The notes under the pieces: generated by a model
Told to the model about the DNA's origin: nothing
Database searches by the model: none
What the model saw: only the letters and a program-made list of their open reading frames with translations
Assembly (NCBI GenBank): GCA_035288045.1
Contig: DATEBA010000005.1
Span: 23,146-87,145, forward strand
DNA length: 64,000 nt
Direction of reading: 5' to 3'
Source of the DNA: Actinomycetota bacterium
GTDB lineage: Bacteria > Actinomycetota > UBA4738 > HRBIN12
In this document: positions 1-64,000 of the stretch, piece after piece
How positions within the stretch are numbered: position 1 is the stretch's first letter
Layout of the letters: the number at the start of each line of letters is the position of its first letter
Translations under genes and position numbers: made by a program

Positions 1-1
1 G

Positions 2-118
2 GTCATCCTCTCCTGCACGCTGATCGGGCAGGCGCTCGAGGACGCCTTGAACCCGCGTCTTCGGGTGTCCTTCCTCGCGGCGCGCGGGTTCCGGATCCGC
101 CGTCCGGAGCAGGGGTGA
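2..118 (+). CDS. C-terminal fragment of a peptide ABC transporter permease (OppC/DppC-like), truncated by the window edge
   Basis: Frame 2 reads VILSCTLIGQALEDALNPRLRVSF...PEQG*. The G.AL.DAL.PR ending is typical of OppC. Its TGA overlaps the GTG start of the next ATPase (GTGA at 115-118). Confidence 0.8.
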   Translation, partial: VILSCTLIGQALEDALNPRLRVSFLAARGFRIRRPEQG

Positions 119-1095
119 GCGACCCGGTCCTTTCCGTCGCGGACCTGAACGTCTGGTTCGATCTGCCGCATGGCGGCACTCTCCACGCGGTTCGCGGGGT
201 TAGCTTCTCGCTCGCGCCGGGAGAGCGTTTCGGACTCGTCGGGGAGTCAGGTTGCGGAAAGACGACCTCGATCCTTGCCCTGATGGGGTTGCTCCCGCCC
301 AACGCAACGGTGTCGGGGACGATCTTGTTGGAGGGCAAGGATCTTCTGGTCGGAGGTGAATCCTCGATCCGGCCGCGCCGCTGGGTCGATGTCTCGATGA
401 TCTTTCAGGGTGCAATGAACGCTCTCAACCCCGTGAAGACCGTGGGCTCGCAGATCGTCGAGCCTATGGAGTTGCACGAGATCGCCCAGGGCGCAGACGC
501 GCGAACGCGCGCGGGCGAGCTGCTCGAGCTGGTCGGGATCCCCGCCGCTCGAGCCGACCGATATCCCCACGAGTTCTCCGGCGGGATGCGCCAGCGGGCG
601 GCGATCGCGATGGCGCTCGCGTGCGAGCCGAAGGTGCTGCTGGCTGACGAGCCGACGACCGCGCTGGACGTGATGGTCCAGGCGCAGATCCTCGATCTAC
701 TCGTGTCGCTAACGACCGAGCTCGGGCTGACGCTCGCGCTCGTGACCCACGACCTTCCCGTAGTCGCAGAGGTGTGCGAGCGGGGAGCCGTGATGTACGC
801 GGGTGAGATCGTCGAGATGGGAACGGTCGACGCGCTGTACCACTCTCCACGCCACCCCTACACGCGGCTGCTGTTCCGCGCGGTCCCGGATCTCCTCGGC
901 GAGACCGAGGTGGTCTCGATCCCCGGGGTCCCGCCCCGCCTGGACCGGTCGCTAGAGGGCTGTCCCTTCCGGCCTCGGTGCGACCGAGCTTTCGAGCCGT
1001 GCGGAAGCGTCTGGCCGGAGCTTCGCGACGTCACCGGCGGTCACCTCGCGGCATGCCACCTGAACGACCCATCCTACGCGGAGGCGTCGTCGTGA
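115..1095 (+). CDS. oppD: Oligopeptide/dipeptide ABC transporter ATP-binding subunit
   Basis: Walker A GESGCGKT, signature FSGGMRQR, Walker B LLADEPT, C-terminal oligo-HPY motif (HPYT...CPFRPRC). Confidence 0.93.
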   Translation: MSDPVLSVADLNVWFDLPHGGTLHAVRGVSFSLAPGERFGLVGESGCGKTTSILALMGLLPPNATVSGTILLEGKDLLVGGESSIRPRRWVDVSMIFQGAMNALNPVKTVGSQIVEPMELHEIAQGADARTRAGELLELVGIPAARADRYPHEFSGGMRQRAAIAMALACEPKVLLADEPTTALDVMVQAQILDLLVSLTTELGLTLALVTHDLPVVAEVCERGAVMYAGEIVEMGTVDALYHSPRHPYTRLLFRAVPDLLGETEVVSIPGVPPRLDRSLEGCPFRPRCDRAFEPCGSVWPELRDVTGGHLAACHLNDPSYAEASS

Positions 1096-2084
1096 CGTCG
1101 CTCCTGGAGGTGGAGGACCTCGTGGTTCGCTACCTTGTGCCGCGCGGGATCGTCGGCACGCTCGCCCGTAGACCCAAGCGACGGGTGCACGCGGTCGAGG
1201 GTGTCTCGTTCTCCCTCGAGAGGGGCGAGATGCTCGCGCTCGTTGGGGAATCCGGCTGCGGCAAGACCACGACCGCGCACGCGATCCTAAGGTTGGTCGA
1301 CGCTGAGGCGGGTTCGATCCGCCTGGACGGCGAGCAGATCTCGAGGCTCTCGCACGGCGCGCTGCGACCGCTCCGGCGGAGGATGCAGATCATCTACCAG
1401 GACCCCTACGAGTCCCTGGACCCGCGCTTCCGGGTGTGGCGGACGGTCGAGGAGCCGCTCCTGATCCACGGGCTTGGCGGCTCTAAGGAGGACCGCCGGC
1501 TCCGCGTTGTCACCGCTCTCGAACGTGTAGGCCTCACACCGCCGGACCTTTTCCTCGACCGCTACCCTCACGAGCTCTCCGGCGGCCAGCGCCAGCGCGT
1601 CGCCATCGCGGCCGGGCTCGTGCTCGAGCCGGAGCTGCTTGTCGCCGACGAGCCCGTTTCGATGCTGGACGTCTCGGTTCGAGCCGGCGTGCTGGTGCTC
1701 CTGGACCGTCTCCGCGACGGCGGTCTCGGGGTTCTCATGATCACCCACGACCTGTCGACCGCCGCGCACTTCGCGGACCGCATCGCGGTCATGTACCTCG
1801 GGCGGATCGTCGAGGAAGGCCCGTCTCGAGAAGTCGTCACCAACCCCCAGCATCCGTACACGAAGGCGCTCATGTCGGTGGTCCCCAAGCCGGACCCCCG
1901 CGAGCGGAGCCGGGCTCAGATCCTTAGGGGAGAGACCCCGAACCCGATCGACGTGCCGCCGGGCTGCCGATTCCACCCTCGGTGCCCGGTGGCGCAGGAC
2001 ATCTGCTCCATGGAGGATCCCGCCCTCCGCGCCGCGAAACAGGCACGGTCCCCCGAGCACTTGGCGGCGTGCCTGTTCACCTGA
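1092..2084 (+). CDS. oppF: Oligopeptide/dipeptide ABC transporter ATP-binding subunit
   Basis: GESGCGKT, QDPYESLDPR, LSGGQRQR, VADEP, HPYT...CRFHPRC. Start placed at the GTG at 1092, which overlaps the oppD stop. Confidence 0.92.
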   Translation: MTSLLEVEDLVVRYLVPRGIVGTLARRPKRRVHAVEGVSFSLERGEMLALVGESGCGKTTTAHAILRLVDAEAGSIRLDGEQISRLSHGALRPLRRRMQIIYQDPYESLDPRFRVWRTVEEPLLIHGLGGSKEDRRLRVVTALERVGLTPPDLFLDRYPHELSGGQRQRVAIAAGLVLEPELLVADEPVSMLDVSVRAGVLVLLDRLRDGGLGVLMITHDLSTAAHFADRIAVMYLGRIVEEGPSREVVTNPQHPYTKALMSVVPKPDPRERSRAQILRGETPNPIDVPPGCRFHPRCPVAQDICSMEDPALRAAKQARSPEHLAACLFT

Positions 2085-2087
2085 GGC

Positions 2088-3494
2088 TCAGACGGTCGTC
2101 AGCTCCAGCTCACCCCGGCGCGTCTGCTCGCGCCACCACTCCTGCCCCTCCTCGGGGAGGGTATAGATCGGGTCGTAGTAGGGGTACCTCCGAGCCAGCG
2201 CCTCGGGGTCGTCGTACTCGATGCCTGTCCGGTAGTTCTTGGTCCAGTAGGAGATGCCCTTCACGTGGTCGTACTCGACGAGCTGCTGGGTCCAGCGCTT
2301 GCCGACGAACGGGACGTCGACGACCACGCGCGGCGTCGCGAAGCCCGGGAGGTAGCCCATGATCGAGTGCTGCAGCTCCTGCGCCTCCCAAACCGAGGTT
2401 CGCCAGTGCTCGGCGTTGGGGATCATGTCGCAGACGTAGAAGTAGTACGGCATTATCTGCGCGTGGTCGAGAAGCATGAAACACAGCTCCAGCAACTGGT
2501 TCGTGCTCGCGTTCACCCCGCGCAGGAGCACCCCCTGGTTGCGGACGTCACGGTAGCCCATGTCGAGGAGCTTGCGGACGACCTTGCCCACGAGCGGGGT
2601 CACCTGCTGAGCGCAGTTCACGTGGGTGTGGACGGCCAGCTCGACGCCTCGGCCGTGCGCCTTCTCGGCCATCCGCTCCAAGCCCTCGAGCACCTCGTCC
2701 TGTAGGAAGTGCTGCGGGATGCCCATCAGCCCCTTGGTTGCCAAGCGGACGTCGCGGATGCTCTCGATGTCGAGGAGCTTCATCATGAAGTCCTCGAGCC
2801 GCTTTATCGGCAGGTTCGCCACGTCGCCACCCGAGACCACCACGTCGCGAACCATCGGGGTGCGACGCAGGTAGTCGAGCATCGCGTCCCAGCGTTCCTG
2901 CTGCTTCATCTCGAACTTGTACTTGAGGATCTGCGCCGTGTCGTTGCCGACGAGGTCCATTCGCGTGCAGTGTCCGCAGTACTGGGGGCACGTCGAGATC
3001 ATCTCGGCGAGCACCTTGGTGGGGTAGCGGTGAGTGAGCCCCTCGACGGCCCACATGTCGGCCTCGTGTAGCGAGTCGCGCGAGGCCATCGGGTGGCTCG
3101 TCCACTCGGTCTCCCTCTCGGAGAACGCGGGAGCCATGTAGCGGCGGACGGGGTCGTCCCGCAGGTCCAGCTCGTTCAGGGTGTTGATCATCTGCGGGGG
3201 GATGAGCATCGACATGGTGGCCCGCTCGGTCTGGTCGTGTGCGATGTCCTCGAGGAGTTCGTCGGTGAGGGAGTCCCCGAGGGCCTCCTTGAACTCCTTC
3301 AGGTTCTTCACCGTATGGGCACGCTGCCACTGGGCGCTCTCCCACTGCCCGGCGGTGACGTCCGCGTATCCGGGCAGGCGCGTCCAGTCGGGCTCGACGA
3401 ACTCCCGCTTGAGCGGGTACTCGAACGGCTGCTCTGCGGCGTGCGCTCTCGCCTGCCGGTGCGCCGGGCGGACGGTCGCCTGCTCGTCGCTCAT
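2088..3494 (-). CDS. kamA: Lysine 2,3-aminomutase (KamA family radical SAM/PLP enzyme)
   Basis: CPQYCGHCTR radical-SAM motif, LTHRYPTKVL, DVVVSGGD, NQGVLLRGVN, PYYFYVCD, and VDVPFVGK (PLP-lysine region). GGAGG lies upstream of the ATG at 3494. Confidence 0.88.
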   Translation of the reverse strand: MSDEQATVRPAHRQARAHAAEQPFEYPLKREFVEPDWTRLPGYADVTAGQWESAQWQRAHTVKNLKEFKEALGDSLTDELLEDIAHDQTERATMSMLIPPQMINTLNELDLRDDPVRRYMAPAFSERETEWTSHPMASRDSLHEADMWAVEGLTHRYPTKVLAEMISTCPQYCGHCTRMDLVGNDTAQILKYKFEMKQQERWDAMLDYLRRTPMVRDVVVSGGDVANLPIKRLEDFMMKLLDIESIRDVRLATKGLMGIPQHFLQDEVLEGLERMAEKAHGRGVELAVHTHVNCAQQVTPLVGKVVRKLLDMGYRDVRNQGVLLRGVNASTNQLLELCFMLLDHAQIMPYYFYVCDMIPNAEHWRTSVWEAQELQHSIMGYLPGFATPRVVVDVPFVGKRWTQQLVEYDHVKGISYWTKNYRTGIEYDDPEALARRYPYYDPIYTLPEEGQEWWREQTRRGELELTTV

Positions 3495-3500
3495 CGAACC

Positions 3501-3566
3501 TCCAGAGTAGTCCGGCCTACGCACGCAGAAACGGTGGGAACCTGTCGGACGGATCCTACCTCTGGA
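3501..3566 (-). promoter_or_regulatory. Inverted repeat in the kamA leader that would pair over the ribosome-binding site
   Basis: TCCAGAGTAG (3501-3510) pairs with CTACCTCTGGA (3556-3566), with one bulge. On the mRNA the 3' arm CUACUCUGGA overlaps GGAGG, 4 nt before the AUG. Confidence 0.4.
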
Positions 3567-3641
3567 AGTAGTGTACCCGCAGTTCGTCCGGTAGAACAGC
3601 GTCGAAACCGAAGGATGTTCGGCGGTGGGTTGGTCTGTGGG

Positions 3642-3911
3642 CTAGCGGCGGGGACCGCCGCGGCCGCCCTCGCGGGGGCGCCGGCGCTCGATCCGCTCCT
3701 TCTCGTGCCTGGGGAGGCGGGTCACGAGGGGGGCGTGACCGGTTCGCTCGAGTCGAACTTGCACGTGATCGGCATGCTGCTCCCTGTTTATCTCGCGCCA
3801 GCCGTTCGCGAGCAGGTGCTTCAGGCGGCCGGCGGCCGTCCTACGGAGCCTGTCGGTGCCCGGAACGCGCAGGTAGAGGCGCTCGTGGATGATCTCGCGA
3901 TAGTCCGCCAC
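3642..3911 (-). CDS. Small basic hypothetical protein (89 aa)
   Basis: Fills an otherwise empty gap, co-oriented upstream of kamA. Globular-looking N-terminus and Arg/Gly-rich tail. Confidence 0.6.
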   Translation of the reverse strand: MADYREIIHERLYLRVPGTDRLRRTAAGRLKHLLANGWREINREQHADHVQVRLERTGHAPLVTRLPRHEKERIERRRPREGGRGGPRR

Positions 3912-3988
3912 GGGCCAAGCGTAGCAGGCCGCTCGCTCGCCGTGCCTGCTACAGGCCCCCTCGAGGCCTACCGATACCGCTATGGAGC

Positions 3989-6475
3989 ATGAACCACGAT
4001 CGGAGCGGCTCGGCTGAGGGCTCCGCCATCCGCATCGCCGTCGCCGTGCTGGTGGCGCTCGTTCCCACCGCGCTGGTCATCGGCGTCTCGACGGCCGGCG
4101 GGGTCTCGCTTACCTCGGAGCGGTACAACGTCTTGCTGCTCGCGGCCTTGTACCTGGCCCTTCTACCTATCGTCGTGCCGGCGTTCCGCGCCTTCCGGCG
4201 GCAGAGGCACTCGATCCGTGCCAGGGAGGGGGTTCTCGCGGCGACCGCGTTCGCCGCGGAGCGCTTCCTGCGCGAGGGCGACCCGGGGCCGGCCGTGCAG
4301 GATGTGCTTGCGCGTCTGGGGGAGGCGACGGGTGTGAGCCGCGTCTACGTCTTCCAGAACAAGGAGCGTTCGGACGGGTCGCTGCTCATGGATCAGTGCT
4401 TCGAATGGGCGGCTCCGGGGATCGAGCCGACGCTCGAGGATTCGGACAATCACGACGTGCCCTACCTGCCCGACTTCCCGACGTACCTCGAGGCGCTGTC
4501 CGCCGGCCGGCCGCTGCACGGGGTCGCCGCGGCGTTCGAGGGACAGGAGCGGGCCGACCTCGAGTCCGAGGGCATACGCTCGATCGCGTGCGTGCCGATA
4601 TTCGTCGGCGAGCACTGGTGGGGGTTCATCGGGTTCGACGACTGCGTCGGCGACCGCGCCTGGGAGGCCCCCGAGCTCGACGCGCTCCGCGTCGCGGGCG
4701 GCACGCTCGGCGCCGCGATCGAGCGGCAGCGCAGCGAGTCGGCGCGCGTGGAGGCCGAGGAGCGCTTCCAGACGCTCGTTGAGAACATCCCGGCGATCAC
4801 CTACGTCGACGAGCTGAACGAGATCGGGACGACCGTCTACATCAGCCCCCAGGTCGAGTCCATCCTCGGCTACTCGCAGAGCGAGTGGATGAGCGACCCG
4901 GAGTTCTGGCCGAAGCTGCTCCATCCGGAGGATCGACAGCGGGCGCTCGCGGCGAACGCGAGACACAACGAGACCGGGGAGCCGTACGCCCAGACGTACC
5001 GCCTCATCGCGCGCGACGGGAAGGTCGCCTGGATACGCGACGAGGCCGTCATCGTGCGCGACGCGGACGGGACGGCCCGCTGGTCCCAGGGCGTGATGCA
5101 GGACATCACGGAGCAGAAGAAGGCGGAGGAGCAGGCCGCGTTCCTCGCCTACCACGACAAGCTGACAGGCCTGCCGAACCAGGCGATGTTCGAGGAGTTC
5201 CTGGAACGGGCGGTGAGCCGCGCCAACCGCCACGAGCTGGCCGTCGCGGTCCTGTGGGTAGACCTCGACGACTTCAAGCTGGTGAACGACAGCCTCGGGC
5301 ATCGCGCCGGCGACGACCTGATCCGCGCGATGGCGGCCCGCCTGGCCGACGTAACGCGGGAGACCGACCTGGTGGCCCGGCGTGGGGGCGACGAGTTCCT
5401 GCTGCTGCTCGGCGACCTCGAGCGCGGCGGGGCGGGCGACGTCGACGCGTCCCTGCTGACGGCGGAGGCGGTGGCCGGGCGGGTCATGGAGTCCCTCCGC
5501 GTCCCGTTCGAGCTCGAGGGCACCGAGGTGTTCGTTTCGGCGAGCATCGGGATCAGCGTCTGTCCGCTGGATGCGGACCATGTGGCCAGGCTCCTCCAGA
5601 ACGCCGAGACCGCCATGTACAACAGCAAGCGGAGCGGCCCCGGTGGCTACGTCGTGAGCTCGGCGGGGACGCTCGAGTCGCTCACGAAGCTCTCGTTCGT
5701 TACCCGGCTCCGTCGCGCCGTCGAGGGCAGGCATTGGGAGCAGCACTACCAGCCGATCGTCGACCTCGGGTCGGGTCAGATCCTCGGCGTCGAGGCGTTG
5801 ATCCGTTGGAAGGACCCGGCCGGGGAGCTGATCATGCCGGGCGAGTTCATCCCGCTCGCCGAGGAGCTGGGGTTGATAGGCGCGCTGTGCGACTGGGGAG
5901 TGAGCGAACTGGTCCGCAACGACCGAGACTGGCGAGAGGATGGCGTCGAGCTCCGAGAGCTCTCGTTCAACCTCTCGGCACGGCAGTTCTGGCAGCCCGA
6001 TCTCGTCGACCGCATCATCCGTAGGCTCGACGAGGGCGAGGTCGACCCTCGCCGGGTCGTGGTCGAGATCACGGAGTCCTCGGCGATGAAGGATCCGGAG
6101 CGCGCGCAGTACGTGCTCTGGGAGCTGCACTCCGTAGGGCTGCGGCTTGCGATCGACGACTTCGGAACCGGCTACTCGTCGCTTTGGCGGCTGCGGAACC
6201 TGCCGGTCGACGTCCTGAAGATCGACCGCTCGTTCGTCTCTGGGGTGCACCAGGAGCCCGAGGCCGCGAGCATCGTCGCGGCGTTCGTGCAGCTCGGCCG
6301 CGGTCTCGGCAAGGCGACCCTCGCGGAAGGGATCGAGACCGAGGACGAAGCGCGGTTCCTCGCCACGCTCGGGTGTCAGCTCGGGCAGGGTTTCTTCTTC
6401 GGCAGACCGGTGCCTGCCAAGGAGATCACCGCGCGGATCCAGAGCGGCGAGCTCCAGGTCGCGAAGATCGCCTAG
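3989..6475 (+). CDS. Membrane-anchored GAF-PAS-GGDEF-EAL c-di-GMP cyclase/phosphodiesterase
   Basis: Two N-terminal hydrophobic segments. GAF (GIRSIACVPIFVGEHWWGFIGFDD), PAS (YISPQVESILGY...HPED), RETD-x5-GGDEF, EAL, EITES, DDFGTGYSS, KIDRSF, EGIE. Confidence 0.93.
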   Translation: MNHDRSGSAEGSAIRIAVAVLVALVPTALVIGVSTAGGVSLTSERYNVLLLAALYLALLPIVVPAFRAFRRQRHSIRAREGVLAATAFAAERFLREGDPGPAVQDVLARLGEATGVSRVYVFQNKERSDGSLLMDQCFEWAAPGIEPTLEDSDNHDVPYLPDFPTYLEALSAGRPLHGVAAAFEGQERADLESEGIRSIACVPIFVGEHWWGFIGFDDCVGDRAWEAPELDALRVAGGTLGAAIERQRSESARVEAEERFQTLVENIPAITYVDELNEIGTTVYISPQVESILGYSQSEWMSDPEFWPKLLHPEDRQRALAANARHNETGEPYAQTYRLIARDGKVAWIRDEAVIVRDADGTARWSQGVMQDITEQKKAEEQAAFLAYHDKLTGLPNQAMFEEFLERAVSRANRHELAVAVLWVDLDDFKLVNDSLGHRAGDDLIRAMAARLADVTRETDLVARRGGDEFLLLLGDLERGGAGDVDASLLTAEAVAGRVMESLRVPFELEGTEVFVSASIGISVCPLDADHVARLLQNAETAMYNSKRSGPGGYVVSSAGTLESLTKLSFVTRLRRAVEGRHWEQHYQPIVDLGSGQILGVEALIRWKDPAGELIMPGEFIPLAEELGLIGALCDWGVSELVRNDRDWREDGVELRELSFNLSARQFWQPDLVDRIIRRLDEGEVDPRRVVVEITESSAMKDPERAQYVLWELHSVGLRLAIDDFGTGYSSLWRLRNLPVDVLKIDRSFVSGVHQEPEAASIVAAFVQLGRGLGKATLAEGIETEDEARFLATLGCQLGQGFFFGRPVPAKEITARIQSGELQVAKIA

Positions 6476-8304
6476 TCCAGCGCCGCGCGGACAGCGGCGG
6501 AGATCTTCGCTGCCGATATCCCAGCCCAATCGCGCAGCTCTTCTGGGGTGCCGGAGCCGGGCATGGCCGTCACCGCGAGCTTGATCACCCGGCCGGTCAG
6601 CGGACCGGTGGCCGCGAGCCCGTCGAGAACGGCGTCGCCGAGGCCCCCCTCGACCCAGTGGTCCTCGACGACGACGAGGAGCCCGCTCTCGTCGAGCGCC
6701 CGTCGGAGCGTGGCCGCGTCGATCGGCTTCACGCTGAAGGCGTCGATCACGCGGACCGGGATCCCTTCGGTCGCAAGCGTTTCGGCGGCCTTGATCGATT
6801 CGAAGAGAGTGATTCCGGCACCGACGAGGGTGACGCGGTCGGCGTGGCCCTCCCTCACTATCTTGCTCCCGCCGATCGGGAACGGCTCGTCCGGGTAGTA
6901 CAGGCAGGGGGTCTTCTCGCGCGTCGTGCGTATGTAGGAGATGCCCTCGAGGTCGGCCATCTGCGCGACGAGCTTCACCGTCGAGTTCGCGTCGGCGGGA
7001 TAGAGCACAGTCGAACCGCGCACCGCCCGCATCATCGCGAGATCCTCGAGCGCCATCTGCGAGGGGCCGTCCTCGCCGATCGAGACACCCGCGTGGGAAC
7101 CGCAGAGCCGCAGGTTCGCGCGGCTGATCGCCGCCATCCGCACGAAGTCGTACGCCCGCGTGAGGAACGCACCGAAGGTCGCGGCGAACGCGATCTTCCC
7201 CAGCGCTTGCAGGCCGACGGCCGCACCGATCATCGCCTGCTCGGCGATGAACATCTCGATGAATCGCTCGGGCGCGACCTTCTCGAAGTCCTCGGTGTAG
7301 GTTGAGTTGGAGACCTCACCGTCCAGCACTACGACGTCGCCGCGCGTCCTGCCGAGCCATGCAAGCGTCTCGCCGAACGCCTTCCGCGTGGGTATGCCCT
7401 CGGTGTACGCGGGCTTGGGCGCGTTCTCGGGCGGCGCTGGCTTCGTCAGGGCCGGCTTCGGCACGAGCGGCGTGACCGAGACCGACCGCTCGCCGCCGAG
7501 CTCGTCGATCGCCTGCCCCGCTTGCTGGCCCGACAGCGCCTTGCCGTGCCAGCCCTCCCGGTTCGCGAGGAACGAGACGCCGTGTCCCTTCTCGGTTCGG
7601 GCGATCACGAGCGCGGGAGCGCCGCGGCCTTCGGCCTCGCGGTAAGCGGCGTCGATCGCCTCGACGTCGTGCCCGTCCACGACTATCCCGGGCCAGCCGA
7701 ACGCCTCGGCCCTGCGCGCGTAGGCCTTGGCGTCCCACTCGAGCATCGTCGGGCCCCGCTGGCCGAGACGGTTCATGTCGAGGACGCCAACGAGGTTCGC
7801 GACCCCGTGGAAGGCGGCCGTCTCCATCGCCTCCCAAACGCTTCCCTCGGCCATCTCGGAGTCGCCCATCACGACCCACACGCGGCCGGGGAGGCCGTCC
7901 ATGCGCATCGCCAAGGCCATGCCGAGCCCCGCGGCGAGGCCCTGGCCGAGCGACCCCGTCGCCAGGTCGACCCAGGGCATGCCAGGCACAGGGGCGGGGT
8001 GGCCCTCGAGCGGGCTTCCCATCTTGCGCAGGGACAGCAGCTGCTCGTCGGTGAGCGCGCCGACCGCCTTGAGGACCGCGTAGAGGAGCGGCGACGCGTG
8101 GCCCTTTGACAGGACGAGCCGGTCGTTCGAAGCGTTGTTCGGGTCGGCGACGTCGTAGCGGAGATGGTCGGCCACGAGGACGGCGAGCAGGTGTGAGGCC
8201 GACATCGAGGACGTGGGGTGGCCCGAACCGGCCAGCGTGGTAGCGCGGATCGCGTCGACGCTCAACTGAGCGGCGAGATCGTTCCAGAGGTCCTTCCTGT
8301 CCAC
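6472..8304 (-). CDS. tkt: Transketolase (single-chain, ~610 aa type)
   Basis: GSGHPTSSMS, LSKGHA, ATGSLGQG, TPP motif GDSEMAEGSVWEA...DMN, SHAGVSIGEDGPSQM. Confidence 0.92.
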   Translation of the reverse strand: MDRKDLWNDLAAQLSVDAIRATTLAGSGHPTSSMSASHLLAVLVADHLRYDVADPNNASNDRLVLSKGHASPLLYAVLKAVGALTDEQLLSLRKMGSPLEGHPAPVPGMPWVDLATGSLGQGLAAGLGMALAMRMDGLPGRVWVVMGDSEMAEGSVWEAMETAAFHGVANLVGVLDMNRLGQRGPTMLEWDAKAYARRAEAFGWPGIVVDGHDVEAIDAAYREAEGRGAPALVIARTEKGHGVSFLANREGWHGKALSGQQAGQAIDELGGERSVSVTPLVPKPALTKPAPPENAPKPAYTEGIPTRKAFGETLAWLGRTRGDVVVLDGEVSNSTYTEDFEKVAPERFIEMFIAEQAMIGAAVGLQALGKIAFAATFGAFLTRAYDFVRMAAISRANLRLCGSHAGVSIGEDGPSQMALEDLAMMRAVRGSTVLYPADANSTVKLVAQMADLEGISYIRTTREKTPCLYYPDEPFPIGGSKIVREGHADRVTLVGAGITLFESIKAAETLATEGIPVRVIDAFSVKPIDAATLRRALDESGLLVVVEDHWVEGGLGDAVLDGLAATGPLTGRVIKLAVTAMPGSGTPEELRDWAGISAAKISAAVRAALD

Positions 8305-8437
8305 CTCTTCGCCTTCCTGCCTTGCGGCGGCGCCAGCCTACACGCACGCGCTCACCCGGGATGGTGAGGCGAGGTTCTCCACCAGAGTCCCCCCGCCCGG
8401 TGTTGGCCGGGTCTCGGGGCGTACATAGCATCCGTGC

Positions 8438-9427
8438 ATGGCCGTCGCGGCATCGGAGGTCGGCGCCGCGCGCGCCTCCTCGGCCGGATCCCGCCCGGTA
8501 CTTCTGCGACTGGCCGGCGACAGCGCGTCGGGCAAGACGACGCTCGCCGAGGGGATCGAGTGGATCCTCGGGCCCGGGCGCGTGGTGCGCGTCAGCCTCG
8601 ACGACTACCACCGCTTCGACCGGAAGACCCGCGCCTAGCTCGGTCTCACTTCGCTGGACCCTGCGGCGAATCACCTCGATATCGTGGCGCAGCACCTGCG
8701 GCTGCTTGCACTCGGCGAGCCGGTGCTGAAGCCGGTCTACGACCATGGCACCGGCGAGGTCCGCCCGGCCGAGCACGTCGAGCCGCGCGACGTCGTCATC
8801 GTCGAGGGGCTCCTGCCTTTCCACGCGCGAGCGCTCCGCGAGTGCTTCGACGTCAAGGTGTACCTGGATCCCGAAGAGGAGTTGCGGCACCGTTGGAAGA
8901 TCGAGCGTGACTGCGCGACGCGAGGCTACCTGATCGAGGAGGTCGTCGCGGAGCTGCGCCGGCGCGAGACCGACGCAGCCCGGTTCGTGCGCCCGCAGCG
9001 TGGTTTCGCCGACCTGGTCCTCTCCTTCCACCGGCAGTCGACGGTGAAGGCCTACGCGAACCTCGGCGCTCGGATCGTGCTCCGGCCCACGCTGCCGCAC
9101 CCCCCGCTCGACGAGTTGGTCGGAACGCTCCGCCGGTACGGCTACGAGCCGGTGCGGCGCTTCCTCGACCGCGCCCTCGGGCACCCGGCCGAGATCCTCG
9201 AGGTCGATGGCGGCTGCCCGCCCGGCGTCGGCGGCGACGTCGCGCAGATCGTCTGGCGAAGGATGCACCCCGACGCCGGGCTCCTTCGCGATCGGCTCGG
9301 CCTGTACCTACATGCGACCGGCGAGGAGCGCCGAAGCGAGGCGCTCGCACTCGCGCAACTCCTAATCGTCTCCCACGTGGTCGACGCGCTCCACGGGGGC
9401 TTTCGAGCTCTAGAGGTGGTACGCTGA
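8438..9427 (+). pseudogene. prk: Phosphoribulokinase (cyanobacterial/actinobacterial type) interrupted by one in-frame TAG at 8636-8638
   Basis: AGDSASGKTT P-loop and DDYHRFDRKTRA, then TAG, then the same frame continues LGLTSLDPAAN...KPVYDHGTG...VEGLLP...YLDPEEELRHRWKIERD...RGY. These are PRK-family motifs. The two ORF-track pieces (8438-8638 and 8684-9427) share a frame. Confidence 0.85.
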
Positions 9428-9433
9428 GGCGAC

Positions 9434-9452
9434 GGACGGCGCGGTGCCGTCC
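9434..9452 (+). terminator. GC hairpin just after the prk stop
   Basis: GGACGGC-gcggt-GCCGTCC, with no U-tract. Confidence 0.3.
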
Positions 9453-9551
9453 CGTGAGGTTTCGTTCCTCGGCTCCCCCTTCCGGCGGTTCGAGCGGTCG
9501 CGACCTCCCCCGGAAGACGCGGCGCTCCCGCCGCAGAAGGAGCAGAACCCT

Positions 9552-10745
9552 GTGACCACCTTCCTCGACCTCGGCGTGTCGCGCGCGCTCGTCGACACCC
9601 TGGAGCGACGCGACATCCTTGCCCCGTTCGAGATCCAATCGCTCGTTCTCCGCGACGCGCTCGCCGGGAGCGACGTGCTCGCGCGTTCTCAGACCGGCTC
9701 GGGCAAGACGCTCGCGTTCGCGATCCCGATCGTCCAGCGGCTCGAGCCGGGTGACGGTCGTAGGCCGGCCGCGCTCGTGCTCGTCCCGACCCGAGAGCTA
9801 GCGGTGCAGGTTGCCGACGAATTCGCTGATATCGCCGCCGCCCGCGGCCTGCGCGTCGGGCTCGCCTACGGCGGCGTGAGCGTTCGCGAGCAGGACAAGG
9901 GCGTGCGGCGCGCGCACGTCCTGATCGCGACGCCCGGTCGCTGCGAGGACCTCGCCACGCGGAAGATGGTGCGACTCGACGGCGTGCGGATCCTAGTCGT
10001 GGACGAGGCCGATCGGATGCTCGACATGGGCTTCCATCCGCAGGTCGACAAGATCGTGCGCCGACTGCCGACGGAGCGTCAGACGATGTTCTTCTCGGCG
10101 ACCCTCGACGGTGCGGCGGGCCGGCTCGCCCAGGCGTACACGCGAGACCCCGTGCGCCACGAGACGGCGAGCGAGGCCAAGACCGTGCTCGAGGTCGACC
10201 ACCGCTTCATCCCGGTGCCGGCGTCGGGAAAGGTCGACGCGCTCGTCGAGCTGCTCCACAAGGACCGCGAGCTAGCGCTCGTGTTCGTTCGCACGAAACG
10301 CGGCGCCGACAGGCTCGTGCGCAAGCTCCTCGACCGAGGGGTCCGCGCCGAGGCTATGCACGGTGACATGACCCAGAAGGCGCGCGAGCGTGCGCTGGCC
10401 AGGTTCGATTCGCACAAGGTCGATGTCCTCGTGGCGACCGACGTCGCCGCCCGCGGTCTCGACCTCGAGCGGATCAGCCACGTGATCAACTTCGATCCCC
10501 CAGGAGACGACAAGGGCTACGTACACCGCGTGGGCCGCACCGCCCGCGCCGGGCGGAGCGGGACGGGCGTCACTCTCGTCGCGCCCGACCAGCAGGCCGA
10601 CGTCGGTCGGATGGCCGCACGACTGGACCTGCACGAGGAGTTCCAGGAGGAGGGGATGAAGGTCGTGCCCCCGCGGGTCGTCTACTCGCGTTCGCCCGGC
10701 GGGCGCCGTTCCGGCCTCCGCAGGCGGACCGCCCGCAGGTTCTGA
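9552..10745 (+). CDS. DEAD-box RNA helicase (RhlE-like)
   Basis: Q-motif (PFEIQ), QTGSGKT, LVPTRELA, TPGR, DEADRMLDMGF, SAT, HGDM, ARGLD, HRVGRTARAG. GTG start follows AAGGAG. Confidence 0.93.
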   Translation: MTTFLDLGVSRALVDTLERRDILAPFEIQSLVLRDALAGSDVLARSQTGSGKTLAFAIPIVQRLEPGDGRRPAALVLVPTRELAVQVADEFADIAAARGLRVGLAYGGVSVREQDKGVRRAHVLIATPGRCEDLATRKMVRLDGVRILVVDEADRMLDMGFHPQVDKIVRRLPTERQTMFFSATLDGAAGRLAQAYTRDPVRHETASEAKTVLEVDHRFIPVPASGKVDALVELLHKDRELALVFVRTKRGADRLVRKLLDRGVRAEAMHGDMTQKARERALARFDSHKVDVLVATDVAARGLDLERISHVINFDPPGDDKGYVHRVGRTARAGRSGTGVTLVAPDQQADVGRMAARLDLHEEFQEEGMKVVPPRVVYSRSPGGRRSGLRRRTARRF

Positions 10746-10752
10746 CGCGGTT

Positions 10753-11406
10753 CTAGCTCGCCAGCCCATTTCGCAGAGCGTACGAAACCACACCCGCGCG
10801 ATCCTTCACCCCGAGCTTGCGGAGGATCGCGCGCACGTGCGTCTTCACCGTGTCCTCGCTGATGAAGAGCGTCTCGGCGATCGTCTTGTTGTTCAGGCCC
10901 TTCACGAGCTGTTGGAGGACGTCGCTTTCGCGACGCGTGAGGCCGACGTGCGCGCCGGGCCAGAAGTCCCCGGTCCGCATCGCGGACGCCCGGAGCGCGA
11001 TCTGTCCGCCGAGCGACGTGTCGATCACGACCTCGCCGTTGCGAACCGCTTGCAGTATCCGGACGATATCCTCGGGCGAGGCCTTCTTCAGCATGTACCC
11101 GCGGGCACCCGCGCGGAGCGCCTCGAAAACGTACTGCTCGTCCTCGTACACCGTCAGGAAGACGACGTGCACGTCGGAGTGGCGCTCAGCGATCGCACGG
11201 CACACATCGAGCCCGCTCTCGCCGGCCAGGCGCAGGTCGAGAAGAACGGCGTCCGGCGCGGCGCCCTCGACCGCGGCGAGAGCGCCGTCCATGTCCTCCG
11301 CCTCCCCGACTATCTCGACTTCCTCGACGTCGTCAAGCATCGCCCGCAGCCCCTCTCGGACCACGCGGTGGTCGTCCACGATCACGACGCGGATGACATC
11401 GCTCAC
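10753..11406 (-). CDS. NarL/LuxR-family response regulator
   Basis: VIVDDH, LLD (phospho-acceptor), FLT, GYMLK, C-terminal LTRRESDVL...NNKTIAETLFISEDTVKTHV helix-turn-helix. Confidence 0.93.
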   Translation of the reverse strand: MSDVIRVVIVDDHRVVREGLRAMLDDVEEVEIVGEAEDMDGALAAVEGAAPDAVLLDLRLAGESGLDVCRAIAERHSDVHVVFLTVYEDEQYVFEALRAGARGYMLKKASPEDIVRILQAVRNGEVVIDTSLGGQIALRASAMRTGDFWPGAHVGLTRRESDVLQQLVKGLNNKTIAETLFISEDTVKTHVRAILRKLGVKDRAGVVSYALRNGLAS

Positions 11407-12599
11407 GCGCGGTCCTCGGCCCTGATAGGCAGCTCCACCTCTATTGCCGTTCCCATGCCCGGCGCACTCTCGACGCGCAGGCGACCGCCGAGCAGGGCCG
11501 CGCGTTCGGAGATTCCGATGAGGCCGAACGAGGTGGCGGTCGCGTTGGTTGGAGAGTGATCGAACCCCCGCCCATCGTCGGCGATCCGCATCGAGACGCG
11601 GTCGCCGTCCCGCGAGAGAGCGATCTCGACACACGAGGCGTCGGCGTGCCGCCGGACGTTCGACAGCGTCTCCTGGGCGATCCGGTAGAGGGCGACCTCC
11701 TGGTGTGAGGGGAGCGAGATGTCGTCGTCGACGGTCAGCTCGATCTCAGTTCCCTCCGCGAGCGACCGCGGGGCGAGCGCCCGTATCGACGGACCAAGGC
11801 CGAGATCGTCGAGCATCGCCGGGCGGAGGTCGTGGATCGCCACGCGCGCCTCGTCGAGAGCCGAGTCGACGAGCGTCTGCGCCCGCTCGAGCTCGGCGTC
11901 GACGCGGCCGGATCCCCCGGGCAGGTGCCGGCGAGCCGCCTGTAGCCTGTACCAGACCGAGATGAGCTGCTGGGTCACCCCGTCGTGGATCTCAGTGGCG
12001 AGCCGCCGGCGTTCGTCTTCCTGGGCGTCGATCGTGCGGCGGACCACGTCCTCCAGCGCTTGCTCCTTCTCCTCCAGCGCGTGGTAGAGGTTCGCGTTCT
12101 CGAGCGAGGCGGCGACCAGCGACGACGTGCTTCGCAGGAACTCGACGTCGCGGTCGGAGAAGTCCCGGCGGTCGCGCGCGTGGACGTTGAAGACCCCCAC
12201 GAGCGAGCCCGAGCGAGATACGAGCGGCACGGAAAGGAGCGATGTGAACTCCTCCCCTCTGAGCTCGGGGATGTACTTGTAGCGGGGGTCCCGCATCTTG
12301 CCCTCGGGGATCACGACGACCTCGCGATGCTCCGCCACCCACCCCGCCACTCCTTCACCGGGCCGGAGCTCGACGGTTCCCACGACGTCTTCGAAGCCCT
12401 CGGAGGCGGCCCGAAGGGTGAGGACGCTTCGCTCGGGGTCCCACAGGTGAAGGAAGCAAGCATCGCCCCGGGTCGCCTCGAGGACGAGCTCGATCGTCTG
12501 CTGGAGCACGACCTCGAGGTCCAGGCTCGAGGAGATCGTCTCGATCACCCGGTGCAGGAGCCGGTTCTCGGCGTCGATCTCGTTCGATGCGAAGGCCAT
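11403..12599 (-). CDS. Cytoplasmic GAF-domain histidine kinase (HisKA_3/NarX type)
   Basis: GAF (GEGVAGWVA...SLLSVPL), H-box ERRRLATEIHDGVTQ, QETLSNVRRHA, DDGRGF, FGLIG, SAPGMGT. No hydrophobic segment. Overlaps the response regulator by 4 nt. Confidence 0.9.
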   Translation of the reverse strand: MAFASNEIDAENRLLHRVIETISSSLDLEVVLQQTIELVLEATRGDACFLHLWDPERSVLTLRAASEGFEDVVGTVELRPGEGVAGWVAEHREVVVIPEGKMRDPRYKYIPELRGEEFTSLLSVPLVSRSGSLVGVFNVHARDRRDFSDRDVEFLRSTSSLVAASLENANLYHALEEKEQALEDVVRRTIDAQEDERRRLATEIHDGVTQQLISVWYRLQAARRHLPGGSGRVDAELERAQTLVDSALDEARVAIHDLRPAMLDDLGLGPSIRALAPRSLAEGTEIELTVDDDISLPSHQEVALYRIAQETLSNVRRHADASCVEIALSRDGDRVSMRIADDGRGFDHSPTNATATSFGLIGISERAALLGGRLRVESAPGMGTAIEVELPIRAEDRA

Positions 12600-12646
12600 G
12601 CGGCCGTAATCGTACGTCAGCCCTGGAAGTGCCCGGCCGGGATCGG

Positions 12647-12817
12647 TCACTCCTCGAAGACGAGCCAGTCCGAGGGGTCGTCGTCGACGTGGCATACGGG
12701 GTTCGGGCACCCTAGCGTTTCGCGCGCACCGGGATCCCACAGGGCGACCAGGAAGCTCCCGCACAGCGGGCAGCGAGCCCTGGACGCGGGCAGCGCGGAC
12801 AGGGACGTGGGGTCCAC
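12647..12817 (-). CDS. 56-aa putative zinc-ribbon microprotein (not in the ORF track)
   Basis: GTG-start ORF MDPTSLSALPASRARCPLCGSFLVALWDPGARETLGCPNPVCHVDDDPSDWLVFEE*, with a CxxC...CxxxxC pattern. It fills the gap between two co-oriented genes. Confidence 0.6.
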   Translation of the reverse strand: MDPTSLSALPASRARCPLCGSFLVALWDPGARETLGCPNPVCHVDDDPSDWLVFEE

Positions 12818-12873
12818 GTTGGGAGTTTCGGGCGCGCGCCAGCGCGGCGCATCACCCGTGGTGGTGGGATCCG

Positions 12874-12893
12874 GCTCACCCCTGAGGGTGAGC
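12874..12893 (-). terminator. Hairpin downstream of the second GGDEF/EAL gene
   Basis: GCTCACCC-ctga-GGGTGAGC, a perfect 8-bp stem 5 nt past the stop, with no U-tract. Confidence 0.4.
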
Positions 12894-12898
12894 GGTCG

Positions 12899-14821
12899 CT
12901 AGGCCCCGAGGCCCTCGATGACGGCGAGACCCGAGCGGCGGTACTGCGCGAGGATATCGCTCGCGGGGACCGGCTTGCTGAAGTGGAACCCCTGCCCGAG
13001 GCGGCAGCCGCGGTCCACCAGGAACCGCCACTCGTCCTCGGTCTCGATGCCCTCCGCCAGCGGCTGGAGCCCGAGCGAACCGGCGAGTGCGATGATCGCC
13101 GAGACCATGCTCCCCGAGCTCTGGTCGGTATGCACGTCGCGCACGAACGAGCGGTCGATCTTCAGGATGTCGACCGGCATGTGCTGGAGCCGGGAAAGCG
13201 ACGAGTAGCCGGTGCCGAAGTCGTCGATCGCAAGGCGCAGTCCCCTCGCATGCAGGTCGGCCAGGATCCGTTGGGTCCGGTCGGGGTCGGTCATCGCCGT
13301 CGATTCGGTGATCTCCACGACGATCCGGGATGGGTCCACGTCGCACTCGCGCAGGCGCGAGACGACCTTGTCCGCGATGTCGGGCTGCCAGAGCTGCCGC
13401 GGCGAGAGGTTGAAGCCGATCTCGAGCTCCAGGCCCTCCGCCCTCCACGCGCGGTCCTGTCGTGCGAACTCTTCGACGACCCAGTCGCCGATCGCCTCGA
13501 TCAGCCCCATCTCCTCCGCCAGCGGGATGAACTCGCCGGGCGGCACGAGTCCGCCGTTGGGGTCCTGCCAGCGGATCAGTGCCTCGACCCCATACATGTC
13601 GCCGGTCTGGAGGTCGATCAGCGGCTGGTAGTGGAGCATCCAGTTCTGGTTCTCGACGGCCTTCCGCAGTCTCGTCGTGAACGAGAGCTTGGTTAGCGCA
13701 TCGACGCTGTCGTCGGTGTGGAAGGCGTAGCCGCCCGGGCCGTTCTTCTTGCTCTGGTACATCGCGACGTCTGCGTTCTTGAGGAGCGTCGCGGCATCGT
13801 TGGCGTCGTTGGGGAACATGCTGATCCCGATGCTCGCCGAGACGTAGACCTCCGTGCCCTTCAACACGAAGGGTTCCCTCAGCGCGTCCTGGATCCGAAC
13901 GGCCACCGACTCCGCCACGAGGAGCGCGCCGTTCGTATCGCCTGGAAGCGGCGACGCCGGCGTGGGCTCGAGGTCGGCGAGCAGGAGCAGGAACTCGTCC
14001 CCACCCTGACGCGCCACCAGGTCGGTCTCGCGGGTGGCCTCGCGCAGCCGCTCCGCGAGCTCCCGGAGGAGCTCGTCGCCCATCTCGTGCCCGAGGCTGT
14101 CGTTCACGAGCTTGAAGTCGTCGAGGTCGGTGTACAGCACGGCGACGGACTGGCCGTGCCGGCGCCCTCGGGCTATCGACAGCTCGAGCAGCTCCTCGAA
14201 CATGGCTCGGTTCGGCAGACCGGTCATCTTGTCGTGGTAAGCGAGGAACGCGACCTGCTCCTCGGCGATCTTGCGCTCGGTGATGTCGAGCATCACGCCG
14301 TGGATGAAAGCAGGGTTGCCCTCCTCATCCTTCACGACTACCGCACTGTCACGGAACCACCTGACCGTCCCGTCGCGTGACACGAGTCGGTACTCGAAGG
14401 TGAACGGCGATCCCGCCTCTCGTCCCTCAAGGTAGGTGTTGAGCGCGCGCTCCTTGTCGTCCGGGTGGAGGTGCTTGTACCAGAGGTCGGGATCGGTGAT
14501 GTACTCGTCGGCCGTGATGCCGAGCAGCTCCTCGATCTGAGGGGACACGTACGACGTCGACATGCTCTCGTCGGCCACGTCGAGGTAGACGATCGCGGGG
14601 ATCTGCTCGACGAGCGATCGGTACTTCGCGTTGGCCTCGCGCAGCTCGTCGTCGGCCTTGCGGAGCTCGTCGGTCAGCGCCCTCAACATCTCCGGCGCCT
14701 GCTCGGCGATGCCCTCCGATTGCGACAGCGCGCGGCTCACGGCGTCGAGTACCGAGAACCGCGTAGCGTCGTCGTGCCCGGTCTGTTCGGCCGTCACTCC
14801 GTTCCCTTCTGGTTGTGGCAA
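12899..14821 (-). CDS. Cytoplasmic PAS-GGDEF-EAL c-di-GMP cyclase/phosphodiesterase
   Basis: PAS (YVSPQIEELLG...HPDD), RETD-x5-GGDEF, EAL, EITES, DDFGTGYSS, KIDRSF, EGIE. The start could instead be the GTG at 14797. Confidence 0.93.
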   Translation of the reverse strand: MPQPEGNGVTAEQTGHDDATRFSVLDAVSRALSQSEGIAEQAPEMLRALTDELRKADDELREANAKYRSLVEQIPAIVYLDVADESMSTSYVSPQIEELLGITADEYITDPDLWYKHLHPDDKERALNTYLEGREAGSPFTFEYRLVSRDGTVRWFRDSAVVVKDEEGNPAFIHGVMLDITERKIAEEQVAFLAYHDKMTGLPNRAMFEELLELSIARGRRHGQSVAVLYTDLDDFKLVNDSLGHEMGDELLRELAERLREATRETDLVARQGGDEFLLLLADLEPTPASPLPGDTNGALLVAESVAVRIQDALREPFVLKGTEVYVSASIGISMFPNDANDAATLLKNADVAMYQSKKNGPGGYAFHTDDSVDALTKLSFTTRLRKAVENQNWMLHYQPLIDLQTGDMYGVEALIRWQDPNGGLVPPGEFIPLAEEMGLIEAIGDWVVEEFARQDRAWRAEGLELEIGFNLSPRQLWQPDIADKVVSRLRECDVDPSRIVVEITESTAMTDPDRTQRILADLHARGLRLAIDDFGTGYSSLSRLQHMPVDILKIDRSFVRDVHTDQSSGSMVSAIIALAGSLGLQPLAEGIETEDEWRFLVDRGCRLGQGFHFSKPVPASDILAQYRRSGLAVIEGLGA

Positions 14822-14920
14822 CTGGGGTATCGGCAGCCGAGCGGTGCGACTTGACTATGGAGATGACTAAAGGGGGCTACTGCGTTTCGGGTAGACCCAC
14901 CTCCCCAGAGGCCGTGACCC

Positions 14921-15370
14921 CTACGCGACCGTGAGCGCGGTCCGCATCCCGGCCTCGTAGTGGCTGGGCACGTTGCAGATCACGACGTAGCTGCCGGCAT
15001 CCAGCGTGAGGGCCAGGGAGACTTCCGAGCCCGAACCGATGTCCTCGGCCTCCCCAGCGTTCGTGAGCGAGGGGTCGTCCTCGGGAACGACGCCTCCATC
15101 GACGGGGAGGGCGTCGGGAGCCAGGTCCGTCTTGAACACGACGAACTCGTGCGTGGAAAGCCCGTCGTTGGCGATGGAGAACGTGACCTCGCCGGCCGCC
15201 ACAGATCCTGGATCCAGCGTGATGGAGAAGTCTGCCACCGTCGCGTTCACGTCGGCGTCGGTGCTGGCGTCGGCACCGTTCCCGCCGTCGCCGCCATCGT
15301 CGCCGCAGGCGGCGAGCGCGACGGCCATCATCGGTGCCAGCAAGAAACGGGCGAGTGTTCGAGTCGCCAT
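14921..15370 (-). CDS. Cupredoxin (type-1 copper) lipoprotein
   Basis: Lipobox LAAC, HEFVV, and C-terminal CNVPSHYEAGM, giving His/Cys/His/Met ligands. Confidence 0.85.
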   Translation of the reverse strand: MATRTLARFLLAPMMAVALAACGDDGGDGGNGADASTDADVNATVADFSITLDPGSVAAGEVTFSIANDGLSTHEFVVFKTDLAPDALPVDGGVVPEDDPSLTNAGEAEDIGSGSEVSLALTLDAGSYVVICNVPSHYEAGMRTALTVA

Positions 15371-15427
15371 GGGTCCCCCTGTCTCCGCGGCGTCGGTCGC
15401 CTCGGAGCCTGAGAGCCTACGCGATGC

Positions 15428-16267
15428 TCAGCAGCCGTGCTCTTCGGGCAGGAGCGGGCGGAAGACGAGCAGGTATCGGGTGCCTGCGCTCGTCCAGGAG
15501 GTGAGCTCGTTCGTCTGCTGAGCGGCGATCCTGAGCGCGTCGTGGTCGGCTCCAGAGACGGCGCCGCAACGGGTGTCCTCGAGACCGGGGTAGCGCTCAC
15601 CGAAGGTATCGAGAGGCGTAACGAGCGGCCATTCGACTACCGGCTGCTGGAGGTCCGGCTCGGGGCTCGCGGCATATGGCCTGACGAAGACCCGGAGCTC
15701 ATCCTCGACGAATGGACGCTCCTCGCCGAGGCTCCCGTCGGGGAGCCAGCTGGCGAGGTCGCCGAGCTTGGTTTGAAACTCCGCGAGCTTGGCGCGGGCG
15801 TCATCGTCGATTCCCGGGCAGTCGGTCGCGCCCTCGTACAACGCATACGCGGACACGACGTGCTTAGCGCCGTCCGCGCTAAGGGTGAAGGTCGTCGTTC
15901 CTGCGTCGGCGATGCAGGGGAATTCGTAGGAGCGATCGGGGCCCAGCAGGCCCGCGTCCTGCGCGGCCTCCAGTATCGTGTCGATGCCGTCGCCGGAGAC
16001 CGTTCGCACGAGCAGGCTCGGAAGAGCGGGGCCGGGATAGATCTCGATCTGCGGGCCCTGTGATACGAGGCGTCCGTCGCCGTACAGGGCGAACGAGGGG
16101 AAGTTCCGGAGGGTGTACTCGACGGGGATGAAGCCGCCCCCGACGTCTACCCGGAGCACCAGGTCGTCTGCTCCGGTCGGGTGATCGATGCCTCCGTCCC
16201 CAAGGCGGGCGAGCCTCCCGCAGGCGGTGAGCAGCAGGGCGACGGCGGCGATCGCGCGGATCTTCAT
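15428..16267 (-). CDS. Hypothetical lipoprotein
   Basis: MKIRAIAAVALLLTAC lipobox, AGGAG upstream, no recognised domain. Confidence 0.7.
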   Translation of the reverse strand: MKIRAIAAVALLLTACGRLARLGDGGIDHPTGADDLVLRVDVGGGFIPVEYTLRNFPSFALYGDGRLVSQGPQIEIYPGPALPSLLVRTVSGDGIDTILEAAQDAGLLGPDRSYEFPCIADAGTTTFTLSADGAKHVVSAYALYEGATDCPGIDDDARAKLAEFQTKLGDLASWLPDGSLGEERPFVEDELRVFVRPYAASPEPDLQQPVVEWPLVTPLDTFGERYPGLEDTRCGAVSGADHDALRIAAQQTNELTSWTSAGTRYLLVFRPLLPEEHGC

Positions 16268-16356
16268 CGGGCGCTCCTCTCGGTGGGTTTCCGTTTGGAC
16301 GCAGCGTGCCACGGCCGGGGTTCCAGGTCTCTGCCTGCAGTAGGCTCGTGGCCAAG

Positions 16357-17409
16357 ATGCGCGCGCTTCGCAAGACGCGGGCGGGGGGAGGGGCGGAGCT
16401 CGCCGAGGTCCCCGTACCCGAGGCCGGTGAGGGCGAGGTCCTGGTCCGCGTCCACGCCACCTCCATATGCGGCACCGATCTGCACATCTACGAGTGGAAC
16501 GAGTGGGCGGCCGGACGCGTCGCCGCGATCCCGATGACCTTCGGGCACGAGGTCGCCGGCGTGGTCGAGGTGATCGGCCCCGAGGTCCATCACGTTCAGC
16601 CGGGCGCGTTCGTCGCCGCGGAGACCCACGTCGCCTGTGGGGTCTGCTCCACGTGCCGTACCGGACGCGCCCACATCTGTGAGAACCTGCGGATCCTCGG
16701 CGTCGACACCGAGGGCGCGTTCGCCGAGTACGTCGTGATCCCGGCGCAGAACGCGTGGGTGGTGGGAGAGGGGATCCACCCCGATGCGGCCTCGATCATG
16801 GAACCCTTCGGCAACGCGGTCCACGCGACGTTTGGGACCGAGGGTGGGGAGGACCTCGCCACCAACCCGGTCGTCGTGATCGGCTGCGGTCCGATCGGGC
16901 TCTTCGCGGTCGGGATCGCGCGCGCCGCGGGTGCGTGGAAGGTGATCGCGATCGAGCCGAACGGCTATCGCCGAGACCTCGCCGCGAAGATGGGTGCGGA
17001 TCTGCTCGTCGACCCGAGCGAGCGAGATCCGGTCGAGGCGGTCCTCCACGCGACGGATGGCATCGGCGCCGAGGTGGTGCTGGAGATGTCGGGGAACGCG
17101 CGGGCGATAGACCAGGGCACCCGGATGCTCGCGCGCGGCGGGCGGATGTCGCTGCTCGGCCTCCCCGACCAGCCCGTCACCCTCGACCTCTCCGATCAGG
17201 TCATCTTCAAGGAGGCGCGGCTGCTGGGGATCACCGGCCGTGAGATGTTCCGGACCTGGCAGCAGACGACCACGCTCCTATCGACCGGCCGGGTCGACGT
17301 CGACCCTGTGATCACCCACCGCTTCGGTCTGGAGCGCTTCGCCGAGGCATTCGAGGTGCTCGCCTCAGGGCGGTCGGGCAAGGTGATCCTGTTCCCCGGA
17401 GGTTCCTGA
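16357..17409 (+). CDS. tdh: L-threonine 3-dehydrogenase
   Basis: SICGTDLHIY, GHE, structural Zn CGVCSTCR...C, EPFGNAVHA, GCGPIG, GITGREMF.TW. Directly upstream of kbl. Confidence 0.9.
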   Translation: MRALRKTRAGGGAELAEVPVPEAGEGEVLVRVHATSICGTDLHIYEWNEWAAGRVAAIPMTFGHEVAGVVEVIGPEVHHVQPGAFVAAETHVACGVCSTCRTGRAHICENLRILGVDTEGAFAEYVVIPAQNAWVVGEGIHPDAASIMEPFGNAVHATFGTEGGEDLATNPVVVIGCGPIGLFAVGIARAAGAWKVIAIEPNGYRRDLAAKMGADLLVDPSERDPVEAVLHATDGIGAEVVLEMSGNARAIDQGTRMLARGGRMSLLGLPDQPVTLDLSDQVIFKEARLLGITGREMFRTWQQTTTLLSTGRVDVDPVITHRFGLERFAEAFEVLASGRSGKVILFPGGS

Positions 17410-18587
17410 TGGGAGCCCTCGACTACCTGAAGGAACAGCTCGAGGAGCTCGAATCGCAGGGGCTTGCGCTGCATCCACGGACCCTCGAGCGCGAGCAGGC
17501 GGCGCGGACACGCTTCGACGGACGCGAGGTGATCAACCTGGCGTCGAACAACTACCTCGGGCTCGCGGCGCACCCGCGCCTGAAGGAGGCGGCCGCCAAC
17601 GCGGCGCTGGAGTTTGGGGCCGGCACCGGTGCGGTGCGCACGATCGCCGGTTCCATGACGATGCACCGCGAGCTCGAGCGCCGCTTCGCCGAGTTCAAGG
17701 GCTCCGAGGACGCCCTCATGTTCCAGTCGGGCTTCACGGCCAACTCCGGAACCGTGGCGGCGGTCCTGACCAGGGAGGACGTCATCGTCTCCGACGAGCT
17801 GAACCACGCGTCGATCATCGACGGGGCTCGCCTGTCCCGCGCGGAGATCAAGGTGTTCCCTCACAAGGACGCGGAGGCGGCCGACCGGCTGCTCGCCGAC
17901 GCGACTTCGACGGGGAGGCGCCTCCTGATCACCGACGGTGTGTTCTCGATGGAGGGCGACATCGCACCGCTCCCTGCCCTTGTCGCCGTCGCCGAGCGGC
18001 ACGGCGCGATCATGATGGTCGACGACGCGCACGCGAGCGGCGTCCTCGGGCGCGGTGGACGCGGCACCGTCGACCATTTCGACCTGCACGGTCGGGTCGA
18101 CGTGCAGGTCGGCACCCTCTCGAAGGCGATAGGCGTCCTCGGCGGGTTCATCGCGGGGCCCTCGCAGCTGATCGAGTGGTTGGCGAACCGCGGGCGACCG
18201 TACCTGTTCTCGACCTCCGCGCCGCCCGCAGTCGTGGCCGCGTGCCTGGCAGCGCTCGATGTGATGCGCGACGAGCCGGAGCGGCTCGATCGGCTCTGGG
18301 ACCGAACGCGGTTCTTCAAGGAGGGTTTGCACTCGCTCGGTTTCGATACTGGTGCGAGCGAGACGCCGATCACACCGGTGATCACCGGGGACGAGGAGAA
18401 GACGCAGGAGCTCGCGCGACGGCTGTTCGAGGAGGGCGTGTTCGCCCCCGTGATCGTCTTCCCGACGGTGGCGCGCGGGCGCGCCCGCGTCAGGACGATC
18501 GTGACGGCCGATCACACCGAGGAGGACCTCCGGGAAGCGCTCGATGCGTTCGAGCGTGTGGGCCGGGAGCTGGGGCTTCAGGAGTAG
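17409..18587 (+). CDS. kbl: Glycine C-acetyltransferase (2-amino-3-ketobutyrate CoA ligase)
   Basis: NLASNNYLGL, DELNHASIIDG, TDGVFSM, DDAHASG, GTLSKA (PLP lysine). Translationally coupled to tdh. Confidence 0.9.
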   Translation: MGALDYLKEQLEELESQGLALHPRTLEREQAARTRFDGREVINLASNNYLGLAAHPRLKEAAANAALEFGAGTGAVRTIAGSMTMHRELERRFAEFKGSEDALMFQSGFTANSGTVAAVLTREDVIVSDELNHASIIDGARLSRAEIKVFPHKDAEAADRLLADATSTGRRLLITDGVFSMEGDIAPLPALVAVAERHGAIMMVDDAHASGVLGRGGRGTVDHFDLHGRVDVQVGTLSKAIGVLGGFIAGPSQLIEWLANRGRPYLFSTSAPPAVVAACLAALDVMRDEPERLDRLWDRTRFFKEGLHSLGFDTGASETPITPVITGDEEKTQELARRLFEEGVFAPVIVFPTVARGRARVRTIVTADHTEEDLREALDAFERVGRELGLQE

Positions 18588-18590
18588 TGC

Positions 18591-19286
18591 CTACCGGCGT
18601 CCCTCGGTCCTCGCCCACAGGCCGGCGATCAGGAGCTCGAGGCCGAAGTCGAACTCCGCGTCGAAGTCGCAGTCGGCGAAGTAGGGGAGGGACTCCGTAA
18701 GCCTGGGGAGCTGCTCGGGCGGGACGCCGCGCGCGAACTCCTCGTGAGCGCGGCGGTGATTCTCCTCCCCCAGCTCGAAGGCCTGGCTGAGCTCCATCGT
18801 GACGAACCCGAGGATGTACCCGCCGAAGACGTGGAACGCCTGCACGGTCTCGGGGGTGGAGAGCCCTGGGCTCCGCAGGATCTCGAGGGCGATCTCCATC
18901 GGACGAAGGGCCTCGACGGTCTTCATCGGGTGTTTGCGCTCGAAGAGCAGCGTGATGACGCCGGGGTGGGCCTTCAGCATCCGACGCCAAGCCCGCGCGC
19001 CCTCGCGCACGGCGTTCTCCCAGTCCTCCGAGGGCTCGGGCAGCTCGAATCCGCCCATGACGAGGTCGGTCACGCCGTCGAGGACGTCCTCCTTGTCCCG
19101 GACGTGGTTGTAGAGCGACATCGCTTCCACGCCGAGCTCGCGGCCGATCCGACGCATCGAGACCGCCTCCAGCCCCTCCTCGTCCATGATCCGGAGTGCG
19201 GCGGCGAGGATGCGGTTGTGGGTGAGCGGCTCCCTTGTCGTGCGCGCACCCTCGTCCTGTGCTTTGTGTAGCGTCTCCTCGGTCAT
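18591..19286 (-). CDS. TetR/AcrR-family regulator (TetR_C type)
   Basis: ALRIMDEEGLEAVSMRRIGRELGVEAMSLYNHV helix-turn-helix and C-terminal FDFGLELLI. Divergent from the MMPL gene. Confidence 0.92.
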   Translation of the reverse strand: MTEETLHKAQDEGARTTREPLTHNRILAAALRIMDEEGLEAVSMRRIGRELGVEAMSLYNHVRDKEDVLDGVTDLVMGGFELPEPSEDWENAVREGARAWRRMLKAHPGVITLLFERKHPMKTVEALRPMEIALEILRSPGLSTPETVQAFHVFGGYILGFVTMELSQAFELGEENHRRAHEEFARGVPPEQLPRLTESLPYFADCDFDAEFDFGLELLIAGLWARTEGRR

Positions 19287-19304
19287 CGGGTCACCTTCCC
19301 GGGG

Positions 19305-19358
19305 TTGACACCTTACATCGTACGCCTATAATGCGTACGGTGTAAACATATGGCGTAA
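19305..19358 (+). promoter_or_regulatory. Near-consensus housekeeping promoter of the MMPL gene, overlapped by a TetR operator
   Basis: TTGACA (19305-10), 16 nt, TATAAT (19327-32). The 13-bp arms TTACATCGTACGC (19313-25) and GCGTACGGTGTAA (19333-45) flank the -10. A third degenerate unit, ATATGGCGTAA, lies at 19348-58. Confidence 0.8.
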
Positions 19359-19404
19359 GTTTCTCGGGGTCCCACCGACGGACCCCCGTGGGATGGGAGG
19401 GAGC

Positions 19405-21777
19405 ATGAAGCTGAACCCGGAGAGCCTTGCCAGGGCCAGCAGCCGTCACCCCTGGCGCACCATCGTTGTCTGGGTGGCCGTCGTCGTCGGGATGGGCGCC
19501 GCTTCGAGCGCGTTTCTGGAGGATGGCCTCACGACCGACATCGACTTCACGAACAGGCCCGAGTCCAAGCAGGCCTTGGAGCTGATCGAGCAGAAGGTCA
19601 CGGGCGAGCAGGCGGACACGGAGTTCTTCATCGTGAAGAGCCCCCACCTCACCGTGGTGGACCCCGAGTTCGAGGCGTTCGTGCGGAAGGTGCAGGAAGA
19701 GGTCACCGCTCTCGGCGACCGAGTCGTAGTTCCCCCGGCGGAGGGTCAGCCCTCGAGCGTCATCACGTACTACGACCTCGTCGCCGCGGCCGACGAGGTC
19801 ACCGACCCCGCGCAGCGCCAGCAGATCGAGGATCAGGCCGGGGGTCTGGTCTCGAAGGACGGCCGGGGGATGCTGGTCGCCGTTCCGATCGTGGACCAGG
19901 AGCTCGAGACCGTCGACAAGCTGAAGGAGGTTCGCGACGGCCTCCGCTCGGAGGACGGGTTCCAGGTCCTGCTGGCCGGGCCCGCCACGCTGAACGCCGA
20001 CAGTTTCGACGTCGCCGAGGAAGACCTGCAGCGGTCCGAGCGGATCGGAGTCGGGATCGCCTTGGTCGTCCTGATGGTCGTGTTCGCTGCCTTCGTTGCG
20101 GCACTGCTGCCGCTGTCCATGGCGATCTTCGCGGTCCCGATCGCGTTCGGAATCATCGCGCTCGTCTCGAAGCTCTCCGGGGTTCACTTCAGCCTGTTCA
20201 CGACCAACGTGACCACCTCGATCGGGCTCGCGGTGGGGATCGACTACTCGCTGTTCATCCTCGCGCGGTACCGCGAGGAGCGGAGGAAGGGGCTCGATCC
20301 CTACGCCGCGATCGGCGCGGCCGGCGGGACCGCGAGCCGTGCGGTGTTCTTCAGCGGACTCACGGTCGTCTTCGCGCTGCTCGGCATGTTCATCATGCCC
20401 AACACGATCTTCCGCAGCATGGCCACGGGAGCCATCCTGGTGGTGCTCGCCTCGATCGCTGCGTCCCTCACCCTGCTTCCCGCCCTCATGGGTCTCCTTA
20501 AGGATCGGATCAACTGGCCGCGGTTCTCCAAGCGGGCGCGCGTGGAGGGGGATCACGACCCGAAGGGGGGATTCTGGGACCGGATCACAAGAGCCGTCAT
20601 GGCGCGCCCGGTTGTCTTCCTCCTCGCCGCCGTCGCGGTCCTCGGCACCCTGGGGAGCGCCTACTTCACGATAGACAAGGGGACGACCCAGAGCGCGTCG
20701 ACCTTGCCCGACGACGTCGAGTCCAAGCAGGCCTTCCTGATCCTCGCGGACGACTTCGCGGCCGGCGGCCGGACCGATCCGGTCCAGATCTACGTCGGCG
20801 GCGACGTAGGGTCGTCCGGTGTGCAGGCGGCCGTGGGTAAGCTCCAGGAGGAGATAGCCGCCGACGGGGCGTTCGCGTCTCAGTCGCAGATCCTGCCGGG
20901 CTCGAACGGCGACGCGCTCGTCCTGAACGCGTTCCCCTCCGGGGACGCGTTCGCCAACGAGACGTTCGCCGCGGTCGAGCGGCTCCGCGACGAGATCATT
21001 CCCCGGGTGTTCGATGGTGTGGACGCTGAGGTCCTGGTCGGGGGGTTCCCGGGGATCTTCACGGACTTCCTTGCCCAGACCGACACCTACCAGCCGATCG
21101 TGCTGGGGTTCGTGCTGACGCTTTCCTTCCTGCTTCTCATGGTCGTCTTCCGTTCGATAGTGGTTCCGCTGAAGGCCGTCCTGATGAACCTGGTTTCGGT
21201 GGGGGCCGCCTACGGCGCGATCGTCATCGTGTTCCAGCGCCACGAGGGCGGGCTCCTGGGATGGCTGCACGGCTTGTCGCTCGACGTGTTCAACGCCGTC
21301 GGCTTCCAGTTCCAGGAGGTCGAGGCCATCGAGGCATGGTTGCCGCTGCTCTTGTTCTCCATCCTGTTCGGTCTGTCGATGGATTACCACGTGTTCCTGC
21401 TCAGCCGGATCCGTGAGGAGTACGACAGGACCGGCGACAACACAGAGGCGGTGGCCTACGGGCTCAGGACGACGGCCGGGATCATCACGGGGGCAGCGAT
21501 CATCATGGTCGCGGTGTTCACCGCCTTCGCCGCCGGGCGTCTGGTTCCCTTGCAGCAGATGGGGTTCGGGCTCGCCGTCGCGGTCTTCATGGACGCGACG
21601 ATAGTGCGGTCGATCCTGGTGCCCGCGAGCATGCGGCTTCTGGGCGACGCCAACTGGTACCTGCCGAAGTGGCTGCGATGGCTGCCGAAGCTCGACGTCG
21701 AAGGCCATGCGGCGGCGCGCGAGAAGAAGACCCAGGTGACCATCGACCTGGAGAAGGTACCGGTGGAGGCCGACTAG
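19405..21777 (+). CDS. MMPL-family RND transporter
   Basis: Two repeated transmembrane modules, GLAVGIDYSLFILARYREE, FGLSMDYHVFLLSRIREEY, DATIVRSILVPA. Confidence 0.93.
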   Translation: MKLNPESLARASSRHPWRTIVVWVAVVVGMGAASSAFLEDGLTTDIDFTNRPESKQALELIEQKVTGEQADTEFFIVKSPHLTVVDPEFEAFVRKVQEEVTALGDRVVVPPAEGQPSSVITYYDLVAAADEVTDPAQRQQIEDQAGGLVSKDGRGMLVAVPIVDQELETVDKLKEVRDGLRSEDGFQVLLAGPATLNADSFDVAEEDLQRSERIGVGIALVVLMVVFAAFVAALLPLSMAIFAVPIAFGIIALVSKLSGVHFSLFTTNVTTSIGLAVGIDYSLFILARYREERRKGLDPYAAIGAAGGTASRAVFFSGLTVVFALLGMFIMPNTIFRSMATGAILVVLASIAASLTLLPALMGLLKDRINWPRFSKRARVEGDHDPKGGFWDRITRAVMARPVVFLLAAVAVLGTLGSAYFTIDKGTTQSASTLPDDVESKQAFLILADDFAAGGRTDPVQIYVGGDVGSSGVQAAVGKLQEEIAADGAFASQSQILPGSNGDALVLNAFPSGDAFANETFAAVERLRDEIIPRVFDGVDAEVLVGGFPGIFTDFLAQTDTYQPIVLGFVLTLSFLLLMVVFRSIVVPLKAVLMNLVSVGAAYGAIVIVFQRHEGGLLGWLHGLSLDVFNAVGFQFQEVEAIEAWLPLLLFSILFGLSMDYHVFLLSRIREEYDRTGDNTEAVAYGLRTTAGIITGAAIIMVAVFTAFAAGRLVPLQQMGFGLAVAVFMDATIVRSILVPASMRLLGDANWYLPKWLRWLPKLDVEGHAAAREKKTQVTIDLEKVPVEAD

Positions 21778-21823
21778 CGATCCGGGGGGAAGGCCGTCCA
21801 CTGTCTGATACCGTGCGCGCGGG

Positions 21824-22741
21824 ATGAGCCTGGCCAACGAACGAGAGCGGGTACGCGCCGCCCTGGGGAGGGTGGGCGCCTGGACCTTCGCGCTCGACGC
21901 CTTGCCCGCGGAGGACGTGCGTAGGGCGGTCGCGGAGATCGAGTCAATCGGGTTCCCGGCCCTGTGGATCCCCGAGGGGATGCGCAGCCGCGAGGTGTTC
22001 TCGAACGCCAGCCTGCTCCTATCGTCGAGCCGGCGCCTCACGGTTGCGACTGGGATCGCGAACATCGGCGCGCGTCACCCGATCTCGATGGAGCTCGGCC
22101 GGCGTGCCGTCGCGGACGCGTTCCCCGGGCGACTCGTTCTCGGGATCGGCGTGGGGCACGAGTACCAGGCCGAGGTCCGCGGGACCGACTATGCCCGGCC
22201 TTGGACGCGGATGCGCGACTACCTGGACAGGATGGATCGCGCGCGCTCGAGCTCGCCGGAGCCGGAGGTGCCAGCGCCACGGATGCTGGCGGCCCTGGGC
22301 GACAGGATGCTCGGGCTCGCCGCCGAGAGGACCGCCGGCGCGCACTCCTACTTCGTCCCGGTCGAGCACACCGAGCGGGCGCGCAAGGTGCTCGGCCCGG
22401 ATCCGGTTCTAGCGGTCGAGCAGACTGTCGTTCTCGAGACGGAGCCTACGCGGGCTCGCGCCATCGGGCGGTGGTTCGCCGAGGACTACCTGCAGTCGCC
22501 GAACTACGCGAACAACCTAAGGAGGCTCGGGTACTCGGAGGAGGATGTCGTGGGCTCGGGAAGCGACCGGCTGATCGACACGACGATCGCGTGGGGGGAC
22601 GTCGAGGCGATCGCGGGGCGCGTCGGATCGCACCTCGAGGCGGGCGCCGACCACGTCTGCGTGCAGGTGGTGGTCGAGGACGAGGCCGAGGTCTGCCTGC
22701 AACAGCTCGGCGAGCTCGCTCCGGCGCTCCTCAACCTCTAG
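21824..22741 (+). CDS. LLM-class, probably F420-dependent, oxidoreductase (MSMEG_4141-like)
   Basis: LTVATGIANI, LGIGVGH, LAALGDRMLGLA...AGAHSYFVPVEHT, YANNLRRLG, HLEAGADHVCVQ. Confidence 0.8.
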   Translation: MSLANERERVRAALGRVGAWTFALDALPAEDVRRAVAEIESIGFPALWIPEGMRSREVFSNASLLLSSSRRLTVATGIANIGARHPISMELGRRAVADAFPGRLVLGIGVGHEYQAEVRGTDYARPWTRMRDYLDRMDRARSSSPEPEVPAPRMLAALGDRMLGLAAERTAGAHSYFVPVEHTERARKVLGPDPVLAVEQTVVLETEPTRARAIGRWFAEDYLQSPNYANNLRRLGYSEEDVVGSGSDRLIDTTIAWGDVEAIAGRVGSHLEAGADHVCVQVVVEDEAEVCLQQLGELAPALLNL

Positions 22742-23417
22742 CCTTGCGCCTCAGGCGCTTCTGCACCCTTTCGCTCGCGAGCTCCCGCGCAGCGTCCGAG
22801 CCGACCCACCGCGCCGAGCGCGAGGCGGATCCCCGAAGATCGTCTGCGGTCTCGAGCGCGGCGGCGTTCAAGGCGAGGTTCCTCTTCCCTATGTTGCGGA
22901 GCGCCCAGCTGACGGCCTTCTTGACGAAGTTCCTGTCGTCGGCGGCACCGCGACGGATCGTGGGCAGGAACCGGACGAACGCGCCGTCGCCGGCCGCCTT
23001 GTCGTGCACGGCGAGGCCCGCGACGATCGCGAAGGCGGCCCGCTTCACGAACTCCTCGCCGCGGCGGCTCCACTCGCGAGCCTTCTTCCAGGCGAAGGCG
23101 GTCTGCTCGAAGAGGCCGCAAACCTGATCGCAGAGATCCCAGGAGTCGAAGTCGGCGACCCAGTCCTCCATCTGCTCCTCGGTGATGAGCGCGGGATCGT
23201 CTACGAACCCCGCGAGGATGCGAGCCTCGTGGATCCCGCTCCCCCACAGCCCGAGCGCGAGCTCGTGATCGGAACCCAGACGCTTGGCAAGGGGGCGCAG
23301 CTCGTAGATCGTGACGCCGAGGTCGGCGGGTATCGCGTAGCGAGCCATGCCCTCGAGCCGCGAGGGGTCGGCCAGAGCGTGGAGCTCGTCGAGCGCCTCT
23401 CGAACCGCGCGCCTCAC
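22731..23417 (-). CDS. DNA alkylation repair protein (AlkD-like)
   Basis: LGLWGSGIHEARILA, DFDSWDLCDQ, EEFVKRAAF, DDRNFVKKAVSWALRNIGKRN. Start uncertain (23417 GTG or 23450 ATG). Confidence 0.85.
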   Translation of the reverse strand: MRRAVREALDELHALADPSRLEGMARYAIPADLGVTIYELRPLAKRLGSDHELALGLWGSGIHEARILAGFVDDPALITEEQMEDWVADFDSWDLCDQVCGLFEQTAFAWKKAREWSRRGEEFVKRAAFAIVAGLAVHDKAAGDGAFVRFLPTIRRGAADDRNFVKKAVSWALRNIGKRNLALNAAALETADDLRGSASRSARWVGSDAARELASERVQKRLRRKARG

Positions 23418-23456
23418 GCCCCGAAGACTACGCCGTCGTTGTGGGAGCATCGCTTC

Positions 23457-23855
23457 ATGGACGCCGTTTCCCACCGGAAGCGCGCTGCCGGCGCGCTCGT
23501 CGTTACAGACACCGTGGCGCTGCTCGCCTTCGTGGTCGTCGGAGTGCTCGACCACGGCGGGACCCTGGGCGTCGGCCCGCTCGTGCGCAACGCCGTGCCG
23601 ATCCTCGGGGCGTGGCTAGGCGCCGCCGCGGTCCTCGGCACGTACCGCGAGGGTGGGCTGGGCCGGCTCGCCGCAACCTGGGCGGCAGCCGTGCCCGCCG
23701 GTGTGGCGCTCCGCGGCCTTTGGCTGGGTCGCGACTTCGGAACGGGGTTCCTCGTCTTCACCGGGGTCGCGCTGTCCTTCACGTTGCTCTTCCTCGTCGC
23801 GGGGCGTCTCGTCCTCCTCGGACTGGCCCGCGGACGCCGCGCCGTGCTTCGATAG
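23457..23855 (+). CDS. DUF3054-like small membrane protein
   Basis: Four hydrophobic segments, with D..ALLAFVVVG..DH, P.LGAW and G..LRG motifs. Confidence 0.7.
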   Translation: MDAVSHRKRAAGALVVTDTVALLAFVVVGVLDHGGTLGVGPLVRNAVPILGAWLGAAAVLGTYREGGLGRLAATWAAAVPAGVALRGLWLGRDFGTGFLVFTGVALSFTLLFLVAGRLVLLGLARGRRAVLR

Positions 23856-23859
23856 CGCG

Positions 23860-24015
23860 ATGGACGAGCCCGAGGACGAGGAACCGCTCGATCCGGAGGT
23901 TGCAGCCACACGCAAGCTGCTCGCCTCTGTGGAGGAGCTCCGCGCTCTCCTCGCGGAGCTCTCGGAGGAGGACCGAAAGCGCGTTCTCGATCTGGCGCGG
24001 AGCCTCCGGAGTTAG
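23860..24015 (+). CDS. 51-aa acidic helical hypothetical protein
   Basis: MDEPEDEEPLDPEVAATRKLLASVEELRALLAELSEEDRKRVLDLARSLRS*, packed between co-oriented genes with 3-4 nt gaps. Confidence 0.6.
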   Translation: MDEPEDEEPLDPEVAATRKLLASVEELRALLAELSEEDRKRVLDLARSLRS

Positions 24016-24018
24016 GAC

Positions 24019-25461
24019 GTGGGGGAGTCTCTTCCGCGTCTCCCCGACCCAGGCGGCGACCGGAGCCTCTGGCTCCAGGAGGCCCTCGCCGCCGAGCCCG
24101 GGGAGCCCTGTCCCCCGCTCGACGCTCGCGTGGTGGCCGATGTGTGCATCGTCGGTGGCGGTTTCGCAGGGCTCTGGACGGCGATCGAGCTCTCCGAGCG
24201 CGAGCCGTCGCTTTCGATCGCGCTTCTAGAGGCGGACATCTGTGGCGGCGGCGCGAGCGGGCGGAACGGCGGCTTCATCTCGTCGTCCTGGCACGACCTC
24301 GAGGGGCTTTCCGGTCTCTACGGCGACGAGGAGGGACTCCGCTACGCGAGGGCGCTCGCGGATCAGATCGTCGAGACCGGGGAGTGGTGCGAGCGCCACG
24401 GCGTCGACTGCTGGTTCCACCGCGACGGGATCCTCTGGATCGAGGCCGGCGAGTGGCAGCGAGGGCGCGGGCGGCGTCAGCTCGAGTACGCCGCCTCCCG
24501 CGGGCTCGCGAACGAGATGGTGCCGCTCGACGTCGAGGCTCTTCGCGCGCTCGTGGACTCACCCAGGATCGTGGCCGGCGGATACGTGCGCGACGCGGGA
24601 ACCGTCCAACCCGCGCGGCTGGCGCGCGGGCTTCGTCGCGTGGCCCTCTCCCGCGGTGTGCGCATCTTCGAGCACACGCGCGTGACGAAGTTGGTCCGAC
24701 GGCGACCGGCGCTGGTCCGTGGCGAGCGCGGAGCCGTCCGCGCCGACCAGGTGGTGATCACTATGGGCGCGTGGGCCGCGGGCTGGCCGGGGTTCCGGAG
24801 GACCTTCTCCAACATCGCCGACTACGTCGTCGCGACCGAGCCGATCCCCGCGCAGCTGGCCGAGATCTGGCCGAGCGACGTGGGGGTGGTCGACGGGCGG
24901 GAGCTGATCTACTACCTGCGCAAGACCGACGACGGCCGCGTAGCGATCGGCGGCGGCACGAGCACGCCGGGCTTCGGCGGGCAGGTCGGCCGGTGGTCGA
25001 CCCACGACCGCCGCGCGGCGGAGGTTGCCGCTCGGGGCCTGCAGTGGCTGTTCCCTCAGCTCGAGGGGGTGCGCTTCACCCACGCATGGGGCGGCCCCAT
25101 GGACATGACGGCTTCGTGGACGCCGTTCTTCCAGACGCTTGCGCCGGGCAACCTCCACGCGGGGCTGGGTTTCTCGGGGCATGGTCTCGCGGCGACGAAG
25201 CTGGGCGGTAAGACGCTGGCGTCGCTGGCTCAGGGCTTGGAGGACGAGTGGAGCACGCTGCCGGTCGTCGGTCCCCCCGTGCGGCGAGTCCCACCCGAGC
25301 CGTTGCGCTGGCCGCTCGTGCGCGCCGCGATCTGGGGGCTGGAGAGCGGGGATCGCATGGAGACAGCGGGTCGGCGGCGCGGGCTCCTGCGGCGGGCGCT
25401 GGGAGAGGCACCGATCGGCTACCGGGCGGGGATCCGGGCCCTCCGCGGGCGCGCGTCCTAG
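24019..25461 (+). CDS. FAD-dependent amine/amino-acid oxidoreductase (DAO family, PuuB-like)
   Basis: SLW, DVCIVGGGFAGLWTA, GASGRNGGF, VQPARLARGL, WGGP, GFSGHG, PPEP.RW. Confidence 0.85.
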   Translation: MGESLPRLPDPGGDRSLWLQEALAAEPGEPCPPLDARVVADVCIVGGGFAGLWTAIELSEREPSLSIALLEADICGGGASGRNGGFISSSWHDLEGLSGLYGDEEGLRYARALADQIVETGEWCERHGVDCWFHRDGILWIEAGEWQRGRGRRQLEYAASRGLANEMVPLDVEALRALVDSPRIVAGGYVRDAGTVQPARLARGLRRVALSRGVRIFEHTRVTKLVRRRPALVRGERGAVRADQVVITMGAWAAGWPGFRRTFSNIADYVVATEPIPAQLAEIWPSDVGVVDGRELIYYLRKTDDGRVAIGGGTSTPGFGGQVGRWSTHDRRAAEVAARGLQWLFPQLEGVRFTHAWGGPMDMTASWTPFFQTLAPGNLHAGLGFSGHGLAATKLGGKTLASLAQGLEDEWSTLPVVGPPVRRVPPEPLRWPLVRAAIWGLESGDRMETAGRRRGLLRRALGEAPIGYRAGIRALRGRAS

Positions 25462-25673
25462 CTTCGGAGGGATCGGCGGGCGCCACCGAAGCGACGTTCG
25501 ACGTCGCGGCGGAAACGCCATACCCGGTAGCGGATCACCGAGAGCCCGAGCGCTACGAGCATCACGACCGCGAGCACGATCGACAGCGCGAGGACGAGCG
25601 CCGCCTGGACCACCTGCGTGAGGATCCCCAGCAGAGCGGCGATCAGGAGGAGAGCGAGGACGAGCACCGTCAC
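25458..25673 (-). CDS. Small membrane protein (71 aa)
   Basis: Two hydrophobic helices and a basic tail. Overlaps both neighbours by 4 nt. Confidence 0.65.
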   Translation of the reverse strand: MTVLVLALLLIAALLGILTQVVQAALVLALSIVLAVVMLVALGLSVIRYRVWRFRRDVERRFGGARRSLRS

Positions 25674-26536
25674 GCTTCTATCCTAGCGAGGTTCGCGGCG
25701 AAGCTTCGGACGCGGGCGGCGACTGCGGCCGGGCGGTCCAGAGGTACGTCGTGGATACCCTCGATCCAGGCGAAGCGCAGCGGTTCACCTATGGCCCGGA
25801 CGGCCGCGGCCCCCTCGCGCTTGGCCTCCATGAAGGCGGCCTCCTTCGGGTCCGTGCCATGAGACCGCGCGGCCAGGACGAGGGTCGGCACGCGCACGGA
25901 GCGGAGCGCGCGGCCCACGTCGTGCTCCCAGATCGCGCGGAGGATCCGCATGTGCTTCGGAACAGACAGGCGCCGCCGGATCCTGCCGTCGGGCCCGACG
26001 CGGACGAGGGAGCGGGCCACCGTCCCGCGCCCGTCGGTGAGGGGCAGCCCCGTCGCCCCGCTCCAGCGACGGAGGAACTCGTCGACATGCATGCCGTCGA
26101 TGTCCGGGGGGCGGAGCAGCTCTCGGGCCGCCTGCCAGTCGATCCGGTCTCGCATCGACATGAATCCACCGTCGAGGAGGACCGCGCCGGCCACCAGCCG
26201 CGGGTGGCGCACCGCCGCCTCCAGCGCCACACTGCCTCCCCACGAGTGTCCGACGATCACCGTGCGGCGGAGGCGGAGGCGGCGGATCACCTCGGCGGCG
26301 TCCGCGACCACCTCCGGGAAGCCGTATCCGGCGGCGGTCTTCGTGCTCTCCCCGTGACCCCGCTGGTCGTAGGCGACGACTCGGTGCCGGCCGGCGAGTC
26401 GCGGTGCGACGAGGTCCCATATGTGCGTCGTGGAGGCCAGTCCATGGAGGAGCAGCAGGGGACGGCCGTCGCCCGGTAGCTCCCGGACGGCCAGGCGAAC
26501 CCCGTCCCGCTCGACAATCCGCCTCTTCTCGGGCAT
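25670..26536 (-). CDS. Alpha/beta-fold hydrolase
   Basis: LLHGL, YDQRGHG, nucleophile GHSWGG, C-terminal HDVP. Confidence 0.88.
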   Translation of the reverse strand: MPEKRRIVERDGVRLAVRELPGDGRPLLLLHGLASTTHIWDLVAPRLAGRHRVVAYDQRGHGESTKTAAGYGFPEVVADAAEVIRRLRLRRTVIVGHSWGGSVALEAAVRHPRLVAGAVLLDGGFMSMRDRIDWQAARELLRPPDIDGMHVDEFLRRWSGATGLPLTDGRGTVARSLVRVGPDGRIRRRLSVPKHMRILRAIWEHDVGRALRSVRVPTLVLAARSHGTDPKEAAFMEAKREGAAAVRAIGEPLRFAWIEGIHDVPLDRPAAVAARVRSFAANLARIEA

Positions 26537-26547
26537 GCTCGGCCGCC

Positions 26548-27372
26548 ATGGTACGGGAGTTCCGCTCGCCTCTCGTCCCCGATGCGAACGCCGGTCGCGT
26601 GGCGGTCGTCACCGGAGGGGGAACGGGGATCGGGCGCGCGACGGCGATCGAGCTCGGCCGAACCGGAGCACGCGTGGCGATCTGCGGCCGGCGCACGGCA
26701 CCGCTCGAGGAAGCTCGCGCCGCGATCGAGGCAGCCGGCACAGAGTGTCTCGCTATGCCGACCGACGTCCGCGAGCCGGAGCAGGTCGATGCCCTGCTGG
26801 AAGCCGTCGGCGAGCGGTTCGGGTTCGCCGACGTCCTGGTGAACGGCGCGGGGGGGCAGTTCATGGCCCGCCCCGAAGACACCTCGCTTAAGGGGTTCCG
26901 CGCCGTCCACCGGCTGAACGTGGACGCCGCGTGGGACCTCACGACGAAGGTCGCGACTCGCTGGATGATCCCGCGCCGGAGCGGGTTGGTCGTATTCATG
27001 GGGTTCAGCCCCCGTCGCGGGATCCCCGGGGTCGTGCACTCCTCCGCGGCCCGGGCGGCCCTGGAGAACCTGGCCGGTGGCCTCTCGAACGAGTGGAGCC
27101 GATTCGGCGTTCGCGCCGTCGCCGTCTCATGCGGGCTTATCGACACTGAGGGCGTGCGAGGGTACGGGGGCGAGGCGCTCCTGCGGGAGTGGGAGACGCA
27201 GGTGCCGATGAAACGGGCCGGGCTCCCGGAGGAGGTGGGTGCGACGATCGCGTTCCTTGCTTCACCGGGCGGCGCCTACATTACCGGTACGACGGTGGTC
27301 GTGGACGGCGGCGCAGACGCGTGGGGACTGGCGACCGAGCCCCCGGCGATCAACCCTCCGGCGGGCGACTAG
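26548..27372 (+). CDS. SDR-family oxidoreductase (enoyl/dienoyl-CoA reductase-like subgroup)
   Basis: TGGGTGIG, VNGAGGQF, and HSSAARA in place of YxxxK, a pattern seen in PECR/AtuB-like SDRs. Confidence 0.85.
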   Translation: MVREFRSPLVPDANAGRVAVVTGGGTGIGRATAIELGRTGARVAICGRRTAPLEEARAAIEAAGTECLAMPTDVREPEQVDALLEAVGERFGFADVLVNGAGGQFMARPEDTSLKGFRAVHRLNVDAAWDLTTKVATRWMIPRRSGLVVFMGFSPRRGIPGVVHSSAARAALENLAGGLSNEWSRFGVRAVAVSCGLIDTEGVRGYGGEALLREWETQVPMKRAGLPEEVGATIAFLASPGGAYITGTTVVVDGGADAWGLATEPPAINPPAGD

Positions 27373-27382
27373 CTGCCCGCAG

Positions 27383-28156
27383 CTACCGGCCTTCGAACCG
27401 CGGCTCGCGCTTCTCGGTGAACGCCTCCGCCGCCTCCCGGGCGTCGTGGGTCTGGGCAAGCGTCCCGTAGGCAAGGCGCTCGATCAACAGCCCCGCCTCC
27501 CGCGAGGCGTCGGCCATCGCATCCGCCGACCGCTTCGCGAGCTGGGCGGCGAGCGGTGGTAGCGCGGAGATCGCCCCCGCGAGCTCGAGCGCGCGCTCCA
27601 GAGCTCCTCCCTCGGCTACGACCTCGGTCACGAGGCCGAGCGGCAGGGCCTCGCGCGCTGTCACCCGCGGGCGAACGAGCATCAGCTCCTTCGCGCGTGC
27701 CGGACCCACGGTGCGTGCGAGCCGGTGCGTACCGCCGGAGCTCGGGATGATGCCTATCCCGACCTCGGGCATCCCGAACACGGCCGTCTCGTCGGCGACG
27801 CGGAGATCGGCGGCGAGCGCCAGCTCGAATCCCCCGCCCAAGCAGTACCCGTGGATCGCGGCGATGGTGGGCTGTGGGAGCGCGGCGAACCGCTCGTAGA
27901 CCTCCCCCGTGGCGTTGTAGTAGGCCAGGATGTGCCCGGGGTCGGCCTCTTTGAACTCGCTTATGTCGGCGCCGGCCGAGAAGGCTCGGCCGGCGCCGAC
28001 GACGATCACGCACCGCGCGGCTCGCGTGTCTTCGGACACCAGCGCGGCGTCGAGCTCCTCCTCGAGGGCCGTCGATAGCGCGTTCAGCTTCTCGGGGCGG
28101 TTCAAGGTGAGCACGCAAGTTGTGCCCTCCCGCCGAATCTCGACCAGCTCGCCCAT
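27383..28156 (-). CDS. Enoyl-CoA hydratase/isomerase
   Basis: LNRPEKLNAL, FSAGADI, GGGFEL and GMPE (both catalytic Glu present). Confidence 0.9.
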   Translation of the reverse strand: MGELVEIRREGTTCVLTLNRPEKLNALSTALEEELDAALVSEDTRAARCVIVVGAGRAFSAGADISEFKEADPGHILAYYNATGEVYERFAALPQPTIAAIHGYCLGGGFELALAADLRVADETAVFGMPEVGIGIIPSSGGTHRLARTVGPARAKELMLVRPRVTAREALPLGLVTEVVAEGGALERALELAGAISALPPLAAQLAKRSADAMADASREAGLLIERLAYGTLAQTHDAREAAEAFTEKREPRFEGR

Positions 28157-28230
28157 CGGCGGGGAGCCTACCCCTTTCGCACGACCACGTCGTATGCTGC
28201 CGCCCGCCAGCCGACGCGAAGGAGGAAGAG

Positions 28231-28512
28231 ATGTACGGAACCGTCGCGCGCACGCGCGTCAAGCCGGAGAACCGAGCGAAGCTGCGCGAGGTCTTCGAGC
28301 AGCAGAGCTACGTGAACGTGCCGGGCTACGTCACCTCGTACGTCCTGTGGCAGAACGACGGCGACGCGGCCTGGATGTTTGCGGTTTTCGAAGACCGCGA
28401 GTCCTACGAAAAGAACGCCGGCGACCCCGCCCAGAACGAGCGCTACCTCGAGTACCGGGCCCTCATGGAGGAGGAGCCCGAGTGGCACGACGGGGAGATC
28501 GAGAAGGCCTGA
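28231..28512 (+). CDS. Small ferredoxin-like ABM/Dabb-type protein
   Basis: GGAGG then ATG. Alternating beta/alpha pattern ending in EEEPEWHDGEI. Confidence 0.6.
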   Translation: MYGTVARTRVKPENRAKLREVFEQQSYVNVPGYVTSYVLWQNDGDAAWMFAVFEDRESYEKNAGDPAQNERYLEYRALMEEEPEWHDGEIEKA

Positions 28513-28635
28513 GGGCCTGACCTCGCAGGCGAGGCGAAGTCCCGAACGGAGGGGGACCGGGGGCCCCCCTTCCGGGGCCCTGCGCCTCTCGGCTACCATT
28601 GGGATCGTTGCGAGCACCCCCGGGAGGGATGGGAG

Positions 28636-30084
28636 ATGCCTGATCTCCAGCAGTACATCGACGGACAGTGGGTCGACGCGATCGACGGCGAGCGGATGGA
28701 CGTCTACGACCCCGCCACCGGCGAGGTGGAGCTCACGGTCCCGAAGTCCTCCGAGAAGGACGTGGAGGCGGCGGTGGCCTCGGCGCGGCGAACCTTCGAC
28801 GAAGGCGGTTGGTCGCATAGGACCACGCCCCGAGAGCGAGGACGGATCCTGCTGCGCGCGGCCACGATCGTCGAGCGCGACCTCGAGCAACTCGCCGAGA
28901 TGGAGACCAGGGACTCCGGCAAGCCGATCGGCGAGTCCCGCGAGGATATCGGCGAGGTCGCGTTCATGTTCGAGTACTACGGCGGCTGGGCCACGAAGGT
29001 CCACGGGGAGACCATCCCGCTCGGGCCCGATGCGATGAGCATCGTCGTAAAGGAGCCCGTCGGCGTCGCGGCCTGCATCCCGCCGTGGAACTACCCGATG
29101 ATGATGGCGGCGCAGAAGGTGGCGCCGGCGCTCGCCGTGGGCTGTACGGCCATCCTCAAGCCGGCTTCTTACACGCCGCAGACGGCGCTCGCGATCGCTC
29201 GGATCTTCGAGGAGGCGGGCCTTCCCCCCGGCGCGCTGAGCGTGATCACCGGACCGGGCTCGAAGGTCGGCGCCGCGCTCGTGCGCGATCCCCGCGTCGA
29301 CAAGGTGAGCCTCACCGGGTCGGCGGAGGTCGGGCGGTGGGTGATGCGCGAGGGCGCGGACACGATGAAGCGCGTCTGTCTCGAGCTCGGCGGCAAGTCG
29401 CCGAACATCTTCTTTGCCGATGCCGACTTCGACGCTGCGGTCGAGGGCTCGTGCAACAGCAACTTCTGGAACCAGGGCGAGATCTGCTCGGCCGGGACGC
29501 GCGTGTTCGTCGAGCGGCCGATCTACGACGACGCCTTGCAGGCGATGGTCGATCACACGATGGGGATAAAGGTCGGGGACGGGATGGACCCCGAGACGAC
29601 GATGGGCCCGCTCGTCTCGATCGACCAGAAGAAGACCGTCGAGAGCTACATCGAGATCGGCAAGGGCGAGGCCAAGGTGGCGCTCGAGGGCGACCTGCCC
29701 TCCGACCGGCGTCTGGCGAACGGCTACTTCGTGGCGCCGACGATCTTCTACGACGTCGAGAACGACATGCGGATCGGCCGGGAGGAGATCTTCGGGCCGG
29801 TCATGTCGGTGATCCCGTTCGAGGACGTGGACGAGGTGATCCGGCTCGCGAACGACAACGAGTACGGTCTGGCCGCGTCGGTGTGGACTCGGGACATCAA
29901 GAAGGCACTCAACACCGCGCGCGCTCTTCGGACCGGCATCGTGTGGATCAACGACGCGCAGCCGGCACCCTCGGAGGCCCCCTGGGGTGGCTACAAGCAG
30001 TCGGGCGTGGGCCGAGAGCTGGGCGAGTGGGGCATCGAGGACTACCTCGAGGTCAAGAACATCTACGTGAACCTGGCCGAGTAG
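28636..30084 (+). CDS. Aldehyde dehydrogenase (betaine/aminoaldehyde dehydrogenase-like)
   Basis: PWNYP, LKPA, TGSAEVG, LELGGKSP, catalytic GEICSAG, EEIFGPV, PWGGYKQSG.GRELG. Confidence 0.92.
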   Translation: MPDLQQYIDGQWVDAIDGERMDVYDPATGEVELTVPKSSEKDVEAAVASARRTFDEGGWSHRTTPRERGRILLRAATIVERDLEQLAEMETRDSGKPIGESREDIGEVAFMFEYYGGWATKVHGETIPLGPDAMSIVVKEPVGVAACIPPWNYPMMMAAQKVAPALAVGCTAILKPASYTPQTALAIARIFEEAGLPPGALSVITGPGSKVGAALVRDPRVDKVSLTGSAEVGRWVMREGADTMKRVCLELGGKSPNIFFADADFDAAVEGSCNSNFWNQGEICSAGTRVFVERPIYDDALQAMVDHTMGIKVGDGMDPETTMGPLVSIDQKKTVESYIEIGKGEAKVALEGDLPSDRRLANGYFVAPTIFYDVENDMRIGREEIFGPVMSVIPFEDVDEVIRLANDNEYGLAASVWTRDIKKALNTARALRTGIVWINDAQPAPSEAPWGGYKQSGVGRELGEWGIEDYLEVKNIYVNLAE

Positions 30085-31270
30085 CAGCCTGCCCGCGGGG
30101 CGCTAAGAGACCGCTCAAGGCGACGCCGATCGTCATGAGGATCATGAAGCTCATCGTGGCGCGAAGGGTGAACGTGTCGCCGAGCCAGCCGAGGAGCGGC
30201 GGGGCGAACACGAAGCCCGAGTATCCGACCGTCGTGATCGCCGCGATCGCGTTCGTCGGATGCTCGTTGGCCGCCTCGACGAGCCCGAACGCGGCCGGTG
30301 CCGCCGACGCAAGCGAGAAGCCCAGCAAGAGGTACGCGGCGCTCGCGATCGGGATGCTCTCCGTTAGGACGATCACGATGCCGGCGGCCATGGAGCCGAG
30401 TCCCGAGAGCATGATCGTCTGCCGGTAGCCGAGCCGGAAGAGCACACGCGCCGCGAAGAAGCGACCGATCGCCATCGCGCCGGCGAATGCCGCGAATCCC
30501 ACCCCCGCGGCGAGCGCGCTCGCGGCGAGGGTCCTGCGGAGGTAGATGCCCGACCAGCTGTCCATGGAGCCCTCGACCAGGAAAGCGAACAGCACGACGA
30601 GCGACGGCACGACCAGGACCGGGGCCCGCCGCAGGGCTGACAGCGACATCCTCGTCTCCGGCATCTCCTCGTGCTCCAAGTCCGGAGGTGGACGGAGCCG
30701 GTTCCACGCGGCGGCGAGGAGGAGCACGACGCCGGCGGCCAGGAGGATCACCCGGTACGGCACGCCGGCGGTGAGGGCGATCCCCGCGCCGAGCCCTCCG
30801 GTCACCCCGCCCACCGAGTAACCCGCGTGCACGCGTTGGAGGATCGGCCGGCGGGTCCTCGTCTCGAGGTCCTGAGCGGCAACGTTCATGAAGACGTCGA
30901 GCAGGCCGTTCCCGGCGCCCATCACGACGAAGGGCGCCCACAGCAGCTCGCTCGGGGACGCGGCGGTGAGCAGCACCCCCGTTCCCATCACGACTATCGA
31001 AGCGGGGAGCGTCGCCGCGAGCGGCCGCCGCTGGAGCCGGGGCGCGACGAGCACCATCGTCCCGATCGACACGACCGCCAGAGCCGCGTAGAGCCAACCC
31101 ATGTAGCTCTGGGAGAAGCCGTGGTCGACGAGGAACTCGTGGACGACGACGACCCAGGCGCCCCAGTATTGGCCGAAGGCCCAGTACCCAGCGAACAGCG
31201 GAGTCTCCCCGCCGGTCCGCGCGGGCGTGCTCTGGGTTCCTCCCTTCGGTCGGGCGGGACCGTCGCTCAT
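30053..31270 (-). CDS. MFS transporter
   Basis: About 12 hydrophobic segments, DVFMNVAAQDLE, HAGYSVG, MDSWSGIYL, IGRFFA. Overlaps the ALDH 3' end by 32 nt. Confidence 0.85.
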   Translation of the reverse strand: MSDGPARPKGGTQSTPARTGGETPLFAGYWAFGQYWGAWVVVVHEFLVDHGFSQSYMGWLYAALAVVSIGTMVLVAPRLQRRPLAATLPASIVVMGTGVLLTAASPSELLWAPFVVMGAGNGLLDVFMNVAAQDLETRTRRPILQRVHAGYSVGGVTGGLGAGIALTAGVPYRVILLAAGVVLLLAAAWNRLRPPPDLEHEEMPETRMSLSALRRAPVLVVPSLVVLFAFLVEGSMDSWSGIYLRRTLAASALAAGVGFAAFAGAMAIGRFFAARVLFRLGYRQTIMLSGLGSMAAGIVIVLTESIPIASAAYLLLGFSLASAAPAAFGLVEAANEHPTNAIAAITTVGYSGFVFAPPLLGWLGDTFTLRATMSFMILMTIGVALSGLLAPRGQAATRPGSRRCS

Positions 31271-31292
31271 GTCGGCCTATCTTCCGGGGTGA

Positions 31293-31308
31293 CTGAACTG
31301 CTATGCAA
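31293..31308. promoter_or_regulatory. Operator-like 16-mer upstream of potA (consensus YTGAAY-N4-RTTCAR)
   Basis: CTGAACTGCTATGCAA, one mismatch from consensus. It sits 18 nt upstream of a TATGCT -10 (31327-32). Confidence 0.55.
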
Positions 31309-31341
31309 ACATCCGCCGGGGTGATGTATGCTCCCGCAGCG

Positions 31342-32472
31342 ATGGCGGGGGGAACCGTTCAGCTCGTAGACCTGGTCAAGCGCTTCGGCGAAGTGACCGC
31401 CGTGGACGGCGTCAACCTGCAGATGCCTGCGGGAGAGTTCTTCTCGCTCCTTGGCCCGTCGGGCTGCGGAAAGACGACGACCCTCCGGATGATCGCCGGC
31501 TTCGAGCGTCCGACCGAGGGCGCGATCATGCTGGACGGGGTGGACATGGCGCAGACTCCGCCCCACAAGCGCGACGTCAACACGGTGTTCCAGAACTACG
31601 CCCTCTTCCCTCATCTGAACGTGGCCGACAACGTGGCGTTCGGGCTGAAGTACAAGGACCTCTCGAAGGACGAGATCAAGGCAAAGGTGGGCGAAGCGCT
31701 GTCGCTGGTGCGGCTGGAGGGCTTCGAGAAACGCCGTCCGTCCCAGCTGTCCGGTGGCCAGCAGCAGCGCGTCGCTCTCGCCCGCGCTCTAGTGCTGAAC
31801 CCGCGTGTGTTGCTCCTCGACGAGCCGCTCGGCGCTCTGGACGCGAAGCTGCGCAAGGCTCTGCAGATCGAGCTGAAGACCCTCCAGGAGGAGGTCGGCG
31901 TGACGTTCATATACGTGACGCACGACCAGGAGGAAGCCCTCACGATGTCCGACCGGATCGCGGTGATGTCCAACGGCCGCGTGGAGCAGATCGGGCCGCC
32001 GAGCGACGTCTACGAGTCACCGGCCACCGCCTACGTCGCCGACTTCCTCGGCGTGTCGAACCTCATGTCGGCTCAGGCCGACGGTCCCGAGGGCGGGCGC
32101 TCGAGGGTCCGCCTCGGCCAGTTCGCGGTCTTCGCCGGCCAGGGCGACGTGGACGCCCGCGGTGACGTAAAGATCTGCATCCGCCCCGAGAGGATCCTCC
32201 TGGAGGCGCAGGACAGCGCCGGCGAGAACCGCGTGCCCGCGATGATCGAGCGGGTCGTCTACGTGGGGTCGATCCTGCAGGTGATCGTGAACCTCGCGCA
32301 CGGTGAGCGGATCCAGGTCTGGGTGCAGAACCAGGGTGATGCGCTCCCGTTCCAGCAGGGCCAGCCGGTCTCGGTGCACTTCCCATCCGATGCCTTGAGA
32401 GTTCTCGTGGATCTCGGCCCCGAGGTCGCGTACGCGACGGAGGAGGACACGGAGACGGCTGCGGCCGGCTGA
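31342..32472 (+). CDS. potA: Polyamine-type ABC transporter ATPase
   Basis: GPSGCGKTT, VFQNYALFPHL, LSGGQQQR, LDEPLGALD, YVTHDQEEAL, and a C-terminal TOBE region. Confidence 0.92.
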   Translation: MAGGTVQLVDLVKRFGEVTAVDGVNLQMPAGEFFSLLGPSGCGKTTTLRMIAGFERPTEGAIMLDGVDMAQTPPHKRDVNTVFQNYALFPHLNVADNVAFGLKYKDLSKDEIKAKVGEALSLVRLEGFEKRRPSQLSGGQQQRVALARALVLNPRVLLLDEPLGALDAKLRKALQIELKTLQEEVGVTFIYVTHDQEEALTMSDRIAVMSNGRVEQIGPPSDVYESPATAYVADFLGVSNLMSAQADGPEGGRSRVRLGQFAVFAGQGDVDARGDVKICIRPERILLEAQDSAGENRVPAMIERVVYVGSILQVIVNLAHGERIQVWVQNQGDALPFQQGQPVSVHFPSDALRVLVDLGPEVAYATEEDTETAAAG

Positions 32473-32474
32473 GC

Positions 32475-33425
32475 CTAGATCTCCAGCCGGGCGAAGTCCT
32501 CGACCGCAGAGTGCTCGGCGGTCTCGCGCTTGCGGATGAAACGCCGCTGCACAAGCACGGCCAGCGTGATCGCGCCGAGCGACGCCACAAGCATCAGCGT
32601 GGCGAGCGCGTTCAGCGCGGGACTGGGCGCCAGGCGCGCCGTAGAGTAGATCTTGATCGGCACCGTCACGCAATCCTCGACGCACAGGAACGCGCTGATC
32701 ACGAAGTCGTCGATCGTGATCGCGAAGACGATCATCGCCGCGGCGAATATCGCCGGCAGGAGCAGAGGGAAGAGGACCCGGAAGAGCGCCTGTGCTGGGG
32801 AGGCGCCGAGGTCCATCGCAGCTTCCTCGTATTCCTTCCCGATCGCGAAGAGACGCCCTCGGACGACGATCACCACATAGGAGATGGAGAAGGTGACAAG
32901 CCCGAGGGTCATTGCGGACCAGGGGAGCCAGGGCCTGCCGAAGGGCACCGCCTTGTAGAGGTTGTCGAAGACGAGGAACAGCGAGACGCCCATCACGATC
33001 TCGGGCGTCACCAGGGGGAACAGCATAAGGAAGTTGGCCGGCCCGGAGCCTCGCCCGCGCCACCGGGCGAGCCCGAGGGCGAGCGCCACGCCGATCGGGG
33101 TCGCGACGACCATGACCCATCCGGCGAGCTGGAGGCTATGGACGAGGGCCTGGAAGAGCGACTCGTCGTGGAAGACCGAGAGCTCAGGATCCTGCGTGTA
33201 CCAACGGAGCCCGAAACCCTGGAACGTGCTCCGGGACCTTCCCGTGTTGAACCCGATCCGGACGGCTATCAGGACGGGAACGATGGACCAGGCCATGTAG
33301 AGCCACGTCCAGGCGACGAGCGCCCGCGGCTTGCCCCATGGGTTGCGGAGCCAGTCCCCGAAGCGCCCGGCGAGGGACGACCCCCGCGACGTGGGAGCCG
33401 GGAGCGCGGGGGCCTCGGCGCTCAC
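32475..33425 (-). CDS. potC: Polyamine-type ABC permease (PotC-like)
   Basis: PEIVMG, EEAAMDLGASP EAA loop, DDFVIS, P.LNALAT. The GTG start at 33425 overlaps the potB stop. Confidence 0.88.
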   Translation of the reverse strand: MSAEAPALPAPTSRGSSLAGRFGDWLRNPWGKPRALVAWTWLYMAWSIVPVLIAVRIGFNTGRSRSTFQGFGLRWYTQDPELSVFHDESLFQALVHSLQLAGWVMVVATPIGVALALGLARWRGRGSGPANFLMLFPLVTPEIVMGVSLFLVFDNLYKAVPFGRPWLPWSAMTLGLVTFSISYVVIVVRGRLFAIGKEYEEAAMDLGASPAQALFRVLFPLLLPAIFAAAMIVFAITIDDFVISAFLCVEDCVTVPIKIYSTARLAPSPALNALATLMLVASLGAITLAVLVQRRFIRKRETAEHSAVEDFARLEI

Positions 33426-34354
33426 TGCCGGGCCTCCCTCGCCGCCCGCGCCACGCTGAAGAGGTAGTAGAGCATCAGTACGGCGACGAACATCGAGAGC
33501 ATGAGGGTGATCGAGGCTCCCGTCGGGCCGCCGGCGCGCGTGTGGATGAAGCGGTTGATCATGTTCCCGATCATGCTGGTGTTGGGGCTCCCCGAGAGCA
33601 GGTCGGGCGTGTAGTAGTCCCCGAACATAGGCAGCATGATGATCACCGTTCCGGCGAGGATCCCCTGCTTGGATAGCGGCAGCGTGACGCGCAGGAACGT
33701 CTTCGCCGGGCTCGCGCCGAGATCCCGCGACGCCTCCAGCTGGCTCTTGTCGATGCGGTCGAGCGCCGCGTACATCGGCAGGATGAAGAACGGGATGTAT
33801 CCGTATGCCAGGCCGAGGACTACCGTTACGGAATCGCCGGCCAGCCAGTTCCGCGGAGCGGGGAGGATGTTGAGGAACGTGAAGAGCTTGTTCACGTACC
33901 CGTCCTCCAGGAGGAGGTTCACCCACGCCAGCATCCGCATCAGATAGCTCATCCAGAAGGGCGCGATGAGGAGGACAAGGAGGAGCACCCTACGCTTCCC
34001 GGCGTGCCGGGCGATGTAGTAGGCGACCGGGTACCCCATGACCATGCACAGGGCCGTCGCCGTGAAGACGTACTCGATCGTCCGGATGAACACCGGTTGC
34101 AGCGGCACCATGCCGGCCGCCGGGTTGCCGGTGAAGCTCTTCAGGATGTTGCCGAGCGTCTCCGGGTCCCAGGCGGTGGGCAGCCACGCGGGCTCCGGCT
34201 GTCCGAAGATCGGGTCCAGCCCGCCCATAGCCACGGCGGCGATCGCGTAGAACGGAAGCAGAAACAGCAGGACGAGCCACAGCAATCCGGGGGCGGCGAA
34301 GACGGGCCAGTACCATCGCCGCTGGCCCACGACCCCCAACTCGCCAGAAGGCAT
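33422..34354 (-). CDS. potB: Polyamine-type ABC permease (PotB-like)
   Basis: GYPVAY, PFWMSYLMR.LAW, YIPFFILPMYAAL, EASRDLGASP. Confidence 0.9.
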   Translation of the reverse strand: MPSGELGVVGQRRWYWPVFAAPGLLWLVLLFLLPFYAIAAVAMGGLDPIFGQPEPAWLPTAWDPETLGNILKSFTGNPAAGMVPLQPVFIRTIEYVFTATALCMVMGYPVAYYIARHAGKRRVLLLVLLIAPFWMSYLMRMLAWVNLLLEDGYVNKLFTFLNILPAPRNWLAGDSVTVVLGLAYGYIPFFILPMYAALDRIDKSQLEASRDLGASPAKTFLRVTLPLSKQGILAGTVIIMLPMFGDYYTPDLLSGSPNTSMIGNMINRFIHTRAGGPTGASITLMLSMFVAVLMLYYLFSVARAAREARQ

Positions 34355-34373
34355 GCCACTCGCTCCTCATCGA

Positions 34374-34402
34374 GAGGCCCCGCCCGTGTAGGGCGGGGCC
34401 TC
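34374..34402 (-). terminator. Intercistronic hairpin between potD and potB
   Basis: GAGGCCCCGCCC-gtgta-GGGCGGGGCCTC, a perfect 12-bp stem. Confidence 0.65.
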
Positions 34403-34424
34403 GTAGGCCCGTCGGTTCCCGAGC

Positions 34425-35756
34425 TTAGCCGCCCGCCGTCACCGTCGCGAACGCGTTCTGCCACAACAGGTCCGTCTCCGCGGGGAGGGCCAGGTGCCGC
34501 TTGCCGATGTCGAAGTCCGCTTCCGTCACGATGGTCTCCGGCATCGACTCGAGGACGTAGCCGTCTATCCACCCCTTCGAAGCGTCGAACGGGCCCTTCC
34601 AAGGCCCGAGCAGATCGTCGGGGTTCAGCTGCGTCTGCGCCGGCTGGTAGCCCACCCAGCTGAAGTTCTTCATCGCCACCTTGAAGTCGCAGTAGTAGTT
34701 CAAGAAGGCGTGCGCTAGAACCGGGTTCTGCGCGTTCTTGGGGATCGCGAGGCAGTCGTTGCCCACGGTTCCCAGGCCGAACGCGCTCCGCGCAGGCCAG
34801 AAGTACTGCAGGAAGTGCGGATCGGTGCCCGTCTTGATGTAGTAGGGCGTTGCGACCATGTCGCCGGACCACGCCTCGTGAAGGCCGAAGACGCCCTCGG
34901 GCATCTTCGCGTAGGCGCCGTCGATCGTGTACCGCACGTCGAGGGCCGTGAGCTCCTGGAGCAGCGCGCCGGCAGCCTCGATCGCCGCGCCGTCTCCCGT
35001 GTTCACGTCGTCCACGCCGTTGCGGAACAGCCCGACCGTGAGCGCCTCGCGGTAGTCGTCGTAGAGGCCGATGATGCCCGCGTTGGCCGCGTCCCAGAAC
35101 GGGGCCCAGGGGTCATCCATCGCCGCGAAGTCGTCGACCGACAGGTCCACCATGTCGGTCCGCCAGCCGATCCCGGTGTGATATACGGTGTAGGGCACCG
35201 TGTACTGCGAGCGACCGTCGTAGAAGGGGTCGGCGAGCTGCGGCCACACGTTGGAGAGGTTCGGGATGTAGTCGTGGTTCAGGGGCTGGATTATCTTCTT
35301 CGCGACCAGACCCGGCACCACGTCGATCGTCGGGAAGAAGACGTCGAACTGCGCCTCTCCAGTCTCGATCTTGGAGATCGCCTCCTCCATGTTGTAGAAG
35401 GTCTCGTACTCCCACCCGACGTTGTACTCTTCGGCGAAGTCCTCGAGAACGCGCTTCCAGAAGTAGTCCTGCCAGTTGAAGATCTTGAGCGTCGCTCCCT
35501 CTCTCGCCTCGACCTCGAGGTCCGATTGGATCGGAGGGTTGTCGTCGAAGACCTGGAGCTCGACCGGACTGTCGGGCGTGCCGATCCGGAGCTCGGGTTC
35601 CTCCCCATCTCCCGTGCCCGGGCCCGCGTCCTCCTTGCACGCTGCGAGGAGCGCGGCCATCGTCGGCAGCGCGGTCGCCCCGGCCGCTGTCCGACGAAGG
35701 AAATCCCGCCGGCTCATGTGCAGACGCGACCACCGCTCGGCTGGGTGTCTCAGCAT
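34425..35756 (-). CDS. potD: PotD/PotF-like solute-binding lipoprotein with a Tat signal
   Basis: SRRDFLRR twin-arginine motif, LLAAC lipobox, KIFNWQDY, LNHDYIPNL, YTVPYT, WSGD, DCLAIPK, AHAFLNY. GAAGGAG upstream. Confidence 0.88.
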   Translation of the reverse strand: MLRHPAERWSRLHMSRRDFLRRTAAGATALPTMAALLAACKEDAGPGTGDGEEPELRIGTPDSPVELQVFDDNPPIQSDLEVEAREGATLKIFNWQDYFWKRVLEDFAEEYNVGWEYETFYNMEEAISKIETGEAQFDVFFPTIDVVPGLVAKKIIQPLNHDYIPNLSNVWPQLADPFYDGRSQYTVPYTVYHTGIGWRTDMVDLSVDDFAAMDDPWAPFWDAANAGIIGLYDDYREALTVGLFRNGVDDVNTGDGAAIEAAGALLQELTALDVRYTIDGAYAKMPEGVFGLHEAWSGDMVATPYYIKTGTDPHFLQYFWPARSAFGLGTVGNDCLAIPKNAQNPVLAHAFLNYYCDFKVAMKNFSWVGYQPAQTQLNPDDLLGPWKGPFDASKGWIDGYVLESMPETIVTEADFDIGKRHLALPAETDLLWQNAFATVTAGG

Positions 35757-35770
35757 GCCCCCTCCTTCAT

Positions 35771-35786
35771 TTGAGCGCCGATTCAA
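35771..35786. promoter_or_regulatory. Operator-like 16-mer upstream of potD
   Basis: TTGAGCGCCGATTCAA, extending to TTTGA...TCAAA, 14 nt from the potD start codon. Confidence 0.6.
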
Positions 35787-35951
35787 AGGGCTAGCTATCA
35801 CAGGCTAGGAGCCCGTGCAAGCCCACCGTCTTTGGATACGTGTGTCGGGGCCTCCGCGGTTGGCCCTCTGAGACCGGGGGTTGCGCCGTTGAACCACGCT
35901 TTTGACCCGCGTGTATCATGCAGCGGCCGCGAGCCACCGGAGGAATCCCCT

Positions 35952-36782
35952 ATGAGCGAGCAGGAAGGGCCCGTACTCCTGGTCGAGGACATCGGACCGG
36001 TACGCCGGCTCACGATGAATCGCCCCAAGTCCCTGAACGCCCTCAACGCCGAGCTCATGGAAGCCATGTCCCGAGCCCTGGCCGAGGCCGCCCGGGACGA
36101 CTCGGTGACCGTCCTCGTCTTGCGCGGCGCCGGGCGCGCGTTCTGCGCCGGCTACGACCTCACAGAGGACGCCGGTTCGGGGGCTATGGACTCCGCCGCC
36201 TGGGAGCGCGAGCTCCGGCACTCGACCGAGGCGATGCTCGAGTTCCTCGATCATCCGAAGCCGACGATCGCGCAGGTCCACAGCTACTGTCTCGCCGGCG
36301 GCACCGACCTCATGCTCGCGTGCGACCTCGCGGTTGCGGCGGACGACTCCTACTTCGGCTACGTCGACATCCGGTTCGGCTCCGGCGTCGTCTCGATGTT
36401 CCTGCCGTGGGTGGTCGGAGTGCGCAAGGCCAAGGAGCTGCTCTTCACGGGGGAGGACCGGATCCCGGCCGACGAGGCGCTCCGGATCGGCCTCGTGAAC
36501 CGCGTCGTGGCGCGCGACGATCTCGACGCGGCGACGCTGTCCCTCGCGGAGGAGATCGCCAAGAACGAGTCGTTCGTCGTGCAGATGTCCAAGCGCGCGG
36601 CGAACCGCGTGTGGGACGTCGCAGGGTTCCGGGCTGCGATGGACGCCAACACCGAGCTCGACACGATCATCGAGACGGCGAACCTTCCGCAGCGCGACGA
36701 GTTCCGGCGGATCACCCAGGAGGAGGGGCTCAAGGCGGCGATCGCGTGGCGAGACGCGCGCTACCGCGGCGGGAGCCCATGA
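35952..36782 (+). CDS. Enoyl-CoA hydratase/isomerase (crotonase) family protein
   Basis: MNRPKSLNAL, FCAGYDL, AGGTDL, GYVD, AKELLFTG, IGLVNRVV. Confidence 0.88.
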   Translation: MSEQEGPVLLVEDIGPVRRLTMNRPKSLNALNAELMEAMSRALAEAARDDSVTVLVLRGAGRAFCAGYDLTEDAGSGAMDSAAWERELRHSTEAMLEFLDHPKPTIAQVHSYCLAGGTDLMLACDLAVAADDSYFGYVDIRFGSGVVSMFLPWVVGVRKAKELLFTGEDRIPADEALRIGLVNRVVARDDLDAATLSLAEEIAKNESFVVQMSKRAANRVWDVAGFRAAMDANTELDTIIETANLPQRDEFRRITQEEGLKAAIAWRDARYRGGSP

Positions 36783-38872
36783 ACCTCGAGCCGCTCCTTG
36801 CTCCTCGATCCATCGCGATCATCGGTGCTTCGGAGAAACCAGACTCCTGGGCACCGGAGATCTATCGGAGCCTCATGCACCTCGGCTACGGCGGCGAGCT
36901 CTACCCGATCAACCCGAAGTACGAGGAGGTCTGGGGCAGACCCTGCCACGCTTCGATCCTGGAGGTTCCCGCGAAGGTCGACCTCGTTGTGGTCGTCGTC
37001 CCGGCGCGCGTGGCGGTGCGGATGGTCGACGACTGCGGCAGGGCCGGCGCGCGCGGCGTCATGGTCGTGTCGAGCGGCTTCGCCGAAGCCGGCGAGGAGG
37101 GGAGGGAGCTACAGGCTGAGCTCCGGGCGACTGCGATGAGGCACCGGCTCCCGGTTCTCGGGCCCAACGTCGAGGGGTTCGTGAACTACGTGGAGCGCGT
37201 GGCGCCATACGGAACGACGCCGCCCCCCGAGCCGGTCCCGGGCGGGATCAGCGTGATCTCGCAGAGCGGCACCGTTGCCTGGACGATGAACCAGATGGCG
37301 TCGGACCGGGGCGTGGGCCTCCGGATCATCCTCGGCGTGGGCAACGAGGCCGTGGTTGGCCTCGGCGATATGTTCGAGTGGGCGGCCGCCGACCGTCACA
37401 CGAAGATCGTCGCGAGCTACCTCGAGACGATGCGCGACGTCGAGGGCATGGGTCGCGGGCTGGATGCGCTCAGAAGGGCCGCCAAGCCGGTGCTGATCTG
37501 TGCTCCCGTTGGCCGGAGCGAGGCGGCGCGCCGCTCGATCGTCGCTCACACCGGCGCGCTGGCGGGGAACACCGGACTCCGCGACGCGTGGCTGCGCGGT
37601 TTGGGCGTGATCCTCGTGAACGACCCGGTGGAGATGTTCGAGGCGGCGGTGCTTCTGTCGTACCACCGCAAGCTCCGGGCCACCGGCGTCGCCGCGGCGC
37701 TGCAGTCGGGAGGCGCCTGCACGCTGTTCGCCGAGGCCGCGGGAGCGGCGGGGCTGGAGCTGCCCGAGTTCGCGACCTCGACCAAGCGCAAGCTGAGGAA
37801 GGCCCTGCCGCACTTCGCCAGCCAGAACAACCCGCTCGACGTGACCGGCCAGGCGGCCGTCGAGACCGACATGTACGTGGGTGCGCTCGAGGCTCTCGCG
37901 ACCGACCCGAAGGTCGGCTTCGTCGGCTTCGATGCGTTCCCGCCGCGCCTCGAGGACGAGGGCGTTTGGGCCGAGCCGGTGCTGAAGCGTGTCCGCGAGC
38001 TCCAGAAGGAGACCGGAGTCGTCTTTGCCTCGGTTGCGATGAGCTCGCTCTCCTACACGAGGGCGGCCAAGGACTTCGTGGACGATGCCGGGTTCCCATT
38101 CATCCAGGGGCACCGCGCGTCTGCCGGCGCGATCCGAGCGCTCGTCGAGCTGCAGGGGACGAAGGCGCGGGCGACGCGGCAGGTTCCGGCGCACGCGAAC
38201 CGCGGGAGGGCCATGCGTGTGCTGTCGGGGCTGTCTGGCACGCTCGACGAGGCCCAGGCGGCGAGGCTCCTCGAGCTCTACGGTGTGCCGCGGCCGGAGG
38301 AGCGGGTCGTCGATACCCCGGAGAGAGCTTCGGCCGCGGCACGCGCGATCGGCTTCCCCGTCGCGATCAAGGCGGTCGCGCCCGAGCTGCCGCACAAGGC
38401 GAAGCTCGGTGGGGTGCGGCTCGCGATCGGGTCCCCGGCCGACGCCGAGCTCGCGGCGGCCGATGTGTTTCGGATCGCGCGACACGCCGGCGCGCGGAGG
38501 CCGCAGGTGATTGTCCAGCGGATGGTCGACGGGGCCGAGATACTCCTCGGGGCGGTCGTCGACGAGCGGTTCGGGGCTTGCGTGACCATCCGGCCGGGCG
38601 GCGCGCTCGCGGAGGCCGGCGGGGCCACGTTCGTCCGCGCCCCGCTCACCGCCGCGCAGTCGCTCGCCTACGTCGACGAGCAGGGCGATCGCTGCCGGTT
38701 GGACCCGGCTCGCCACGACGTGCGGGCGGTCGCCAAGGCGGTCGAGGCGATCGCGCGGGCGGCGCACGACCTGCGCGGGCGGCTCGCATCGCTCGAGGCG
38801 AACCCGCTCATCGTGATGCACAAGGGGGCCGTTGCCGTGGACGCGTTAGCGGAAGCACGGCCGTCCGCGTGA
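36779..38872 (+). CDS. ADP-forming acyl-CoA synthetase (fused alpha-beta)
   Basis: SIAIIGAS, YPINPKY, SQSG, GNEA, phospho-His AHTGALAG, NNPLD, and ATP-grasp HKAKLGGV. The ATG overlaps the crotonase stop. Confidence 0.9.
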   Translation: MNLEPLLAPRSIAIIGASEKPDSWAPEIYRSLMHLGYGGELYPINPKYEEVWGRPCHASILEVPAKVDLVVVVVPARVAVRMVDDCGRAGARGVMVVSSGFAEAGEEGRELQAELRATAMRHRLPVLGPNVEGFVNYVERVAPYGTTPPPEPVPGGISVISQSGTVAWTMNQMASDRGVGLRIILGVGNEAVVGLGDMFEWAAADRHTKIVASYLETMRDVEGMGRGLDALRRAAKPVLICAPVGRSEAARRSIVAHTGALAGNTGLRDAWLRGLGVILVNDPVEMFEAAVLLSYHRKLRATGVAAALQSGGACTLFAEAAGAAGLELPEFATSTKRKLRKALPHFASQNNPLDVTGQAAVETDMYVGALEALATDPKVGFVGFDAFPPRLEDEGVWAEPVLKRVRELQKETGVVFASVAMSSLSYTRAAKDFVDDAGFPFIQGHRASAGAIRALVELQGTKARATRQVPAHANRGRAMRVLSGLSGTLDEAQAARLLELYGVPRPEERVVDTPERASAAARAIGFPVAIKAVAPELPHKAKLGGVRLAIGSPADAELAAADVFRIARHAGARRPQVIVQRMVDGAEILLGAVVDERFGACVTIRPGGALAEAGGATFVRAPLTAAQSLAYVDEQGDRCRLDPARHDVRAVAKAVEAIARAAHDLRGRLASLEANPLIVMHKGAVAVDALAEARPSA

Positions 38873-39720
38873 TCTACGGGCTCGCCGCGGCGCTGGGGTG
38901 GGGGTTCTCGGACTTCACCGCCGCCGTCGTCTCCCGGAGGATCGGCAGCTTCACCACGGTCGTTGTGTCGCAGGTCACCTCGGTCGTTCTGCTGCTCGGT
39001 CTGGTCGCGGTCGTCGGACCCTCGTTCGACGGGCTCGGTCCAGGGTCGCTCGGCCTGCTGGTGTTGAACGGGTTCCTGCTCGCCATCGCCTACGTGATCT
39101 TCTACCGGGCGCTTGCGATCGGACCCGTGGGCCTCGTGTCGCCGATCGTGGCTGCCTACGGGGGGGTCGCCGTGCCACTGGCGATCCTCCTGCTCGACGA
39201 GCGGCTCTCCACGCTCCGGTTGGTGGGCACCGCCGTCACCGTCTGCGGGGTCGTTCTCACCTCCACCGATGTCCGCAAGCTCTCGGGGGGGCGGCAGTGG
39301 AGCGGCACCGGGATCGCGTTCGGCCTCGGCTCGATGGTCCTGTTCGCGGTCGCGACGATCGTCATGGGCTACACCGTGCGGGAGACCGGATGGATGCAGA
39401 CGGTGGTCGTCTCGAGGAGCGTCACCGCCGCGCTGCTCGTCGGCGCGGCTTACCTCCGCCGCACCGGCGTTCGGTCGGCCGGGGTGACGGGTCTTGCCGG
39501 CGCCGCGTTCATCGGACTGGCCGACATCACGGGGGTGGGGTTCTACGCGCGCGGGGCGGAGGTTGGCCTCGTCTCGATCGTCGCCGCCGTTTCGGCGACC
39601 TTCATCCTGATCCCGGTGATCGGCGGCGTAGTGCTCCTCGGCGAGCGTCCCGCCCCGAACCAGTCGCTCGGCGTCGCGATGGTCCTCGCAGGCCTCGTTC
39701 TGATCGGCCTCGGGGGCTGA
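38869..39720 (+). CDS. EamA/DMT-family transporter
   Basis: About 10 hydrophobic segments, FYRALAIGPVGLVSPI, LLDERL, LLGERP...Q..G. Confidence 0.88.
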   Translation: MIYGLAAALGWGFSDFTAAVVSRRIGSFTTVVVSQVTSVVLLLGLVAVVGPSFDGLGPGSLGLLVLNGFLLAIAYVIFYRALAIGPVGLVSPIVAAYGGVAVPLAILLLDERLSTLRLVGTAVTVCGVVLTSTDVRKLSGGRQWSGTGIAFGLGSMVLFAVATIVMGYTVRETGWMQTVVVSRSVTAALLVGAAYLRRTGVRSAGVTGLAGAAFIGLADITGVGFYARGAEVGLVSIVAAVSATFILIPVIGGVVLLGERPAPNQSLGVAMVLAGLVLIGLGG

Positions 39721-39790
39721 CTGGCCGTCTGTGCCCGGGGGTACTATCCGCGAGAGGATCGACGCCGTTCGAGCGCATCGGGAGGGAATC

Positions 39791-40186
39791 GTGTCCAAAG
39801 CACCCGAAACCATCGGCGAGCTCATGACTAGGGATGTGGTGGCGGTTGCTCCGGCCGACACGGTGGAACGCGCGCTCCGGGCGATGATCGAGCGGGACAT
39901 CGGCTCCGTCGTCGTGGCAGAGGGCGGATCCGCGGTCGGGGTCTTCACAGAACGGGATCTCAGCCGCCGCGTGATAGACGACCCGGAGCTGCTGGGGAGA
40001 CCCGTGATCGCGGCGATGTCCTCTCCAGTCGTGTCGGTGGGTCCCGACACCGAGGTTGTGGACGCCTTCGAGCTCATGAACACAAACGGGATCCGTCGGC
40101 TGCCCGTCGTGGAGGACGGCCGTCTCGTAGGGATCGTGACCGAGCGCGACCTGTTGCGCTGGGTGGGCCAGGTGGCGAAGGAGTGA
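39791..40186 (+). CDS. Stand-alone CBS-pair protein
   Basis: IGELMTRDVV, IGSVVV, VGVFTERDL, GIRRLPVVEDGRLVGIVTERDL. GGAGGG precedes the GTG. Confidence 0.9.
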   Translation: MSKAPETIGELMTRDVVAVAPADTVERALRAMIERDIGSVVVAEGGSAVGVFTERDLSRRVIDDPELLGRPVIAAMSSPVVSVGPDTEVVDAFELMNTNGIRRLPVVEDGRLVGIVTERDLLRWVGQVAKE

Positions 40187-40190
40187 GGGC

Positions 40191-40940
40191 GTGAGCTCGG
40201 CCTCCTTCGATTCCGCGGTCGAGACGGTCCGCGCCGCCGCGGCGCGCGACGTGCCGCTTCGGCTCCTGGGCGGACAGGCGGTCCGGCTCCTTTGTCCGAA
40301 CTTCCCGCCTCGCGTGCGCGACGACCAGGACATGGACTTCGCATCGGTGTCGTCGGCGAAGGGGTCCGTGATGGAGTTCCTTTACGACCTCGGCTTCGTT
40401 GGTGACAAGCGCTTCAACACGATGCACGGGCACAAGCAGATGTACTTCACCTCCCCGGGAGGAGGCACGAGCGTGGACGTGGTCATGGATCAGCTGAACA
40501 TGTGCCACGTGCTCGACTTCAGGGACAGGATCGATCGGATGCCGTACACGCTTGACGTGACCGACCTCCTCCTGTCGAAGCTCCAGGTGGTCGAGCAGAA
40601 CGAGAAGGACGTCCAAGACATCGTCTACCTGCTCTGCGCCCACGAGGTGAGCGAAGGCGACGAGCCCGGCGCGGTCGGGCTCGCCCGGTTCGGGGAGGTC
40701 GTCGGTAACGACTGGGGATGGTGGCGAACCGTCACGGGCAACCTGGATCGGGTCGTCGAGCTGGCCGGCGGCGAGCTAAGCCGACTGGTGCCAGCCGGCG
40801 CCGCCCACGACCCCGTCGTGCAAGGCTCCGCCCTCCGCCGGTTCGCCTACGAGACGCCCAAGAGCCTCAGGTGGAAGATCCGTTCGAAGGTCGGGGAGCG
40901 CGTCCGCTGGTACGAGCTTCCCGAGGAGATAGCGCACTAG
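40191..40940 (+). CDS. Uncharacterised DNA polymerase-beta-superfamily nucleotidyltransferase
   Basis: LLGGQAV...RDDQDMDF (hGG...DhD) with a candidate third acid in VDV, then DLLLSKLQ...NEKD..DI. Confidence 0.72.
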   Translation: MSSASFDSAVETVRAAAARDVPLRLLGGQAVRLLCPNFPPRVRDDQDMDFASVSSAKGSVMEFLYDLGFVGDKRFNTMHGHKQMYFTSPGGGTSVDVVMDQLNMCHVLDFRDRIDRMPYTLDVTDLLLSKLQVVEQNEKDVQDIVYLLCAHEVSEGDEPGAVGLARFGEVVGNDWGWWRTVTGNLDRVVELAGGELSRLVPAGAAHDPVVQGSALRRFAYETPKSLRWKIRSKVGERVRWYELPEEIAH

Positions 40941-40947
40941 TAGCCCA

Positions 40948-42618
40948 CTAGACCCCCGCCTCCCGGCTCGGCCGGTGGCGGTAGAACTCGATCTCGGCCG
41001 GCGGCGGCGGCGTCTTGCCGAGGATCAGATCCGCCGCCTTCTCCGCGACCATCATCACGGGGGCGTAGATGTTGGCGTTGGTGATCGAGGGGAATACCGA
41101 AGCGTCCACGACCCGGAGGCCCTCGAAGCCGTGAACCTTCATGTTCGCCGGGTCGACGACCGACAGCTCGTCGACCCCCATCCTGCACGTGCACGACGGG
41201 TGCAGCGCGGTCTCGCCGTCTCGAGCAACCCATCCGAGGATCTGATCGTCGGTCTCGACGCCGGGTCCGGGCGAGAGCTCACCCCCGTTGAACTCGCCGA
41301 AGGAGCGCTGGTTCAGGATGCGGCGGACGATCCGGATCGCCTCCACCCACTCGCGCCGGTCCTTGTCGGTGGAGAGGTAGTTGAAGAGGAGGGCGGGGTG
41401 CACGGCCGGATCCGCCGACCGGATCTTCACCCATCCACGCGCGTCCGAGACCATCGGGCCGATGTGAACCTGGTATCCGTGGTCGCCGGCAGGCGCAGAG
41501 CCGTCGTAGCGAACCGCGATCGGCAGGAAGTGGAACATCAGGTTCGGCTCGTCGACCTCGTCGTTGCTTCGCGCGAAGCCGCCCCCCTCGAAGTGGTTGG
41601 TCGCCCCGGGGCCCCGCCTGAAGAAGAGCCACTGGAACCCGATCCAGGGCCTGTAGCGCCACTTCAGGTAGGGCGCCACGGAGACCGGCTTCGTGCAGGA
41701 GTACTGCACGTAGACCTCCAGGTGGTCCTGCAGGTTCTCGCCGACGCCCGGGAGGTGCTGCACGACGTCGATGCCGAGCGCCCGCAGCTCGTCGGCGTTC
41801 CCGACGCCGGAGACCTGGAGGAGCTGCGGGGAGTTGATCGCCCCGCCGCAGAGGATCACCTCGCCGGCCCGGATCCGCCGGGGCCGCTCCTTCCCCCGTG
41901 AGTACTCGACCCCGACGGCCCGGTTGCCCTCGAACAGGATCCTCGTCACGAACGCGCGCGTTCGCACCTCGAGGTTCGGCCGCCGCATCACCGGATGCAG
42001 GTACGCGCGGGCGGCCGACAGCCGCCTCCCGCGGTGCACGTTCCTGTCGAAGGGAGCGAACCCCTCCTGCCGGAACCCGTTCACGTCGTCGGTGAGGGTG
42101 AAGCCCGCCAGCTGCACGGCTTCGAAGAAGGCTCGGAACAGCGGATTGGTCGCGGGGCCGCGCTCGAGCACGAGAGGTCCGTCGTGGCCACGGAAGGGGT
42201 CGTCCTCGTTGGCGGCCAGGCAGTTCTCCATCCTCCGGAAGTACGGAAGGCAGTGCGCGTAGTCCCACGTCTGCGTCCCGGGGGCGCTAGCCCACCGCTC
42301 GTAGTCCATCGGGTTCCCCCGTTGGAAGATCATCCCGTTGATGCTGCTGGAGCCCCCCAGCACCTTGCCGCGGGCGTGATAGATCCTTCTGCCGTTCATG
42401 AACGGCTCGGGCTCGGACTCGTACTTCCAGTCGTAGAAGCGGCTCCCGATCGGGAAGGTGAGGGCCGCCGGCATGTGGATGAAGACGTCCCAGCTGTAGT
42501 CGGGCCTCCCGGCCTCTAGCACTAGGACCCGGTTGGACGGGTCGGCGGAGAGCCGGTTCGCCAGGACGCTACCGGCCGAGCCGCCCCCGACGATCACGAA
42601 GTCGTAGGGGTGTGCCAC
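40948..42618 (-). CDS. betA: Choline dehydrogenase (GMC oxidoreductase)
   Basis: [79 protein letters not shown]. The HPSCTCRMG ending is characteristic of BetA. Confidence 0.88.
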
Positions 42619-42653
42619 GGGTTCCACGGAACGAGCATGACACCCCGTCGGTG

Positions 42654-42684
42654 GGTGCGCAGCCCCCGTTGCGACCTGCGCACC
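42654..42684. promoter_or_regulatory. Inverted repeat plus IclR-type box in the betA/phosphoesterase divergent region
   Basis: GGTGCGCAG (42654-62) pairs with CTGCGCACC (42676-84). GTTGCG-ACCTG-CGCACC (42668-84) resembles the box at the iclR start. Confidence 0.45.
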
Positions 42685-42767
42685 TCTGGCGCTCCTGGCT
42701 TGCATAGGGACCCTGCGGCGAGGGACACTCGGAGGGCCCGCAGGCGAGCAGGGGGTCGCGGGAGGGC

Positions 42768-43712
42768 ATGCCCAAGATCTTCTACGTGACGGACATCCAC
42801 GGGTCCGAGATCTGCTGGATGAAGTTCCTGAACGCGGGGCCGTTCTACGGGGCCGATGTCGTGATCGTCGGCGGCGACATCACCGGCAAGGCCATGGTCC
42901 CGATCGTTGCCCGGAACGGCCGGTGGGAGACGACGCTCCAGGACCACCACGAGATCCTCGAGAGCGAGGCAGAGGTAGCCGAGATCGAGAAGAGGATCAT
43001 GAACCGCGGCTACTACCCGATCCGGGTTTCGGAGGAGGAGTACCGGGCTCTCCAGGAAGACGAGGATCTCGTCGACAAGCGCTTCAAGGAGGCGATGCTC
43101 GAGGGCACAGAGCGCTGGATCGGGATGGCGGAGGAGAAGTTCGCCGGCACGGGGATACGCCCGATCGCCTGCCCTGCCAACGACGACATGTTCGAGATCG
43201 ACGATGTCCTTGCCGGCGCGGACGTGGTCGAGACCGGCGACGAGGATCACCCGATCGAGCTCGACGGCTTTACGATCATCTCGATGGGTTGGACGAACCC
43301 GACGCCCTGGCACACGTTCCGGGAGGCGGAGGAGCCCGAGCTCGCCAGGCGGATCGCTCGCGCGCTGGAGCACGCGAGCGATCCGGAGACCACGATCATG
43401 AACCTCCATGCGCCGCCGTACGGCTCGCAGCTCGACAACGCGCCGGCGCTGAAGGACGACCTCACCTACGTCTCCGGCGGACAGGCGATCCGTCCGGTCG
43501 GCTCGACGTCGGTCCGCGATGCTATCCAGGAGTTCCAGCCCTTCCTGTCGCTGCACGGGCACATCCACGAGAGCAAGGGCGCCGCGCGGATCGGCAAGAC
43601 CCTCGCGCTAAACCCCGGGAGCTCCTACGAGGAGGGCGTGCTGCAATCAGCGGTGGTCGAGATCGACTCGAAGAAGCGGAAGGTGAAGAGCTATCAGCTG
43701 TTGACCGGCTAA
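42768..43712 (+). CDS. Calcineurin-like metallophosphoesterase (Icc-related, COG2129-like), copy 1
   Basis: TDIHG, GGDITGK, PANDD, HAPPY, LHGHIHE, NPGSSY. Confidence 0.85.
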
Positions 43713-43828
43713 CCGGGTAGGGCGCGATCGAACGGAGGTGATGTTCGAGACATGAACGATCGGAGGGACGGAGGCGAAGGGGGCTCCCGTCCCGACTCGA
43801 CGTGGTTCGGTATTCGGGAGGGGGTGCC

Positions 43829-45478
43829 ATGGCAGCGGTAGGCGAAGCTCCTACCTTGTTCCTTCGGAAGGCGACGGGACTCGTCAAGGGCTGGTCCCGG
43901 TTCGACGCCTTCCTCTACTCATTCATGTCGATCAACCTCGTGACCCTCGGCATGTTCTTCAGCCTTGCTGTGCTCGGCTACGCTCCCGGCGGCAACGTGC
44001 TATCCGCGATCGTGATCTCAGGGATCTTCGTGACGTTCCTCGTGATCACGTACGCGGGTCTGATCTCCGTCATGCCAAGGGCCGGCGGCGACTACGTGTG
44101 GCAGAGCCGGGTGCTCGGGGGCGGGATCGCGTTCGTGCTCGCGGTCACGGGTTGGTGGTTCATCCTTTGGTACTGGGCGCCGATCTACGGGGCCATCCTG
44201 AACGTCCAGGTTCTCCAGCCGATCGCCGCGCTGTTCAAGTTCGACGGGCTGCTCGAGTTCCTGGGGAAGGACAACGGCATATTCGCCGTCTGCATCTTGA
44301 CCGTGGCGCTTGCCGGGTACCTGGTGTCCCTCGGCATGGAGGGCTACGCGAGGGTCCAGAAGTTCTGCTTCTACCTCGCGATGGCGGGTCTGGCCGTGAT
44401 GCTCCTCGTCATGCTGTTCGGATCGCGGGAGGGCTTCCAGAGCGCCTTCAACCAGGAATCGGCGAACCTCTTCGGCACCAGCGGGGACACCTACGGGGCA
44501 ACCGTCGATCTGGCCGGAGGCAGCGCCGCACTTCCGCCGGATCTGGGGTTCTCGCCGCTCTTCGGCGACAGCCTGCTCCTCATCCCCTTCCTCGCGTTCT
44601 GGATCCTGTGGCCGAACTGGGGCGCGACCCTCTACGGAGAGGTCAGGGGAGCCGGAGACTTCAAGCGCGTGACCAGCGGAATGATGTGGGGGCTCTGGGT
44701 CACCATCGTCCTCGCGGTCGTCTTCCTGGCGCTGGCCTCGAAGTTCTTCGGCTGGGACTTCTTCAACGCCGGCAACGTGAACTTCATCAACTACTACTAC
44801 GGGTTCACGACCGACGTGACGATTCCCGTGTGGACGTACCCGCCGCTCCTTGTCGGGATGTTCTTCCACAACTCGTTCCTCGCGGCGATCCTCGTCCTGG
44901 TCTTCGGCGCGTGGTTCGTCGGCTGGGCGGGGACGCTGTTCCTGTCGTCCACGCGGGTGATCTTTGCGGCCGCGTTCGACCGTATCCTGCCGGAGCGTGT
45001 TGCTGACGTGTCCGAGAAGCGACACGTTCCCGTGTGGGCGTTGGTGTTGATGCTCGTGCCCGCAGTGGCGGTCAGCGCCCTGTACGCCTACTTCCACACG
45101 TTCAGGACGTGGGTGCTAGACGCGACCCTCGTGATCGCGGTGACCTTCTTCGGCACGGCCATCGCCGCCACGATCCTGCCCTGGCGCAAGAAGGCGCTCT
45201 ACGAGAGCTCGCCGATCGCGAGGTACAAGGTGGCGGGGATCCCTCTCATCACGATCTCCGGAGCGATCACGGCCCTGTTCCTGGGGTGGAACCTGTACAA
45301 GTGGATGTGGCCGCCCGCTTCGGAGGGCAACCTGTACGGGATCAACAACCTCGACTCCTTGAAGTTCATGGGGGCGATGTACCTCCTCGCGGTCGTCGTC
45401 TACGTGGTCGCGAAGGTGTATCGGAAGAGCCAGGGGATCGACCTGGGAGCGATCCACAAGGAGATCCCGGTCGAGTAG
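43829..45478 (+). CDS. APC-family amino acid/amine permease
   Basis: FLRKATGLV, MPRAGGDYVWQSR, YGEV, R.IFAAAFDRILP, about 14 hydrophobic segments, C-terminal KEIPVE. Confidence 0.9.
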   Translation: MAAVGEAPTLFLRKATGLVKGWSRFDAFLYSFMSINLVTLGMFFSLAVLGYAPGGNVLSAIVISGIFVTFLVITYAGLISVMPRAGGDYVWQSRVLGGGIAFVLAVTGWWFILWYWAPIYGAILNVQVLQPIAALFKFDGLLEFLGKDNGIFAVCILTVALAGYLVSLGMEGYARVQKFCFYLAMAGLAVMLLVMLFGSREGFQSAFNQESANLFGTSGDTYGATVDLAGGSAALPPDLGFSPLFGDSLLLIPFLAFWILWPNWGATLYGEVRGAGDFKRVTSGMMWGLWVTIVLAVVFLALASKFFGWDFFNAGNVNFINYYYGFTTDVTIPVWTYPPLLVGMFFHNSFLAAILVLVFGAWFVGWAGTLFLSSTRVIFAAAFDRILPERVADVSEKRHVPVWALVLMLVPAVAVSALYAYFHTFRTWVLDATLVIAVTFFGTAIAATILPWRKKALYESSPIARYKVAGIPLITISGAITALFLGWNLYKWMWPPASEGNLYGINNLDSLKFMGAMYLLAVVVYVVAKVYRKSQGIDLGAIHKEIPVE

Positions 45479-45496
45479 CCGGGATCGAGTTCGTTC

Positions 45497-45520
45497 GGGG
45501 GGCGGCGAGCGCCGCCCCCC
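45497..45520 (+). terminator. Intercistronic hairpin after the APC permease
   Basis: GGGGGGCGGC-gagc-GCCGCCCCCC, a perfect 10-bp stem. Confidence 0.6.
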
Positions 45521-45540
45521 ATCGTCCGTGAGGTGTTCGC

Positions 45541-46989
45541 ATGGCAGACGAGTACCGGATGTTCATAGGCGGCGAGTGGGTCGGCTCGGAGAGCGGGGCC
45601 GTGTTCGAGGCGACCAGTCCGTCCTCCGGCGAGGTGATCGGCACGGTGCCGGAGGGCACCCGCGCCGACGCGCAGCGAGCGATCGCGGCGGCCGGCGAGG
45701 CGTGGCAGGGGTGGGGCGCGCTGTCGGCGTTCGATCGCGCGGCCAAGCTACGGCGGATGGCCGAGATCGCCGCCGAGCGCCGAGAGGACCTCGCCCACAC
45801 GCTGGCGCTCGACCAGGGCAAGCCGCTACGGGCGGAGGCTCACGACGAGGTTGAGGAGCTGATCTCCTACTTCGAGATGGCCGCCGAGGACGCGACGCGG
45901 CTGGACGGCGTGATCCCGCCGTCGGTGGACCGGAGCAAGCGGGTGCTCCTCCAGCGGGTGCCGCGAGGGGTCGTCGCGGCGATCAGCCCTTGGAACTGGC
46001 CGTACACGATGCCGGCGGAAATCGTGGCGCCGGCGCTCGCCTACGGCAACGCCGTTGTGTGGGTGCCCGCGCCGACGACCTCGGTGTGCGCCGTGAAGCT
46101 CGCGGAGGTGGTCGCCGAGGCCGATGTGCCACCCGGGGTCTTCAACATGGTGACCGGTCCCGGGCCGGTCGTCGGCGACGAGATCGCGGCCCACCCCGAG
46201 ACGCATGCGGTCGGGTTCATCGGCTCCATCGCGACCGGACGGTCGGTGGCGCAGCGTGCCGCGGGCAAGGAGCTGCTGCTCGAGATGGGTGGCAATGGGC
46301 CGCTCGTGATCATGGAGGACGCCGACCTCGACGCGGCCGTTCGCGGGACGCTTTCCGCGTGCTTCCTCAACGCGGGTCAGAGCTGCACCGCCGGGGAGCG
46401 GATCCTCGTGCACGAGGACGTGCACGACGACTACCTCGAGCGTCTCGCGGACGCGGTCGGTCGGGGGATCAGGCTCGGCGACCCCTTCGACGACCGGACC
46501 ACGATGGGCCCGCTCAACAACCCCGGTGTCGCCGACAAGACCGAGCGGCATGTGGGCGAGGCCTCGGAGCGCGGCGCAAGGGTGCAGCTCGGCGGGCGTC
46601 GCTCGCCCGAGCTCGGCTCGGACCTGTTCTTCGAGGCGACGATCGTCGACGAGGTGACCGACGAGATGGAGATCGCCCGCGAGGAGACGTTCGGACCGGT
46701 CGCGCCGGTCTCCAGGATCCGGAGCGAGGACGAGGCGATCCGCCTGGTGAACTCGTCGCCCTACGGGCTCCTCTCCGCGATCTTCACCCGTGATCTCCGG
46801 CGGGGTCTGCGCTACGCCGAGGCCGTGCGAGCCGGATGGGTGAACGTGAACGAGGGCACGAACTACTGGGAGTCGCATCTTCCCTTCGGCGGCCGGGCGG
46901 GCTCGATGAGCGGCGTCGGTCGCGTCGGCGGCCGGTACTCGATGGAGCGTCTGACGGAGCTCAAGACCGTCGTCGTCGACGTGTCTTGA
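45541..46989 (+). CDS. Aldehyde dehydrogenase (GabD-like family)
   Basis: SPWNWP, FIGSIATG, LEMGGNGP, catalytic AGQSCTAG, EETFGPV, PFGG. Confidence 0.92.
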   Translation: MADEYRMFIGGEWVGSESGAVFEATSPSSGEVIGTVPEGTRADAQRAIAAAGEAWQGWGALSAFDRAAKLRRMAEIAAERREDLAHTLALDQGKPLRAEAHDEVEELISYFEMAAEDATRLDGVIPPSVDRSKRVLLQRVPRGVVAAISPWNWPYTMPAEIVAPALAYGNAVVWVPAPTTSVCAVKLAEVVAEADVPPGVFNMVTGPGPVVGDEIAAHPETHAVGFIGSIATGRSVAQRAAGKELLLEMGGNGPLVIMEDADLDAAVRGTLSACFLNAGQSCTAGERILVHEDVHDDYLERLADAVGRGIRLGDPFDDRTTMGPLNNPGVADKTERHVGEASERGARVQLGGRRSPELGSDLFFEATIVDEVTDEMEIAREETFGPVAPVSRIRSEDEAIRLVNSSPYGLLSAIFTRDLRRGLRYAEAVRAGWVNVNEGTNYWESHLPFGGRAGSMSGVGRVGGRYSMERLTELKTVVVDVS

Positions 46990-47004
46990 GGCAAGGAAGG
47001 TCGC

Positions 47005-47988
47005 GTGCGACGAGCGCGTGACGGTCGCACAACGCGGCTCTTCTACGCCGCGGACCTCCACGGCTCGGAGCCCACCTTCCGGAAGCTCGTGAACGCCGCG
47101 GCCTTCTACGACGCCGATGCCCTCGTGTTCGGGGGCGACCTCATGGGTAAGGTGCTCGTGCCGATCGTCCGCTGGGGAGGGACCTTCCGGGCTCGTTTCC
47201 TCGGGGCGGATCACGAGCTCGACGCGGACGGGCTCGCCCCATTCGTCGGGAGCCTGGAGACGACGGGCTTCTACTGGAAGGTGATGAACCCCGACGAATA
47301 CGAGGAGGTCAAGTCCGATCCGCTCGCGCAGCGGACGCTCTTCTGCGAGCTGGCCGGCGAGCGCCTGGCGTCCTGGCTCTCGCTGGCGGAGGACCGGCTC
47401 GCGGGTACCGGCGTGCGGCTGTACCTCACCGGCGGCAACGACGACGAGCCTGCGGTCCTCGAGGTGCTCGAGCGCCACGATGGCCGGGTCGCGATCGCGT
47501 CCGAGGGGCGAGTGGTGCAGGTCGACGGGGACCACACGATGATCACCGTCGGGTTGTCGACACCCACGCCGTGGGACACCCCGAGGGAGGCAGGCGAGGA
47601 CGTGATCGCCGAGGCGATCGAATCTGCGGGCGCCCGGGTGCCGGACCCCGGGCGCTGCGTCTTCAACCTGCACTGCCCGCCGAAGGACACGCCGCTCGAC
47701 ACCTGCCTTGAGCTGGAGCGCTCACCGGGCGAGCTGCCACGTCCGGTCCGTCGGGGCGGACGGTTCGTCACGACCGGCGGCGGCAGCGCCGCCGTGCGAA
47801 GAGCGATCGAGTCCTACCAGCCGCTGGTGGGTCTCCACGGCCACGTCCACGAGTCGCCCGGGCGCTTCCGGATCGGCCGAACCCAGTGCTTCAACCCCGG
47901 TAGCGAGTACGCCCAGGGCATCCTGCAGGGCGTGCTCGTCTCGCTTCGGTCCGGTGCCGTCACCGGATACCAGCACACCTCGGGGTAG
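47005..47988 (+). CDS. Calcineurin-like metallophosphoesterase (Icc-related, COG2129-like), copy 2
   Basis: ADLHG, GGDLMGK, GGNDD, HCPP, LHGHVHE, NPGSEY. Clear paralog of 42768-43712. Confidence 0.85.
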   Translation: MRRARDGRTTRLFYAADLHGSEPTFRKLVNAAAFYDADALVFGGDLMGKVLVPIVRWGGTFRARFLGADHELDADGLAPFVGSLETTGFYWKVMNPDEYEEVKSDPLAQRTLFCELAGERLASWLSLAEDRLAGTGVRLYLTGGNDDEPAVLEVLERHDGRVAIASEGRVVQVDGDHTMITVGLSTPTPWDTPREAGEDVIAEAIESAGARVPDPGRCVFNLHCPPKDTPLDTCLELERSPGELPRPVRRGGRFVTTGGGSAAVRRAIESYQPLVGLHGHVHESPGRFRIGRTQCFNPGSEYAQGILQGVLVSLRSGAVTGYQHTSG

Positions 47989-47995
47989 GCGAGCG

Positions 47996-48067
47996 TTGAC
48001 GCCCGGCGCGGCGCGGGAGTAGGGTCGCCGTTGCGACATGGCCATTAGCGTTGCGTGATGCGAAACG
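47996..48067 (+). promoter_or_regulatory. Promoter and palindromic operator of the iclR operon
   Basis: TTGACG (47996-48001), 18 nt, TAGGGT (48020-25). The palindrome CGTTGCG-TGATG-CGAAACG (48049-67) covers the start codon. Confidence 0.6.
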
Positions 48068-48843
48068 TAGAGCGAAGCGGCGTCCAGTCGGTCGCCCGCG
48101 CGCTGGCGATCCTTGAGGAGCTCGCGGGCGGCGAGCTGGGCGTCACCGAGCTGGGGCGCCGACTGGGTGTCCACAAGGCAACCGCCTCGCGGCTGGTCGC
48201 GACCCTGGCGGATCGAGGGCTCGTGGAACGCGATCCCTCGACCGACAAGTTCCGCTTGGGGTTCGGCCTGATCCACCTCGCCGGCGCCGCGATGGCGGGA
48301 CTCGATCTCGTTCACGAGGCGCACCCCGTGCTGGAGGACCTCGCCGAGCGAACGCGGGAGACCGTGAACCTCGCAGTGCGCGACGGCGACAGCGTGATGC
48401 ACGTCGACCAGATCGCCGGAACGCGCTCGGTCGTGTCGGTGTCCTGGGTCGGCCGTCGCACGCCCTACCACTGCACCTCGAACGGCAAGGTGCTGCTCGC
48501 GTTCCTCGGTGACGCCGAGCGCGCCCGGCTGCTCGCCGCGCCGCTCGAGCGCAGGACGGCGAACACGATCGTGGACCCCGACGCGCTCCGGGCTCAGCTC
48601 GCGGAGGTCGCCACCCGCGGGTACGCGTTCACCGTCGAGGAGCTCGAGGAAGGCCTGAATGCCGTCGCGGCGCCAATCCGGGGCGCCGCTGGCGAGGTGG
48701 TGGCGGCCGTCAGCGTGTCGGGGCCCGCGTTCCGGTTCCTGCGGTCGGACATCGAGCGGGTCGGGCGGATCGTCATGGACGCGGCGGGCGCGATCTCACG
48801 CCGGATGGGGTACGTGGAGAGGAGGCAGTCCGTTGGAGGTTGA
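48058..48843 (+). CDS. IclR-family transcriptional regulator
   Basis: VQSVARALAILE, LGVHKATASRLV.TL, ETVNL, HCTSNGKVLLA, RGYA...EE..EGL.AVAAPI, AAVSVSGP. Confidence 0.93.
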   Translation: MRNVERSGVQSVARALAILEELAGGELGVTELGRRLGVHKATASRLVATLADRGLVERDPSTDKFRLGFGLIHLAGAAMAGLDLVHEAHPVLEDLAERTRETVNLAVRDGDSVMHVDQIAGTRSVVSVSWVGRRTPYHCTSNGKVLLAFLGDAERARLLAAPLERRTANTIVDPDALRAQLAEVATRGYAFTVEELEEGLNAVAAPIRGAAGEVVAAVSVSGPAFRFLRSDIERVGRIVMDAAGAISRRMGYVERRQSVGG

Positions 48844-50002
48844 GGAGAACCCCGGGATCCTGCTGTACACGAGGATCCGCAAGTCGCCGTACTTCTACGC
48901 CTCGCGCAAGCACGGCGTGAAGCGCTACAGCGTCTACAACCACACCTATCACCCCCGGCACTACGGCGACCCGGTCGAGGAGTACTGGAAGCTCGTGAAC
49001 GGCGTCACGCTGTGGGACGTCGGCGTCGAGAAGCAGATCCAGATCAAGGGGCCCGATGCCTTCGACCTGGCGAACACGATCGTGCCCCGCGACCTGCACA
49101 AGTGCGCGGTCGACCAGTGCAAGTACGTGTTCATCACGGCTCCCGACGGCGGGATCCTGAACGACCCGGTGCTGCTGCGCGTGGCCGAGGACGAGTTCTG
49201 GCTCTCGCTCGCTGACAGCGACGTCAACCTGTACGCGCTCGGCATCGGAGCCGCCCTGGGGATGAACGTCACGGTCGGCGAGATCGACGTCGCGCCGGTC
49301 CAGGTCCAAGGGCCGAACGCGAAGAAGGTGCTGGTCGAGCTGGTCGGCGACTCGATCCTCGAGGTGCCCTACTACGGCCTCATGAAGGCCGAGATCGACG
49401 GGATCCGCGTCGTGATCTCGCGCACCGGCTACACCGGCGAGGTCGGGTACGAGATCTACTGCCACAACGCGAGCGTCCACGGTGCGCGGCTCTGGGACCT
49501 AGTGCTGGAGGCCGGCCAGCCCCACGGTCTGGATGTGATCGGGCCGTGCCATATCCGCCGCATCGAGGGCGGCATCCTGGCCTTCGGAGCGGACATGTGG
49601 TACGAGAACAACCCCTTCGAGGTCGGCTATCACTACACGTGGATGGTCGACCTCGACCAGGAAGCCGACTTCATGGGGAAGGAAGCTCTGAGGCGCATCA
49701 AGGAAGAGGGCGTGAACCAGAAGCTCGTCGGCGTGGACATGGGGGGCGACCCCCTCGGGACCTACATCGACAACGAGATGATCGACTTCTTCCCCGTTCA
49801 CGCGGGCGGTCGCGAAGTCGGGCGGGTGACCTCGGCTTGCTTCTCGCCCCGCCTGGAGAAGAACATCGGGTTCGCGATGCTTCCGATCGAGCACGCCGAG
49901 CTCGGGAACGCGCTCGAGGTGGACGTTCCCTCAGGAAGGGTGGCTGCGACGGTCGTCCAGATGCCGCACTGGGATCCGACCAAGGAGATCCCCAAGCAGT
50001 AG
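48833..50002 (+). CDS. GcvT-family THF-dependent methyltransferase, DmdA-like clade
   Basis: TTG start 8 nt after GGAGG. RIRKSPY, VYNH, LWDVGVEKQ..IKGPDA, DGGILNDPVLL...W.SLADSD, SRTGYTGE.GYE, RIEGG, NNPFEVG, VTSACFSP. No gcvH or gcvP in the window. Confidence 0.82.
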   Translation: MEVEENPGILLYTRIRKSPYFYASRKHGVKRYSVYNHTYHPRHYGDPVEEYWKLVNGVTLWDVGVEKQIQIKGPDAFDLANTIVPRDLHKCAVDQCKYVFITAPDGGILNDPVLLRVAEDEFWLSLADSDVNLYALGIGAALGMNVTVGEIDVAPVQVQGPNAKKVLVELVGDSILEVPYYGLMKAEIDGIRVVISRTGYTGEVGYEIYCHNASVHGARLWDLVLEAGQPHGLDVIGPCHIRRIEGGILAFGADMWYENNPFEVGYHYTWMVDLDQEADFMGKEALRRIKEEGVNQKLVGVDMGGDPLGTYIDNEMIDFFPVHAGGREVGRVTSACFSPRLEKNIGFAMLPIEHAELGNALEVDVPSGRVAATVVQMPHWDPTKEIPKQ

Positions 50003-50032
50003 TCCTCGAGGAGCGCTCCGAAGGAGGCGGGG

Positions 50033-52552
50033 ATGAGCGATTTGCCGGAGCGGGCGAGCATCGTCGTGGTCGGCGCGGGGATCGTGGGAAACAGCATGGC
50101 CTACCACCTTGCGCTCCTCGGGTGGCGGGACATCGTGCTGGTGGACAAGGGCCCCCTGCCCAACCCGGGCGGGTCCACCGGTCACGCCTCGAACTTCATA
50201 TACCTCGTGGACCACTCCAAGGAGATGACGAGGTTCACCCTCGACAGCCTGGAGCAGTACCAGAAGCTCGGAGTCGCCACGATCTCGGGGGGGATCGAGG
50301 TGGCGCGCACGCCCGAGCGCATGGAGGAGCTCAAGCGACGCATCGCGTCGGCCAAGTCCTGGGGCATCGAGCCGGTGGAGCTGGTCACACCCTCCGAGGT
50401 CCGCGAGCTGGTTCCGTTCGTGGACGACAAGGTGATCCTCGGCGGCTTCTACACGCCGGGCGTCGCCGTCGTGGACTCTCTGCGCGCCGGAACCCTGATG
50501 CGCGAGCGAGCGCAGGAGATGGGCGCGCTCACGGTCTCGGCCTCGACTGAGGTCACCGGGATCGACGTCGCCGACGGGCGGATCGGTCGCGTCCGGACCG
50601 ACAGGGGCGACGTCCAGACGGAGACGATCGTCGTCTGCTGCGGCATCTGGAGCCCGCGTATCGCCCGGATGGCCGGCGCCTCGATCCCGCTCACGCCGGC
50701 GGTGCACCAGATGATCGACGTCGGACCGGTGCCGCTCTTCGAGGGAACCGTCGGCGAGATCGAGTACCCGATCGTCCGCGACGTCGATACGAACATGTAC
50801 GAGCGCCAGCACGGCAGCGAGCTCGAGATCGGCTCCTACGCGCACCGGCCGATCCTCTGGGAGCCCGACGACATCCCATCGATCGAGCAGTCCGCGCTTT
50901 CCCCGACCGAGCAGCCGTTCACGAAGGGCGACTTCGATCCGCAGCTCGAGGACGCGCTCGAGCTGATGCCGGAGATCCTGGGCGACGAGCGGGTCGGCGT
51001 GAAGTACGCGATCAATGGGCTCCTCTCGCTCACCCCGGACGGGATGCCGTGCCTGGGTGAGACGCCGGAGGTTCAGGGTCTGTGGTCGGCCGCGGCGATC
51101 TGGATCAAGGAGGCGCCCGGGATAGCCAAGTGCATCGGGCAGTGGATGACCGACGGGACCCCCGAGATCGACCCGCACGCGTCGGACGTCGCGCGCTTCT
51201 ACCCGCACCACCGGACCAGGAAGCACGTCAAGGAGCGCTGCGCCGAGGGCTACAACAAGACCTACGGCATCGTGCACCCGATGGAGCAGTGGAGCTCGAA
51301 CCGCAACGTCCGGCTCACGCCTTTCAACGAGCGGGAGCGAGCGCTCGACGCGGTGTTCTATGAGGCGGCCGGCTGGGAGCGCCCACACTGGTACGGGTCA
51401 AACGCGGCTCTGCTCGAGGAGTACGGCGACCGCGTGATGCCCCGGGAGGCCGAGTGGGAGTCTCGGTGGTGGTCGCCGATCGTGAACGCGGAGCACCTCG
51501 CGATGCGCGAGCGTGTGGGGCTCGTCGACCTCTCGGCGTTCGCGATCTTCGACGTGACCGGTCCCGGGGCGCTCGGGTACCTCGAGGGGTTGGTCGTCAA
51601 GCAGATCGGCGTGCCAGTGGGGCGCGTCGTCTACACGCCCTTGCTCAACGCGGCCGGCGGCGTGAAGGCCGACCTCACGATCATGCGCCTTTCATCGAAC
51701 GAGTTCCGCGTGGTGACCGGCGGTTTCTCCGGGATGTTCGACAAGAAGTGGTTCGTCGACCATCTCCCGGACGATGGCTCGGCGCAGCTGTTCGACGCGA
51801 CCTCCGCGTGGTGCACGGCCGGTGTCTGGGGGCCGAGCGCGCGCGACCTGGTCGCCTCGGTGACCGAGGACGACGTCTCCGGCAAGGGGTTCCCGTTCGC
51901 GACCTGCCGCCGCATCACGATCGACACGCTCGGGGTGCTCGCCTCCCGGATCTCGTACGTGGGCGAGCTTGGATGGGAGCTCCACGTGCCGATGGAGCAG
52001 GGCGCCAGCCTCTGGGACGTGCTCTGGGAGGCCGGGCGGCCGCTCGGAGTCGTGCCGGTCGGGATCGGCGTGTACGCGACGACCGCCCGCCTCGAGAAGA
52101 GCTACCGCGCGCACGGCAACGAGCTGGAGCTCGAGTACGACCTGGTCGAGGCGGGCATGGCGGGTCCGTCGCTCAAGGACGAGGACTTCGTCGGGCGCGA
52201 GGCGTACCTGAAGCAACGGGCCGGCGATCCGGCCGCGCTTCTCTGCACGCTCACGGTCGACGACCACACGTCCTCTTCCGGCGTGAAGCGATACATGATG
52301 GGCCGCGAGCCGATTCTCTTGCCCGACGGCGACCCGATCGTGGACGCGAAGGGCAGGCGGTCATACGTCACGAGCGCCGGCTCTGGGCCGTCGCTCGGCA
52401 AGCATCTGCTGATGGCCTACCTGCCTCCGGAGCGCGCGAAGGAAGGCGAGCGCCTCGCCGTCGAGTACTTCGGCGAGCGGTACCCGGTGACCGTGGCCGT
52501 GGTCGGCGCACGGCCGCTGTTCGACCCCGAGAACGAGCGGATGAAGCGCTGA
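50033..52552 (+). CDS. Dimethylglycine/sarcosine dehydrogenase-like flavoprotein (DAO domain + GcvT domain)
   Basis: VVVGAGIVG, PGGSTGHA, AINGLLSLTPDG, GWERP.WY, SYVGELGWE, RLEKSY, YVTSAGSG, FDPENERMK. Followed directly by ETF genes. Confidence 0.88.
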   Translation: MSDLPERASIVVVGAGIVGNSMAYHLALLGWRDIVLVDKGPLPNPGGSTGHASNFIYLVDHSKEMTRFTLDSLEQYQKLGVATISGGIEVARTPERMEELKRRIASAKSWGIEPVELVTPSEVRELVPFVDDKVILGGFYTPGVAVVDSLRAGTLMRERAQEMGALTVSASTEVTGIDVADGRIGRVRTDRGDVQTETIVVCCGIWSPRIARMAGASIPLTPAVHQMIDVGPVPLFEGTVGEIEYPIVRDVDTNMYERQHGSELEIGSYAHRPILWEPDDIPSIEQSALSPTEQPFTKGDFDPQLEDALELMPEILGDERVGVKYAINGLLSLTPDGMPCLGETPEVQGLWSAAAIWIKEAPGIAKCIGQWMTDGTPEIDPHASDVARFYPHHRTRKHVKERCAEGYNKTYGIVHPMEQWSSNRNVRLTPFNERERALDAVFYEAAGWERPHWYGSNAALLEEYGDRVMPREAEWESRWWSPIVNAEHLAMRERVGLVDLSAFAIFDVTGPGALGYLEGLVVKQIGVPVGRVVYTPLLNAAGGVKADLTIMRLSSNEFRVVTGGFSGMFDKKWFVDHLPDDGSAQLFDATSAWCTAGVWGPSARDLVASVTEDDVSGKGFPFATCRRITIDTLGVLASRISYVGELGWELHVPMEQGASLWDVLWEAGRPLGVVPVGIGVYATTARLEKSYRAHGNELELEYDLVEAGMAGPSLKDEDFVGREAYLKQRAGDPAALLCTLTVDDHTSSSGVKRYMMGREPILLPDGDPIVDAKGRRSYVTSAGSGPSLGKHLLMAYLPPERAKEGERLAVEYFGERYPVTVAVVGARPLFDPENERMKR

Positions 52553-52553
52553 C

Positions 52554-53306
52554 GTGAACGTCCTGGTCTGCGTGAAGCGAGTCCCCGTCACCGGCGGACG
52601 TATCACCCTCACTCCCGACGAACGAGAGATCGACACCAAGTTCCTCGGCTTCACCGTCAGCCCGCACGAGGAGTGCGCCGTCGAGGAGGCGGTCCGGATC
52701 GTCGAGGCAGGGGGCGGTAGCTCGACCGTGCTGACCCTCGGCACTCCTGAGTCGGAGGAGCAGCTGCGGGACGCGCTGGCGATCGGGATCGCCGAGGCGA
52801 TCCTGCTCGAGACCGGCGGAGCCGAGTGGGATCCGGGGGCGACCGCCGCCGCGATAGCCGAGACCGTCCGCGATCGCGGGTTCGACCTGCTCCTGTTCGG
52901 CAACGAGGCAGCCGACACCGGCGACTACCAGGTCGCTGTGCGTGTGGCGCACTTGCTTGGAGTGCCTTGCGTGACCGGGGTGAAGCGCCTCGAGGTGCGG
53001 GATGGGGCGGCGCTCGCACTCCGCGAGGCCGCAGGCGGTTGGGAGGTCTTCGAGCTGCCGCTCCCCGCGGTGGTCTCCGTCAAGGAGGGCATCAACCTGC
53101 CCAGGTACCCGTCGATGCCCGGCAGACTCCGTGCCAAGAAGAAGGACATCGAACGTCTCGCGCCCGAGCCTCCCGCGGCGGAGCTCGAGATGGTCCGCCT
53201 CCGGCTCCCCGAGGCGGCCGACAAGCAGGTCGAGGTCATCGGCGAGGGGCCGGACGCGGCCCCAAGGGTGGTCGAGATGCTCCGGGAGATCGGGGTCGTC
53301 TCGTGA
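52554..53306 (+). CDS. etfB: Electron transfer flavoprotein beta subunit
   Basis: LVCVKRVP, HEECAVEEAVR, ALAIG, LLFGNEAADTG..QV, NLPRYPS. Confidence 0.92.
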   Translation: MNVLVCVKRVPVTGGRITLTPDEREIDTKFLGFTVSPHEECAVEEAVRIVEAGGGSSTVLTLGTPESEEQLRDALAIGIAEAILLETGGAEWDPGATAAAIAETVRDRGFDLLLFGNEAADTGDYQVAVRVAHLLGVPCVTGVKRLEVRDGAALALREAAGGWEVFELPLPAVVSVKEGINLPRYPSMPGRLRAKKKDIERLAPEPPAAELEMVRLRLPEAADKQVEVIGEGPDAAPRVVEMLREIGVVS

Positions 53307-54274
53307 TCCTCTGCATGGTCGAGCACGACCGCGGTGAGCTGAACGAGATCTCACTCCAGGCACTTACGTTCGGTCGCGGGCTCGCGGAGCGACTCGACGT
53401 GCCCCTCGACGCCGTCGTCGTGGGCGAGGCCGGTCGAGTTCTCGTTGGGTCGCTTGGTCCGTTCGGTGTCTCCACCGTGCACCTCGCCGCCCACGAGCGG
53501 CTCGACGACTACGCGCCGATCGCCTGGGGGCGGAGCGTGGCGGAGCTGGTCTCGTCGCTCGGGCCGGAGGCGGTTCTGGCCGCTGGGACCGATCGAGGGA
53601 ACGAGGTCATGGCCCACGCTGCCGCGATGTCATCTCTCCCGATGGCGGCGAACGTCGTCGCGGCGGAGCCCGGCGACCCTTGGCTCGTCACGCGGGTCAG
53701 GTGGGGCGGGAGCCTCCTCGAGGAGGCCCGCGTGCACGGTGCTGCGAAGCTGCTGACGGTTGCCCCCCATGTCGTGCGGGCGGATGAGACGACGCCCTCG
53801 CAACCCGAGGTGGTCGAGTTCGCGCCGGCGCTGACCGATGGGGATCTGCTCGTTCGCGTCGTCGATCGCGTCGCGGCCGAGACGGGGAAGGTCGCGCTCC
53901 CGACGGCCCGCGTGGTCGTCGGCGGCGGCCGAGGCGTCGGCAGCGCCGAGGGGTTCGTAGTCCTGGAGGAGCTGGCGGAGCTGCTCGGGGCAGCGGTGGG
54001 GTGCTCACGCGTAGTCACGAGCCTCGGCTGGCGCCCGCACACCGACCAGGTCGGCCAGACCGGAACCCGGATCGCTCCCGACCTATACATCGCGTGCGGC
54101 ATCAGCGGAGCCATCCAGCACATGGTCGGGGCCAAGGCCGCGAAGAAGATCCTCGCGATCAACATGGATCGAGACGCGCCGATCATGGTGCAGGCCGACT
54201 ACGCGGTGATCGGCGACCTCCACGCGGTGCTTCCCGCCGTCGTGCAGGAGCTCCGCAAGGCCGGCGGCGCCTGA
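53303..54274 (+). CDS. etfA: Electron transfer flavoprotein alpha subunit
   Basis: ARVVVGGGRG, AVGCSR, QVGQTG, PDLYIACGISGAIQHMVG, AINMDRDAPI...ADY...GDL. Confidence 0.93.
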   Translation: MILCMVEHDRGELNEISLQALTFGRGLAERLDVPLDAVVVGEAGRVLVGSLGPFGVSTVHLAAHERLDDYAPIAWGRSVAELVSSLGPEAVLAAGTDRGNEVMAHAAAMSSLPMAANVVAAEPGDPWLVTRVRWGGSLLEEARVHGAAKLLTVAPHVVRADETTPSQPEVVEFAPALTDGDLLVRVVDRVAAETGKVALPTARVVVGGGRGVGSAEGFVVLEELAELLGAAVGCSRVVTSLGWRPHTDQVGQTGTRIAPDLYIACGISGAIQHMVGAKAAKKILAINMDRDAPIMVQADYAVIGDLHAVLPAVVQELRKAGGA

Positions 54275-54300
54275 CGTCGGCGCTGCGGTAGGGTCCCGAC

Positions 54301-55719
54301 GTGAACGAGCTCTCCTCCGTGGCCGCCGTGGACGCGCTCCGGGCGTTCCGGGAGCGATCGCTCTCGCCCGTCGAGCTCCTCGAGGCGGTGATCGCCCGCG
54401 CGGAGGCCGTCGAGCCGACCCTGAACGCCTTCTCCGAGACCCGCTTCGACGAGGCGCTGGTGCAGGCGAAGGAGGCGGAAGCGCGGTATCAGAAGGGCGG
54501 GCGCGTGCGTCCGCTCGAGGGCTTGCCGGTTGCCCTGAAGGACGAGGCCGAGGTGAAGGGATGGAAGGCGACCTTCGGCTCGCTCGCCTTCCGCGACCAG
54601 ATCGCCGACCACACCGCGCCGGTCGCATGGCGGATCCTGCGGAGCGGGGCGATCGTGCACGCGCGGACGACGACCCCGGAGTTCTCCTGCGCGCCCTACA
54701 CGCACTCCCGACTCTGGGGCGTCACCCGGAACCCCTGGAATCCGGAGTTCGCCGTCGGGGGCTCTTCGGGCGGCTCGGGCGCCGCGCTCGCCGCGGGGAC
54801 GGCCGCGCTCGCGAGCGGCTCGGACATCGGCGGTTCGATTCGGATCCCCGCGTCGTTCAACGGCGTCGTCGGGTTCAAGCCGCCGCACGGGCGCGTCCCG
54901 GTGGAACCACCGTTCAACCTCGATCAGTACTGCCACGAGGGGCCGCTCGCGCGCACGGTCGCCGACTGCGCGCTGCTGGAGAACGTGATGGCCGGGCCGC
55001 ACCCGCGCGACGTCACGTCCCTCCGTCCGAAGATCCGGATCCCGCCTGAGCTGAAGGGGATCGAGGGGTGGCGGATCGGGCTGTCGCTCGACCTGGGCGG
55101 CTACCGGGTCGACGACGAGGTCGCGAAGCGGACGCTCGAGGCCGCGGACGCGCTCCGGGAGGCCGGCGCGATCGTCGAGGAGGTCGCGATCGGGTGGGAC
55201 CTCGAGGCGATCGTGCGGTCGGCCCGGATCCACTTCGGGGCGATCTTCGGCGCGGAGATTGGCGAGGTCGCCGCCGAGCACCGCGAGCTCCTCACCGAGT
55301 ACGCCCTCGCGTTCGCCGAGGAGGCCGCGGCCGTGCCGCCGGGAGCGTTCCTCGAGGGGCTCCGGCTGGAGGCCGAGATCTACGCGCACCTCGGGCGATC
55401 GCTGCAGCGCTACCGGGCGCTCGTCTGCCCGACGATGGCCGTGACAGGGTTCGCCGCAGGCGACGATTACCTGGGGCGAACGAGAGAGGACGGCGGGCCG
55501 CTCGACCGGCAGTTCGACGCGTGCATGACGGTGCCGTTCAACGTTTGCAGCCGGTGCCCGGTTCTCGCGGTCCCGTCGGGGTTCGCGTCCAACGGTGTGC
55601 CTACCGGCATCCAGGTCGTCGGCCGGACCTTCGACGATGTGGGGGTCTTCCGGATCGGCGCCGCTCTGGAACGTGTCCGCCCCTGGCTCGACGCGCCCGA
55701 GCGCCGCCCGCGGATCTGA
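54301..55719 (+). CDS. Amidase-signature family hydrolase
   Basis: PLEGLPVALKD, GGSSGG, GSDIGGSIRIPAS.NG..GFKP (Ser-cisSer-Lys triad). Confidence 0.92.
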   Translation: MNELSSVAAVDALRAFRERSLSPVELLEAVIARAEAVEPTLNAFSETRFDEALVQAKEAEARYQKGGRVRPLEGLPVALKDEAEVKGWKATFGSLAFRDQIADHTAPVAWRILRSGAIVHARTTTPEFSCAPYTHSRLWGVTRNPWNPEFAVGGSSGGSGAALAAGTAALASGSDIGGSIRIPASFNGVVGFKPPHGRVPVEPPFNLDQYCHEGPLARTVADCALLENVMAGPHPRDVTSLRPKIRIPPELKGIEGWRIGLSLDLGGYRVDDEVAKRTLEAADALREAGAIVEEVAIGWDLEAIVRSARIHFGAIFGAEIGEVAAEHRELLTEYALAFAEEAAAVPPGAFLEGLRLEAEIYAHLGRSLQRYRALVCPTMAVTGFAAGDDYLGRTREDGGPLDRQFDACMTVPFNVCSRCPVLAVPSGFASNGVPTGIQVVGRTFDDVGVFRIGAALERVRPWLDAPERRPRI

Positions 55720-55762
55720 CCTGCGTGTCGGTGCCTCGTGCGAGGCTCTGCTCCGGCCCAGT

Positions 55763-55786
55763 TTGACTTAGCTAAAGGAGTTAGTC
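55763..55786 (+). promoter_or_regulatory. Promoter/operator region of the toxin-antitoxin pair
   Basis: Local AT-rich patch: TTGACT, palindrome TTAGCTAA (55768-75), imperfect GACTTAGCT/AGTTAGTC repeat, and an AAGGAG RBS. Confidence 0.45.
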
Positions 55787-55790
55787 CACA

Positions 55791-56027
55791 ATGACCGTCG
55801 TGGACCAGGTGAACGTGCATGACGCGAAGACGCACCTCTCCAAGCTGCTGGCCCGCGTGGAGAGGGGGGAGGAGATCGTGCTGGCGCGCGCCGGTAAGCC
55901 TGTGGCCAAGCTCGTCCCTATCGCGCGTCTCGAGCGCCGTCCATCGGGTTTCGCGAAGGGAACCATCTGGATCTCCGACGACTTCGACGATCCTCTCCCC
56001 CCAGAGTTCTGGTTCGGAAGCGATTGA
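55791..56027 (+). CDS. vapB: Phd/YefM-family antitoxin
   Basis: VNVHDAKTHLSKLLARVERGEEIVLARAGKPVAKLVP...SDDFDDPLP. Confidence 0.92.
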   Translation: MTVVDQVNVHDAKTHLSKLLARVERGEEIVLARAGKPVAKLVPIARLERRPSGFAKGTIWISDDFDDPLPPEFWFGSD

Positions 56028-56410
56028 GGCTGCTCCTCGACACGCACGTCTTTCTCTGGTGGATCGGTGAGGACGACCAGCTGCCGCGCCCCATCTGGGA
56101 GGCGATCGGCGACCCTAACAACCAAGCGCTCCTCAGCGCGGCGGCCGCCTGGGAGATCGTCGTCAAGGCCGGCGGCGGCCGCCTCCGCCTGATGGAGCCG
56201 CCAGAGGAGCTCCTGCCTCGAGGGATCGACCGGGCGCGTCTGATCATGCTGCCTGTCGAGCTCCGTCACGTGCTGCGACTCGCGTCGCTGCCCCCGATCC
56301 ACGCGGACCCTTTCGATCGGATGCTCGTTGCGCAGGCGCTCGAGGACGGCCTCACGCTCGTCACCGGCGATCCCGTCGTGCAGTCCTACGGCGTTGACTT
56401 CATCTGGTAG
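56024..56410 (+). CDS. vapC: PIN-domain VapC toxin
   Basis: LLLDTHVFLW, SAAAAWEI, H.DPFDRML.AQA, LVTGD. Overlaps the antitoxin by 4 nt. Confidence 0.92.
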   Translation: MRLLLDTHVFLWWIGEDDQLPRPIWEAIGDPNNQALLSAAAAWEIVVKAGGGRLRLMEPPEELLPRGIDRARLIMLPVELRHVLRLASLPPIHADPFDRMLVAQALEDGLTLVTGDPVVQSYGVDFIW

Positions 56411-56422
56411 CTCCGCCTCGTT

Positions 56423-56452
56423 CTGAACAGTCGTTCAGTCCGAGGATATGCT
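56423..56452 (+). promoter_or_regulatory. Operator 16-mer and promoter of the acyl-CoA dehydrogenase gene
   Basis: Perfect-armed CTGAAC-AGTC-GTTCAG (56423-38). TATGCT (56447-52) lies 18 nt after the left arm. Confidence 0.65.
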
Positions 56453-56474
56453 GCGCGCACGGAGGTGGTCGCCC

Positions 56475-57647
56475 ATGTTCCCCATGACCGACGAGGACCG
56501 CGAGATCCAGGCCAGGACCCGCCGATTCGTGGACGAGGAGCTGATCCCACACGAGGTCGAGGCCGAGATGAACGACGGCGAGCTTCCTGTGGAGGTGGTC
56601 GAGGCCCAGAAGCGAAAGCTCCACGCCCTGGGTCTGCACGCGGTCAACATGCCGCGCGACCTCGGCGGCGCCGGGCTAACGACGTTCCAGCAGGTCCTGG
56701 TCTCCGAGCAGATCGGAAGGGTGACCAACGGCCTCGGTTGGGTGCTGCACACGGGTCCCGAGTGGGCGATCGAGGCCCTGAACGAGGACCAGATCGAGCG
56801 GTTCCTGAAGCCGATAGTCTCCGGCGAGCGAAGCGAGTGCTACGCGATCACCGAGGCCGGTGCCGGCTCCGACGTCGATGCGATCGAGGCGACGGCTCGC
56901 CGCGACGGCGACGAGTACGTGCTGAACGGCACGAAGTGGCACGTGACCTCGTACAACAGGGCCAATACCGTCTTCTTCCAGGCCAAGCTCGTCGGTGGCG
57001 AGCACGAGGGCTCGCACAGCCTGTTCGTGCTCGACACCCCCTGGGAGGGGGTATCCGTGGTCCGCGTGCCCGCCTACTCCCACACTTACTCGCACCACCA
57101 TCCGATCGTCGAGTTCAAGGACGTGCGCGTCCCCGTCGCCAACCGGATCGGGGAGGAGGGCGACGGCATGCAGTTCACGCAGGCCTGGTTCCGCTACGAG
57201 CGGCTGATGATCGCGGCGCGCTCGTGCGGCGCCGCCGAGCGGCTGATCGAGGAGGCCACAGCCTTCGCGAGGCGCCGGGTGCAGTTCGAGCGGCCGATCA
57301 TCGAGTTCCAGGCGATCGCCCACATGCTCGCTGATTCGCTGACCGAGCTTTGGGCCGCACGGCTCATGACCTACCGCACCGCGGAGGGGATCGACGAGGG
57401 ACTCGACGTCAAGATCCAGCACGCGCACTCCTCCATGGCCAAGGTGTATGCGAGCGAGATGGCCAATCGCGTCGCCGATCGCGCCGTGCAGATCTTCGGC
57501 GGCCGCGGATACATGCGCGAGAACGTCGCGGAGCGGTTCTACCGCGAGGTGCGGGTCGACCGGATCTGGGAAGGAACGTCGGAGATCCAGCGGAACATCA
57601 TCGCCGCGCAGCTGCAGAAGCGCGGCGTTCGAACGCTGGTCGGGTGA
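56475..57647 (+). CDS. Acyl-CoA dehydrogenase
   Basis: YAITEAGAGSD, LNGTKW, RRVQFERPI.EFQAI, AVQIFGGRGY, RIWEGTSEIQR. GGAGGT precedes the ATG. Confidence 0.92.
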   Translation: MFPMTDEDREIQARTRRFVDEELIPHEVEAEMNDGELPVEVVEAQKRKLHALGLHAVNMPRDLGGAGLTTFQQVLVSEQIGRVTNGLGWVLHTGPEWAIEALNEDQIERFLKPIVSGERSECYAITEAGAGSDVDAIEATARRDGDEYVLNGTKWHVTSYNRANTVFFQAKLVGGEHEGSHSLFVLDTPWEGVSVVRVPAYSHTYSHHHPIVEFKDVRVPVANRIGEEGDGMQFTQAWFRYERLMIAARSCGAAERLIEEATAFARRRVQFERPIIEFQAIAHMLADSLTELWAARLMTYRTAEGIDEGLDVKIQHAHSSMAKVYASEMANRVADRAVQIFGGRGYMRENVAERFYREVRVDRIWEGTSEIQRNIIAAQLQKRGVRTLVG

Positions 57648-57659
57648 GGCGGGAGCCGA

Positions 57660-58301
57660 TCAGCTCTTCGCGCCGGCGCCGAGCTCCTGGCGCGAGACCT
57701 CGAAGCCGATCTCCTTGGCGGCCATCTCCAGCACCGTCTGGCGCATGCGGTGCGGGGTGACCTCGCTGTCGTTCATCACGACCTGGATCGCCAGCCCGTC
57801 GATCAGCGCGCCGATGCGGAGCGCCAGCTCGTCGGCGTCGCCTTCGGGGAACTCTCCGTTCTTCTGGCCGGTTCGGATGATGTCGGCGATCGAGTCCCGC
57901 CAGCGCTTGTCGAGCGTCTCGCGGTCGCGGGCCATCTTCTCGTTGTGCAGGGCTCGGGTCCAGACCTCGATCCAAAGCGCCCACTCGTCGAGGCGTCCAT
58001 ACTCGGGCAGTAGGCCGGGCACCGACAGGTCGATCAGGCGCATCAGCTGTTCCTTGGCGCTCGGGATCCGCCGCACCTCGCGCGAGAGCCTCAGGTAGAA
58101 CTGGTCGTTCGCGAACGACAGCGCCTCAGAGAGCAACCGATCCTTGGACTCGAAGTAGTAGAGGATCAGCCCCGGCGAGACACCGGCCCGCTCGGCGATA
58201 TCGGAGATGCGGGTCTCGGCCAGCCCCCGGTCCGTTATGACCTGGGCGGCGGCATCGAGTATCTCCTGATGCCGATCCGGTTTCTGCCGTTGCGCGCCCA
58301 T
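57660..58301 (-). CDS. TetR-family regulator (BetI-like C-terminal domain)
   Basis: EILDAAAQVI.DRGLAETRISDIAERAGVSPGLILYYFESKD.LL, WIEVW, A..IGALIDGLAIQ. Confidence 0.9.
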   Translation of the reverse strand: MGAQRQKPDRHQEILDAAAQVITDRGLAETRISDIAERAGVSPGLILYYFESKDRLLSEALSFANDQFYLRLSREVRRIPSAKEQLMRLIDLSVPGLLPEYGRLDEWALWIEVWTRALHNEKMARDRETLDKRWRDSIADIIRTGQKNGEFPEGDADELALRIGALIDGLAIQVVMNDSEVTPHRMRQTVLEMAAKEIGFEVSRQELGAGAKS

Positions 58302-58427
58302 CCCTCTCCCGTCGACCTTGAATCTCATACAGGCCGGACCCCCGGTCCGGCCCCTCGGCGGTCCACCGCCGGAGTCACTTTACGCCGTCTACCTGCGGTG
58401 TCAAACGTCCGGCCCCCGGTCACCGAC

Positions 58428-58443
58428 TTGACTGGCTGTTCAG
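58428..58443. promoter_or_regulatory. Operator-like 16-mer upstream of the COG1233 flavoprotein
   Basis: TTGACTGGCTGTTCAG. Its left arm doubles as a TTGACT -35. Confidence 0.6.
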
Positions 58444-58512
58444 GAACAGAGATGATTTTCTCTCGGGCCCACCGGTCGGGGGTCACCAGGAGAAGGGGCC
58501 AGGAGGAAGGTC

Positions 58513-60138
58513 ATGGCGAACATCTACGACGCGATCGTGATCGGCGGCGGACACAACGGGCTCATCGCGTCCGCGTACCTCGCGCGTACCGGGCAACGCA
58601 CGGTGGTGCTCGAGGCGCGGAACAAGACGGGCGGCGCGGCGGACACCAGCGCTCCGTGGCCCGAGCACCCCGACTTCAACGTCACGACGTACTCCTACGT
58701 CATGAGCTTGATGCCGCCGACGATCATCCGGGACCTGAACCTCGAGCGGCATGGTTACAACGTCGTTCCGTTCGGCCCCTACTATCAGGCGTACCCCGAC
58801 GGGTCGTCGGTGAAGGTCTACGCCGACGACGCGGCCAAGAACCGCGAGTCGATCTCGAAGTTCTCCAAGAAGGATGCGGACGCGATCGGCGAGTGGGACG
58901 AGTGGCTCGCCGGCGTCGCCAAGATCATCGGACCACTTCTGATGAGCGTGCCGCCAAAGCTCGGCTCGATGGCCTTCGGCGATCTGCTCGACTCCGTGAA
59001 GGCGGCATGGAGGGTGCGCAGGCTCGGTGTACGGGGCGTCGGCGACGTGACTCGCCTGTTCACGATGAGCGTCGAGGAGCTCCTCGACCAGTGGTTCGAG
59101 TCGGATCAGGTGAAGGGAATGCTGACGGTGAACGGCGTGATCGGCACCTGGGCCGGTCCGGCGGAGCCCGGCACGGCCTACGTCATGCTCCACCACTCGA
59201 TCGGCGACGTGGGCGACGGTCACCTCGGGAGCTGGGGATTCCAGCGGGGCGGGATGGGCGCCGTCTCCGACGCCTGTCGCGGCGCCGCCGAGGAGCTCGG
59301 CGCCGAAATCCGGACGAACGCGCGCGTGACCAAGATCCTCATCCGCAACGGCCGCGCGGTGGGCGTCGCCCTCGAGACCGGTGAGGAGATCCGCGCGCCG
59401 ATCGTCGTCACGTGCACGCACCCCAAGATCGCGTTCCTCGACCAGATCGACCGCCACGAGCTCCCGGAGGACTTCGTCCGCGACATCGAGAACTGGAAGA
59501 CGCGCTCGGGCGTCGTGAAGGTGAACTGCGCGATCTCCAAGCTGCCGAGCTTCAAGGCGGACCCCGGTTCCGGGCTCCAGGACCACCACACTGGATCGGT
59601 GGAGCTCTGCTACTCGCCGGAGTACGCCGAGCGCGCTTTCCAGGACGCGCGCGAGGGCCGCGGGGCCGAGCACCCGTTTTCGGACGGCGTCATACCCACA
59701 ACGATGGATCCCTCGCTGATGCCCGAGGGCATCCACCAGTTCTCCATGTACACGCAGTGGGGGCCGCTGTCGTGGGCGGAGGAGCGTCACGACGAGGAGC
59801 TCGAGGCCTACGCGGACCGTGTGATCGACGAGTACGACGGCATCGCGCCGGGCTTCAAGGAGTCGATCATCGCCCGGCAGGTGCTCGGACCGTGGGACAT
59901 GCAGGAGGAGCTCGGGCTGATCGGAGGCAACATCTTCCACGGGGAGCTCACGCCTGACCAGCTCTTCCACATGCGCCCGTCGCCCGGGTACGCCGACTAC
60001 CGCACGCCGATCCGCGGCCTCTACCAGGCGAGCTCGGCAACACACGCGGGCGGCGGGGTGACCGGCATCCCGGCGCTCAACTGCTTCCGGCAGATCCAGA
60101 GGGATCAGAGGCGCGGGAAGCTGGGGTTGAAGAAGTAA
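58513..60138 (+). CDS. Phytoene-dehydrogenase-related FAD oxidoreductase (COG1233, PYROXD2-like)
   Basis: DAIVIGGGHNGL..SAYLA, GGAA, SYVMSL, GGMGAVS, KVN, GGNIFHG, GLYQ....THAGGGVTG.P..N. Confidence 0.87.
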   Translation: MANIYDAIVIGGGHNGLIASAYLARTGQRTVVLEARNKTGGAADTSAPWPEHPDFNVTTYSYVMSLMPPTIIRDLNLERHGYNVVPFGPYYQAYPDGSSVKVYADDAAKNRESISKFSKKDADAIGEWDEWLAGVAKIIGPLLMSVPPKLGSMAFGDLLDSVKAAWRVRRLGVRGVGDVTRLFTMSVEELLDQWFESDQVKGMLTVNGVIGTWAGPAEPGTAYVMLHHSIGDVGDGHLGSWGFQRGGMGAVSDACRGAAEELGAEIRTNARVTKILIRNGRAVGVALETGEEIRAPIVVTCTHPKIAFLDQIDRHELPEDFVRDIENWKTRSGVVKVNCAISKLPSFKADPGSGLQDHHTGSVELCYSPEYAERAFQDAREGRGAEHPFSDGVIPTTMDPSLMPEGIHQFSMYTQWGPLSWAEERHDEELEAYADRVIDEYDGIAPGFKESIIARQVLGPWDMQEELGLIGGNIFHGELTPDQLFHMRPSPGYADYRTPIRGLYQASSATHAGGGVTGIPALNCFRQIQRDQRRGKLGLKK

Positions 60139-60196
60139 CCTGAGCCGGTTGCGGACGGGGGAGCGAGCCTCGGGGGAGAAAGCGGCGCTCGAGCGC

Positions 60197-62257
60197 ATGC
60201 TCGAGGCGCGATCGGTCGCGGTGATCGGCGCCAGCGCCCGTGAGGGCTCGGTCGGGCATCAGACGATGGTCGAGCTGCTCGAGGGAGGGTTCGACGGCGC
60301 CGTCTACCCGGTGAACCCCAAGTACGACGAGCTGTTCGGGCACCGATGTTACGCCTCGATCGCGGACGTCCCCGAGCCGGCCGATCTGGCCGTCGTCTCG
60401 CTCGCGAACTCGTTGCTCGAGGACACGCTGAGGACATGCGTGGACGCGGACGTCGGCTCGGCGGTGATCTACGCGAGCGGGTACGAGGAGCCGAGCGATG
60501 GCGTTCCACCGCTCACGGAGCGGCTCGCCGAGATCGCACGCGACGCCGGCATGGCGGTGTGCGGCGGCAACTGCATGGGCTTCGTGAACGTCGAGCGGAG
60601 CCTACGAGCGACCGGCTGGTACGAGCCCAAGCCCCTCGAGCCGGGTGGGATCACGTTCATCTCGCATTCCGGCTCGGCCTTCGTGGCGCTGCTGCACAAC
60701 GACCGACATCTCCGGCTCAACCTGGCGATCTCCTCGGGGCAGGAGTTCGTGACGACAACGTCGGACTACATACGCTACGCGCTCGAGCGGGAGAGCACGA
60801 AGGCGATAGCGCTCTTCATCGAGGCCGTTCGCGACGTGGCCGGGTTCCGTGAGGCGTGCCGGACGGCTGCGGCCCGGGACGTCCCAGTGATCGCGCTCAA
60901 GGTCGGGCGCGAGGAGCTCACGCGCGAGATGGTGTCCGCGCACTCGGGCGCCCTGGCCGGTGAGGACGGCGCGTACGAGGCGCTGTTCGAGGCCGACGGG
61001 ATCCTCCGCGTGGAGTCGCTCGACGAGATGGGTGACGTCCTCGCGCTCTTCGTCGCCGGTCGCCGCGCCGGCCCGGGGGCCCTGGCGTCGATCCACGACT
61101 CCGGCGGCGAGCGGGCCATGATCGTCGACGCCGCCGCGGCGACCGGCGTGCCATTGGCGCGGGTCTCGAAGCCGACCTCCGATCGGATGGGCGAGCTCCT
61201 AGAGGAGGGGCTGCTCCCGGTGAACCCGCTTGACTTCTGGGGGACCGGCCGCGACGCGTTCGGCGTCATCACCGGGTGCGCGCGGGCCCTCGTCGAAGAC
61301 CCGGACGTGGCCGCCTTCGTGTTCACGGCCGACCTCACTCACGAGGACGATCCCATGCAGAGCTACGTCGGGATGTTCCTCGACGTCTGGCCCCAGACTG
61401 AGAAGCCGATGGCGATGCTGTCCAACTTCGCTAGCGGCATCGACCCGGAGAACCGGCGGGTGCTCGATGCGGCCGGCGCGCCTCTCCTCGAGGGCACCCT
61501 CACGGGCCTGGCCGCGTTCCGGCACCTGTTCGCGTACAGGGACCACCGCGCCCAGCCGCCGATCCAGGCGTCGCCGGGGGTACCGGGCCACGTCCGCGAC
61601 CGGTGGCGCGGGCGCCTGGAGTTGGGCTTGCCCCTCGACGAGCAAGAGGGGTTGCAGCTGCTGGCCGACTACGGGATCCGGACCGTGGAGGCCCGGGTCG
61701 TAAAGGGCTTCAGGGACGCGCTCGACGCGGCGATGGAGCTCGGTTGGCCGGTGGCGCTGAAGACCGCCGAGCGCGAGATCCAGCACAAGTCCGAGGTCGG
61801 CGGGGTGAAGCTTCACATCGGTGGGGCTCCGGCGCTGAAGGCCGCGTATGAGGAGATGGCCTCGCGGTTGGGCCCGCGGGTCACCGTTGCGAAGATGGCG
61901 CCGAAGGGCGTGGAACTGGCGTTCGGGATCGTCTGGGACCCGCAGCTCGGGCCGCTCGTCCTGGTGGCGGCGGGCGGCGTGCTTGTCGAGATCCTGCACG
62001 ACCGCCGCCTGGCGCTTCCCCCCCTGGACGAGTCGCGCGCGAGACGCATGGTGGACCGCCTGAAGGTCAGGCGTCTGCTCGACGGTGTGCGCGGCCAGCC
62101 GCCGGCCCACGTAGGGGCGGTGGTAGGCGCGCTGGTCTCGCTCTCGCGTCTCGCTGTCGATCTCGGAGAGCACATCGGGGCGCTGGACGCGAACCCGGTT
62201 ATCGCCACCCCGGAGGAGTGCCTCGCCGTCGACGCACTCGTGATCCCGCGCGGGTAG
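60197..62257 (+). CDS. ADP-forming acyl-CoA synthetase (fused alpha-beta), copy 2
   Basis: SVAVIGAS, YPVNPKY, GGNCMG, SHSGS, phospho-His AHSGALAG, VNPLD, HKSEVGGV, DANPVI. Confidence 0.9.
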   Translation: MLEARSVAVIGASAREGSVGHQTMVELLEGGFDGAVYPVNPKYDELFGHRCYASIADVPEPADLAVVSLANSLLEDTLRTCVDADVGSAVIYASGYEEPSDGVPPLTERLAEIARDAGMAVCGGNCMGFVNVERSLRATGWYEPKPLEPGGITFISHSGSAFVALLHNDRHLRLNLAISSGQEFVTTTSDYIRYALERESTKAIALFIEAVRDVAGFREACRTAAARDVPVIALKVGREELTREMVSAHSGALAGEDGAYEALFEADGILRVESLDEMGDVLALFVAGRRAGPGALASIHDSGGERAMIVDAAAATGVPLARVSKPTSDRMGELLEEGLLPVNPLDFWGTGRDAFGVITGCARALVEDPDVAAFVFTADLTHEDDPMQSYVGMFLDVWPQTEKPMAMLSNFASGIDPENRRVLDAAGAPLLEGTLTGLAAFRHLFAYRDHRAQPPIQASPGVPGHVRDRWRGRLELGLPLDEQEGLQLLADYGIRTVEARVVKGFRDALDAAMELGWPVALKTAEREIQHKSEVGGVKLHIGGAPALKAAYEEMASRLGPRVTVAKMAPKGVELAFGIVWDPQLGPLVLVAAGGVLVEILHDRRLALPPLDESRARRMVDRLKVRRLLDGVRGQPPAHVGAVVGALVSLSRLAVDLGEHIGALDANPVIATPEECLAVDALVIPRG

Positions 62258-62266
62258 ATCCGGGAG

Positions 62267-64000
62267 CTACGCGGCCACCGTCAGGTGGCGGCGGCCTGCC
62301 AGGAACGCCAGACCGTAGACTACGGCGACCACGATCAGAAGCGCGCGGTAGCCGGTCACGACCGCCGCATACTCGAGCGTGCCACCCACCATAGCGCCGA
62401 GAAGATTCGCGCCGAAAGCGGCCGCCGACGAGGCGGTGTTCTTGAATCTCTGCGCGAACACGAGGTTCGCGAGGAAGATGGGAGCGAACGCGAGCGCGGT
62501 CGCGGCGGCGAAGCGCGGAGCGAGGTCCAGCGCGAGCAACGTGCGCGAGGGCACCACGTAGGCGATCGCGACGGCCACGAGCAGCATCGCGTAGAGGACG
62601 GGCGGGCGGGGGAGGCGCACGCGGCGAGCAACCTCGATGGCACCGAGAACGGCCAGCAGGATGCCGGCGAACACGAGCGCGTTCACCACCCACGTGGTCC
62701 CGAACAGGAGCGCGAAGCCGACGACGTTCTTCGTCTCCAGGAGCAGGAAGGCCACGCCCATGAAGAACAGGTCGAGGTATCCGCGCAGATCGCGCAGGCG
62801 CCCGGCCTCCCGGCGCACGAGCACGACGGCCGCCGCGAGCATCAGGGCGAGCGAGACGAAGTAGAACGCCGGCAGCGACTTGCCCCGCAGGTACGGGAAC
62901 GGGTGGTCGTCGGTTGCCGGTTCGGGGATCGGCATCTCCGATGGCGTCCACGCGGTAGCGCAGTGGACGTTGCCCTCGCGCACGCCGGCCGTGATGACCG
63001 CCTGCGTCCGCGGCTCCAGCGTCTCGCCGAGATCGAAGCAGGGCGCCGTCCCGAACACCTCTTCGACCGTTCCGGCGAAGCGATCGAGGACGTCGGGACG
63101 GTAGTAGTTGTACATGGAGAAGACGCCGTCGCCCGAGAGGTGCTCCCGGACGGCCTCGATCGCTTCGCGTGTGAACAGGTAGCTCTCCAGGCGCAGCGAC
63201 CCCTGCCCCGATACGAGCGTGAGCGAGTCCGGGAGCGCGAACAGCACGAGGTCGAACCTCCGGTCGTCTCGCTCGAGGAACGCGCGCCCGTCGGTGACGT
63301 GCACCTCCACACGCGGGTCGCCGTACGGATCGTCGGGGTGGCGCTCGGAGCCGATCTCCTGCAACAGGGGATCGATCTCGACGGCGACCACGTGGTCGGC
63401 ACCGCGCGACAGGGCGACGGCGACGTCGTTCCCGGTCCCCGCGCCTACGATCAGGACGTCGCCGGGGTCTTCGCGGGTCAGCATCTCGTAGGGGAACAGG
63501 TAGAAGGGTTGCAGTGCAGGCAGTTCCGAGAGCGGAAGCATCGTCTGGTGCGGCCTTCCGTTCACTCGCACGGCGATGCTGCCAACATCTGAGGGGTCGC
63601 GGACCGTGACGCGGTAGTAGGGGGACCAGAGGTCCGAGGGAACCACAGACCCGATCGATAGCAGTGCGACGAGCGCGCCGGCGGCGAGCCTCTCGCGCCG
63701 GTCGCGGGCGAACAGCGCCAGGAACCCCAGGGCCATCGCTATCCCGAGAACCACCGGTCGAACGCCGAGAGCCGAGAGCGCCGTGAACGCGACCACACCC
63801 AGGATGCTCCCGAGGATGTCAGCCCGGTATGCCTCGAGCGGCGGAAGCAGGACGAACGTCCTCGCCACGCCCTCGGCGAGCAGAGCCATGACGAGCACCA
63901 CACCGAGGAACAGGACCGGCATCTCGATCCACCCGGGGAGCGCCGGGGCGCCGAACAGCCCTCCGAGCGCCTTCCCCGAGGAGGGATGCGCGATCGACAC
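62267..64000 (-). CDS. Membrane-embedded spermidine-synthase-like protein, 5'-truncated by the window edge
   Basis: WSPYYRV, VNGRPHQ, SAM-binding LIVGAGTGND, VEIDP, DGRAFL, FALPDS, PATDDHPFPY, FFMGVAFLLLETK, with transmembrane segments on both sides. Confidence 0.82.
   Translation of the reverse strand: MSIAHPSSGKALGGLFGAPALPGWIEMPVLFLGVVLVMALLAEGVARTFVLLPPLEAYRADILGSILGVVAFTALSALGVRPVVLGIAMALGFLALFARDRRERLAAGALVALLSIGSVVPSDLWSPYYRVTVRDPSDVGSIAVRVNGRPHQTMLPLSELPALQPFYLFPYEMLTREDPGDVLIVGAGTGNDVAVALSRGADHVVAVEIDPLLQEIGSERHPDDPYGDPRVEVHVTDGRAFLERDDRRFDLVLFALPDSLTLVSGQGSLRLESYLFTREAIEAVREHLSGDGVFSMYNYYRPDVLDRFAGTVEEVFGTAPCFDLGETLEPRTQAVITAGVREGNVHCATAWTPSEMPIPEPATDDHPFPYLRGKSLPAFYFVSLALMLAAAVVLVRREAGRLRDLRGYLDLFFMGVAFLLLETKNVVGFALLFGTTWVVNALVFAGILLAVLGAIEVARRVRLPRPPVLYAMLLVAVAIAYVVPSRTLLALDLAPRFAAATALAFAPIFLANLVFAQRFKNTASSAAAFGANLLGAMVGGTLEYAAVVTGYRALLIVVAVVYGLAFLAGRRHLTVAA

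What the first reader, a model, noticed from the sequence alone, without database searches (positions are those of the whole stretch)
31293..58443. A shared 16-bp operator links a split Pot-like transporter, a PYROXD2-like flavoprotein and CoA enzymes into one predicted regulon
Seen: four intergenic sites fit YTGAAY-N4-RTTCAR. They are CTGAACTGCTATGCAA (31293, potA), TTGAGCGCCGATTCAA (35771, potD, also facing the crotonase-ligase operon), CTGAACAGTCGTTCAG (56423, acyl-CoA dehydrogenase) and TTGACTGGCTGTTCAG (58428, COG1233 flavoprotein then ligase 2). Three of the four overlap a plausible -35. Known: TetR/BetI repressors bind palindromes of this size near their own gene, and a BetI-like TetR sits between sites 3 and 4. 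Inference: one regulator controls genes spread over 27 kb. They would encode import by the Pot-like ABC, flavin oxidation, ADP-forming CoA ligation, dehydrogenation via ETF and crotonase chemistry. I do not recognise this combination as a described pathway. It looks like CoA-dependent breakdown of an amine or N-methylated amine.
Basis: partly seen in the sequence, partly recalled or inferred. Interest (0 to 1): 0.82.

Follow-up and report, generated by a model that had tools for sequence, protein, structure and literature searches.

The report
Conserved TetR operator regulon, amine/betaine catabolism
A 16-bp palindromic DNA site recurs in front of four scattered gene groups (a transporter, two CoA ligases, a flavoprotein and other CoA enzymes), and in related uncultured soil bacteria it sits in front of the same genes next to the same TetR repressor gene, so it looks like a real shared switch for an undescribed breakdown pathway.

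Summary
All four quoted sites are at the stated coordinates. One matches YTGAAY-N4-RTTCAR exactly and three have one mismatch. At up to one mismatch the window holds 5 matches against 0.38 expected.

Conservation is the decisive evidence. In 931 kb from 58 related loci (uncultured Actinomycetota), 69 of 71 matches lie just upstream of orthologs of the acyl-CoA dehydrogenase, the TetR/flavoprotein pair, the solute-binding protein, PotA/MFS or an aldehyde dehydrogenase. Only one lies in 154 kb of other intergenic DNA. The motif tracks a divergent TetR ortholog (odds ratio 46, p=3e-7). It sits on -35 regions or transcription starts.

I conclude this is a TetR-repressor regulon.

- The crotonase operon has its own operator, which is degenerate in this window.
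- Site 1 also serves the MFS gene.
- The ETF and GcvT/DMGDH genes are outside the regulon.

The substrate is unknown. Ligase 2 keeps the key residues of DddX (the ATP-dependent DMSP lyase), including the onium-binding Trp. Flavoprotein orthologs often neighbour GcvT-type and Rieske demethylase genes. Both point to an onium or N-methylated acid. No binding or enzyme data exist.

The parts
31293..31308 (.). Operator site 1 (CTGAACTGCTATGCAA), between the divergent MFS and PotA genes
   Evidence: PWM score 13.6 bits. L033 has a positional ortholog, TCGAACGGTCGTTCAA, between PotA and MFS. Relatives L056-58 carry a perfect site before AldDH1-PotA instead.
30053..31270 (-). MFS transporter gene, probable extra target of site 1
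   Evidence: Pfam MFS_1. The layout site - 9 bp - hexamer - 6/7 bp - ATG is the same in L033 and in the window (reading of the sequence, inferred).
31342..32472 (+). PotA-like ABC ATPase. The ORF opens at 31303; the likely start is ATG 31342.
   Evidence: Pfam ABC_tran + TOBE_2. NCBIfam potA subfamily TIGR01187 scores 378 against a cut-off of 355.6. The N-terminus MAGGTVQLVDLVK matches the L033 ortholog.
32475..35756 (-). SBP (34425-35756), permease 1 (33422-34354) and permease 2 (32475-~33419) operon of the Pot-like ABC importer
   Evidence: Pfam SBP_bac_1 and BPD_transp_1. GC3 frame analysis. Distant PotD/PotF similarity.
35771..35786 (.). Operator site 2 (TTGAGCGCCGATTCAA), 15 bp upstream of the SBP start codon, on the predicted SBP transcription start
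   Evidence: PWM score 20.0 bits. Conserved at the same position in L054-L059. Conserved promoter-like TTGCAC-17-TAGCTA at 35820-35792 on the minus strand (inferred).
35889..35904 (.). Degenerate operator 2b (TTGAACCACGCTTTTG) at the -35 position of the crotonase promoter; the -10 TATCAT is at 35914-35919
   Evidence: Only 6.5 bits here. It is the positional ortholog of good sites in L054-L058, e.g. TTGAAGCGCGGTTCAG and TCGAACGGCGGTTCAA.
35952..40940 (+). Crotonase (35952-36782), ADP-forming ligase 1 (36782-38872), EamA (38872-39720), CBS (39731-40186), unknown 249 aa (40191-40940): one co-directional gene string
   Evidence: Pfam. The ECH-Lig1-EamA order is conserved in L029, L033 and L056-58. 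The unknown-249 ortholog shares an operator-bearing intergenic region with ACAD in L001 and L002.
56423..56438 (.). Operator site 3 (CTGAACAGTCGTTCAG, perfect palindrome) at the -35 position of the ACAD promoter; -10 TATGCT at 56447-56452; RBS at 56461-56468
   Evidence: Exact match. PWM score 22.2 bits. The same architecture occurs upstream of ACAD orthologs in L001-3, L011, L013, L014, L030 and L042.
56475..57647 (+). Acyl-CoA dehydrogenase
   Evidence: Pfam Acyl-CoA_dh_N/M/1. The gene call in L063 agrees.
57660..58301 (-). TetR-family regulator with BetI-type C-terminal domain, the candidate repressor (213 aa)
   Evidence: Pfam TetR_N + TetR_C_6. Gene call of 213 aa. Its promoter TTGACA-16-TAAAGT lies at 58404-58377 on the minus strand. 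Co-occurs with the motif.
58428..58443 (.). Operator site 4 (TTGACTGGCTGTTCAG); its left half is the -35 of the flavoprotein promoter; it overlaps the palindrome CTGTTCAGGAACAG (58436-58449)
   Evidence: Promoter TTGACT-17-GATGAT called by the tool. TTGAC..TTCA is invariant in the 10-sequence alignment. Present upstream of most actinobacterial orthologs.
58513..62257 (+). CrtI/amine-oxidase-superfamily flavoprotein (58513-60138) and ADP-forming ligase 2 (60149-62257), which is DddX-like
   Evidence: Pfam. The FlavoP-Lig2 pair is conserved in more than 20 loci. The best PDB hit of Lig2 is DddX, 7cm9. His292 and Trp391 equivalents are conserved in Lig2 and its actinobacterial orthologs (50-69% identical).
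54902..54917 (.). Fifth motif match (TGGAACCACCGTTCAA) inside the amidase gene; status unknown, possibly chance
   Evidence: PWM score 16.8 bits. Shuffled windows give a mean maximum of 11.6 and reach 18.4. No amidase ortholog in the fetched loci, so conservation could not be tested.

Best explanation
The sites are operators of one TetR-family repressor, most likely the BetI-type TetR at 57660-58301.

As a dimer it would bind the palindrome YTGAAC-N4-GTTCAR. At the ACAD, flavoprotein-ligase 2 and (ancestrally) crotonase-ligase 1 promoters, the left half-site doubles as the -35 hexamer and a -10 follows 7-10 bp after the site. At the SBP and MFS/PotA promoters the site lies on or next to the transcription start or -35.

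A bound repressor would therefore exclude or block RNA polymerase. A pathway substrate or intermediate would release it and switch on, together, uptake (Pot-like ABC importer, MFS) and catabolism (flavoprotein, two ADP-forming CoA ligases, ACAD, crotonase) across about 27 kb.

Shown here: the sites, their conservation and specificity, the promoter overlap, and the co-occurrence with the TetR. Inferred: that this TetR is the binder, that it represses, and what the inducer is.

The pathway most likely degrades a positively charged carboxylate, either N-methylated or onium (betaine- or DMSP-like). Ligase 2 would activate it, and perhaps cleave it, in a DddX-like way. ACAD and crotonase would process the CoA ester. 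The flavoprotein would oxidise a C-N bond.
For: Window enrichment: 5 matches against 0.38 expected.

Specificity in relatives: 69 of 71 matches in 931 kb of related loci fall within -250..+20 of target-ortholog starts, 1 in 154 kb of other intergenic DNA, and 1 in coding sequence.

Unbiased search: enumerating all 5-mer inverted repeats returns only TGAAC-N4-GTTCA (18 of 61 target regions against 1 of 75 controls, p=1.3e-6) and a shifted form of it.

Conserved position relative to -10 or RBS at ACAD, TetR/FlavoP and SBP/ECH. Promoters called by the tool overlap site 4.

Motif against divergent TetR ortholog: 19/2/5/24, odds ratio 46, p=2.9e-7. Dormibacterota clusters lack both.

Negative controls: no sites upstream of GcvT-like, IclR or GMC orthologs.

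Functional linkage: the same gene set recurs in many arrangements, and is contiguous in Dormibacterota.

Substrate clues: Lig2's top PDB hit is DddX, with H292 and W391 equivalents conserved in Lig2 and its actinobacterial orthologs (50-69% identical) and an acidic residue at E432 in nearly all (PMC8163506). GcvT-like and Rieske oxygenase genes lie next to flavoprotein orthologs. The TetR has a BetI-type C-terminal domain.
Against: There is no binding, expression or enzyme data.

The de novo test mitigates this.

In this window the TetR-proximal autoregulatory copy seen in relatives is lost. The crotonase operator scores only 6.5 bits.

L021, L024 and L026 carry the motif with no TetR within 10 kb. 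L038 has a TetR ortholog but no motif.

ACAD sites are degenerate in L006-L010. A strong match inside the amidase gene is unexplained.

The substrate clues are indirect. Lig2 is only 28.6% identical to DddX, which is about as far as it is from 4-hydroxybutyrate-CoA ligase. The apparent flavoprotein-GcvT fusion is not solid.
Confidence: 0.8

Rival explanations
1. The palindrome is a real transcription-factor site, but it is bound by a regulator other than the neighbouring TetR, encoded elsewhere in the genome.
For: L021, L024 and L026 have the motif upstream of the flavoprotein with no TetR ortholog within 10 kb. The SBP loci L054-58 have sites with no regulator nearby. In this window the TetR has no operator copy downstream of its own promoter.
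Against: Motif and divergent TetR co-occur strongly (odds ratio 46). Relatives have 2-3 sites in the TetR/flavoprotein intergenic region, including one just downstream of the TetR -10. Operator length and symmetry are typical for TetR dimers. The operator variant changes together with the more divergent TetR orthologs in L018-L022.
Confidence: 0.08
2. The same protein and sites act as a class II activator system (bound at about -41) rather than as a repressor.
For: At ACAD, flavoprotein and crotonase promoters the site sits where class II activators bind. The half-sites serving as -35 are imperfect: CTGAAC matches the -35 consensus TTGACA at only 3 of 6 positions, and the tool calls no promoter at ACAD.
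Against: The SBP site covers the predicted transcription start. TetR-proximal sites in relatives lie downstream of the -10. Both positions fit repression only. TetR-family proteins with this layout are overwhelmingly repressors (general knowledge).
Confidence: 0.07
3. The matches are chance, or generic A+T-rich -35-like promoter sequence in a 69% G+C genome, with no common regulator.
For: At up to 2 mismatches the window shows no enrichment. The left half-sites resemble TTGACA. The pattern was defined after the fact from four sites.
Against: Both half-sites are conserved at orthologous positions across genomes whose flanks have diverged. There is only 1 hit in 154 kb of non-target intergenic DNA. 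It is the only enriched inverted repeat in the de novo enumeration.
Confidence: 0.02
4. The inverted repeats act at the RNA level, as small hairpins (terminator or attenuator), not as protein-binding DNA.
For: Site 3 lies 12 bp after the vapC stop codon and could form a 6-bp stem.
Against: No T-run follows, and the terminator scan finds nothing there. The half-site sequence itself is conserved (TGAAC/GTTCA) rather than the pairing being kept through compensatory changes. The sites lie upstream of -10 elements at three promoters.
Confidence: 0.01

Closest known systems
BetI, the choline-responsive TetR-family repressor of the bet genes (E. coli and others)
   Same: TetR_N helix-turn-helix plus the BetI-type C-terminal domain PF13977. 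The gene is divergent from a regulated catabolic or transport gene, with an operator in the shared intergenic region. The E. coli betI-betT intergenic region contains TTGATTGGAC|GTTCAATATAA, which has the same TG(G/A)AC/GTTCA half-site core. That this stretch is the BetI operator comes from my own knowledge, not from a test here.
   Different: It is not a BetI ortholog: NCBIfam TIGR03384 scores 88 bits against a cut-off of 201. The half-sites are 4 bp apart here, against adjoining in E. coli. L018-L022 have a composite form, CTGAAC|GTTCAG. The targets are CoA-dependent enzymes, a CrtI-like flavoprotein and a Pot-type importer spread over 27 kb, not betTIBA.
DddX, the ATP-dependent DMSP lyase of the ADP-forming acyl-CoA synthetase superfamily (PMC8163506; PDB 7cm9)
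   Same: Ligase 2 has the same domain architecture, and 7cm9 is its best PDB match (3.6e-79). The phospho-His (H292) and the cation-pi Trp (W391, NPLDxWG) are conserved in Lig2 and in its actinobacterial orthologs (50-69% identical). An acidic residue aligns with the base E432 in nearly all. Like dddX, it sits with a transporter for charged solutes and with enzymes that could handle acryloyl-CoA (crotonase, ACAD).
   Different: Only 28.6% identical, no closer than to the 4-hydroxybutyrate and 3-hydroxypropionate ligases. F435 is not conserved. The E432 loop alignment is uncertain. The neighbours are a PotD-type rather than a BCCT transporter, plus a flavoprotein absent from ddd clusters. Activity is untested.
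DMSP demethylation pathway DmdA-DmdB-DmdC-DmdD/AcuH
   Same: The same enzyme classes travel together: a GcvT-family methyl/aminomethyl transferase, an acyl-CoA ligase, an acyl-CoA dehydrogenase and a crotonase. The window's GcvT-like protein scores 319 bits on the DMSP demethylase model.
   Different: DmdB is AMP-forming, while the ligases here are ADP-forming. The DmdA model cut-off (410) is not reached. The window's GcvT-like gene is outside the operator regulon. A CrtI-like flavoprotein has no counterpart in the Dmd pathway.
Dimethylglycine/sarcosine dehydrogenase-type N-demethylases (flavoprotein plus GcvT folate domain) and GbcA-type Rieske betaine demethylases
   Same: Flavoprotein orthologs are followed directly by GcvT-like genes in L021, L024 and L026. 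In Dormibacterota (checked in L016) and in L021 they are accompanied by Rieske/Ring_hydroxyl_A oxygenase genes. That is the enzyme toolkit of stepwise betaine N-demethylation.
   Different: The flavoprotein belongs to the CrtI/amine-oxidase superfamily, not the DAO family. A true fusion is not established: in L026 the two genes read through as one ORF, but P0121 is a frameshift artefact and the 97%-identical cluster is a stand-alone protein. No chemistry has been tested.
PotABCD/PotFGHI polyamine ABC importers
   Same: The ATPase passes the potA subfamily model. There are two BPD_transp_1 permeases. The best PDB matches of the SBP are PotD/PotF proteins.
   Different: The SBP scores 83 bits against a PotD cut-off of 582. 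The ATPase gene is transcribed separately and converges on the permease genes, an arrangement conserved in relatives. The ligand is unknown.

Membership tests
TetR-family repressor with local palindromic operator | N-terminal TetR-type helix-turn-helix domain | tested here: met
   PF00440 TetR_N, 57.7 bits against a cut-off of 24.
TetR-family repressor with local palindromic operator | Palindromic operator of about 15-20 bp near its own gene, overlapping target promoters | tested here: met
   Site 4 lies in the TetR/flavoprotein intergenic region and overlaps the -35. Relatives have 2-3 copies there.
TetR-family repressor with local palindromic operator | Direct, ligand-relieved binding of the protein to the operator | not testable with these tools
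   Needs EMSA, footprinting or reporter assays. Only co-occurrence is available (odds ratio 46, p=2.9e-7).
BetI (choline-binding repressor, equivalog) | Score above the curated cut-off of the BetI equivalog models | tested here: not met
   TIGR03384 scores 88.2 against 201.3; NF001978 scores 78.6 against 118. It shares the BetI-type C-terminal domain PF13977 (86 bits).
DddX (ATP-dependent DMSP lyase) | Phosphorylated histidine H292 in the swinging loop | tested here: met
   AHSGALAG is conserved in Lig2 and in its actinobacterial orthologs (50-69% identical), and also in Lig1 (AHTGALAG). This feature is common to the whole superfamily.
DddX (ATP-dependent DMSP lyase) | Trp391 making a cation-pi contact with the onium group | tested here: met
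   NPLD[FAV]WGTG in Lig2 and in all its actinobacterial orthologs. Thr in Lig1, Val in 4-hydroxybutyrate-CoA ligase, Gly in 3-hydroxypropionate-CoA ligase.
DddX (ATP-dependent DMSP lyase) | Acidic general base at position 432, and Phe435 | tested here: inconclusive
   E or D aligns with E432 in most Lig2 orthologs (Q in L018), but it lies in a gapped loop. F435 is not conserved: Pro in window Lig2.
DddX (ATP-dependent DMSP lyase) | DMSP-dependent formation of DMS and acryloyl-CoA | not testable with these tools
   Needs an enzyme assay. Lig2 is 28.6% identical to DddX.
PotABCD polyamine importer | ATPase and SBP reach the curated PotA and PotD equivalog scores | tested here: not met
   PotA equivalog NF006987 scores 398.9 against 482. 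PotD NF007048 scores 83.5 against 582. Only the potA subfamily model TIGR01187 passes, at 378.2 against 355.6.
DmdA (DMSP demethylase) | Score above the NF009133 cut-off | tested here: not met
   319 against 410 for the GcvT-like protein at 48872-50002. That gene also lacks the operator.
Phytoene desaturase (CrtI) / CrtO ketolase family | Score above the curated family cut-offs | tested here: not met
   TIGR02734 scores 95.8 against 238.1. CrtO NF045689 scores 240 against 1000. CrtI 4dgk is the only sizeable PDB match, at 2.9e-14.
PYROXD2-like flavoprotein | Closer sequence relationship to PYROXD2 than to other CrtI-superfamily members | not tested
   No PYROXD2 sequence or model was available in the tools. 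The best 120 homologs carry only generic names.

The most novel reading that the evidence does not exclude
The regulon encodes an undescribed catabolic route for an onium or N-methylated beta- or omega-amino acid, for example beta-alanine betaine or its partly demethylated forms. That would be a nitrogen analogue of DMSP breakdown.

A DddX-like ADP-forming ligase would activate the charged acid and possibly cleave it. ACAD and crotonase would finish the C3/C4 CoA ester. A CrtI/PYROXD2-type flavoprotein, working with GcvT-type folate proteins, would be a new class of N-demethylase.

The route appears widespread in soil Actinomycetota and Dormibacterota. If the flavoprotein proves to be a true PYROXD2 relative, it would give the first biochemical handle on that orphan human enzyme. 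The PYROXD2 locus is tied to trimethylamine and dimethylamine levels (PMC3169529).
Probability: 0.25. Interest if true: 0.8.

Novelty: new variant of a known kind. Interest (0 to 1): 0.58.

Why it matters
The regulatory logic is ordinary: a TetR repressor with palindromic operators. What it ties together is not. The set is a Pot-type importer, two ADP-forming CoA ligases (one with the DddX onium-binding signature), a CrtI-superfamily flavoprotein of unknown function with more than 8000 homologs in metagenomes, an ACAD and a crotonase.

The same genes travel together in many uncultured Actinomycetota and Dormibacterota, so this is probably a common soil pathway for a charged or methylated nitrogen (or sulfur) compound that nobody has described.

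The operator gives a clean experimental entry point. The TetR can be used as a ligand sensor to identify the substrate, and the regulon defines which enzymes to assay.

Tried and rejected
(1) Specific enzyme names. None of the ten key proteins reaches an NCBIfam equivalog cut-off. PDB sequence searches gave only generic or structural-genomics relatives for the TetR, SBP, ECH and ACAD.

(2) Literature. Searches on PYROXD2 plus bacterial demethylase, butyrobetainyl-CoA plus ADP-forming synthetase, phytoene dehydrogenase plus aminomethyltransferase plus betaine, and the BetI operator found no description of this cluster. The alanine-betaine search surfaced DddX.

(3) Rosetta-stone fusion of the flavoprotein with GcvT. 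L026 has a 925-aa read-through ORF. A database search found only one other long candidate, P0121, and that is a frameshift artefact. The 97%-identical cluster is a stand-alone 541-aa protein. I therefore downgraded this evidence to conserved adjacency.

(4) Terminator or hairpin reading of site 3: rejected.

(5) Conservation of the intragenic 54902 match could not be tested, because no amidase ortholog occurs in the fetched loci.

(6) My crude coding mask over-extended ORF 5' ends and mislabelled 29 intergenic sites as coding. I re-read the result using target-window membership instead.

(7) Upstream of AldDH1 in the window (28513-28635) there is no site.

Full report
**Observation**

Only 56423 (CTGAACAGTCGTTCAG) fits YTGAAY-N4-RTTCAR perfectly; the others have one mismatch each. 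At up to one mismatch the 64-kb window (68.7% G+C) has five matches against 0.38 expected, and no shuffle reached five. At up to two mismatches there is no enrichment (6 against 5.3). The fifth match (54902) lies inside an amidase gene.

**Gene map**

- MFS, 30053-31270, minus strand.
- PotA-like ATPase, plus strand. The ORF opens at 31303. The likely start is 31342, because the N-terminus MAGGTVQLVDLVK matches the L033 ortholog.
- Permease 2, permease 1 and SBP, 32475-35756, minus strand.
- Crotonase (35952-36782), ADP-forming ligase 1, EamA, CBS and an unknown 249-aa protein, running to 40940, plus strand.
- A block without the motif: GMC oxidoreductase, two metallophosphoesterase-like genes, a permease, an aldehyde dehydrogenase, then IclR, DmdA-like GcvT, DMGDH-like, ETF beta/alpha and amidase.
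- A Phd/PIN toxin-antitoxin pair, 55791-56410.
- ACAD, 56475-57647.
- TetR with BetI-type C-terminal domain, 57660-58301, minus strand (213 aa by the public gene call).
- CrtI-superfamily flavoprotein, 58513-60138.
- ADP-forming ligase 2, 60149-62257.

A genome scan with the flavoprotein returned 53 loci, all from uncultured Actinomycetota, Dormibacterota and a few other MAGs, at up to 79% identity. A metagenome scan with the SBP returned six more.

The sequence upstream of flavoprotein orthologs carries TTGAC[CT]NNNCGTTCAA at a fixed distance from a -10-like hexamer. There are usually one or two further copies nearer the divergent gene.

Of these, 69 lie within -250..+20 of the starts of target orthologs: ACAD, TetR/flavoprotein, SBP, PotA/MFS, ECH, AldDH1, or ligase 2 where it stands alone. 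One lies in about 154 kb of other intergenic DNA, and one in coding sequence. My crude coding mask over-extended ORFs, so I read that result by target-window membership.

An enumeration of every 5-mer inverted repeat with spacers 0-10 found only TGAAC-N4-GTTCA (18 of 61 target regions against 1 of 75 controls, p=1.3e-6) and its shifted form.

The next best is 9.3. Shuffled windows have a mean maximum of 11.6.

Orthologs of the GcvT-like, IclR and GMC genes have no site.

**Position relative to promoters**

- **Site 4.** Its left half is the -35 of a tool-called promoter, TTGACT-17-GATGAT. The divergent TetR promoter TTGACA-16-TAAAGT lies 20 bp away.
- **Site 3.** It is followed after 8 bp by TATGCT, then GGAGGTG and the ATG. 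The same layout recurs upstream of ACAD orthologs in nine loci.
- **Site 2.** It lies 15 bp upstream of the SBP start codon. It follows a conserved TTGCAC-17-TAGCTA, so it sits on the predicted transcription start (inferred).
- **Crotonase operon.** It has its own operator in relatives, e.g. TTGAAGCGCGGTTCAG or TCGAACGGCGGTTCAA, 9 bp before a conserved TATCAT. In this window, and in the nearly identical L059, it has decayed to TTGAACCACGCTTTTG (35889-35904, 6.5 bits).
- **Site 1.** It sits 22 bp from the MFS start and 33 bp from the likely PotA start. L033 has the same PotA/MFS arrangement, with TCGAACGGTCGTTCAA and the same spacing to a -10-like hexamer and the MFS ATG. In L056-58 a perfect site precedes an AldDH1-PotA operon instead.

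**The regulator**

For 50 flavoprotein genes in 47 loci with enough upstream sequence, motif presence against a divergent TetR ortholog gives 19 / 2 / 5 / 24 (both / TetR only / motif only / neither). The odds ratio is 46 and p=2.9e-7.

The Dormibacterota clusters lack both the TetR and the motif. More divergent TetR orthologs (39-51% identity, L018-L022) go with a composite variant, TAGACTGAACGTTCAGTCAA.

The protein is not a BetI ortholog: 88 bits against a cut-off of 201. Its half-site core does resemble the E. coli betI-betT intergenic dyad TTGGAC|GTTCAA.

In this window the TetR-proximal operator copy seen in relatives has been lost.

Binding, repression and the inducer are all inferences.

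**The pathway**

Gene neighbourhoods link the same set independently of the motif. In Dormibacterota one contiguous cluster reads ligase, ACAD, ECH, ligase, PotA, permeases and SBP, divergent from flavoprotein, Rieske oxygenase and two GcvT-like genes (the Rieske gene was checked in L016). Actinobacterial loci shuffle the same modules.

Ligase 2's best solved relative is DddX, the ATP-dependent DMSP lyase (7cm9, 3.6e-79). It keeps the residues the DddX authors call diagnostic (PMC8163506):
- The phospho-His H292.
- The cation-pi Trp W391, conserved as NPLDxWG in Lig2 and in all its actinobacterial orthologs, and absent from ligase 1 and from the 4-hydroxybutyrate and 3-hydroxypropionate ligases.
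- An acidic residue aligned with E432, although it lies in a gapped loop.

Overall identity to DddX is only 28.6%.

The flavoprotein belongs to a very large family, with more than 8000 homologs carrying only generic names. Its orthologs often sit next to GcvT-like and Rieske (GbcA-like) genes.

An apparent flavoprotein-GcvT fusion in L026 is not solid. The only other long candidate is a frameshift artefact, and the 97%-identical cluster is a stand-alone protein.

Taken together, the clues favour a positively charged, N-methylated or onium carboxylate as substrate. The specific compound is unknown. 'PYROXD2-like' could not be tested.

**Verdict**

The operator and regulon are real with high probability. 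They are a conserved feature of a lineage of uncultured Actinomycetota. The regulatory mechanism is a standard TetR design. The pathway it controls appears undescribed and is worth experimental follow-up.

Noticed in passing
window 55791-56410: A Phd/YefM antitoxin (55791-56027) and PIN/VapC toxin (56024-56410) pair sits between the amidase and ACAD genes. Its stop codon is 12 bp before operator site 3. Collinear relatives (L006-L014) have no such pair at that place.
   Followed up: partly
window 54902-54917: A fifth strong motif match (TGGAACCACCGTTCAA, 16.8 bits) lies inside the amidase coding sequence. It may be chance or an internal site. No amidase ortholog was available for comparison.
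   Followed up: partly
window 58436-58449: A perfect 6-2-6 palindrome, CTGTTC-AG-GAACAG, overlaps the right half of site 4. It shares the 8-mer CTGAACAG/CTGTTCAG with site 3 and is not present in relatives.
   Followed up: no
window 58318-58333 and alignment A2: A block containing one good half-site (TTGAAT/TTGAAC) is conserved near the TetR start codon in all ten aligned relatives. Its partner half is not palindromic (RACAG).
   Followed up: no
window 40948-54274: Two motif-free gene blocks look like choline/betaine-type catabolism: GMC oxidoreductase, two metallophosphoesterase-like genes, an amino-acid permease and an aldehyde dehydrogenase; then IclR, DmdA-like GcvT (319 bits on the DMSP demethylase model, below cut-off), DMGDH-like and ETF beta/alpha. 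They are presumably under the IclR regulator.
   Followed up: partly
L018-L022 (e.g. L018 813-832): More distant loci carry a 20-bp composite palindrome, TAGACTGAACGTTCAGTCAA, made of two overlapping 16-bp sites. Its core CTGAAC|GTTCAG resembles the E. coli betI-betT dyad TTGGAC|GTTCAA (L061 131-153).
   Followed up: partly
L015-L017, L025, L040, L041 (about 100-200 bp upstream of the flavoprotein gene): Dormibacterota clusters lack the TetR and the motif. They share other conserved upstream elements (CCCTTGTCAAT and GGACTAGAGTTTCG), which suggests a different regulator for the same gene set.
   Followed up: no
L026 10001-12778; protein P0121: L026 reads through from the flavoprotein into the GcvT-like gene as one 925-aa ORF. 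P0121 (917 aa) looks like the same fusion but is out of frame over residues ~385-545, so it is an assembly or frameshift artefact.
   Followed up: yes
window 40191-40940: The last gene of the crotonase-ligase 1 string encodes a 249-aa protein with no Pfam match. In L001 and L002 its ortholog is divergent from ACAD, with an operator between them.
   Followed up: no
window 30053-30084: The 3' ends of the aldehyde dehydrogenase (plus strand) and MFS (minus strand) genes overlap by 32 bp. In L056-58 the MFS gene is absent, and AldDH1-PotA form one operator-preceded operon.
   Followed up: partly
window 18591-21777: A second, unrelated TetR (TetR_C_1 type) lies divergent from an MMPL transporter gene. 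No copy of the motif is nearby.
   Followed up: no

Follow-up and report, generated by a model that had tools for sequence, protein, structure and literature searches.

The window, the whole stretch of Actinomycetota DNA that was analysed (64,000 nucleotides), contains a run of seven genes extending from a protein with a pair of CBS domains to a second metallophosphoesterase (Table 1). All seven lie where the first-pass annotation had placed them, with the CBS gene immediately upstream of a nucleotidyltransferase (NTase)-like gene, betA on the opposite strand, and the genes for a metallophosphoesterase (MPE1), an APC permease, an aldehyde dehydrogenase (ALDH), and MPE2 co-oriented beyond it. 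Coding-type GC3 values of 0.80-0.91 are seen in the frames of all seven genes. The GTG start of the CBS gene is preceded by a Shine-Dalgarno sequence (GGGAGGG), and the NTase gene, itself preceded by AAGGAG, starts 4 nt past the CBS stop codon. Upstream, 4-nt overlaps join the genes for an enoyl-CoA hydratase, an acyl-CoA synthetase, and an EamA transporter, which are also found 5' of the NTase gene in many genome loci; judged by position, these three genes and those for the CBS and NTase proteins belong to a single transcription unit. The divergent region between betA and MPE1 is presumed to be a shared control region, and no sigma-70-like match was found within its 62 nt.

Table 1. Features of the locus, with positions numbered from the first nucleotide of the window.
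Feature	Position	Strand	Details
Enoyl-CoA hydratase	35832-36782	+	Pfam
Acyl-CoA synthetase, NDP-forming	36779-38872	+	Pfam
EamA transporter	38869-39720	+	Pfam
CBS-pair protein	39791..40186	+	131 aa from GTG at 39791; PF00571, 112 bits, two domains
NTase-fold protein (predicted)	40191..40940	+	249 aa; motifs LLGGQAV...DQDMDF
BetA, choline dehydrogenase	40948..42705	-	TIGR01810, 844.6 bits against a cut-off of 732.1; antisense, between NTase and MPE1
Intergenic region, 62 nt	42706..42767	.	Divergent; bounded by the betA and MPE1 start codons
MPE1, long COG2129-type metallophosphoesterase	42768..43712	+	314 aa; metal-ligand motifs complete
APC-superfamily permease, divergent	43802..45478	+	558 aa; PF00324 50.1 bits, PF13520 42.7 bits
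Aldehyde dehydrogenase (ALDH)	45541..46989	+	PF00171, 501 bits
MPE2, MPE1 paralogue	47005..47988	+	38% identity to MPE1; same motifs intact
IclR regulator, DmdA-like GcvT-family demethylase, dimethylglycine-dehydrogenase-like flavoprotein, ETF beta	48055..53306	+	

Around the NTase, MPE, and APC genes lie mainly genes for the breakdown of choline, betaine, and dimethylglycine; other loci have genes of polyamine- or sugar-type catabolism. Neighbors include BetA or an Fe-ADH, an ALDH, DMGDH-like and DmdA-like proteins, MttB, ETF, and OpuAC, and the downstream set in the window, from the IclR regulator to ETF beta, recurs beside the trio in related loci. BetA is a genuine member of the BetIBA/GbsAB systems, and together with the ALDH (an Fe-ADH in other loci) it gives the same two oxidation steps. 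The ALDH scores 388 bits against the BADH model TIGR01804, missing the cut-off of 668.6, and a second ALDH at 28636-30084 scores 554 bits; judged by its context, the ALDH of the island probably carries out the betaine-aldehyde step. In many loci, an ALDH gene follows the APC gene, at times with an Fe-ADH. In the bet and gbs loci known to us, import is by BCCT or ABC transporters, and none of these loci includes an NTase or MPE gene. In most related loci, betA lies 5' of the NTase gene and the NTase, MPE1, and APC genes are contiguous; here, the three genes have been drawn into a catabolic island that leads from choline through betaine aldehyde and glycine betaine to dimethylglycine and that splits them apart.

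The nucleotidyltransferase-like protein and its neighbors

The NTase protein matches no profile in Pfam or NCBIfam. Its homologs form at least 4583 clusters at 90% identity, none carrying a functional name, and 1876 clusters at 50% identity, and all source names listed for the close homologs read 'hypothetical protein'. The AlphaFold model (pLDDT 90; helix 3-18, strand 24-26, helix 28-34, strand 48-52) predicts a Pol-beta NTase fold, and the significant Foldseek matches to it are all NTases (MenT1 at the top, JHP933, LnuA, Cid1, MenT3, and ANT(2'')). Residues D47, D49, and D96 are the same in 122 of 122 sequences and G27-G28 is kept in 121 of them, while D47xD49 aligns with the D-I-D of ANT(2'')-Ia. 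The Pol-beta catalytic triad on which the original assignment of the protein depended is thus intact, and from the modeled fold and these residues the protein is predicted to be catalytically competent for nucleotidyl transfer. Other invariant or nearly invariant positions in the same 122 sequences are N76, H106, K130, Q132, D143, W175, K224, R231, G235, W240, and Y241. The invariant residues of the C-terminal domain and the WYxxPEE tail are common to choline, sugar, polyamine, and archaeal contexts, which favors a context-independent acceptor.

More remote comparisons place the protein among several NTase groups. Sub-threshold matches to PF14907 (NTP_transf_5) occur in 20 of 27 relatives (best E 5e-8; 26.1 bits in relative P0163, below the gathering cut-off of 31.2), and the window NTase has no match to PF14907 at E <= 0.01; PF10706 is matched by 6 of the 27 and PF08843, weakly, by 2. 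NTase-PRTase and HTH-NTase fusions also occur. ANT(2'')-Ia (AadB) and LnuA give the best profile matches (E 0.03-0.5) and the best target-normalised TM-scores (0.51-0.58), and share with the window protein an N-terminal helix, the hGG-A and R..D-h-D motifs, and a third Asp on the next strand. However, they are resistance enzymes of 160-185 aa, with identity below 20% to a window protein that is 249 aa long, lies in a catabolic context, and alone has a highly conserved helical C-terminal domain (DWGWWRT, PKSLRWKxR, WYELPEE). The AbiEii/MenT (DUF1814) and PF14907 NTases belong to the same branch of the NTase fold, as the top match to MenT1 illustrates, but unlike toxin-antitoxin genes the NTase family is 60-75% conserved in metabolic operons. 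We rejected an AbiEii/MenT toxin identity because no antitoxin-like gene adjoins the NTase gene, its neighbors being CBS, EamA, MPE, and APC genes instead; a PADLOC search at the locus returned no match. The nearest characterised relatives modify small molecules (ANT(2''), LnuA) or tRNA (MenT), and none modifies proteins.

MPE1 and MPE2 are calcineurin-like metallophosphoesterases, with DxH, GD, GN[HD], H, and GHxH motifs in both and matching folds for MPE1. The ligands D9, H11, D37, N138, H214, H265, and H267 are kept in at least 123 of 125 sequences, and in motif III Asp139 takes the place of His. Both score below the gathering cut-off of PF14582 (Metallophos_3; 23.4 bits for MPE1 and 19.0 for MPE2, against 28.2), and precomputed PF14582 matches and the COG2129 name are attached to many 80%-identical MPE1 homologs; those 77-82% identical are named 'Icc-related predicted phosphoesterase'. 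The best folds for the MPE1 model (pLDDT 82.6) are aq_1956 (2YVT) and TT1561 (1UF3), then MPPED2, with E-values of 2e-11 for TT1561 and 6e-9 for aq_1956. These COG2129/Metallophos_3 proteins, themselves uncharacterised, have the same metal-binding motifs as MPE1, but both MPEs of the locus exceed them in length by about 60-90 aa and carry an insertion of beta-hairpin and helix at residues ~43-125. No signal peptide was found in MPE1. MPE2-like genes never adjoin the NTase gene; they sit after the ALDH or APC gene, and choline islands carry an MPE2 as an extra.

The permease exceeds the cut-offs of both APC profiles (24.6 bits for PF00324 and 27 for PF13520) and keeps the generic APC motifs. 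The named APC subfamilies ABT 2A0306, ACT 2A0304, and BcaP were rejected, with scores of 28, 20, and 23 bits against NCBIfam cut-offs of 557-690. The CBS gene accompanies the module only occasionally, adjoining the NTase gene in 7 of 79 genome loci and 2 of 54 metagenome loci; in three loci (L130, L131, and L139) a 4xCBS protein takes up this position. Identity with the c-di-AMP binder CbpB/DarB was rejected at 19.5 bits against the NF041630 cut-off of 125. The role of 'reader' in a nucleotide switch, which had been proposed for the CBS protein, is disfavored by that score and by its rarity as a lineage-specific addition.

Linkage across genomes

Linkage was counted only in loci with at least 3 kb on each side of the NTase homolog, a partner being a gene within 3 kb. 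An MPE and an APC gene are both near the NTase gene in 46 of 51 genome loci and in 12 of 15 metagenome loci (a set seeded on a 33%-identical relative), and an APC permease gene is within range in 48 of the 51. The co-occurrence that the first-pass annotation had offered as a test therefore holds, and the association of NTase, MPE, and APC genes is far beyond chance. The trio appears in six gene orders and orientations and at GC contents of 0.45 to 0.74, and the gap between the NTase and MPE genes has a median of 44 nt and is 3 nt or less in a quarter of cases. With differing flanks, it occurs in Actinomycetota, in Chloroflexota (Limnocylindrales locus L068; Anaerolineae and Ktedonobacteraceae clusters), and on an archaeal contig, L170. 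The first-pass statement that the trio recurs in Chloroflexi and thermoacidophilic archaea thus stands for Chloroflexota and for this contig, but not for the thermoacidophilic or hyperthermophilic Metallosphaera cuprina and Caldivirga, where the NTase gene is found alone. Two further loci, L167 and L169, have an NTase-MPE pair with no APC permease nearby. Since the grouping of the three genes recurs across Actinomycetota, Chloroflexota, and at least one archaeon, a functional link among them is almost certain. Our literature search found no paper on such a module.

Two observations bear on the place of the MPE within the trio. In four loci (L050, L051, L057, and L059) a PF04199 amidohydrolase-type hydrolase stands in place of the MPE. 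The evolutionary distances of MPE and APC proteins correlate at r = 0.93 and those of pairs involving the NTase at 0.72 and 0.64, all from distance matrices confounded by shared phylogeny.

Possible roles of the module

We regard the NTase of an uncurated family, the long COG2129-type MPE, and the divergent APC permease as a conserved three-gene functional module. Our leading explanation, a tentative one, assigns uptake of an organocation or its phosphoester to the permease, hydrolysis of that compound to the MPEs, and nucleotidylation of a context-independent partner to the NTase; we infer the substrates, the direction of regulation, and the contacts between the proteins. The permease would import the island's organocation, either choline itself or, with greater likelihood, one of its zwitterionic phosphoesters (phosphocholine or glycerophosphocholine, for example), although we know of no APC permease that carries phosphocholine. 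Cytoplasmic MPE1, with MPE2 also in choline islands, would cleave the imported ester, and the NTase would transfer a nucleotidyl group from an NTP to a hydroxyl of a context-invariant partner (its own chain, the MPE, or the permease), a modification that may gate uptake or hydrolysis. Where present, the CBS pair might contribute adenine-nucleotide sensing. A more specific version, in which the trio is a transporter-coupled nucleotidylation system of bacteria and archaea whose dedicated NTase covalently marks the APC importer or its partner hydrolase and so gates organocation uptake and release, is possible but doubtful. The complete metal ligands, the lack of a signal peptide, the MPE-APC correlation, the MPE2 paralogue, and the PF04199 replacement fit a substrate-linked hydrolase. 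Counting against the leading explanation, free choline, if that is what is imported, could pass through the BetA/ALDH route with no need of an NTase or a phosphoesterase; the lone NTase genes of Metallosphaera and Caldivirga, the NTase-MPE pairs without an APC gene, and the lack of a protein-modifying NTase relative also speak against it.

The MPE could instead be the eraser of a mark that the NTase places on the permease or another protein, with the CBS protein as a nucleotide-sensing reader, a proposal made in the first-pass annotation. The module would share its logic with GlnD-GlnK-AmtB, where a writer of the NTase fold is encoded together with a metal-dependent phosphohydrolase and a membrane importer, and NTase and phosphohydrolase activities are also paired in SpoT and in the CCA-adding enzyme with an HD domain. 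GlnD, however, carries its HD domain in the same polypeptide and targets PII, whereas the module has a separate MPE and no PII-like gene. In HEPN-MNT systems, a minimal NTase AMPylates the hydrolase encoded next door, and the small NTase gene is likewise translationally coupled to the hydrolase gene, but there the partner is a HEPN RNase in a toxin-antitoxin setting and here it is an MPE or PF04199 hydrolase in a catabolic one. A writer and eraser would agree with the tight and often translational coupling of the NTase and MPE genes, with the intact catalytic residues of both, with the spread of the module over different catabolic contexts, with the invariant, flexible, Tyr-containing NTase tail, and with the independent recruitment of CBS proteins in two distant lineages. 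Nevertheless, the MPE2 paralogue without a second NTase, the PF04199 replacement in four loci, and the closer co-variation of the MPE with the APC permease than with the NTase speak against a simple eraser role of the MPE toward the NTase; with a CBS gene in fewer than 10% of loci as well, we consider such a switch unlikely.

The remaining readings do without a protein target. ANT(2'')-Ia and LnuA O-nucleotidylate aminoglycosides and lincosamides, and the NTase might similarly modify an imported amino-alcohol or other cation for trapping, activation, or detoxification, with the MPE cleaving the phosphodiester. These enzymes' leading profile matches and TM-scores, the PF10706 matches among relatives, the catabolic operon setting, and the nucleotide phosphodiesterases among the nearest characterised MPE folds (MPPED2, 5'-nucleotidases, SapH) point this way; yet acceptor-side residues are constant across contexts, which would be unexpected for a context-specific nutrient, no known pathway requires such a step, and ATP would be wasted overall, all of which makes this route rather improbable. 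The NTase fold is also common to cGAS/DncV-type and RelA-type synthetases, and Icc-type and MPPED2-type MPEs are cyclic-nucleotide phosphodiesterases, so that the NTase might make, and the MPE degrade, a nucleotide signal that controls the permease or regulators and is read by the CBS protein. The NTase-PRTase and HTH-NTase fusions and the CBS proteins that at times adjoin would suit such a messenger, but known cyclases and CD-NTases are absent from the fold and profile matches of the NTase, the CBS protein falls far under the CbpB cut-off, and no dedicated effector domain is present; we consider this very improbable. Lastly, synteny or hitch-hiking might have assembled genes that act independently, since related, uncultured Actinomycetota from soil supply most of the loci and the NTase can stand alone. 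A linkage that outlasts six gene orders, a GC range of 0.45-0.74, three phyla or two domains, and unrelated flanks leaves very little room for this.

Whichever mechanism applies, the module is a solid, testable lead. The NTase family is large and strongly conserved, with intact catalytic residues and no curated model. Through its near-obligate tie to one specific MPE and one specific APC clade, it marks a gap, either a step or a point of control, in what is known of the uptake and degradation of choline-type compounds. Such compounds are a significant source of carbon and nitrogen, and possibly of phosphorus, and the organisms concerned, uncultured Actinomycetota and Chloroflexota, are abundant in soil. 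Thousands of genes would gain an annotation once the module is solved, and either a new entry route for choline phosphoesters or a new mode of APC transporter regulation could come to light; transporter-coupled nucleotidylation, if true, would add a new principle to the regulation of secondary transporters.

Gene layout and constituent proteins

The window has a GC content of 66-72%, and GC3 frame analysis picked out one coding frame per stretch; checked with Pfam, NCBIfam and coordinates, every statement of gene content and layout in the first-pass annotation holds. The enoyl-CoA hydratase, acyl-CoA synthetase and EamA transporter genes overlap successively by 4 nt, the CBS gene follows after 70 nt (counted from its GTG at 39791) and the nucleotidyltransferase-like (NTase) gene after another 4 nt, the latter two each preceded by a good Shine-Dalgarno sequence. 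By position, these overlaps and short gaps place the NTase in one transcription unit with those genes, and the genes from metallophosphoesterase 1 (MPE1) through the APC permease and aldehyde dehydrogenase (ALDH) to MPE2 would form a separate unit, divergent from betA over 62 nt. An Rfam scan of the whole window (1-64000) gave no family at gathering score, and thus no riboswitch ahead of the transport genes; promoter and terminator scans gave matches only at the level expected by chance.

Genes of the module and its surroundings in the window; the last four lie 3' of MPE2 in the order listed.
Feature	Position	Strand	Remark
Second ALDH	28636-30084	+	
PotABCD-like ABC transporter	31303-35801		adjoins second ALDH
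Enoyl-CoA hydratase	35832-36782	+	Pfam
NDP-forming acyl-CoA synthetase	36779-38872	+	Pfam
EamA transporter	38869-39720	+	Pfam
CBS pair	39791-40186		start GTG at 39791
NTase-like gene	40191-40940		C-terminal tail (residues 240-249), 40908-40940
betA	40948-42705		strand opposite to its neighbours
MPE1	42768-43712		
APC permease	43802-45478		
ALDH	45541-46989		
MPE2	47005-47988		
IclR regulator			
DmdA-like GcvT-family protein	48659-50002	+	
Dimethylglycine-dehydrogenase-like (DMGDH-like) flavoprotein			
ETF beta			

The NTase-like protein has no match in Pfam, NCBIfam or PADLOC, and no curated family can be confirmed for it. It has at least 4583 homolog clusters (1876 in a search of 50%-identity representatives), the closest 68-86% identical and all named 'hypothetical protein' at source. 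Its AlphaFold model (pLDDT 90.3, pTM 0.88) has significant Foldseek matches exclusively to NTase folds, namely MenT1, JHP933, LnuA, Cid1, MenT3 and ANT(2'')-Ia, all of them weak (best E 8e-4). The best PDB sequences for a profile of 27 diverse members are ANT(2'')-Ia and LnuA, aligned across the N-terminal helix, the GG-A motif and the R..DxD motif, and 20 of these 27 members have sub-threshold matches to PF14907 (NTP_transf_5). Among 122 family members, G27, G28, D47, D49, D96, N76, H106, K130, Q132, D143, W175, K224, R231, G235, W240 and Y241 are invariant or nearly so. Model, matches and conserved residues together confirm the Pol-beta fold and catalytic triad. The protein ends in a WYxxPEE tail (W-Y-E-L-P-E-E in the window), kept family-wide, archaeal members included, and predicted to be disordered (pLDDT <50), which may serve for docking or, at Tyr241, for auto-modification. 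Among 150 representatives there are no natural NTase-MPE or NTase-CBS fusions; the only fusions found are of the NTase domain to a type-I phosphoribosyltransferase domain (P0251) and to a MarR-type HTH domain (P0258). A toxin-antitoxin or defence role like that of MenT or AbiEii was rejected, since no antitoxin is present, PADLOC returns nothing for the NTase, and the genes, which are highly conserved, stand in operons for metabolism.

MPE1 and MPE2, 38% identical, keep all metal ligands of the calcineurin-like superfamily, with the motif III His replaced by Asp, and neither has a signal peptide. The folds nearest to the MPE1 model (pLDDT 82.6), which carries an additional insertion of about 80 residues, are the uncharacterised COG2129 structures aq_1956 and TT1561, followed by MPPED2 and 5'-nucleotidases. 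The one PADLOC match, weak and partial, is of MPE1 to the candidate defence protein PDC-S10 (42 bits, residues 159-301) and probably reflects generic MPE similarity. The permease is above the Pfam cut-offs for the APC superfamily and far below all NCBIfam subfamily cut-offs, its conserved motifs are of generic APC type, and no soluble domain is appended to it. PDB sequence searches with MPE1 and with the permease gave no significant match.

Linkage of NTase, phosphoesterase and permease

A scan of one genome per species yielded 80 loci with NTase homologs, mainly from uncultured Actinomycetota with one from Limnocylindrales, and a metagenome scan seeded with a relative 33% identical to the window NTase yielded 80 more (GC 0.45-0.74); neighbours were counted with family HMMs on six-frame translations. 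The first-pass annotation had made its proposal depend on the NTase co-occurring with phosphoesterase and permease, and this association holds: where at least 3 kb is available on each side, both an MPE and an APC permease lie within 3 kb of the NTase in 46 of 51 genome loci and 12 of 15 metagenome loci. Of the loci with at least 1.3 kb on each side, 50 of 65 in the genome set and 21 of 34 in the metagenome set have an MPE as the immediate neighbour of the NTase. The NTase-MPE gap has a median of 44 nt and measures 3 nt or less in a quarter of cases. The trio occurs in six orders and orientations, NTase-MPE-APC in 33 loci and APC-MPE-NTase in 12. An intervening betA is a minority layout, found besides the window in loci L010, L017 and L033. 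A CBS gene directly beside the NTase is rare (7 of 79 loci in the genome set, 2 of 54 in the metagenome set); a lineage of GC 0.49-0.50 has acquired a 4xCBS protein independently. With a score of 19.5 bits where CbpB requires 125, the CBS protein is not supported as a c-di-AMP binder of that kind.

Named carriers of the trio include Anaerolineae and Ktedonobacteraceae, the module is also present in a Marmoricola MAG (Nocardioidaceae), and one contig with clearly archaeal neighbours (Rio2, LSM, NucS, archaeal SAM synthase) has APC, NTase and MPE genes with two enolase-superfamily genes. In Metallosphaera cuprina and Caldivirga, the NTase is solitary amid unrelated, mostly housekeeping genes. 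The first-pass statement that the trio recurs in Chloroflexi and thermoacidophilic archaea is therefore partly right, standing for Chloroflexi and at least one archaeon but not for these two crenarchaeal lineages. In both (M. cuprina CP002656, L164:8001-8762; Caldivirga, L165) the catalytic motifs of the NTase are intact, and the nearest 8 kb contain neither an MPE nor an APC gene. A variant module (L050, 10001-13005; L051, L057 and L059) has a metal-hydrolase of the PF04199 'putative cyclase' family in place of the MPE, its gene sharing 8 nt with the NTase gene and followed by a convergent APC permease. At a distant locus (L167:4688-9261), PhoU-like and PHO4 phosphate-transporter genes run divergently from an NTase-RidA-MPE cluster, a single, anecdotal link to phosphate metabolism.

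Catabolic surroundings

In the window's clade, the trio is set among betA, ALDH, MPE2, DMGDH-like, DmdA-like and ETF genes. Recurrent neighbours in the distant metagenome set are ALDH, Fe-ADH (the enzyme family of GbsB), DMGDH-like proteins of 800-840 aa, a 403-aa GcvT-family protein, an MTHFR-like protein, MttB-family methyltransferases, choline-kinase-like and OpuAC-type binding proteins, ETF alpha and beta, and GntR. Other subclades have HDAC-like and arylamine N-acetyltransferase genes or Pot-type ABC transporters; FGGY kinase, BtpA and AP-endonuclease-2-fold genes; or enolase-superfamily and SDR genes. The module is thus tied preferentially, not exclusively, to choline and betaine catabolism. 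The nearby EamA transporter and, in some loci, a choline-kinase-like gene raised the possibility of a lic-type phosphocholine decoration pathway (LicB/LicA/LicC/LicD); it was rejected, there being no LicD or LicC family match and the context being catabolic.

The GcvT-family protein 3' of the IclR gene has DmdA, the DMSP demethylase, as its best match, at 321 bits where the cut-off is 410. Its gene, for which TTG 48833 is the likelier start since ATG 48659 gives a 185-nt overlap with IclR, lies beside the gene for the DMGDH-like protein. Conservation across related loci is 81-86%, and in metagenome loci an MTHFR-like gene comes next; the product is a candidate THF-dependent glycine-betaine demethylase. 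The second ALDH is nearer betaine-aldehyde dehydrogenase than the module's own (TIGR01804: 554 against 388 bits) and, with the PotABCD-like transporter, is possibly a route for free choline or polyamine in the same island. The enoyl-CoA hydratase, acyl-CoA synthetase and EamA set recurs 5' of the NTase in many related genomes and might conceivably have a carnitine- or crotonobetaine-like role in quaternary-amine catabolism.

Possible function of the module

The first-pass annotation offered either a writer/eraser/reader nucleotide switch or a scavenging route for an imported amine such as phosphocholine. NTase residues beyond the catalytic core are invariant in all contexts and in both domains of life, so the acceptor is probably the same everywhere, which makes a partner protein or some universal molecule a better candidate than a context-specific nutrient. 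We regard an ANT-like nucleotidylation of a small molecule that the MPE then cleaves as distinctly unlikely. The MPE acts more like a substrate-linked enzyme because its distance-matrix correlation with the APC permease is the highest (r = 0.93, against 0.72 for NTase-MPE and 0.64 for NTase-APC, in a mirror-tree comparison confounded by shared phylogeny), because choline islands have a second MPE, never beside an NTase, and because a PF04199 hydrolase replaces it in four loci.

Pairing an NTase with a phosphohydrolase is a recurrent design for opposing activities (GlnD, SpoT, CCA-adding enzyme). A strict writer/eraser switch shares that design and, set beside an MPE that behaves as substrate-linked, is unlikely; a nucleotide messenger made and degraded by such a pair is improbable, and mere synteny, beside a trio kept together in six arrangements, very improbable. 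NTase invariance, the behaviour of the MPE and this precedent lead us to favour, tentatively, a hybrid model. The permease would import an organocation, in choline islands plausibly a zwitterionic phosphoester (phosphocholine or glycerophosphocholine); the cytoplasmic MPE or MPEs would hydrolyse the ester and set free the alcohol for BetA and ALDH; and the NTase would nucleotidylate a conserved partner, thereby gating uptake or hydrolysis.

All three proteins come from known superfamilies, and we class the module with NTase-plus-phosphohydrolase pairs, here joined to a transporter and a catabolic operon. The NTase falls short of every curated family cut-off, the proteins most closely related to the MPE are structural-genomics targets that are themselves uncharacterised, and the APC clade has no name. 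Full-text literature searches turned up no account of the trio. That the trio is a genuinely new system of transporter-coupled nucleotidylation is rather unlikely. The linkage has no tie to a long-standing question; it is robust, broad and testable, and the NTase could be studied by itself in Metallosphaera cuprina, a cultured organism.

Follow-up and report, generated by a model that had tools for sequence, protein, structure and literature searches.

The gene at 48833..50002 (+) of the window, the whole 64,000-nt stretch of DNA that was analysed, encodes a stand-alone GcvT-fold protein whose closest characterised relative was the DMSP demethylase DmdA. The evidence leaned somewhat towards this protein (the target) being a glycine betaine:THF N-methyltransferase, a putative enzyme that would convert betaine to dimethylglycine (DMG) and 5-methyl-THF. 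Conserved synteny and phylogeny gave circumstantial support for this reading.

The target was a real gene, with a GC3 of 0.90 and a product of 389 aa, and it was annotated as a putative DmdA-like GcvT-fold THF-binding protein. It starts with a TTG at 48833, which is located 7 nt 3' of GGAGAGGAGG, a good RBS, and overlaps the stop of the preceding gene for an IclR-family regulator (48055..48843, +; Pfam HTH_IclR and IclR_C). Homologues of the target were 389–391 aa long, in agreement with this start, and a longer ORF from the ATG at 48659 was therefore rejected as spurious. Pfam detected GCV_T (E 3.5e-39) and GCV_T_C (E 4.9e-18), and the AF2 model had a pLDDT of 94.6.

Among 28 members of the target clade, more than half of the positions were at least 96% conserved. 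Such high conservation indicates that the target would have a constrained enzymatic function. The folate-binding residues were conserved, namely D111 (the Asp of NDP) and, within the G-Y-E-x-Y motif, E207 and Y209, and E207 was invariant in 53 sequences. Tyr and Trp residues specific to the clade were Y12, Y39, Y44, Y180, Y181, Y200, W256, Y268, W270 and Y311. Clusters of close homologues contained metagenome sequences by the hundred. The public names of the relatives were 'glycine cleavage system aminomethyltransferase T' and, in one case, 'DmdA [bacterium HR12]'.

The target is part of a tight operon with genes for an aldehyde dehydrogenase (ALDH), a DMG oxidase/dehydrogenase homologue and ETF, and a choline dehydrogenase gene is divergently transcribed from it. 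The latter (BetA, 40948..42705, -) scored 844.6 bits with TIGR01810, against a cut-off of 732. The genes that follow on the + strand are for a metallophosphoesterase-like protein, MP1 (42768..43712; sub-threshold Metallophos matches only), an APC-family permease (43802..45478; Pfam AA_permease), presumed to take up choline or choline esters, and an ALDH (45541..46989; Pfam Aldedh). This ALDH is probably a betaine aldehyde dehydrogenase, with 388 bits to the NCBIfam BADH model, below its cut-off of 669. A second ALDH is encoded at 28636-30084. Next to the first ALDH is MP2 (47005..47988, +), a paralogue of MP1 with 36% identity and only sub-threshold Pfam matches, and then the IclR gene and the target.

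Directly downstream of the target is the DMG dehydrogenase/oxidase homologue (50033..52552, +), which has an FAD domain and its own folate domain (Pfam DAO, FAO_M, GCV_T and GCV_T_C). Its best PDB match was the Arthrobacter DMG oxidase 1pj5 (E 3e-166). The genes for ETF beta (52554..53306, +; Pfam ETF) and ETF alpha (53309..54274, +; Pfam ETF and ETF_alpha) follow, and the operon ends with an amidase gene (54301..55719, +; Pfam Amidase). Beyond it, in an adjacent conserved module, is a gene for a BetI-like TetR repressor (57660..58328, -; Pfam TetR_C_6 of the BetI type; NCBIfam BetI 88 bits, below cut-off). MP1, MP2 and a 249-aa hypothetical protein had no match in PDB or NCBIfam. A promoter and terminator scan and an inverted-repeat search of the intergenic regions gave nothing beyond shuffled expectation.

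A sequence-only reading of the window had placed a stand-alone GcvT-family gene directly upstream of a DMG dehydrogenase gene, in an island with choline dehydrogenase, ALDHs and ETF. Both points were borne out, the first by Pfam, GC3 and the RBS, and the second by Pfam and NCBIfam.

To this it had added the lack of any known enzyme for the step from betaine to dimethylglycine. Pfam scans of about 52 ORFs in the window detected no Rieske, Ring_hydroxyl_A, S-methyl_trans (BHMT), MttB, B12-binding or pterin-binding domain, and no GcvH, GcvP, MTHFR or Sox. Likewise, BHMT-like, MTHFR, FTHFS and Rieske queries had no tblastn match in the window. These scans confirmed that the window has no Rieske GbcAB, BHMT or MttB, and neither gcvH nor gcvP.

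A genome scan yielded 67 related loci and contig look-ups added others, with a visible flank of 10 kb on each side. Synteny was counted in the 41 that had at least 4.5 kb on either side of the target homologue. A DMG oxidase/dehydrogenase homologue shared the cluster with the target in 40 of the 41 loci, and sarcosine oxidase or ETF was also present in 40. A choline-oxidising gene was found in 33 (BetA in 28, Fe-ADH instead in 5) and an ALDH in 26. The APC permease was present in 29 loci and an OpuA-type betaine/choline ABC transporter in 6. MP1, which travels with the permease, occurred in 27 loci, MP2 in 31, and the IclR gene upstream of the target in 14. The amidase was found in the present locus alone (1/41) and is probably outside the conserved system. 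The carriers of target homologues were soil Actinomycetota, and MAGs with the gene included GCA_040880705.1, GCA_026003035.1, GCA_046729855.1 and Mb-scale MFD contigs.

The smallest clusters were L001 (BetA divergent from OpuA-ABC, ALDH, target, DMGDH and ETF) and L004 (IclR, target, DMGDH and ETF). In both, the target was the sole enzyme without an assigned step. We used this hole in the pathway to propose betaine as the likely substrate. MP1 and MP2 were dropped as candidates for the missing step, because minimal clusters of the OpuA type keep the target and have neither of them.

No gbcAB, bhmt, mtgB-type, MttB or B12 genes were among the recurrent neighbours within 10 kb on each side, and neither were those for GcvH and GcvP. 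The presence of gbcAB in the clusters of homologues had been named in the sequence-only reading as counter-evidence. The one exception was a distant GbcA-like gene in Pseudonocardia acaciae, which is considered below.

The best NCBIfam match of the target was DmdA (EC 2.1.1.269; NF009133, the PRK12486 equivalog), with 321.6 bits, below the cut-off of 410, and the second-best family was the Tdm C-domain (228 bits). The GcvT models gave 179 bits (NF001567), 152 (TIGR00528) and 134 (NF010093), against cut-offs of 300, 236 and 459. The best sequence match in PDB was Pelagibacter DmdA, 3tfh (E 8e-63), which was also the top Foldseek match of the AF2 model (TM 0.91/0.96, rmsd 1.5 Å). The TM scores with GcvT were 0.83-0.85.

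The DmdA-like motifs quoted in the sequence-only reading were all present in the translation. RIRKSPY, VYNH, WDVGVEKQ, NDPVLL, WLSLADSD and NPFEVG of the target aligned with RLRSTPY, IYNH, WDVAAERQ, NDPVVL, WISIADSD and NPFECG of 3tfh. NDP, WDV, ADSD and the N-terminal R.R.SPY are common to the target and DmdA and differ in Tdm and DMGDH; NPFE is also held in common with DmdA. Each stands alone as a protein of about 370-390 aa, and the two presumably share a chemistry, the transfer of a methyl group from an onium carboxylate to N5 of THF.

The target TGYTGE, on the other hand, aligned with SGWSKQ of DmdA, and this difference had been taken as a hint of a different substrate. As a motif, TGYTGE is the ancestral GcvT/Tdm/DMGDH state, with that of DmdA derived, and is thus no novelty of the target; this part of the hint did not hold. 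The part that held was the replaced Trp. The reported DMSP-specific contact in DmdA is W171, within the SGWS motif (PMC7487153). The corresponding residue (W197 in 3tfh) was Tyr200 in all 28 target-clade members, a change that is consistent with a substrate other than DMSP.

A bootstrapped NJ tree of 71 sequences carried out the phylogenetic check that had been suggested. The target fell in its own clade (100% bootstrap), outside that of characterised DmdA, and its sister was P0121 (98%); 3tfh branched apart from it, with P0217. The target and true DmdA belonged to a DmdA-like superclade that excluded GcvT (1yx2, 1woo) and the C-domains of Tdm and DMGDH with 99% bootstrap. The only characterised member of this superclade is DmdA, which transfers a methyl group directly to form 5-methyl-THF (PMC5395565).

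A search for domain fusions ('Rosetta stone') among long relatives gave nothing informative for the target clade. Fusions with AMP-binding, SnoaL, OCD and methyltransferase domains were seen in long relatives, some of them probably merged gene calls. The names of cluster members in the sister clades were generic annotations only.

Judged by its sequence, the target is neither a canonical GcvT nor a true DmdA. The first identity was rejected on the model cut-offs, the context and the phylogeny, and the second on the cut-off, the separate clade and the Trp-to-Tyr change. That an ordinary GcvT or true DmdA lies here by chance was very improbable. The public names of the relatives and the common fold would speak for it. 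Against it were the scores (179 and 152 bits with the GcvT models against 300 and 236; 322 with DmdA against 410), the window without gcvH and gcvP, the position outside both clades, the absent DMSP Trp and the conserved betaine context. Compared with DmdA, the target was only 31-33% identical, retained a C-terminal tail and the TGYTGE motif, both lost in DmdA, and had genes for choline, betaine and dimethylglycine around it and not dmdBCD. Its hosts were soil Actinomycetota; those of DmdA are marine Proteobacteria. True DmdA reportedly does not use glycine betaine (Reisch et al. 2008), which is counter to the betaine reading.

A MetF-type MTHFR gene (PF02219) was found downstream of the target on the same strand in 21 of the 41 loci, at distances of 6 to 2800 nt. 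One such gene is at 11228-12115 of locus L003. The linkage spanned at least four gene orders and, within the 65-69% subclade, was present in 6 of 7 loci, among them that of P. acaciae. Because MTHFR lies just downstream in so many loci, the linkage points to 5-methyl-THF as the probable product of the target. DmdA homology and this linkage together suggest the chemistry. The betaine:THF methyltransferase reading first made from the sequence was supported, with the DMG gene and the MTHFR linkage as further evidence. The window itself has no MTHFR, which is counter to the betaine reading.

The same logic is seen in the aryl O-demethylases LigM/DesA, which have the GcvT fold and form 5-methyl-THF by direct methyl transfer to THF. 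In Sphingobium SYK-6, LigM/DesA show genetic linkage to metF and to a gene resembling those for formyl-THF ligase (ligM-metF-ligH), and relatives of the target show linkage to MTHFR (and FTHFS). In a separate 50%-identity clade, for example, the gene order was MTHFR, GcvT-like, FTHFS. The similarity of the target to LigM/DesA was, however, very remote (E about 2e-8, TM 0.69), and the donors of these enzymes are aryl methyl ethers.

The target may instead be no methyltransferase but a free-standing folate module, in the manner of the DMGDH, SoxA and Tdm folate domains. Such a module would trap, as 5,10-methylene-THF, the formaldehyde or iminium that a partner oxidase or oxygenase sets free; the partner would be a DAO-type flavoprotein, a Rieske N-demethylase or an amine oxidase. 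With the folate domains of DMG oxidase/dehydrogenase, SoxA and Tdm, and with GcvT, the target has several features in common: the fold, the folate motif TGYTGE-G-E, the C-terminal tail and a conserved Asp (D111 in the target). The tail, PxWDPxKE, is also present in Tdm, as TGYTGE is in Tdm and DMGDH, and the Tdm C-domain was the second-best family match. That the target has kept TGYTGE and the PxWDPxKE tail, both ancestral in methylene-THF-forming domains, is counter to the betaine reading.

Several relatives also had contexts in favour of a folate module. In the sister clade (57% identity), the target homologue was flanked by the gene for a flavoprotein with DAO only and by a BHMT-like gene of the homocysteine S-methyltransferase family. 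This context fits a reading as a 'split DMG dehydrogenase folate module plus BHMT'. In a 51% clade, the GcvT-like gene overlapped an amine-oxidase gene. In P. acaciae, a cultured relative, genes for a distant GbcA-like Rieske oxygenase (208 bits, where the cut-off is 670) and a reductase adjoined target-MTHFR, with no DMGDH nearby. Here the GbcA-like oxygenase could be the betaine enzyme, and it would release formaldehyde. The contexts in the sister clade and in P. acaciae are counter to the betaine reading. The homologue in P. acaciae (DSM 45401; NZ_JIAI01000001.1, about 469182-470336, -; 66% identity) scored 318.5 bits with the DmdA model and the P0127 clade 317.3, both below 410.

In the known folate domains, 5,10-methylene-THF arises from formaldehyde, an iminium or an aminomethyl-lipoyl group, and these domains are fused or complexed with an oxidising partner; the target is free-standing, phylogenetically separate and MTHFR-linked. 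In 40 of the 41 loci, the DMG oxidase/dehydrogenase beside the target has a complete folate domain of its own, as has SoxA, and no folate-less oxidase was conserved beside the target clade. Production of methylene-THF gives no reason for the tight linkage to MTHFR, and the 99% bootstrap parts the DmdA-like superclade from all known methylene-forming domains. A folate module was on these grounds quite improbable.

An unlikely alternative is that the chemistry is the same, from an onium methyl to 5-methyl-THF, and that the substrate is choline, DMSP, dimethylsulfonioacetate, beta-alanine betaine, proline betaine or a betaine derived from carnitine or gamma-butyrobetaine. The MTHFR linkage and the DmdA-like placement speak for the chemistry only, and OpuAC- and APC-type transporters are not diagnostic of the substrate. 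An acyl-CoA dehydrogenase gene was near the cluster in 21 of the 41 loci and, with ADP-forming CoA ligases, enoyl-CoA hydratase and the BetI-like TetR, formed a peripheral conserved module. This module loosely recalls DmdBCD or the CoA pathways of carnitine and butyrobetaine, but its acyl-CoA genes were missing from the minimal clusters. DMSP is further disfavoured by the absent contact Trp, the DmdA score below cut-off and the soil Actinomycetota carriers. The constant partner was a homologue of DMG oxidase/dehydrogenase (1pj5 as the best match), often with sarcosine oxidase; dimethylglycine is therefore the expected product of the target. BetA and ALDH, moreover, make betaine.

Under the preferred betaine:THF methyltransferase reading, choline would be imported by the APC permease or the OpuA-type ABC system and oxidised to betaine by BetA (or Fe-ADH) and ALDH. 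The target would then transfer a methyl group from the quaternary N of betaine directly to N5 of THF, without O2, corrinoid or homocysteine, to give dimethylglycine and 5-methyl-THF. Dimethylglycine would be converted to sarcosine and methylene-THF by the adjacent DMG oxidase/dehydrogenase, which is ETF-linked in the window, and sarcosine to glycine by the sarcosine oxidase that is encoded in the clusters of many relatives. The 5-methyl-THF would be returned to methylene-THF by a MetF-type reductase, whose gene is adjacent in half of the loci and, in this genome, presumably located elsewhere. To our knowledge, no characterised enzyme transfers a methyl group from a quaternary ammonium to THF by direct SN2 chemistry, which is counter to this reading.

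According to a 2025 study, only three routes of betaine demethylation are known, namely GbcAB, BHMT and the cobalamin-dependent Mtg (PMC12478193). GbcAB/BmoAB, BHMT (Bmt) and Mtg (MtgABC, MtgBCD) catalyse the step proposed for the target, and have folds and cofactors unrelated to it: Rieske and O2 in GbcAB, Zn and homocysteine in BHMT, and a TIM barrel with cobalamin in Mtg. The Mtg systems have the same net reaction (betaine + THF to DMG + methyl-THF) and a dedicated, linked metF paralogue (PMC12478193). In R. pomeroyi this paralogue is metF2, located beside mtgD, and its proposed role is the oxidation of betaine-derived methyl-H4F (PMC12478193). A literature search found no paper on a GcvT/DmdA-type betaine demethylase.

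We considered the chances about even that the target represents a fourth, mechanistically distinct route. In this putative route, a single-subunit DmdA-like enzyme with a dedicated MetF would transfer the N-methyl group of a quaternary amine to THF without O2, cobalamin or homocysteine, and this enzyme would be widely distributed among uncultured soil Actinomycetota.

In soils and oceans, few osmolytes and methyl-group carriers are as abundant as glycine betaine and choline, and no part of their catabolism is less settled than the first demethylation. If true, the proposed route would explain the use of betaine by abundant soil Actinomycetota, and would remove the requirement for oxygen and B12 from betaine demethylation. 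It would extend the donors of GcvT-fold methyltransferases from sulfonium and aryl-ether to quaternary ammonium compounds. It would also set right a large body of entries that are mis-annotated as 'glycine cleavage T protein' or 'DmdA'; such mis-annotations inflate the apparent DMSP-demethylation potential of non-marine metagenomes.

The target gene at 48833-50002 (+) had a GC3 of 0.90, which indicated a genuine coding region. Its start was placed at the TTG at 48833, 7 nt downstream of GGAGAGGAGG and overlapping the IclR stop. The ATG at 48659, taken from a mechanical ORF list, was rejected as the start; the stretch that it adds overlaps the preceding IclR gene in a different frame. From the TTG the product is 389 aa long, which agrees with homologues (389-391 aa), with the Pfam domains GCV_T and GCV_T_C.

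The co-directional operon (42768-55719) is tightly spaced: its gaps do not exceed about 90 nt, most of them being below 35 nt, and several genes overlap. It starts with MP1, a metallophosphoesterase-like gene (42768-43712), followed by an APC permease, an aldehyde dehydrogenase (ALDH), MP2, a paralogue of MP1 (47005-47988), and an IclR regulator directly upstream of the target. Behind the target lie a gene for an 839-aa FAD and folate protein, the closest solved relative of which was the Arthrobacter dimethylglycine (DMG) oxidase (1pj5, E 3e-166), ETF beta, ETF alpha and a terminal amidase (54301-55719), which was present in one of 41 related loci, the window itself. Transcribed divergently from the operon is a true choline dehydrogenase, which passes the TIGR01810 cut-off of 732 with 845 bits.

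A Pfam search of about 52 ORFs across the 64-kb window produced no Rieske, Ring_hydroxyl_A, S-methyl_trans, MttB, B12-binding or pterin-binding domain, and no GcvH, GcvP, sarcosine oxidase or methylene-THF reductase (MTHFR) domain. The sequence-only reading had described choline dehydrogenase, ALDH, a DMG dehydrogenase (DMGDH)-like gene and ETF, all recovered by Pfam and NCBIfam, next to a stand-alone GcvT-family gene without gcvH or gcvP, in a window without Rieske GbcAB, BHMT or an MttB-type enzyme. The operon content and the absent domains therefore confirmed this observation in full.

Several other genes were noted. MP1 and MP2 were 36% identical to each other and carried a DxHG motif; their Pfam scores were all sub-threshold, and neither PDB nor NCBIfam offered a match. 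They occurred in 27 and 31 of the 41 loci, respectively, bracketing the permease and ALDH, whereas OpuA-type clusters lacked them. A possible role is to feed the pathway by hydrolysing choline esters (phosphocholine or glycerophosphocholine). A 249-aa protein (40191-40940), conserved beside betA in 25 of the 41 loci, had no Pfam or NCBIfam match. A DAO-family flavoprotein (24019-25461) is not a sarcosine oxidase; it matched best, with 341 bits against a cut-off of 633, the model 'putative aminophosphonate oxidoreductase'.

The target reached no cut-off among the curated NCBIfam models, and no equivalog fitted it. The scores were 321.6 bits for DmdA (cut-off 410), 228 for the TMAO demethylase C-domain (cut-off 1100, for the full-length Tdm model) and 179 for GcvT (cut-off 300). 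The closest solved structure by sequence was Pelagibacter DmdA (3tfh, E 8e-63), with Tdm and GcvT behind. The AlphaFold2 model (pLDDT 94.6) also superposed best on 3tfh (TM 0.91/0.96, rmsd 1.5 A), compared with TM 0.83-0.85 for the folate domains of GcvT, DMGDH and SoxA, and 0.69 for LigM.

A search of 1.8 billion cluster representatives at 50% identity revealed a sharp identity gap: one representative, the target's own cluster, at 85%, then 57%, then several near 50%, with true DmdA representatives at about 33%. A neighbour-joining tree (71 sequences, 373 columns, 100 bootstraps) was built with GcvT of B. subtilis and T. maritima and the C-domains of Tdm and of the window's DMGDH among its members. 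The target and 3tfh fell together in a DmdA-like superclade, which was separated from all methylene-THF-forming domains at 99% bootstrap. Thus the target did not group with canonical GcvT, a check that the earlier reading had proposed. The target clade, including a 65-69% identity subclade with Pseudonocardia acaciae, had 100% support, and its sister was P0121 (98%). It was placed outside the DmdA clade, in a tree that gives no settled deeper branching order among DmdA-like clades.

Alignment with Pelagibacter DmdA recovered all the motifs listed earlier (R..R.SPY, VYNH, WDV..E.Q, NDPV.L, W.S.ADSD, NPFE.G), and bore out the difference between TGYTGE in the target and SGWSKQ in DmdA. Columns were compared over 28 target-clade members, in which more than half of the positions were at least 96% conserved. 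NDP, WDV, ADSD, NPFE and the N-terminal R.R.SPY were common to the target clade and DmdA and differed in Tdm/DMGDH. On the other hand, the target clade shared with Tdm/DMGDH the TGYTGE motif and a C-terminal PxWDPxKE tail, ancestral features that DmdA has lost. The DMSP-specific contact of DmdA is reported as Trp W171 (W197 in 3tfh numbering; PMC7487153). This Trp was replaced by Tyr in all 28 members. Despite the likeness to DmdA, we regard it as highly improbable that the target is a GcvT or a true DmdA.

Related loci were gathered by look-ups of identical proteins and by a single scan covering 185,579 species genomes. About 70 were returned; nearly all belonged to MAGs of soil Actinomycetota, with 82-89% identity, and the one cultured carrier was P. 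acaciae DSM 45401 (66%). One actinobacterial cluster (target homologue 86% identical) lies on contig JBHGAT010000097.1, which had been assigned to 'Candidatus Velamenicoccus archaeovorus', probably through mis-binning. Loci were annotated by tblastn with the window proteins and with MTHFR, SoxBDAG, OpuA, Fe-ADH and PALP references from Pfam-labelled loci. Neighbours were counted in the 41 loci that were non-redundant and had flanks of 4.5 kb or more on each side.

A DMG oxidase/dehydrogenase homologue was present in 40 of these 41 loci, an APC permease in 29, BetA in 28, ALDH and heterotetrameric sarcosine oxidase in 26 each, MetF-type MTHFR in 21, ETF in 14, an OpuAC-type binding protein in six and a GbsB-like Fe-ADH in five. 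Two cluster types were seen: ETF-linked, as in the window, and DMGO-target-MTHFR beside soxGADB, in which the DMG enzyme (DMGO) scored 764 bits to 1pj5. The minimal clusters were L001 (BetA beside OpuA ABC, ALDH, target, DMGDH and ETF) and L004 (only IclR, target, DMGDH and ETF). In both, the target was the sole enzyme without a step, and betaine to DMG the sole step without an enzyme. Unassigned neighbour ORFs were clustered, and Pfam scanning of the 20 largest groups showed EamA, PD40, YjbR, hydrolases, arginase, more OpuAC, MFS and FTHFS, and no Rieske, BHMT or MttB family. A BHMT-like query had no tblastn match in any target-clade locus.

The MTHFR gene was on the same strand as the target and downstream of it, 6 to about 2800 nt away, with the sole exception of L065 (upstream). 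The orders included target-MTHFR-DMGDH-ETF, DMGO-target-MTHFR beside sox, MTHFR-IclR-target and, in P. acaciae, sox-target-MTHFR. A compact triad of MTHFR, a DmdA-like GcvT-family gene and FTHFS in a separate 50%-identity clade (L077, 1447-5316) resembles the ligM-metF-ligH arrangement. The methylene-THF that DMG dehydrogenase and sarcosine oxidase yield needs FolD plus PurU or FTHFS rather than MetF, and the presence of a dedicated MetF would make sense only with a 5-methyl-THF product. This linkage is the main support for a methyltransferase over a methylene-forming capture module, which we consider improbable; the support is indirect, and the window itself carries no MTHFR. The same MetF logic has been applied to R. 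pomeroyi, where the product of the metF2 paralogue beside mtgD shows the strongest induction of any protein on betaine and has oxidation of methyl-H4F as its proposed role (PMC12478193).

The P. acaciae cluster, unlike all the others, lacked DMGDH. In its place, back-to-back with target-MTHFR (L063, 12016-14764), were a Rieske oxygenase (top model GbcA, 208 bits; cut-off 670) and a Pyr_redox_2 reductase with an N-terminal extension of about 140 aa. The oxygenase could be the DMG demethylase in this species, leaving the target's role unchanged; alternatively, it could itself act on betaine. The sister clade P0121 (57% identity; L075, 1578-5212) has a DAO-only flavoprotein on one side and, on the other, a 348-aa S-methyl_trans protein of the homocysteine S-methyltransferase family with Zn-binding Cys motifs. 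The top models of the latter were a YitJ-type Hcy methyltransferase (150 bits) and BHMT (99 bits), neither reaching its cut-off; soxBDA and FTHFS come next. In that clade the context may represent a split DMG dehydrogenase plus BHMT. In a 51%-identity clade (L079, 1653-6004), the gene start overlaps an amine-oxidase gene, and DUF179 and a Ring_hydroxyl_A protein follow. P0143 (694 aa, 43% identical) joins a DmdA-like domain to an AMP-binding (DmdB-like) domain, either as a real fusion or as a merged gene call.

The same chemistry with another onium substrate is unlikely. A recurrent peripheral acyl-CoA module leaves room for other betaine-type substrates. In the window it comprises an acyl-CoA dehydrogenase, a BetI-like TetR regulator (-), a CrtO-like flavin oxidoreductase and an ADP-forming acyl-CoA ligase (56448-62257), with an enoyl-CoA hydratase and a second CoA ligase upstream (35832-38872). 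In 21 of the 41 loci the dehydrogenase was no more than 10 kb from the target. The module may serve the breakdown of a different betaine, of the carnitine or butyrobetaine type, or have a DmdBCD-like role. A PIN-domain (VapC-like) gene (56024-56410) lies between the betaine operon and this module, and L001 has a PIN/VapB pair at a comparable position.

The analysis establishes the fold, family, operon and synteny of the target; its chemistry and substrate are inferred. With somewhat better than even confidence, we predict that it is a glycine betaine:THF methyltransferase. Betaine would enter a pocket equivalent to the DMSP pocket of DmdA, and THF N5 would attack one N-methyl, releasing DMG and 5-methyl-THF. 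The second methyl would be removed by the adjacent flavoenzyme as methylene-THF, and the third by sarcosine oxidase. The net reaction of betaine and THF to DMG and methyl-THF is already run by corrinoid-dependent Mtg systems, and LigM, of GcvT fold, transfers methyl groups even from aryl ethers; thus neither thermodynamics nor fold forbids the proposed reaction. For a quaternary amine as direct methyl donor to THF, however, we know of no characterised precedent.

Source annotations of the relatives were generic ('glycine cleavage T', 'aminomethyltransferase'), with 'DmdA' once, and full-text literature searches yielded no account of a betaine demethylase of the GcvT/DmdA type. The betaine demethylation routes enumerated in September 2025 were GbcAB, BHMT and Mtg systems only (PMC12478193). 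The betaine-demethylase role of the target is a prediction, well supported and open to direct testing, rather than a demonstrated function. If confirmed, it would represent a known kind of enzyme with a new substrate class, and would add a fourth way of demethylating betaine, one that is common among soil Actinomycetota.
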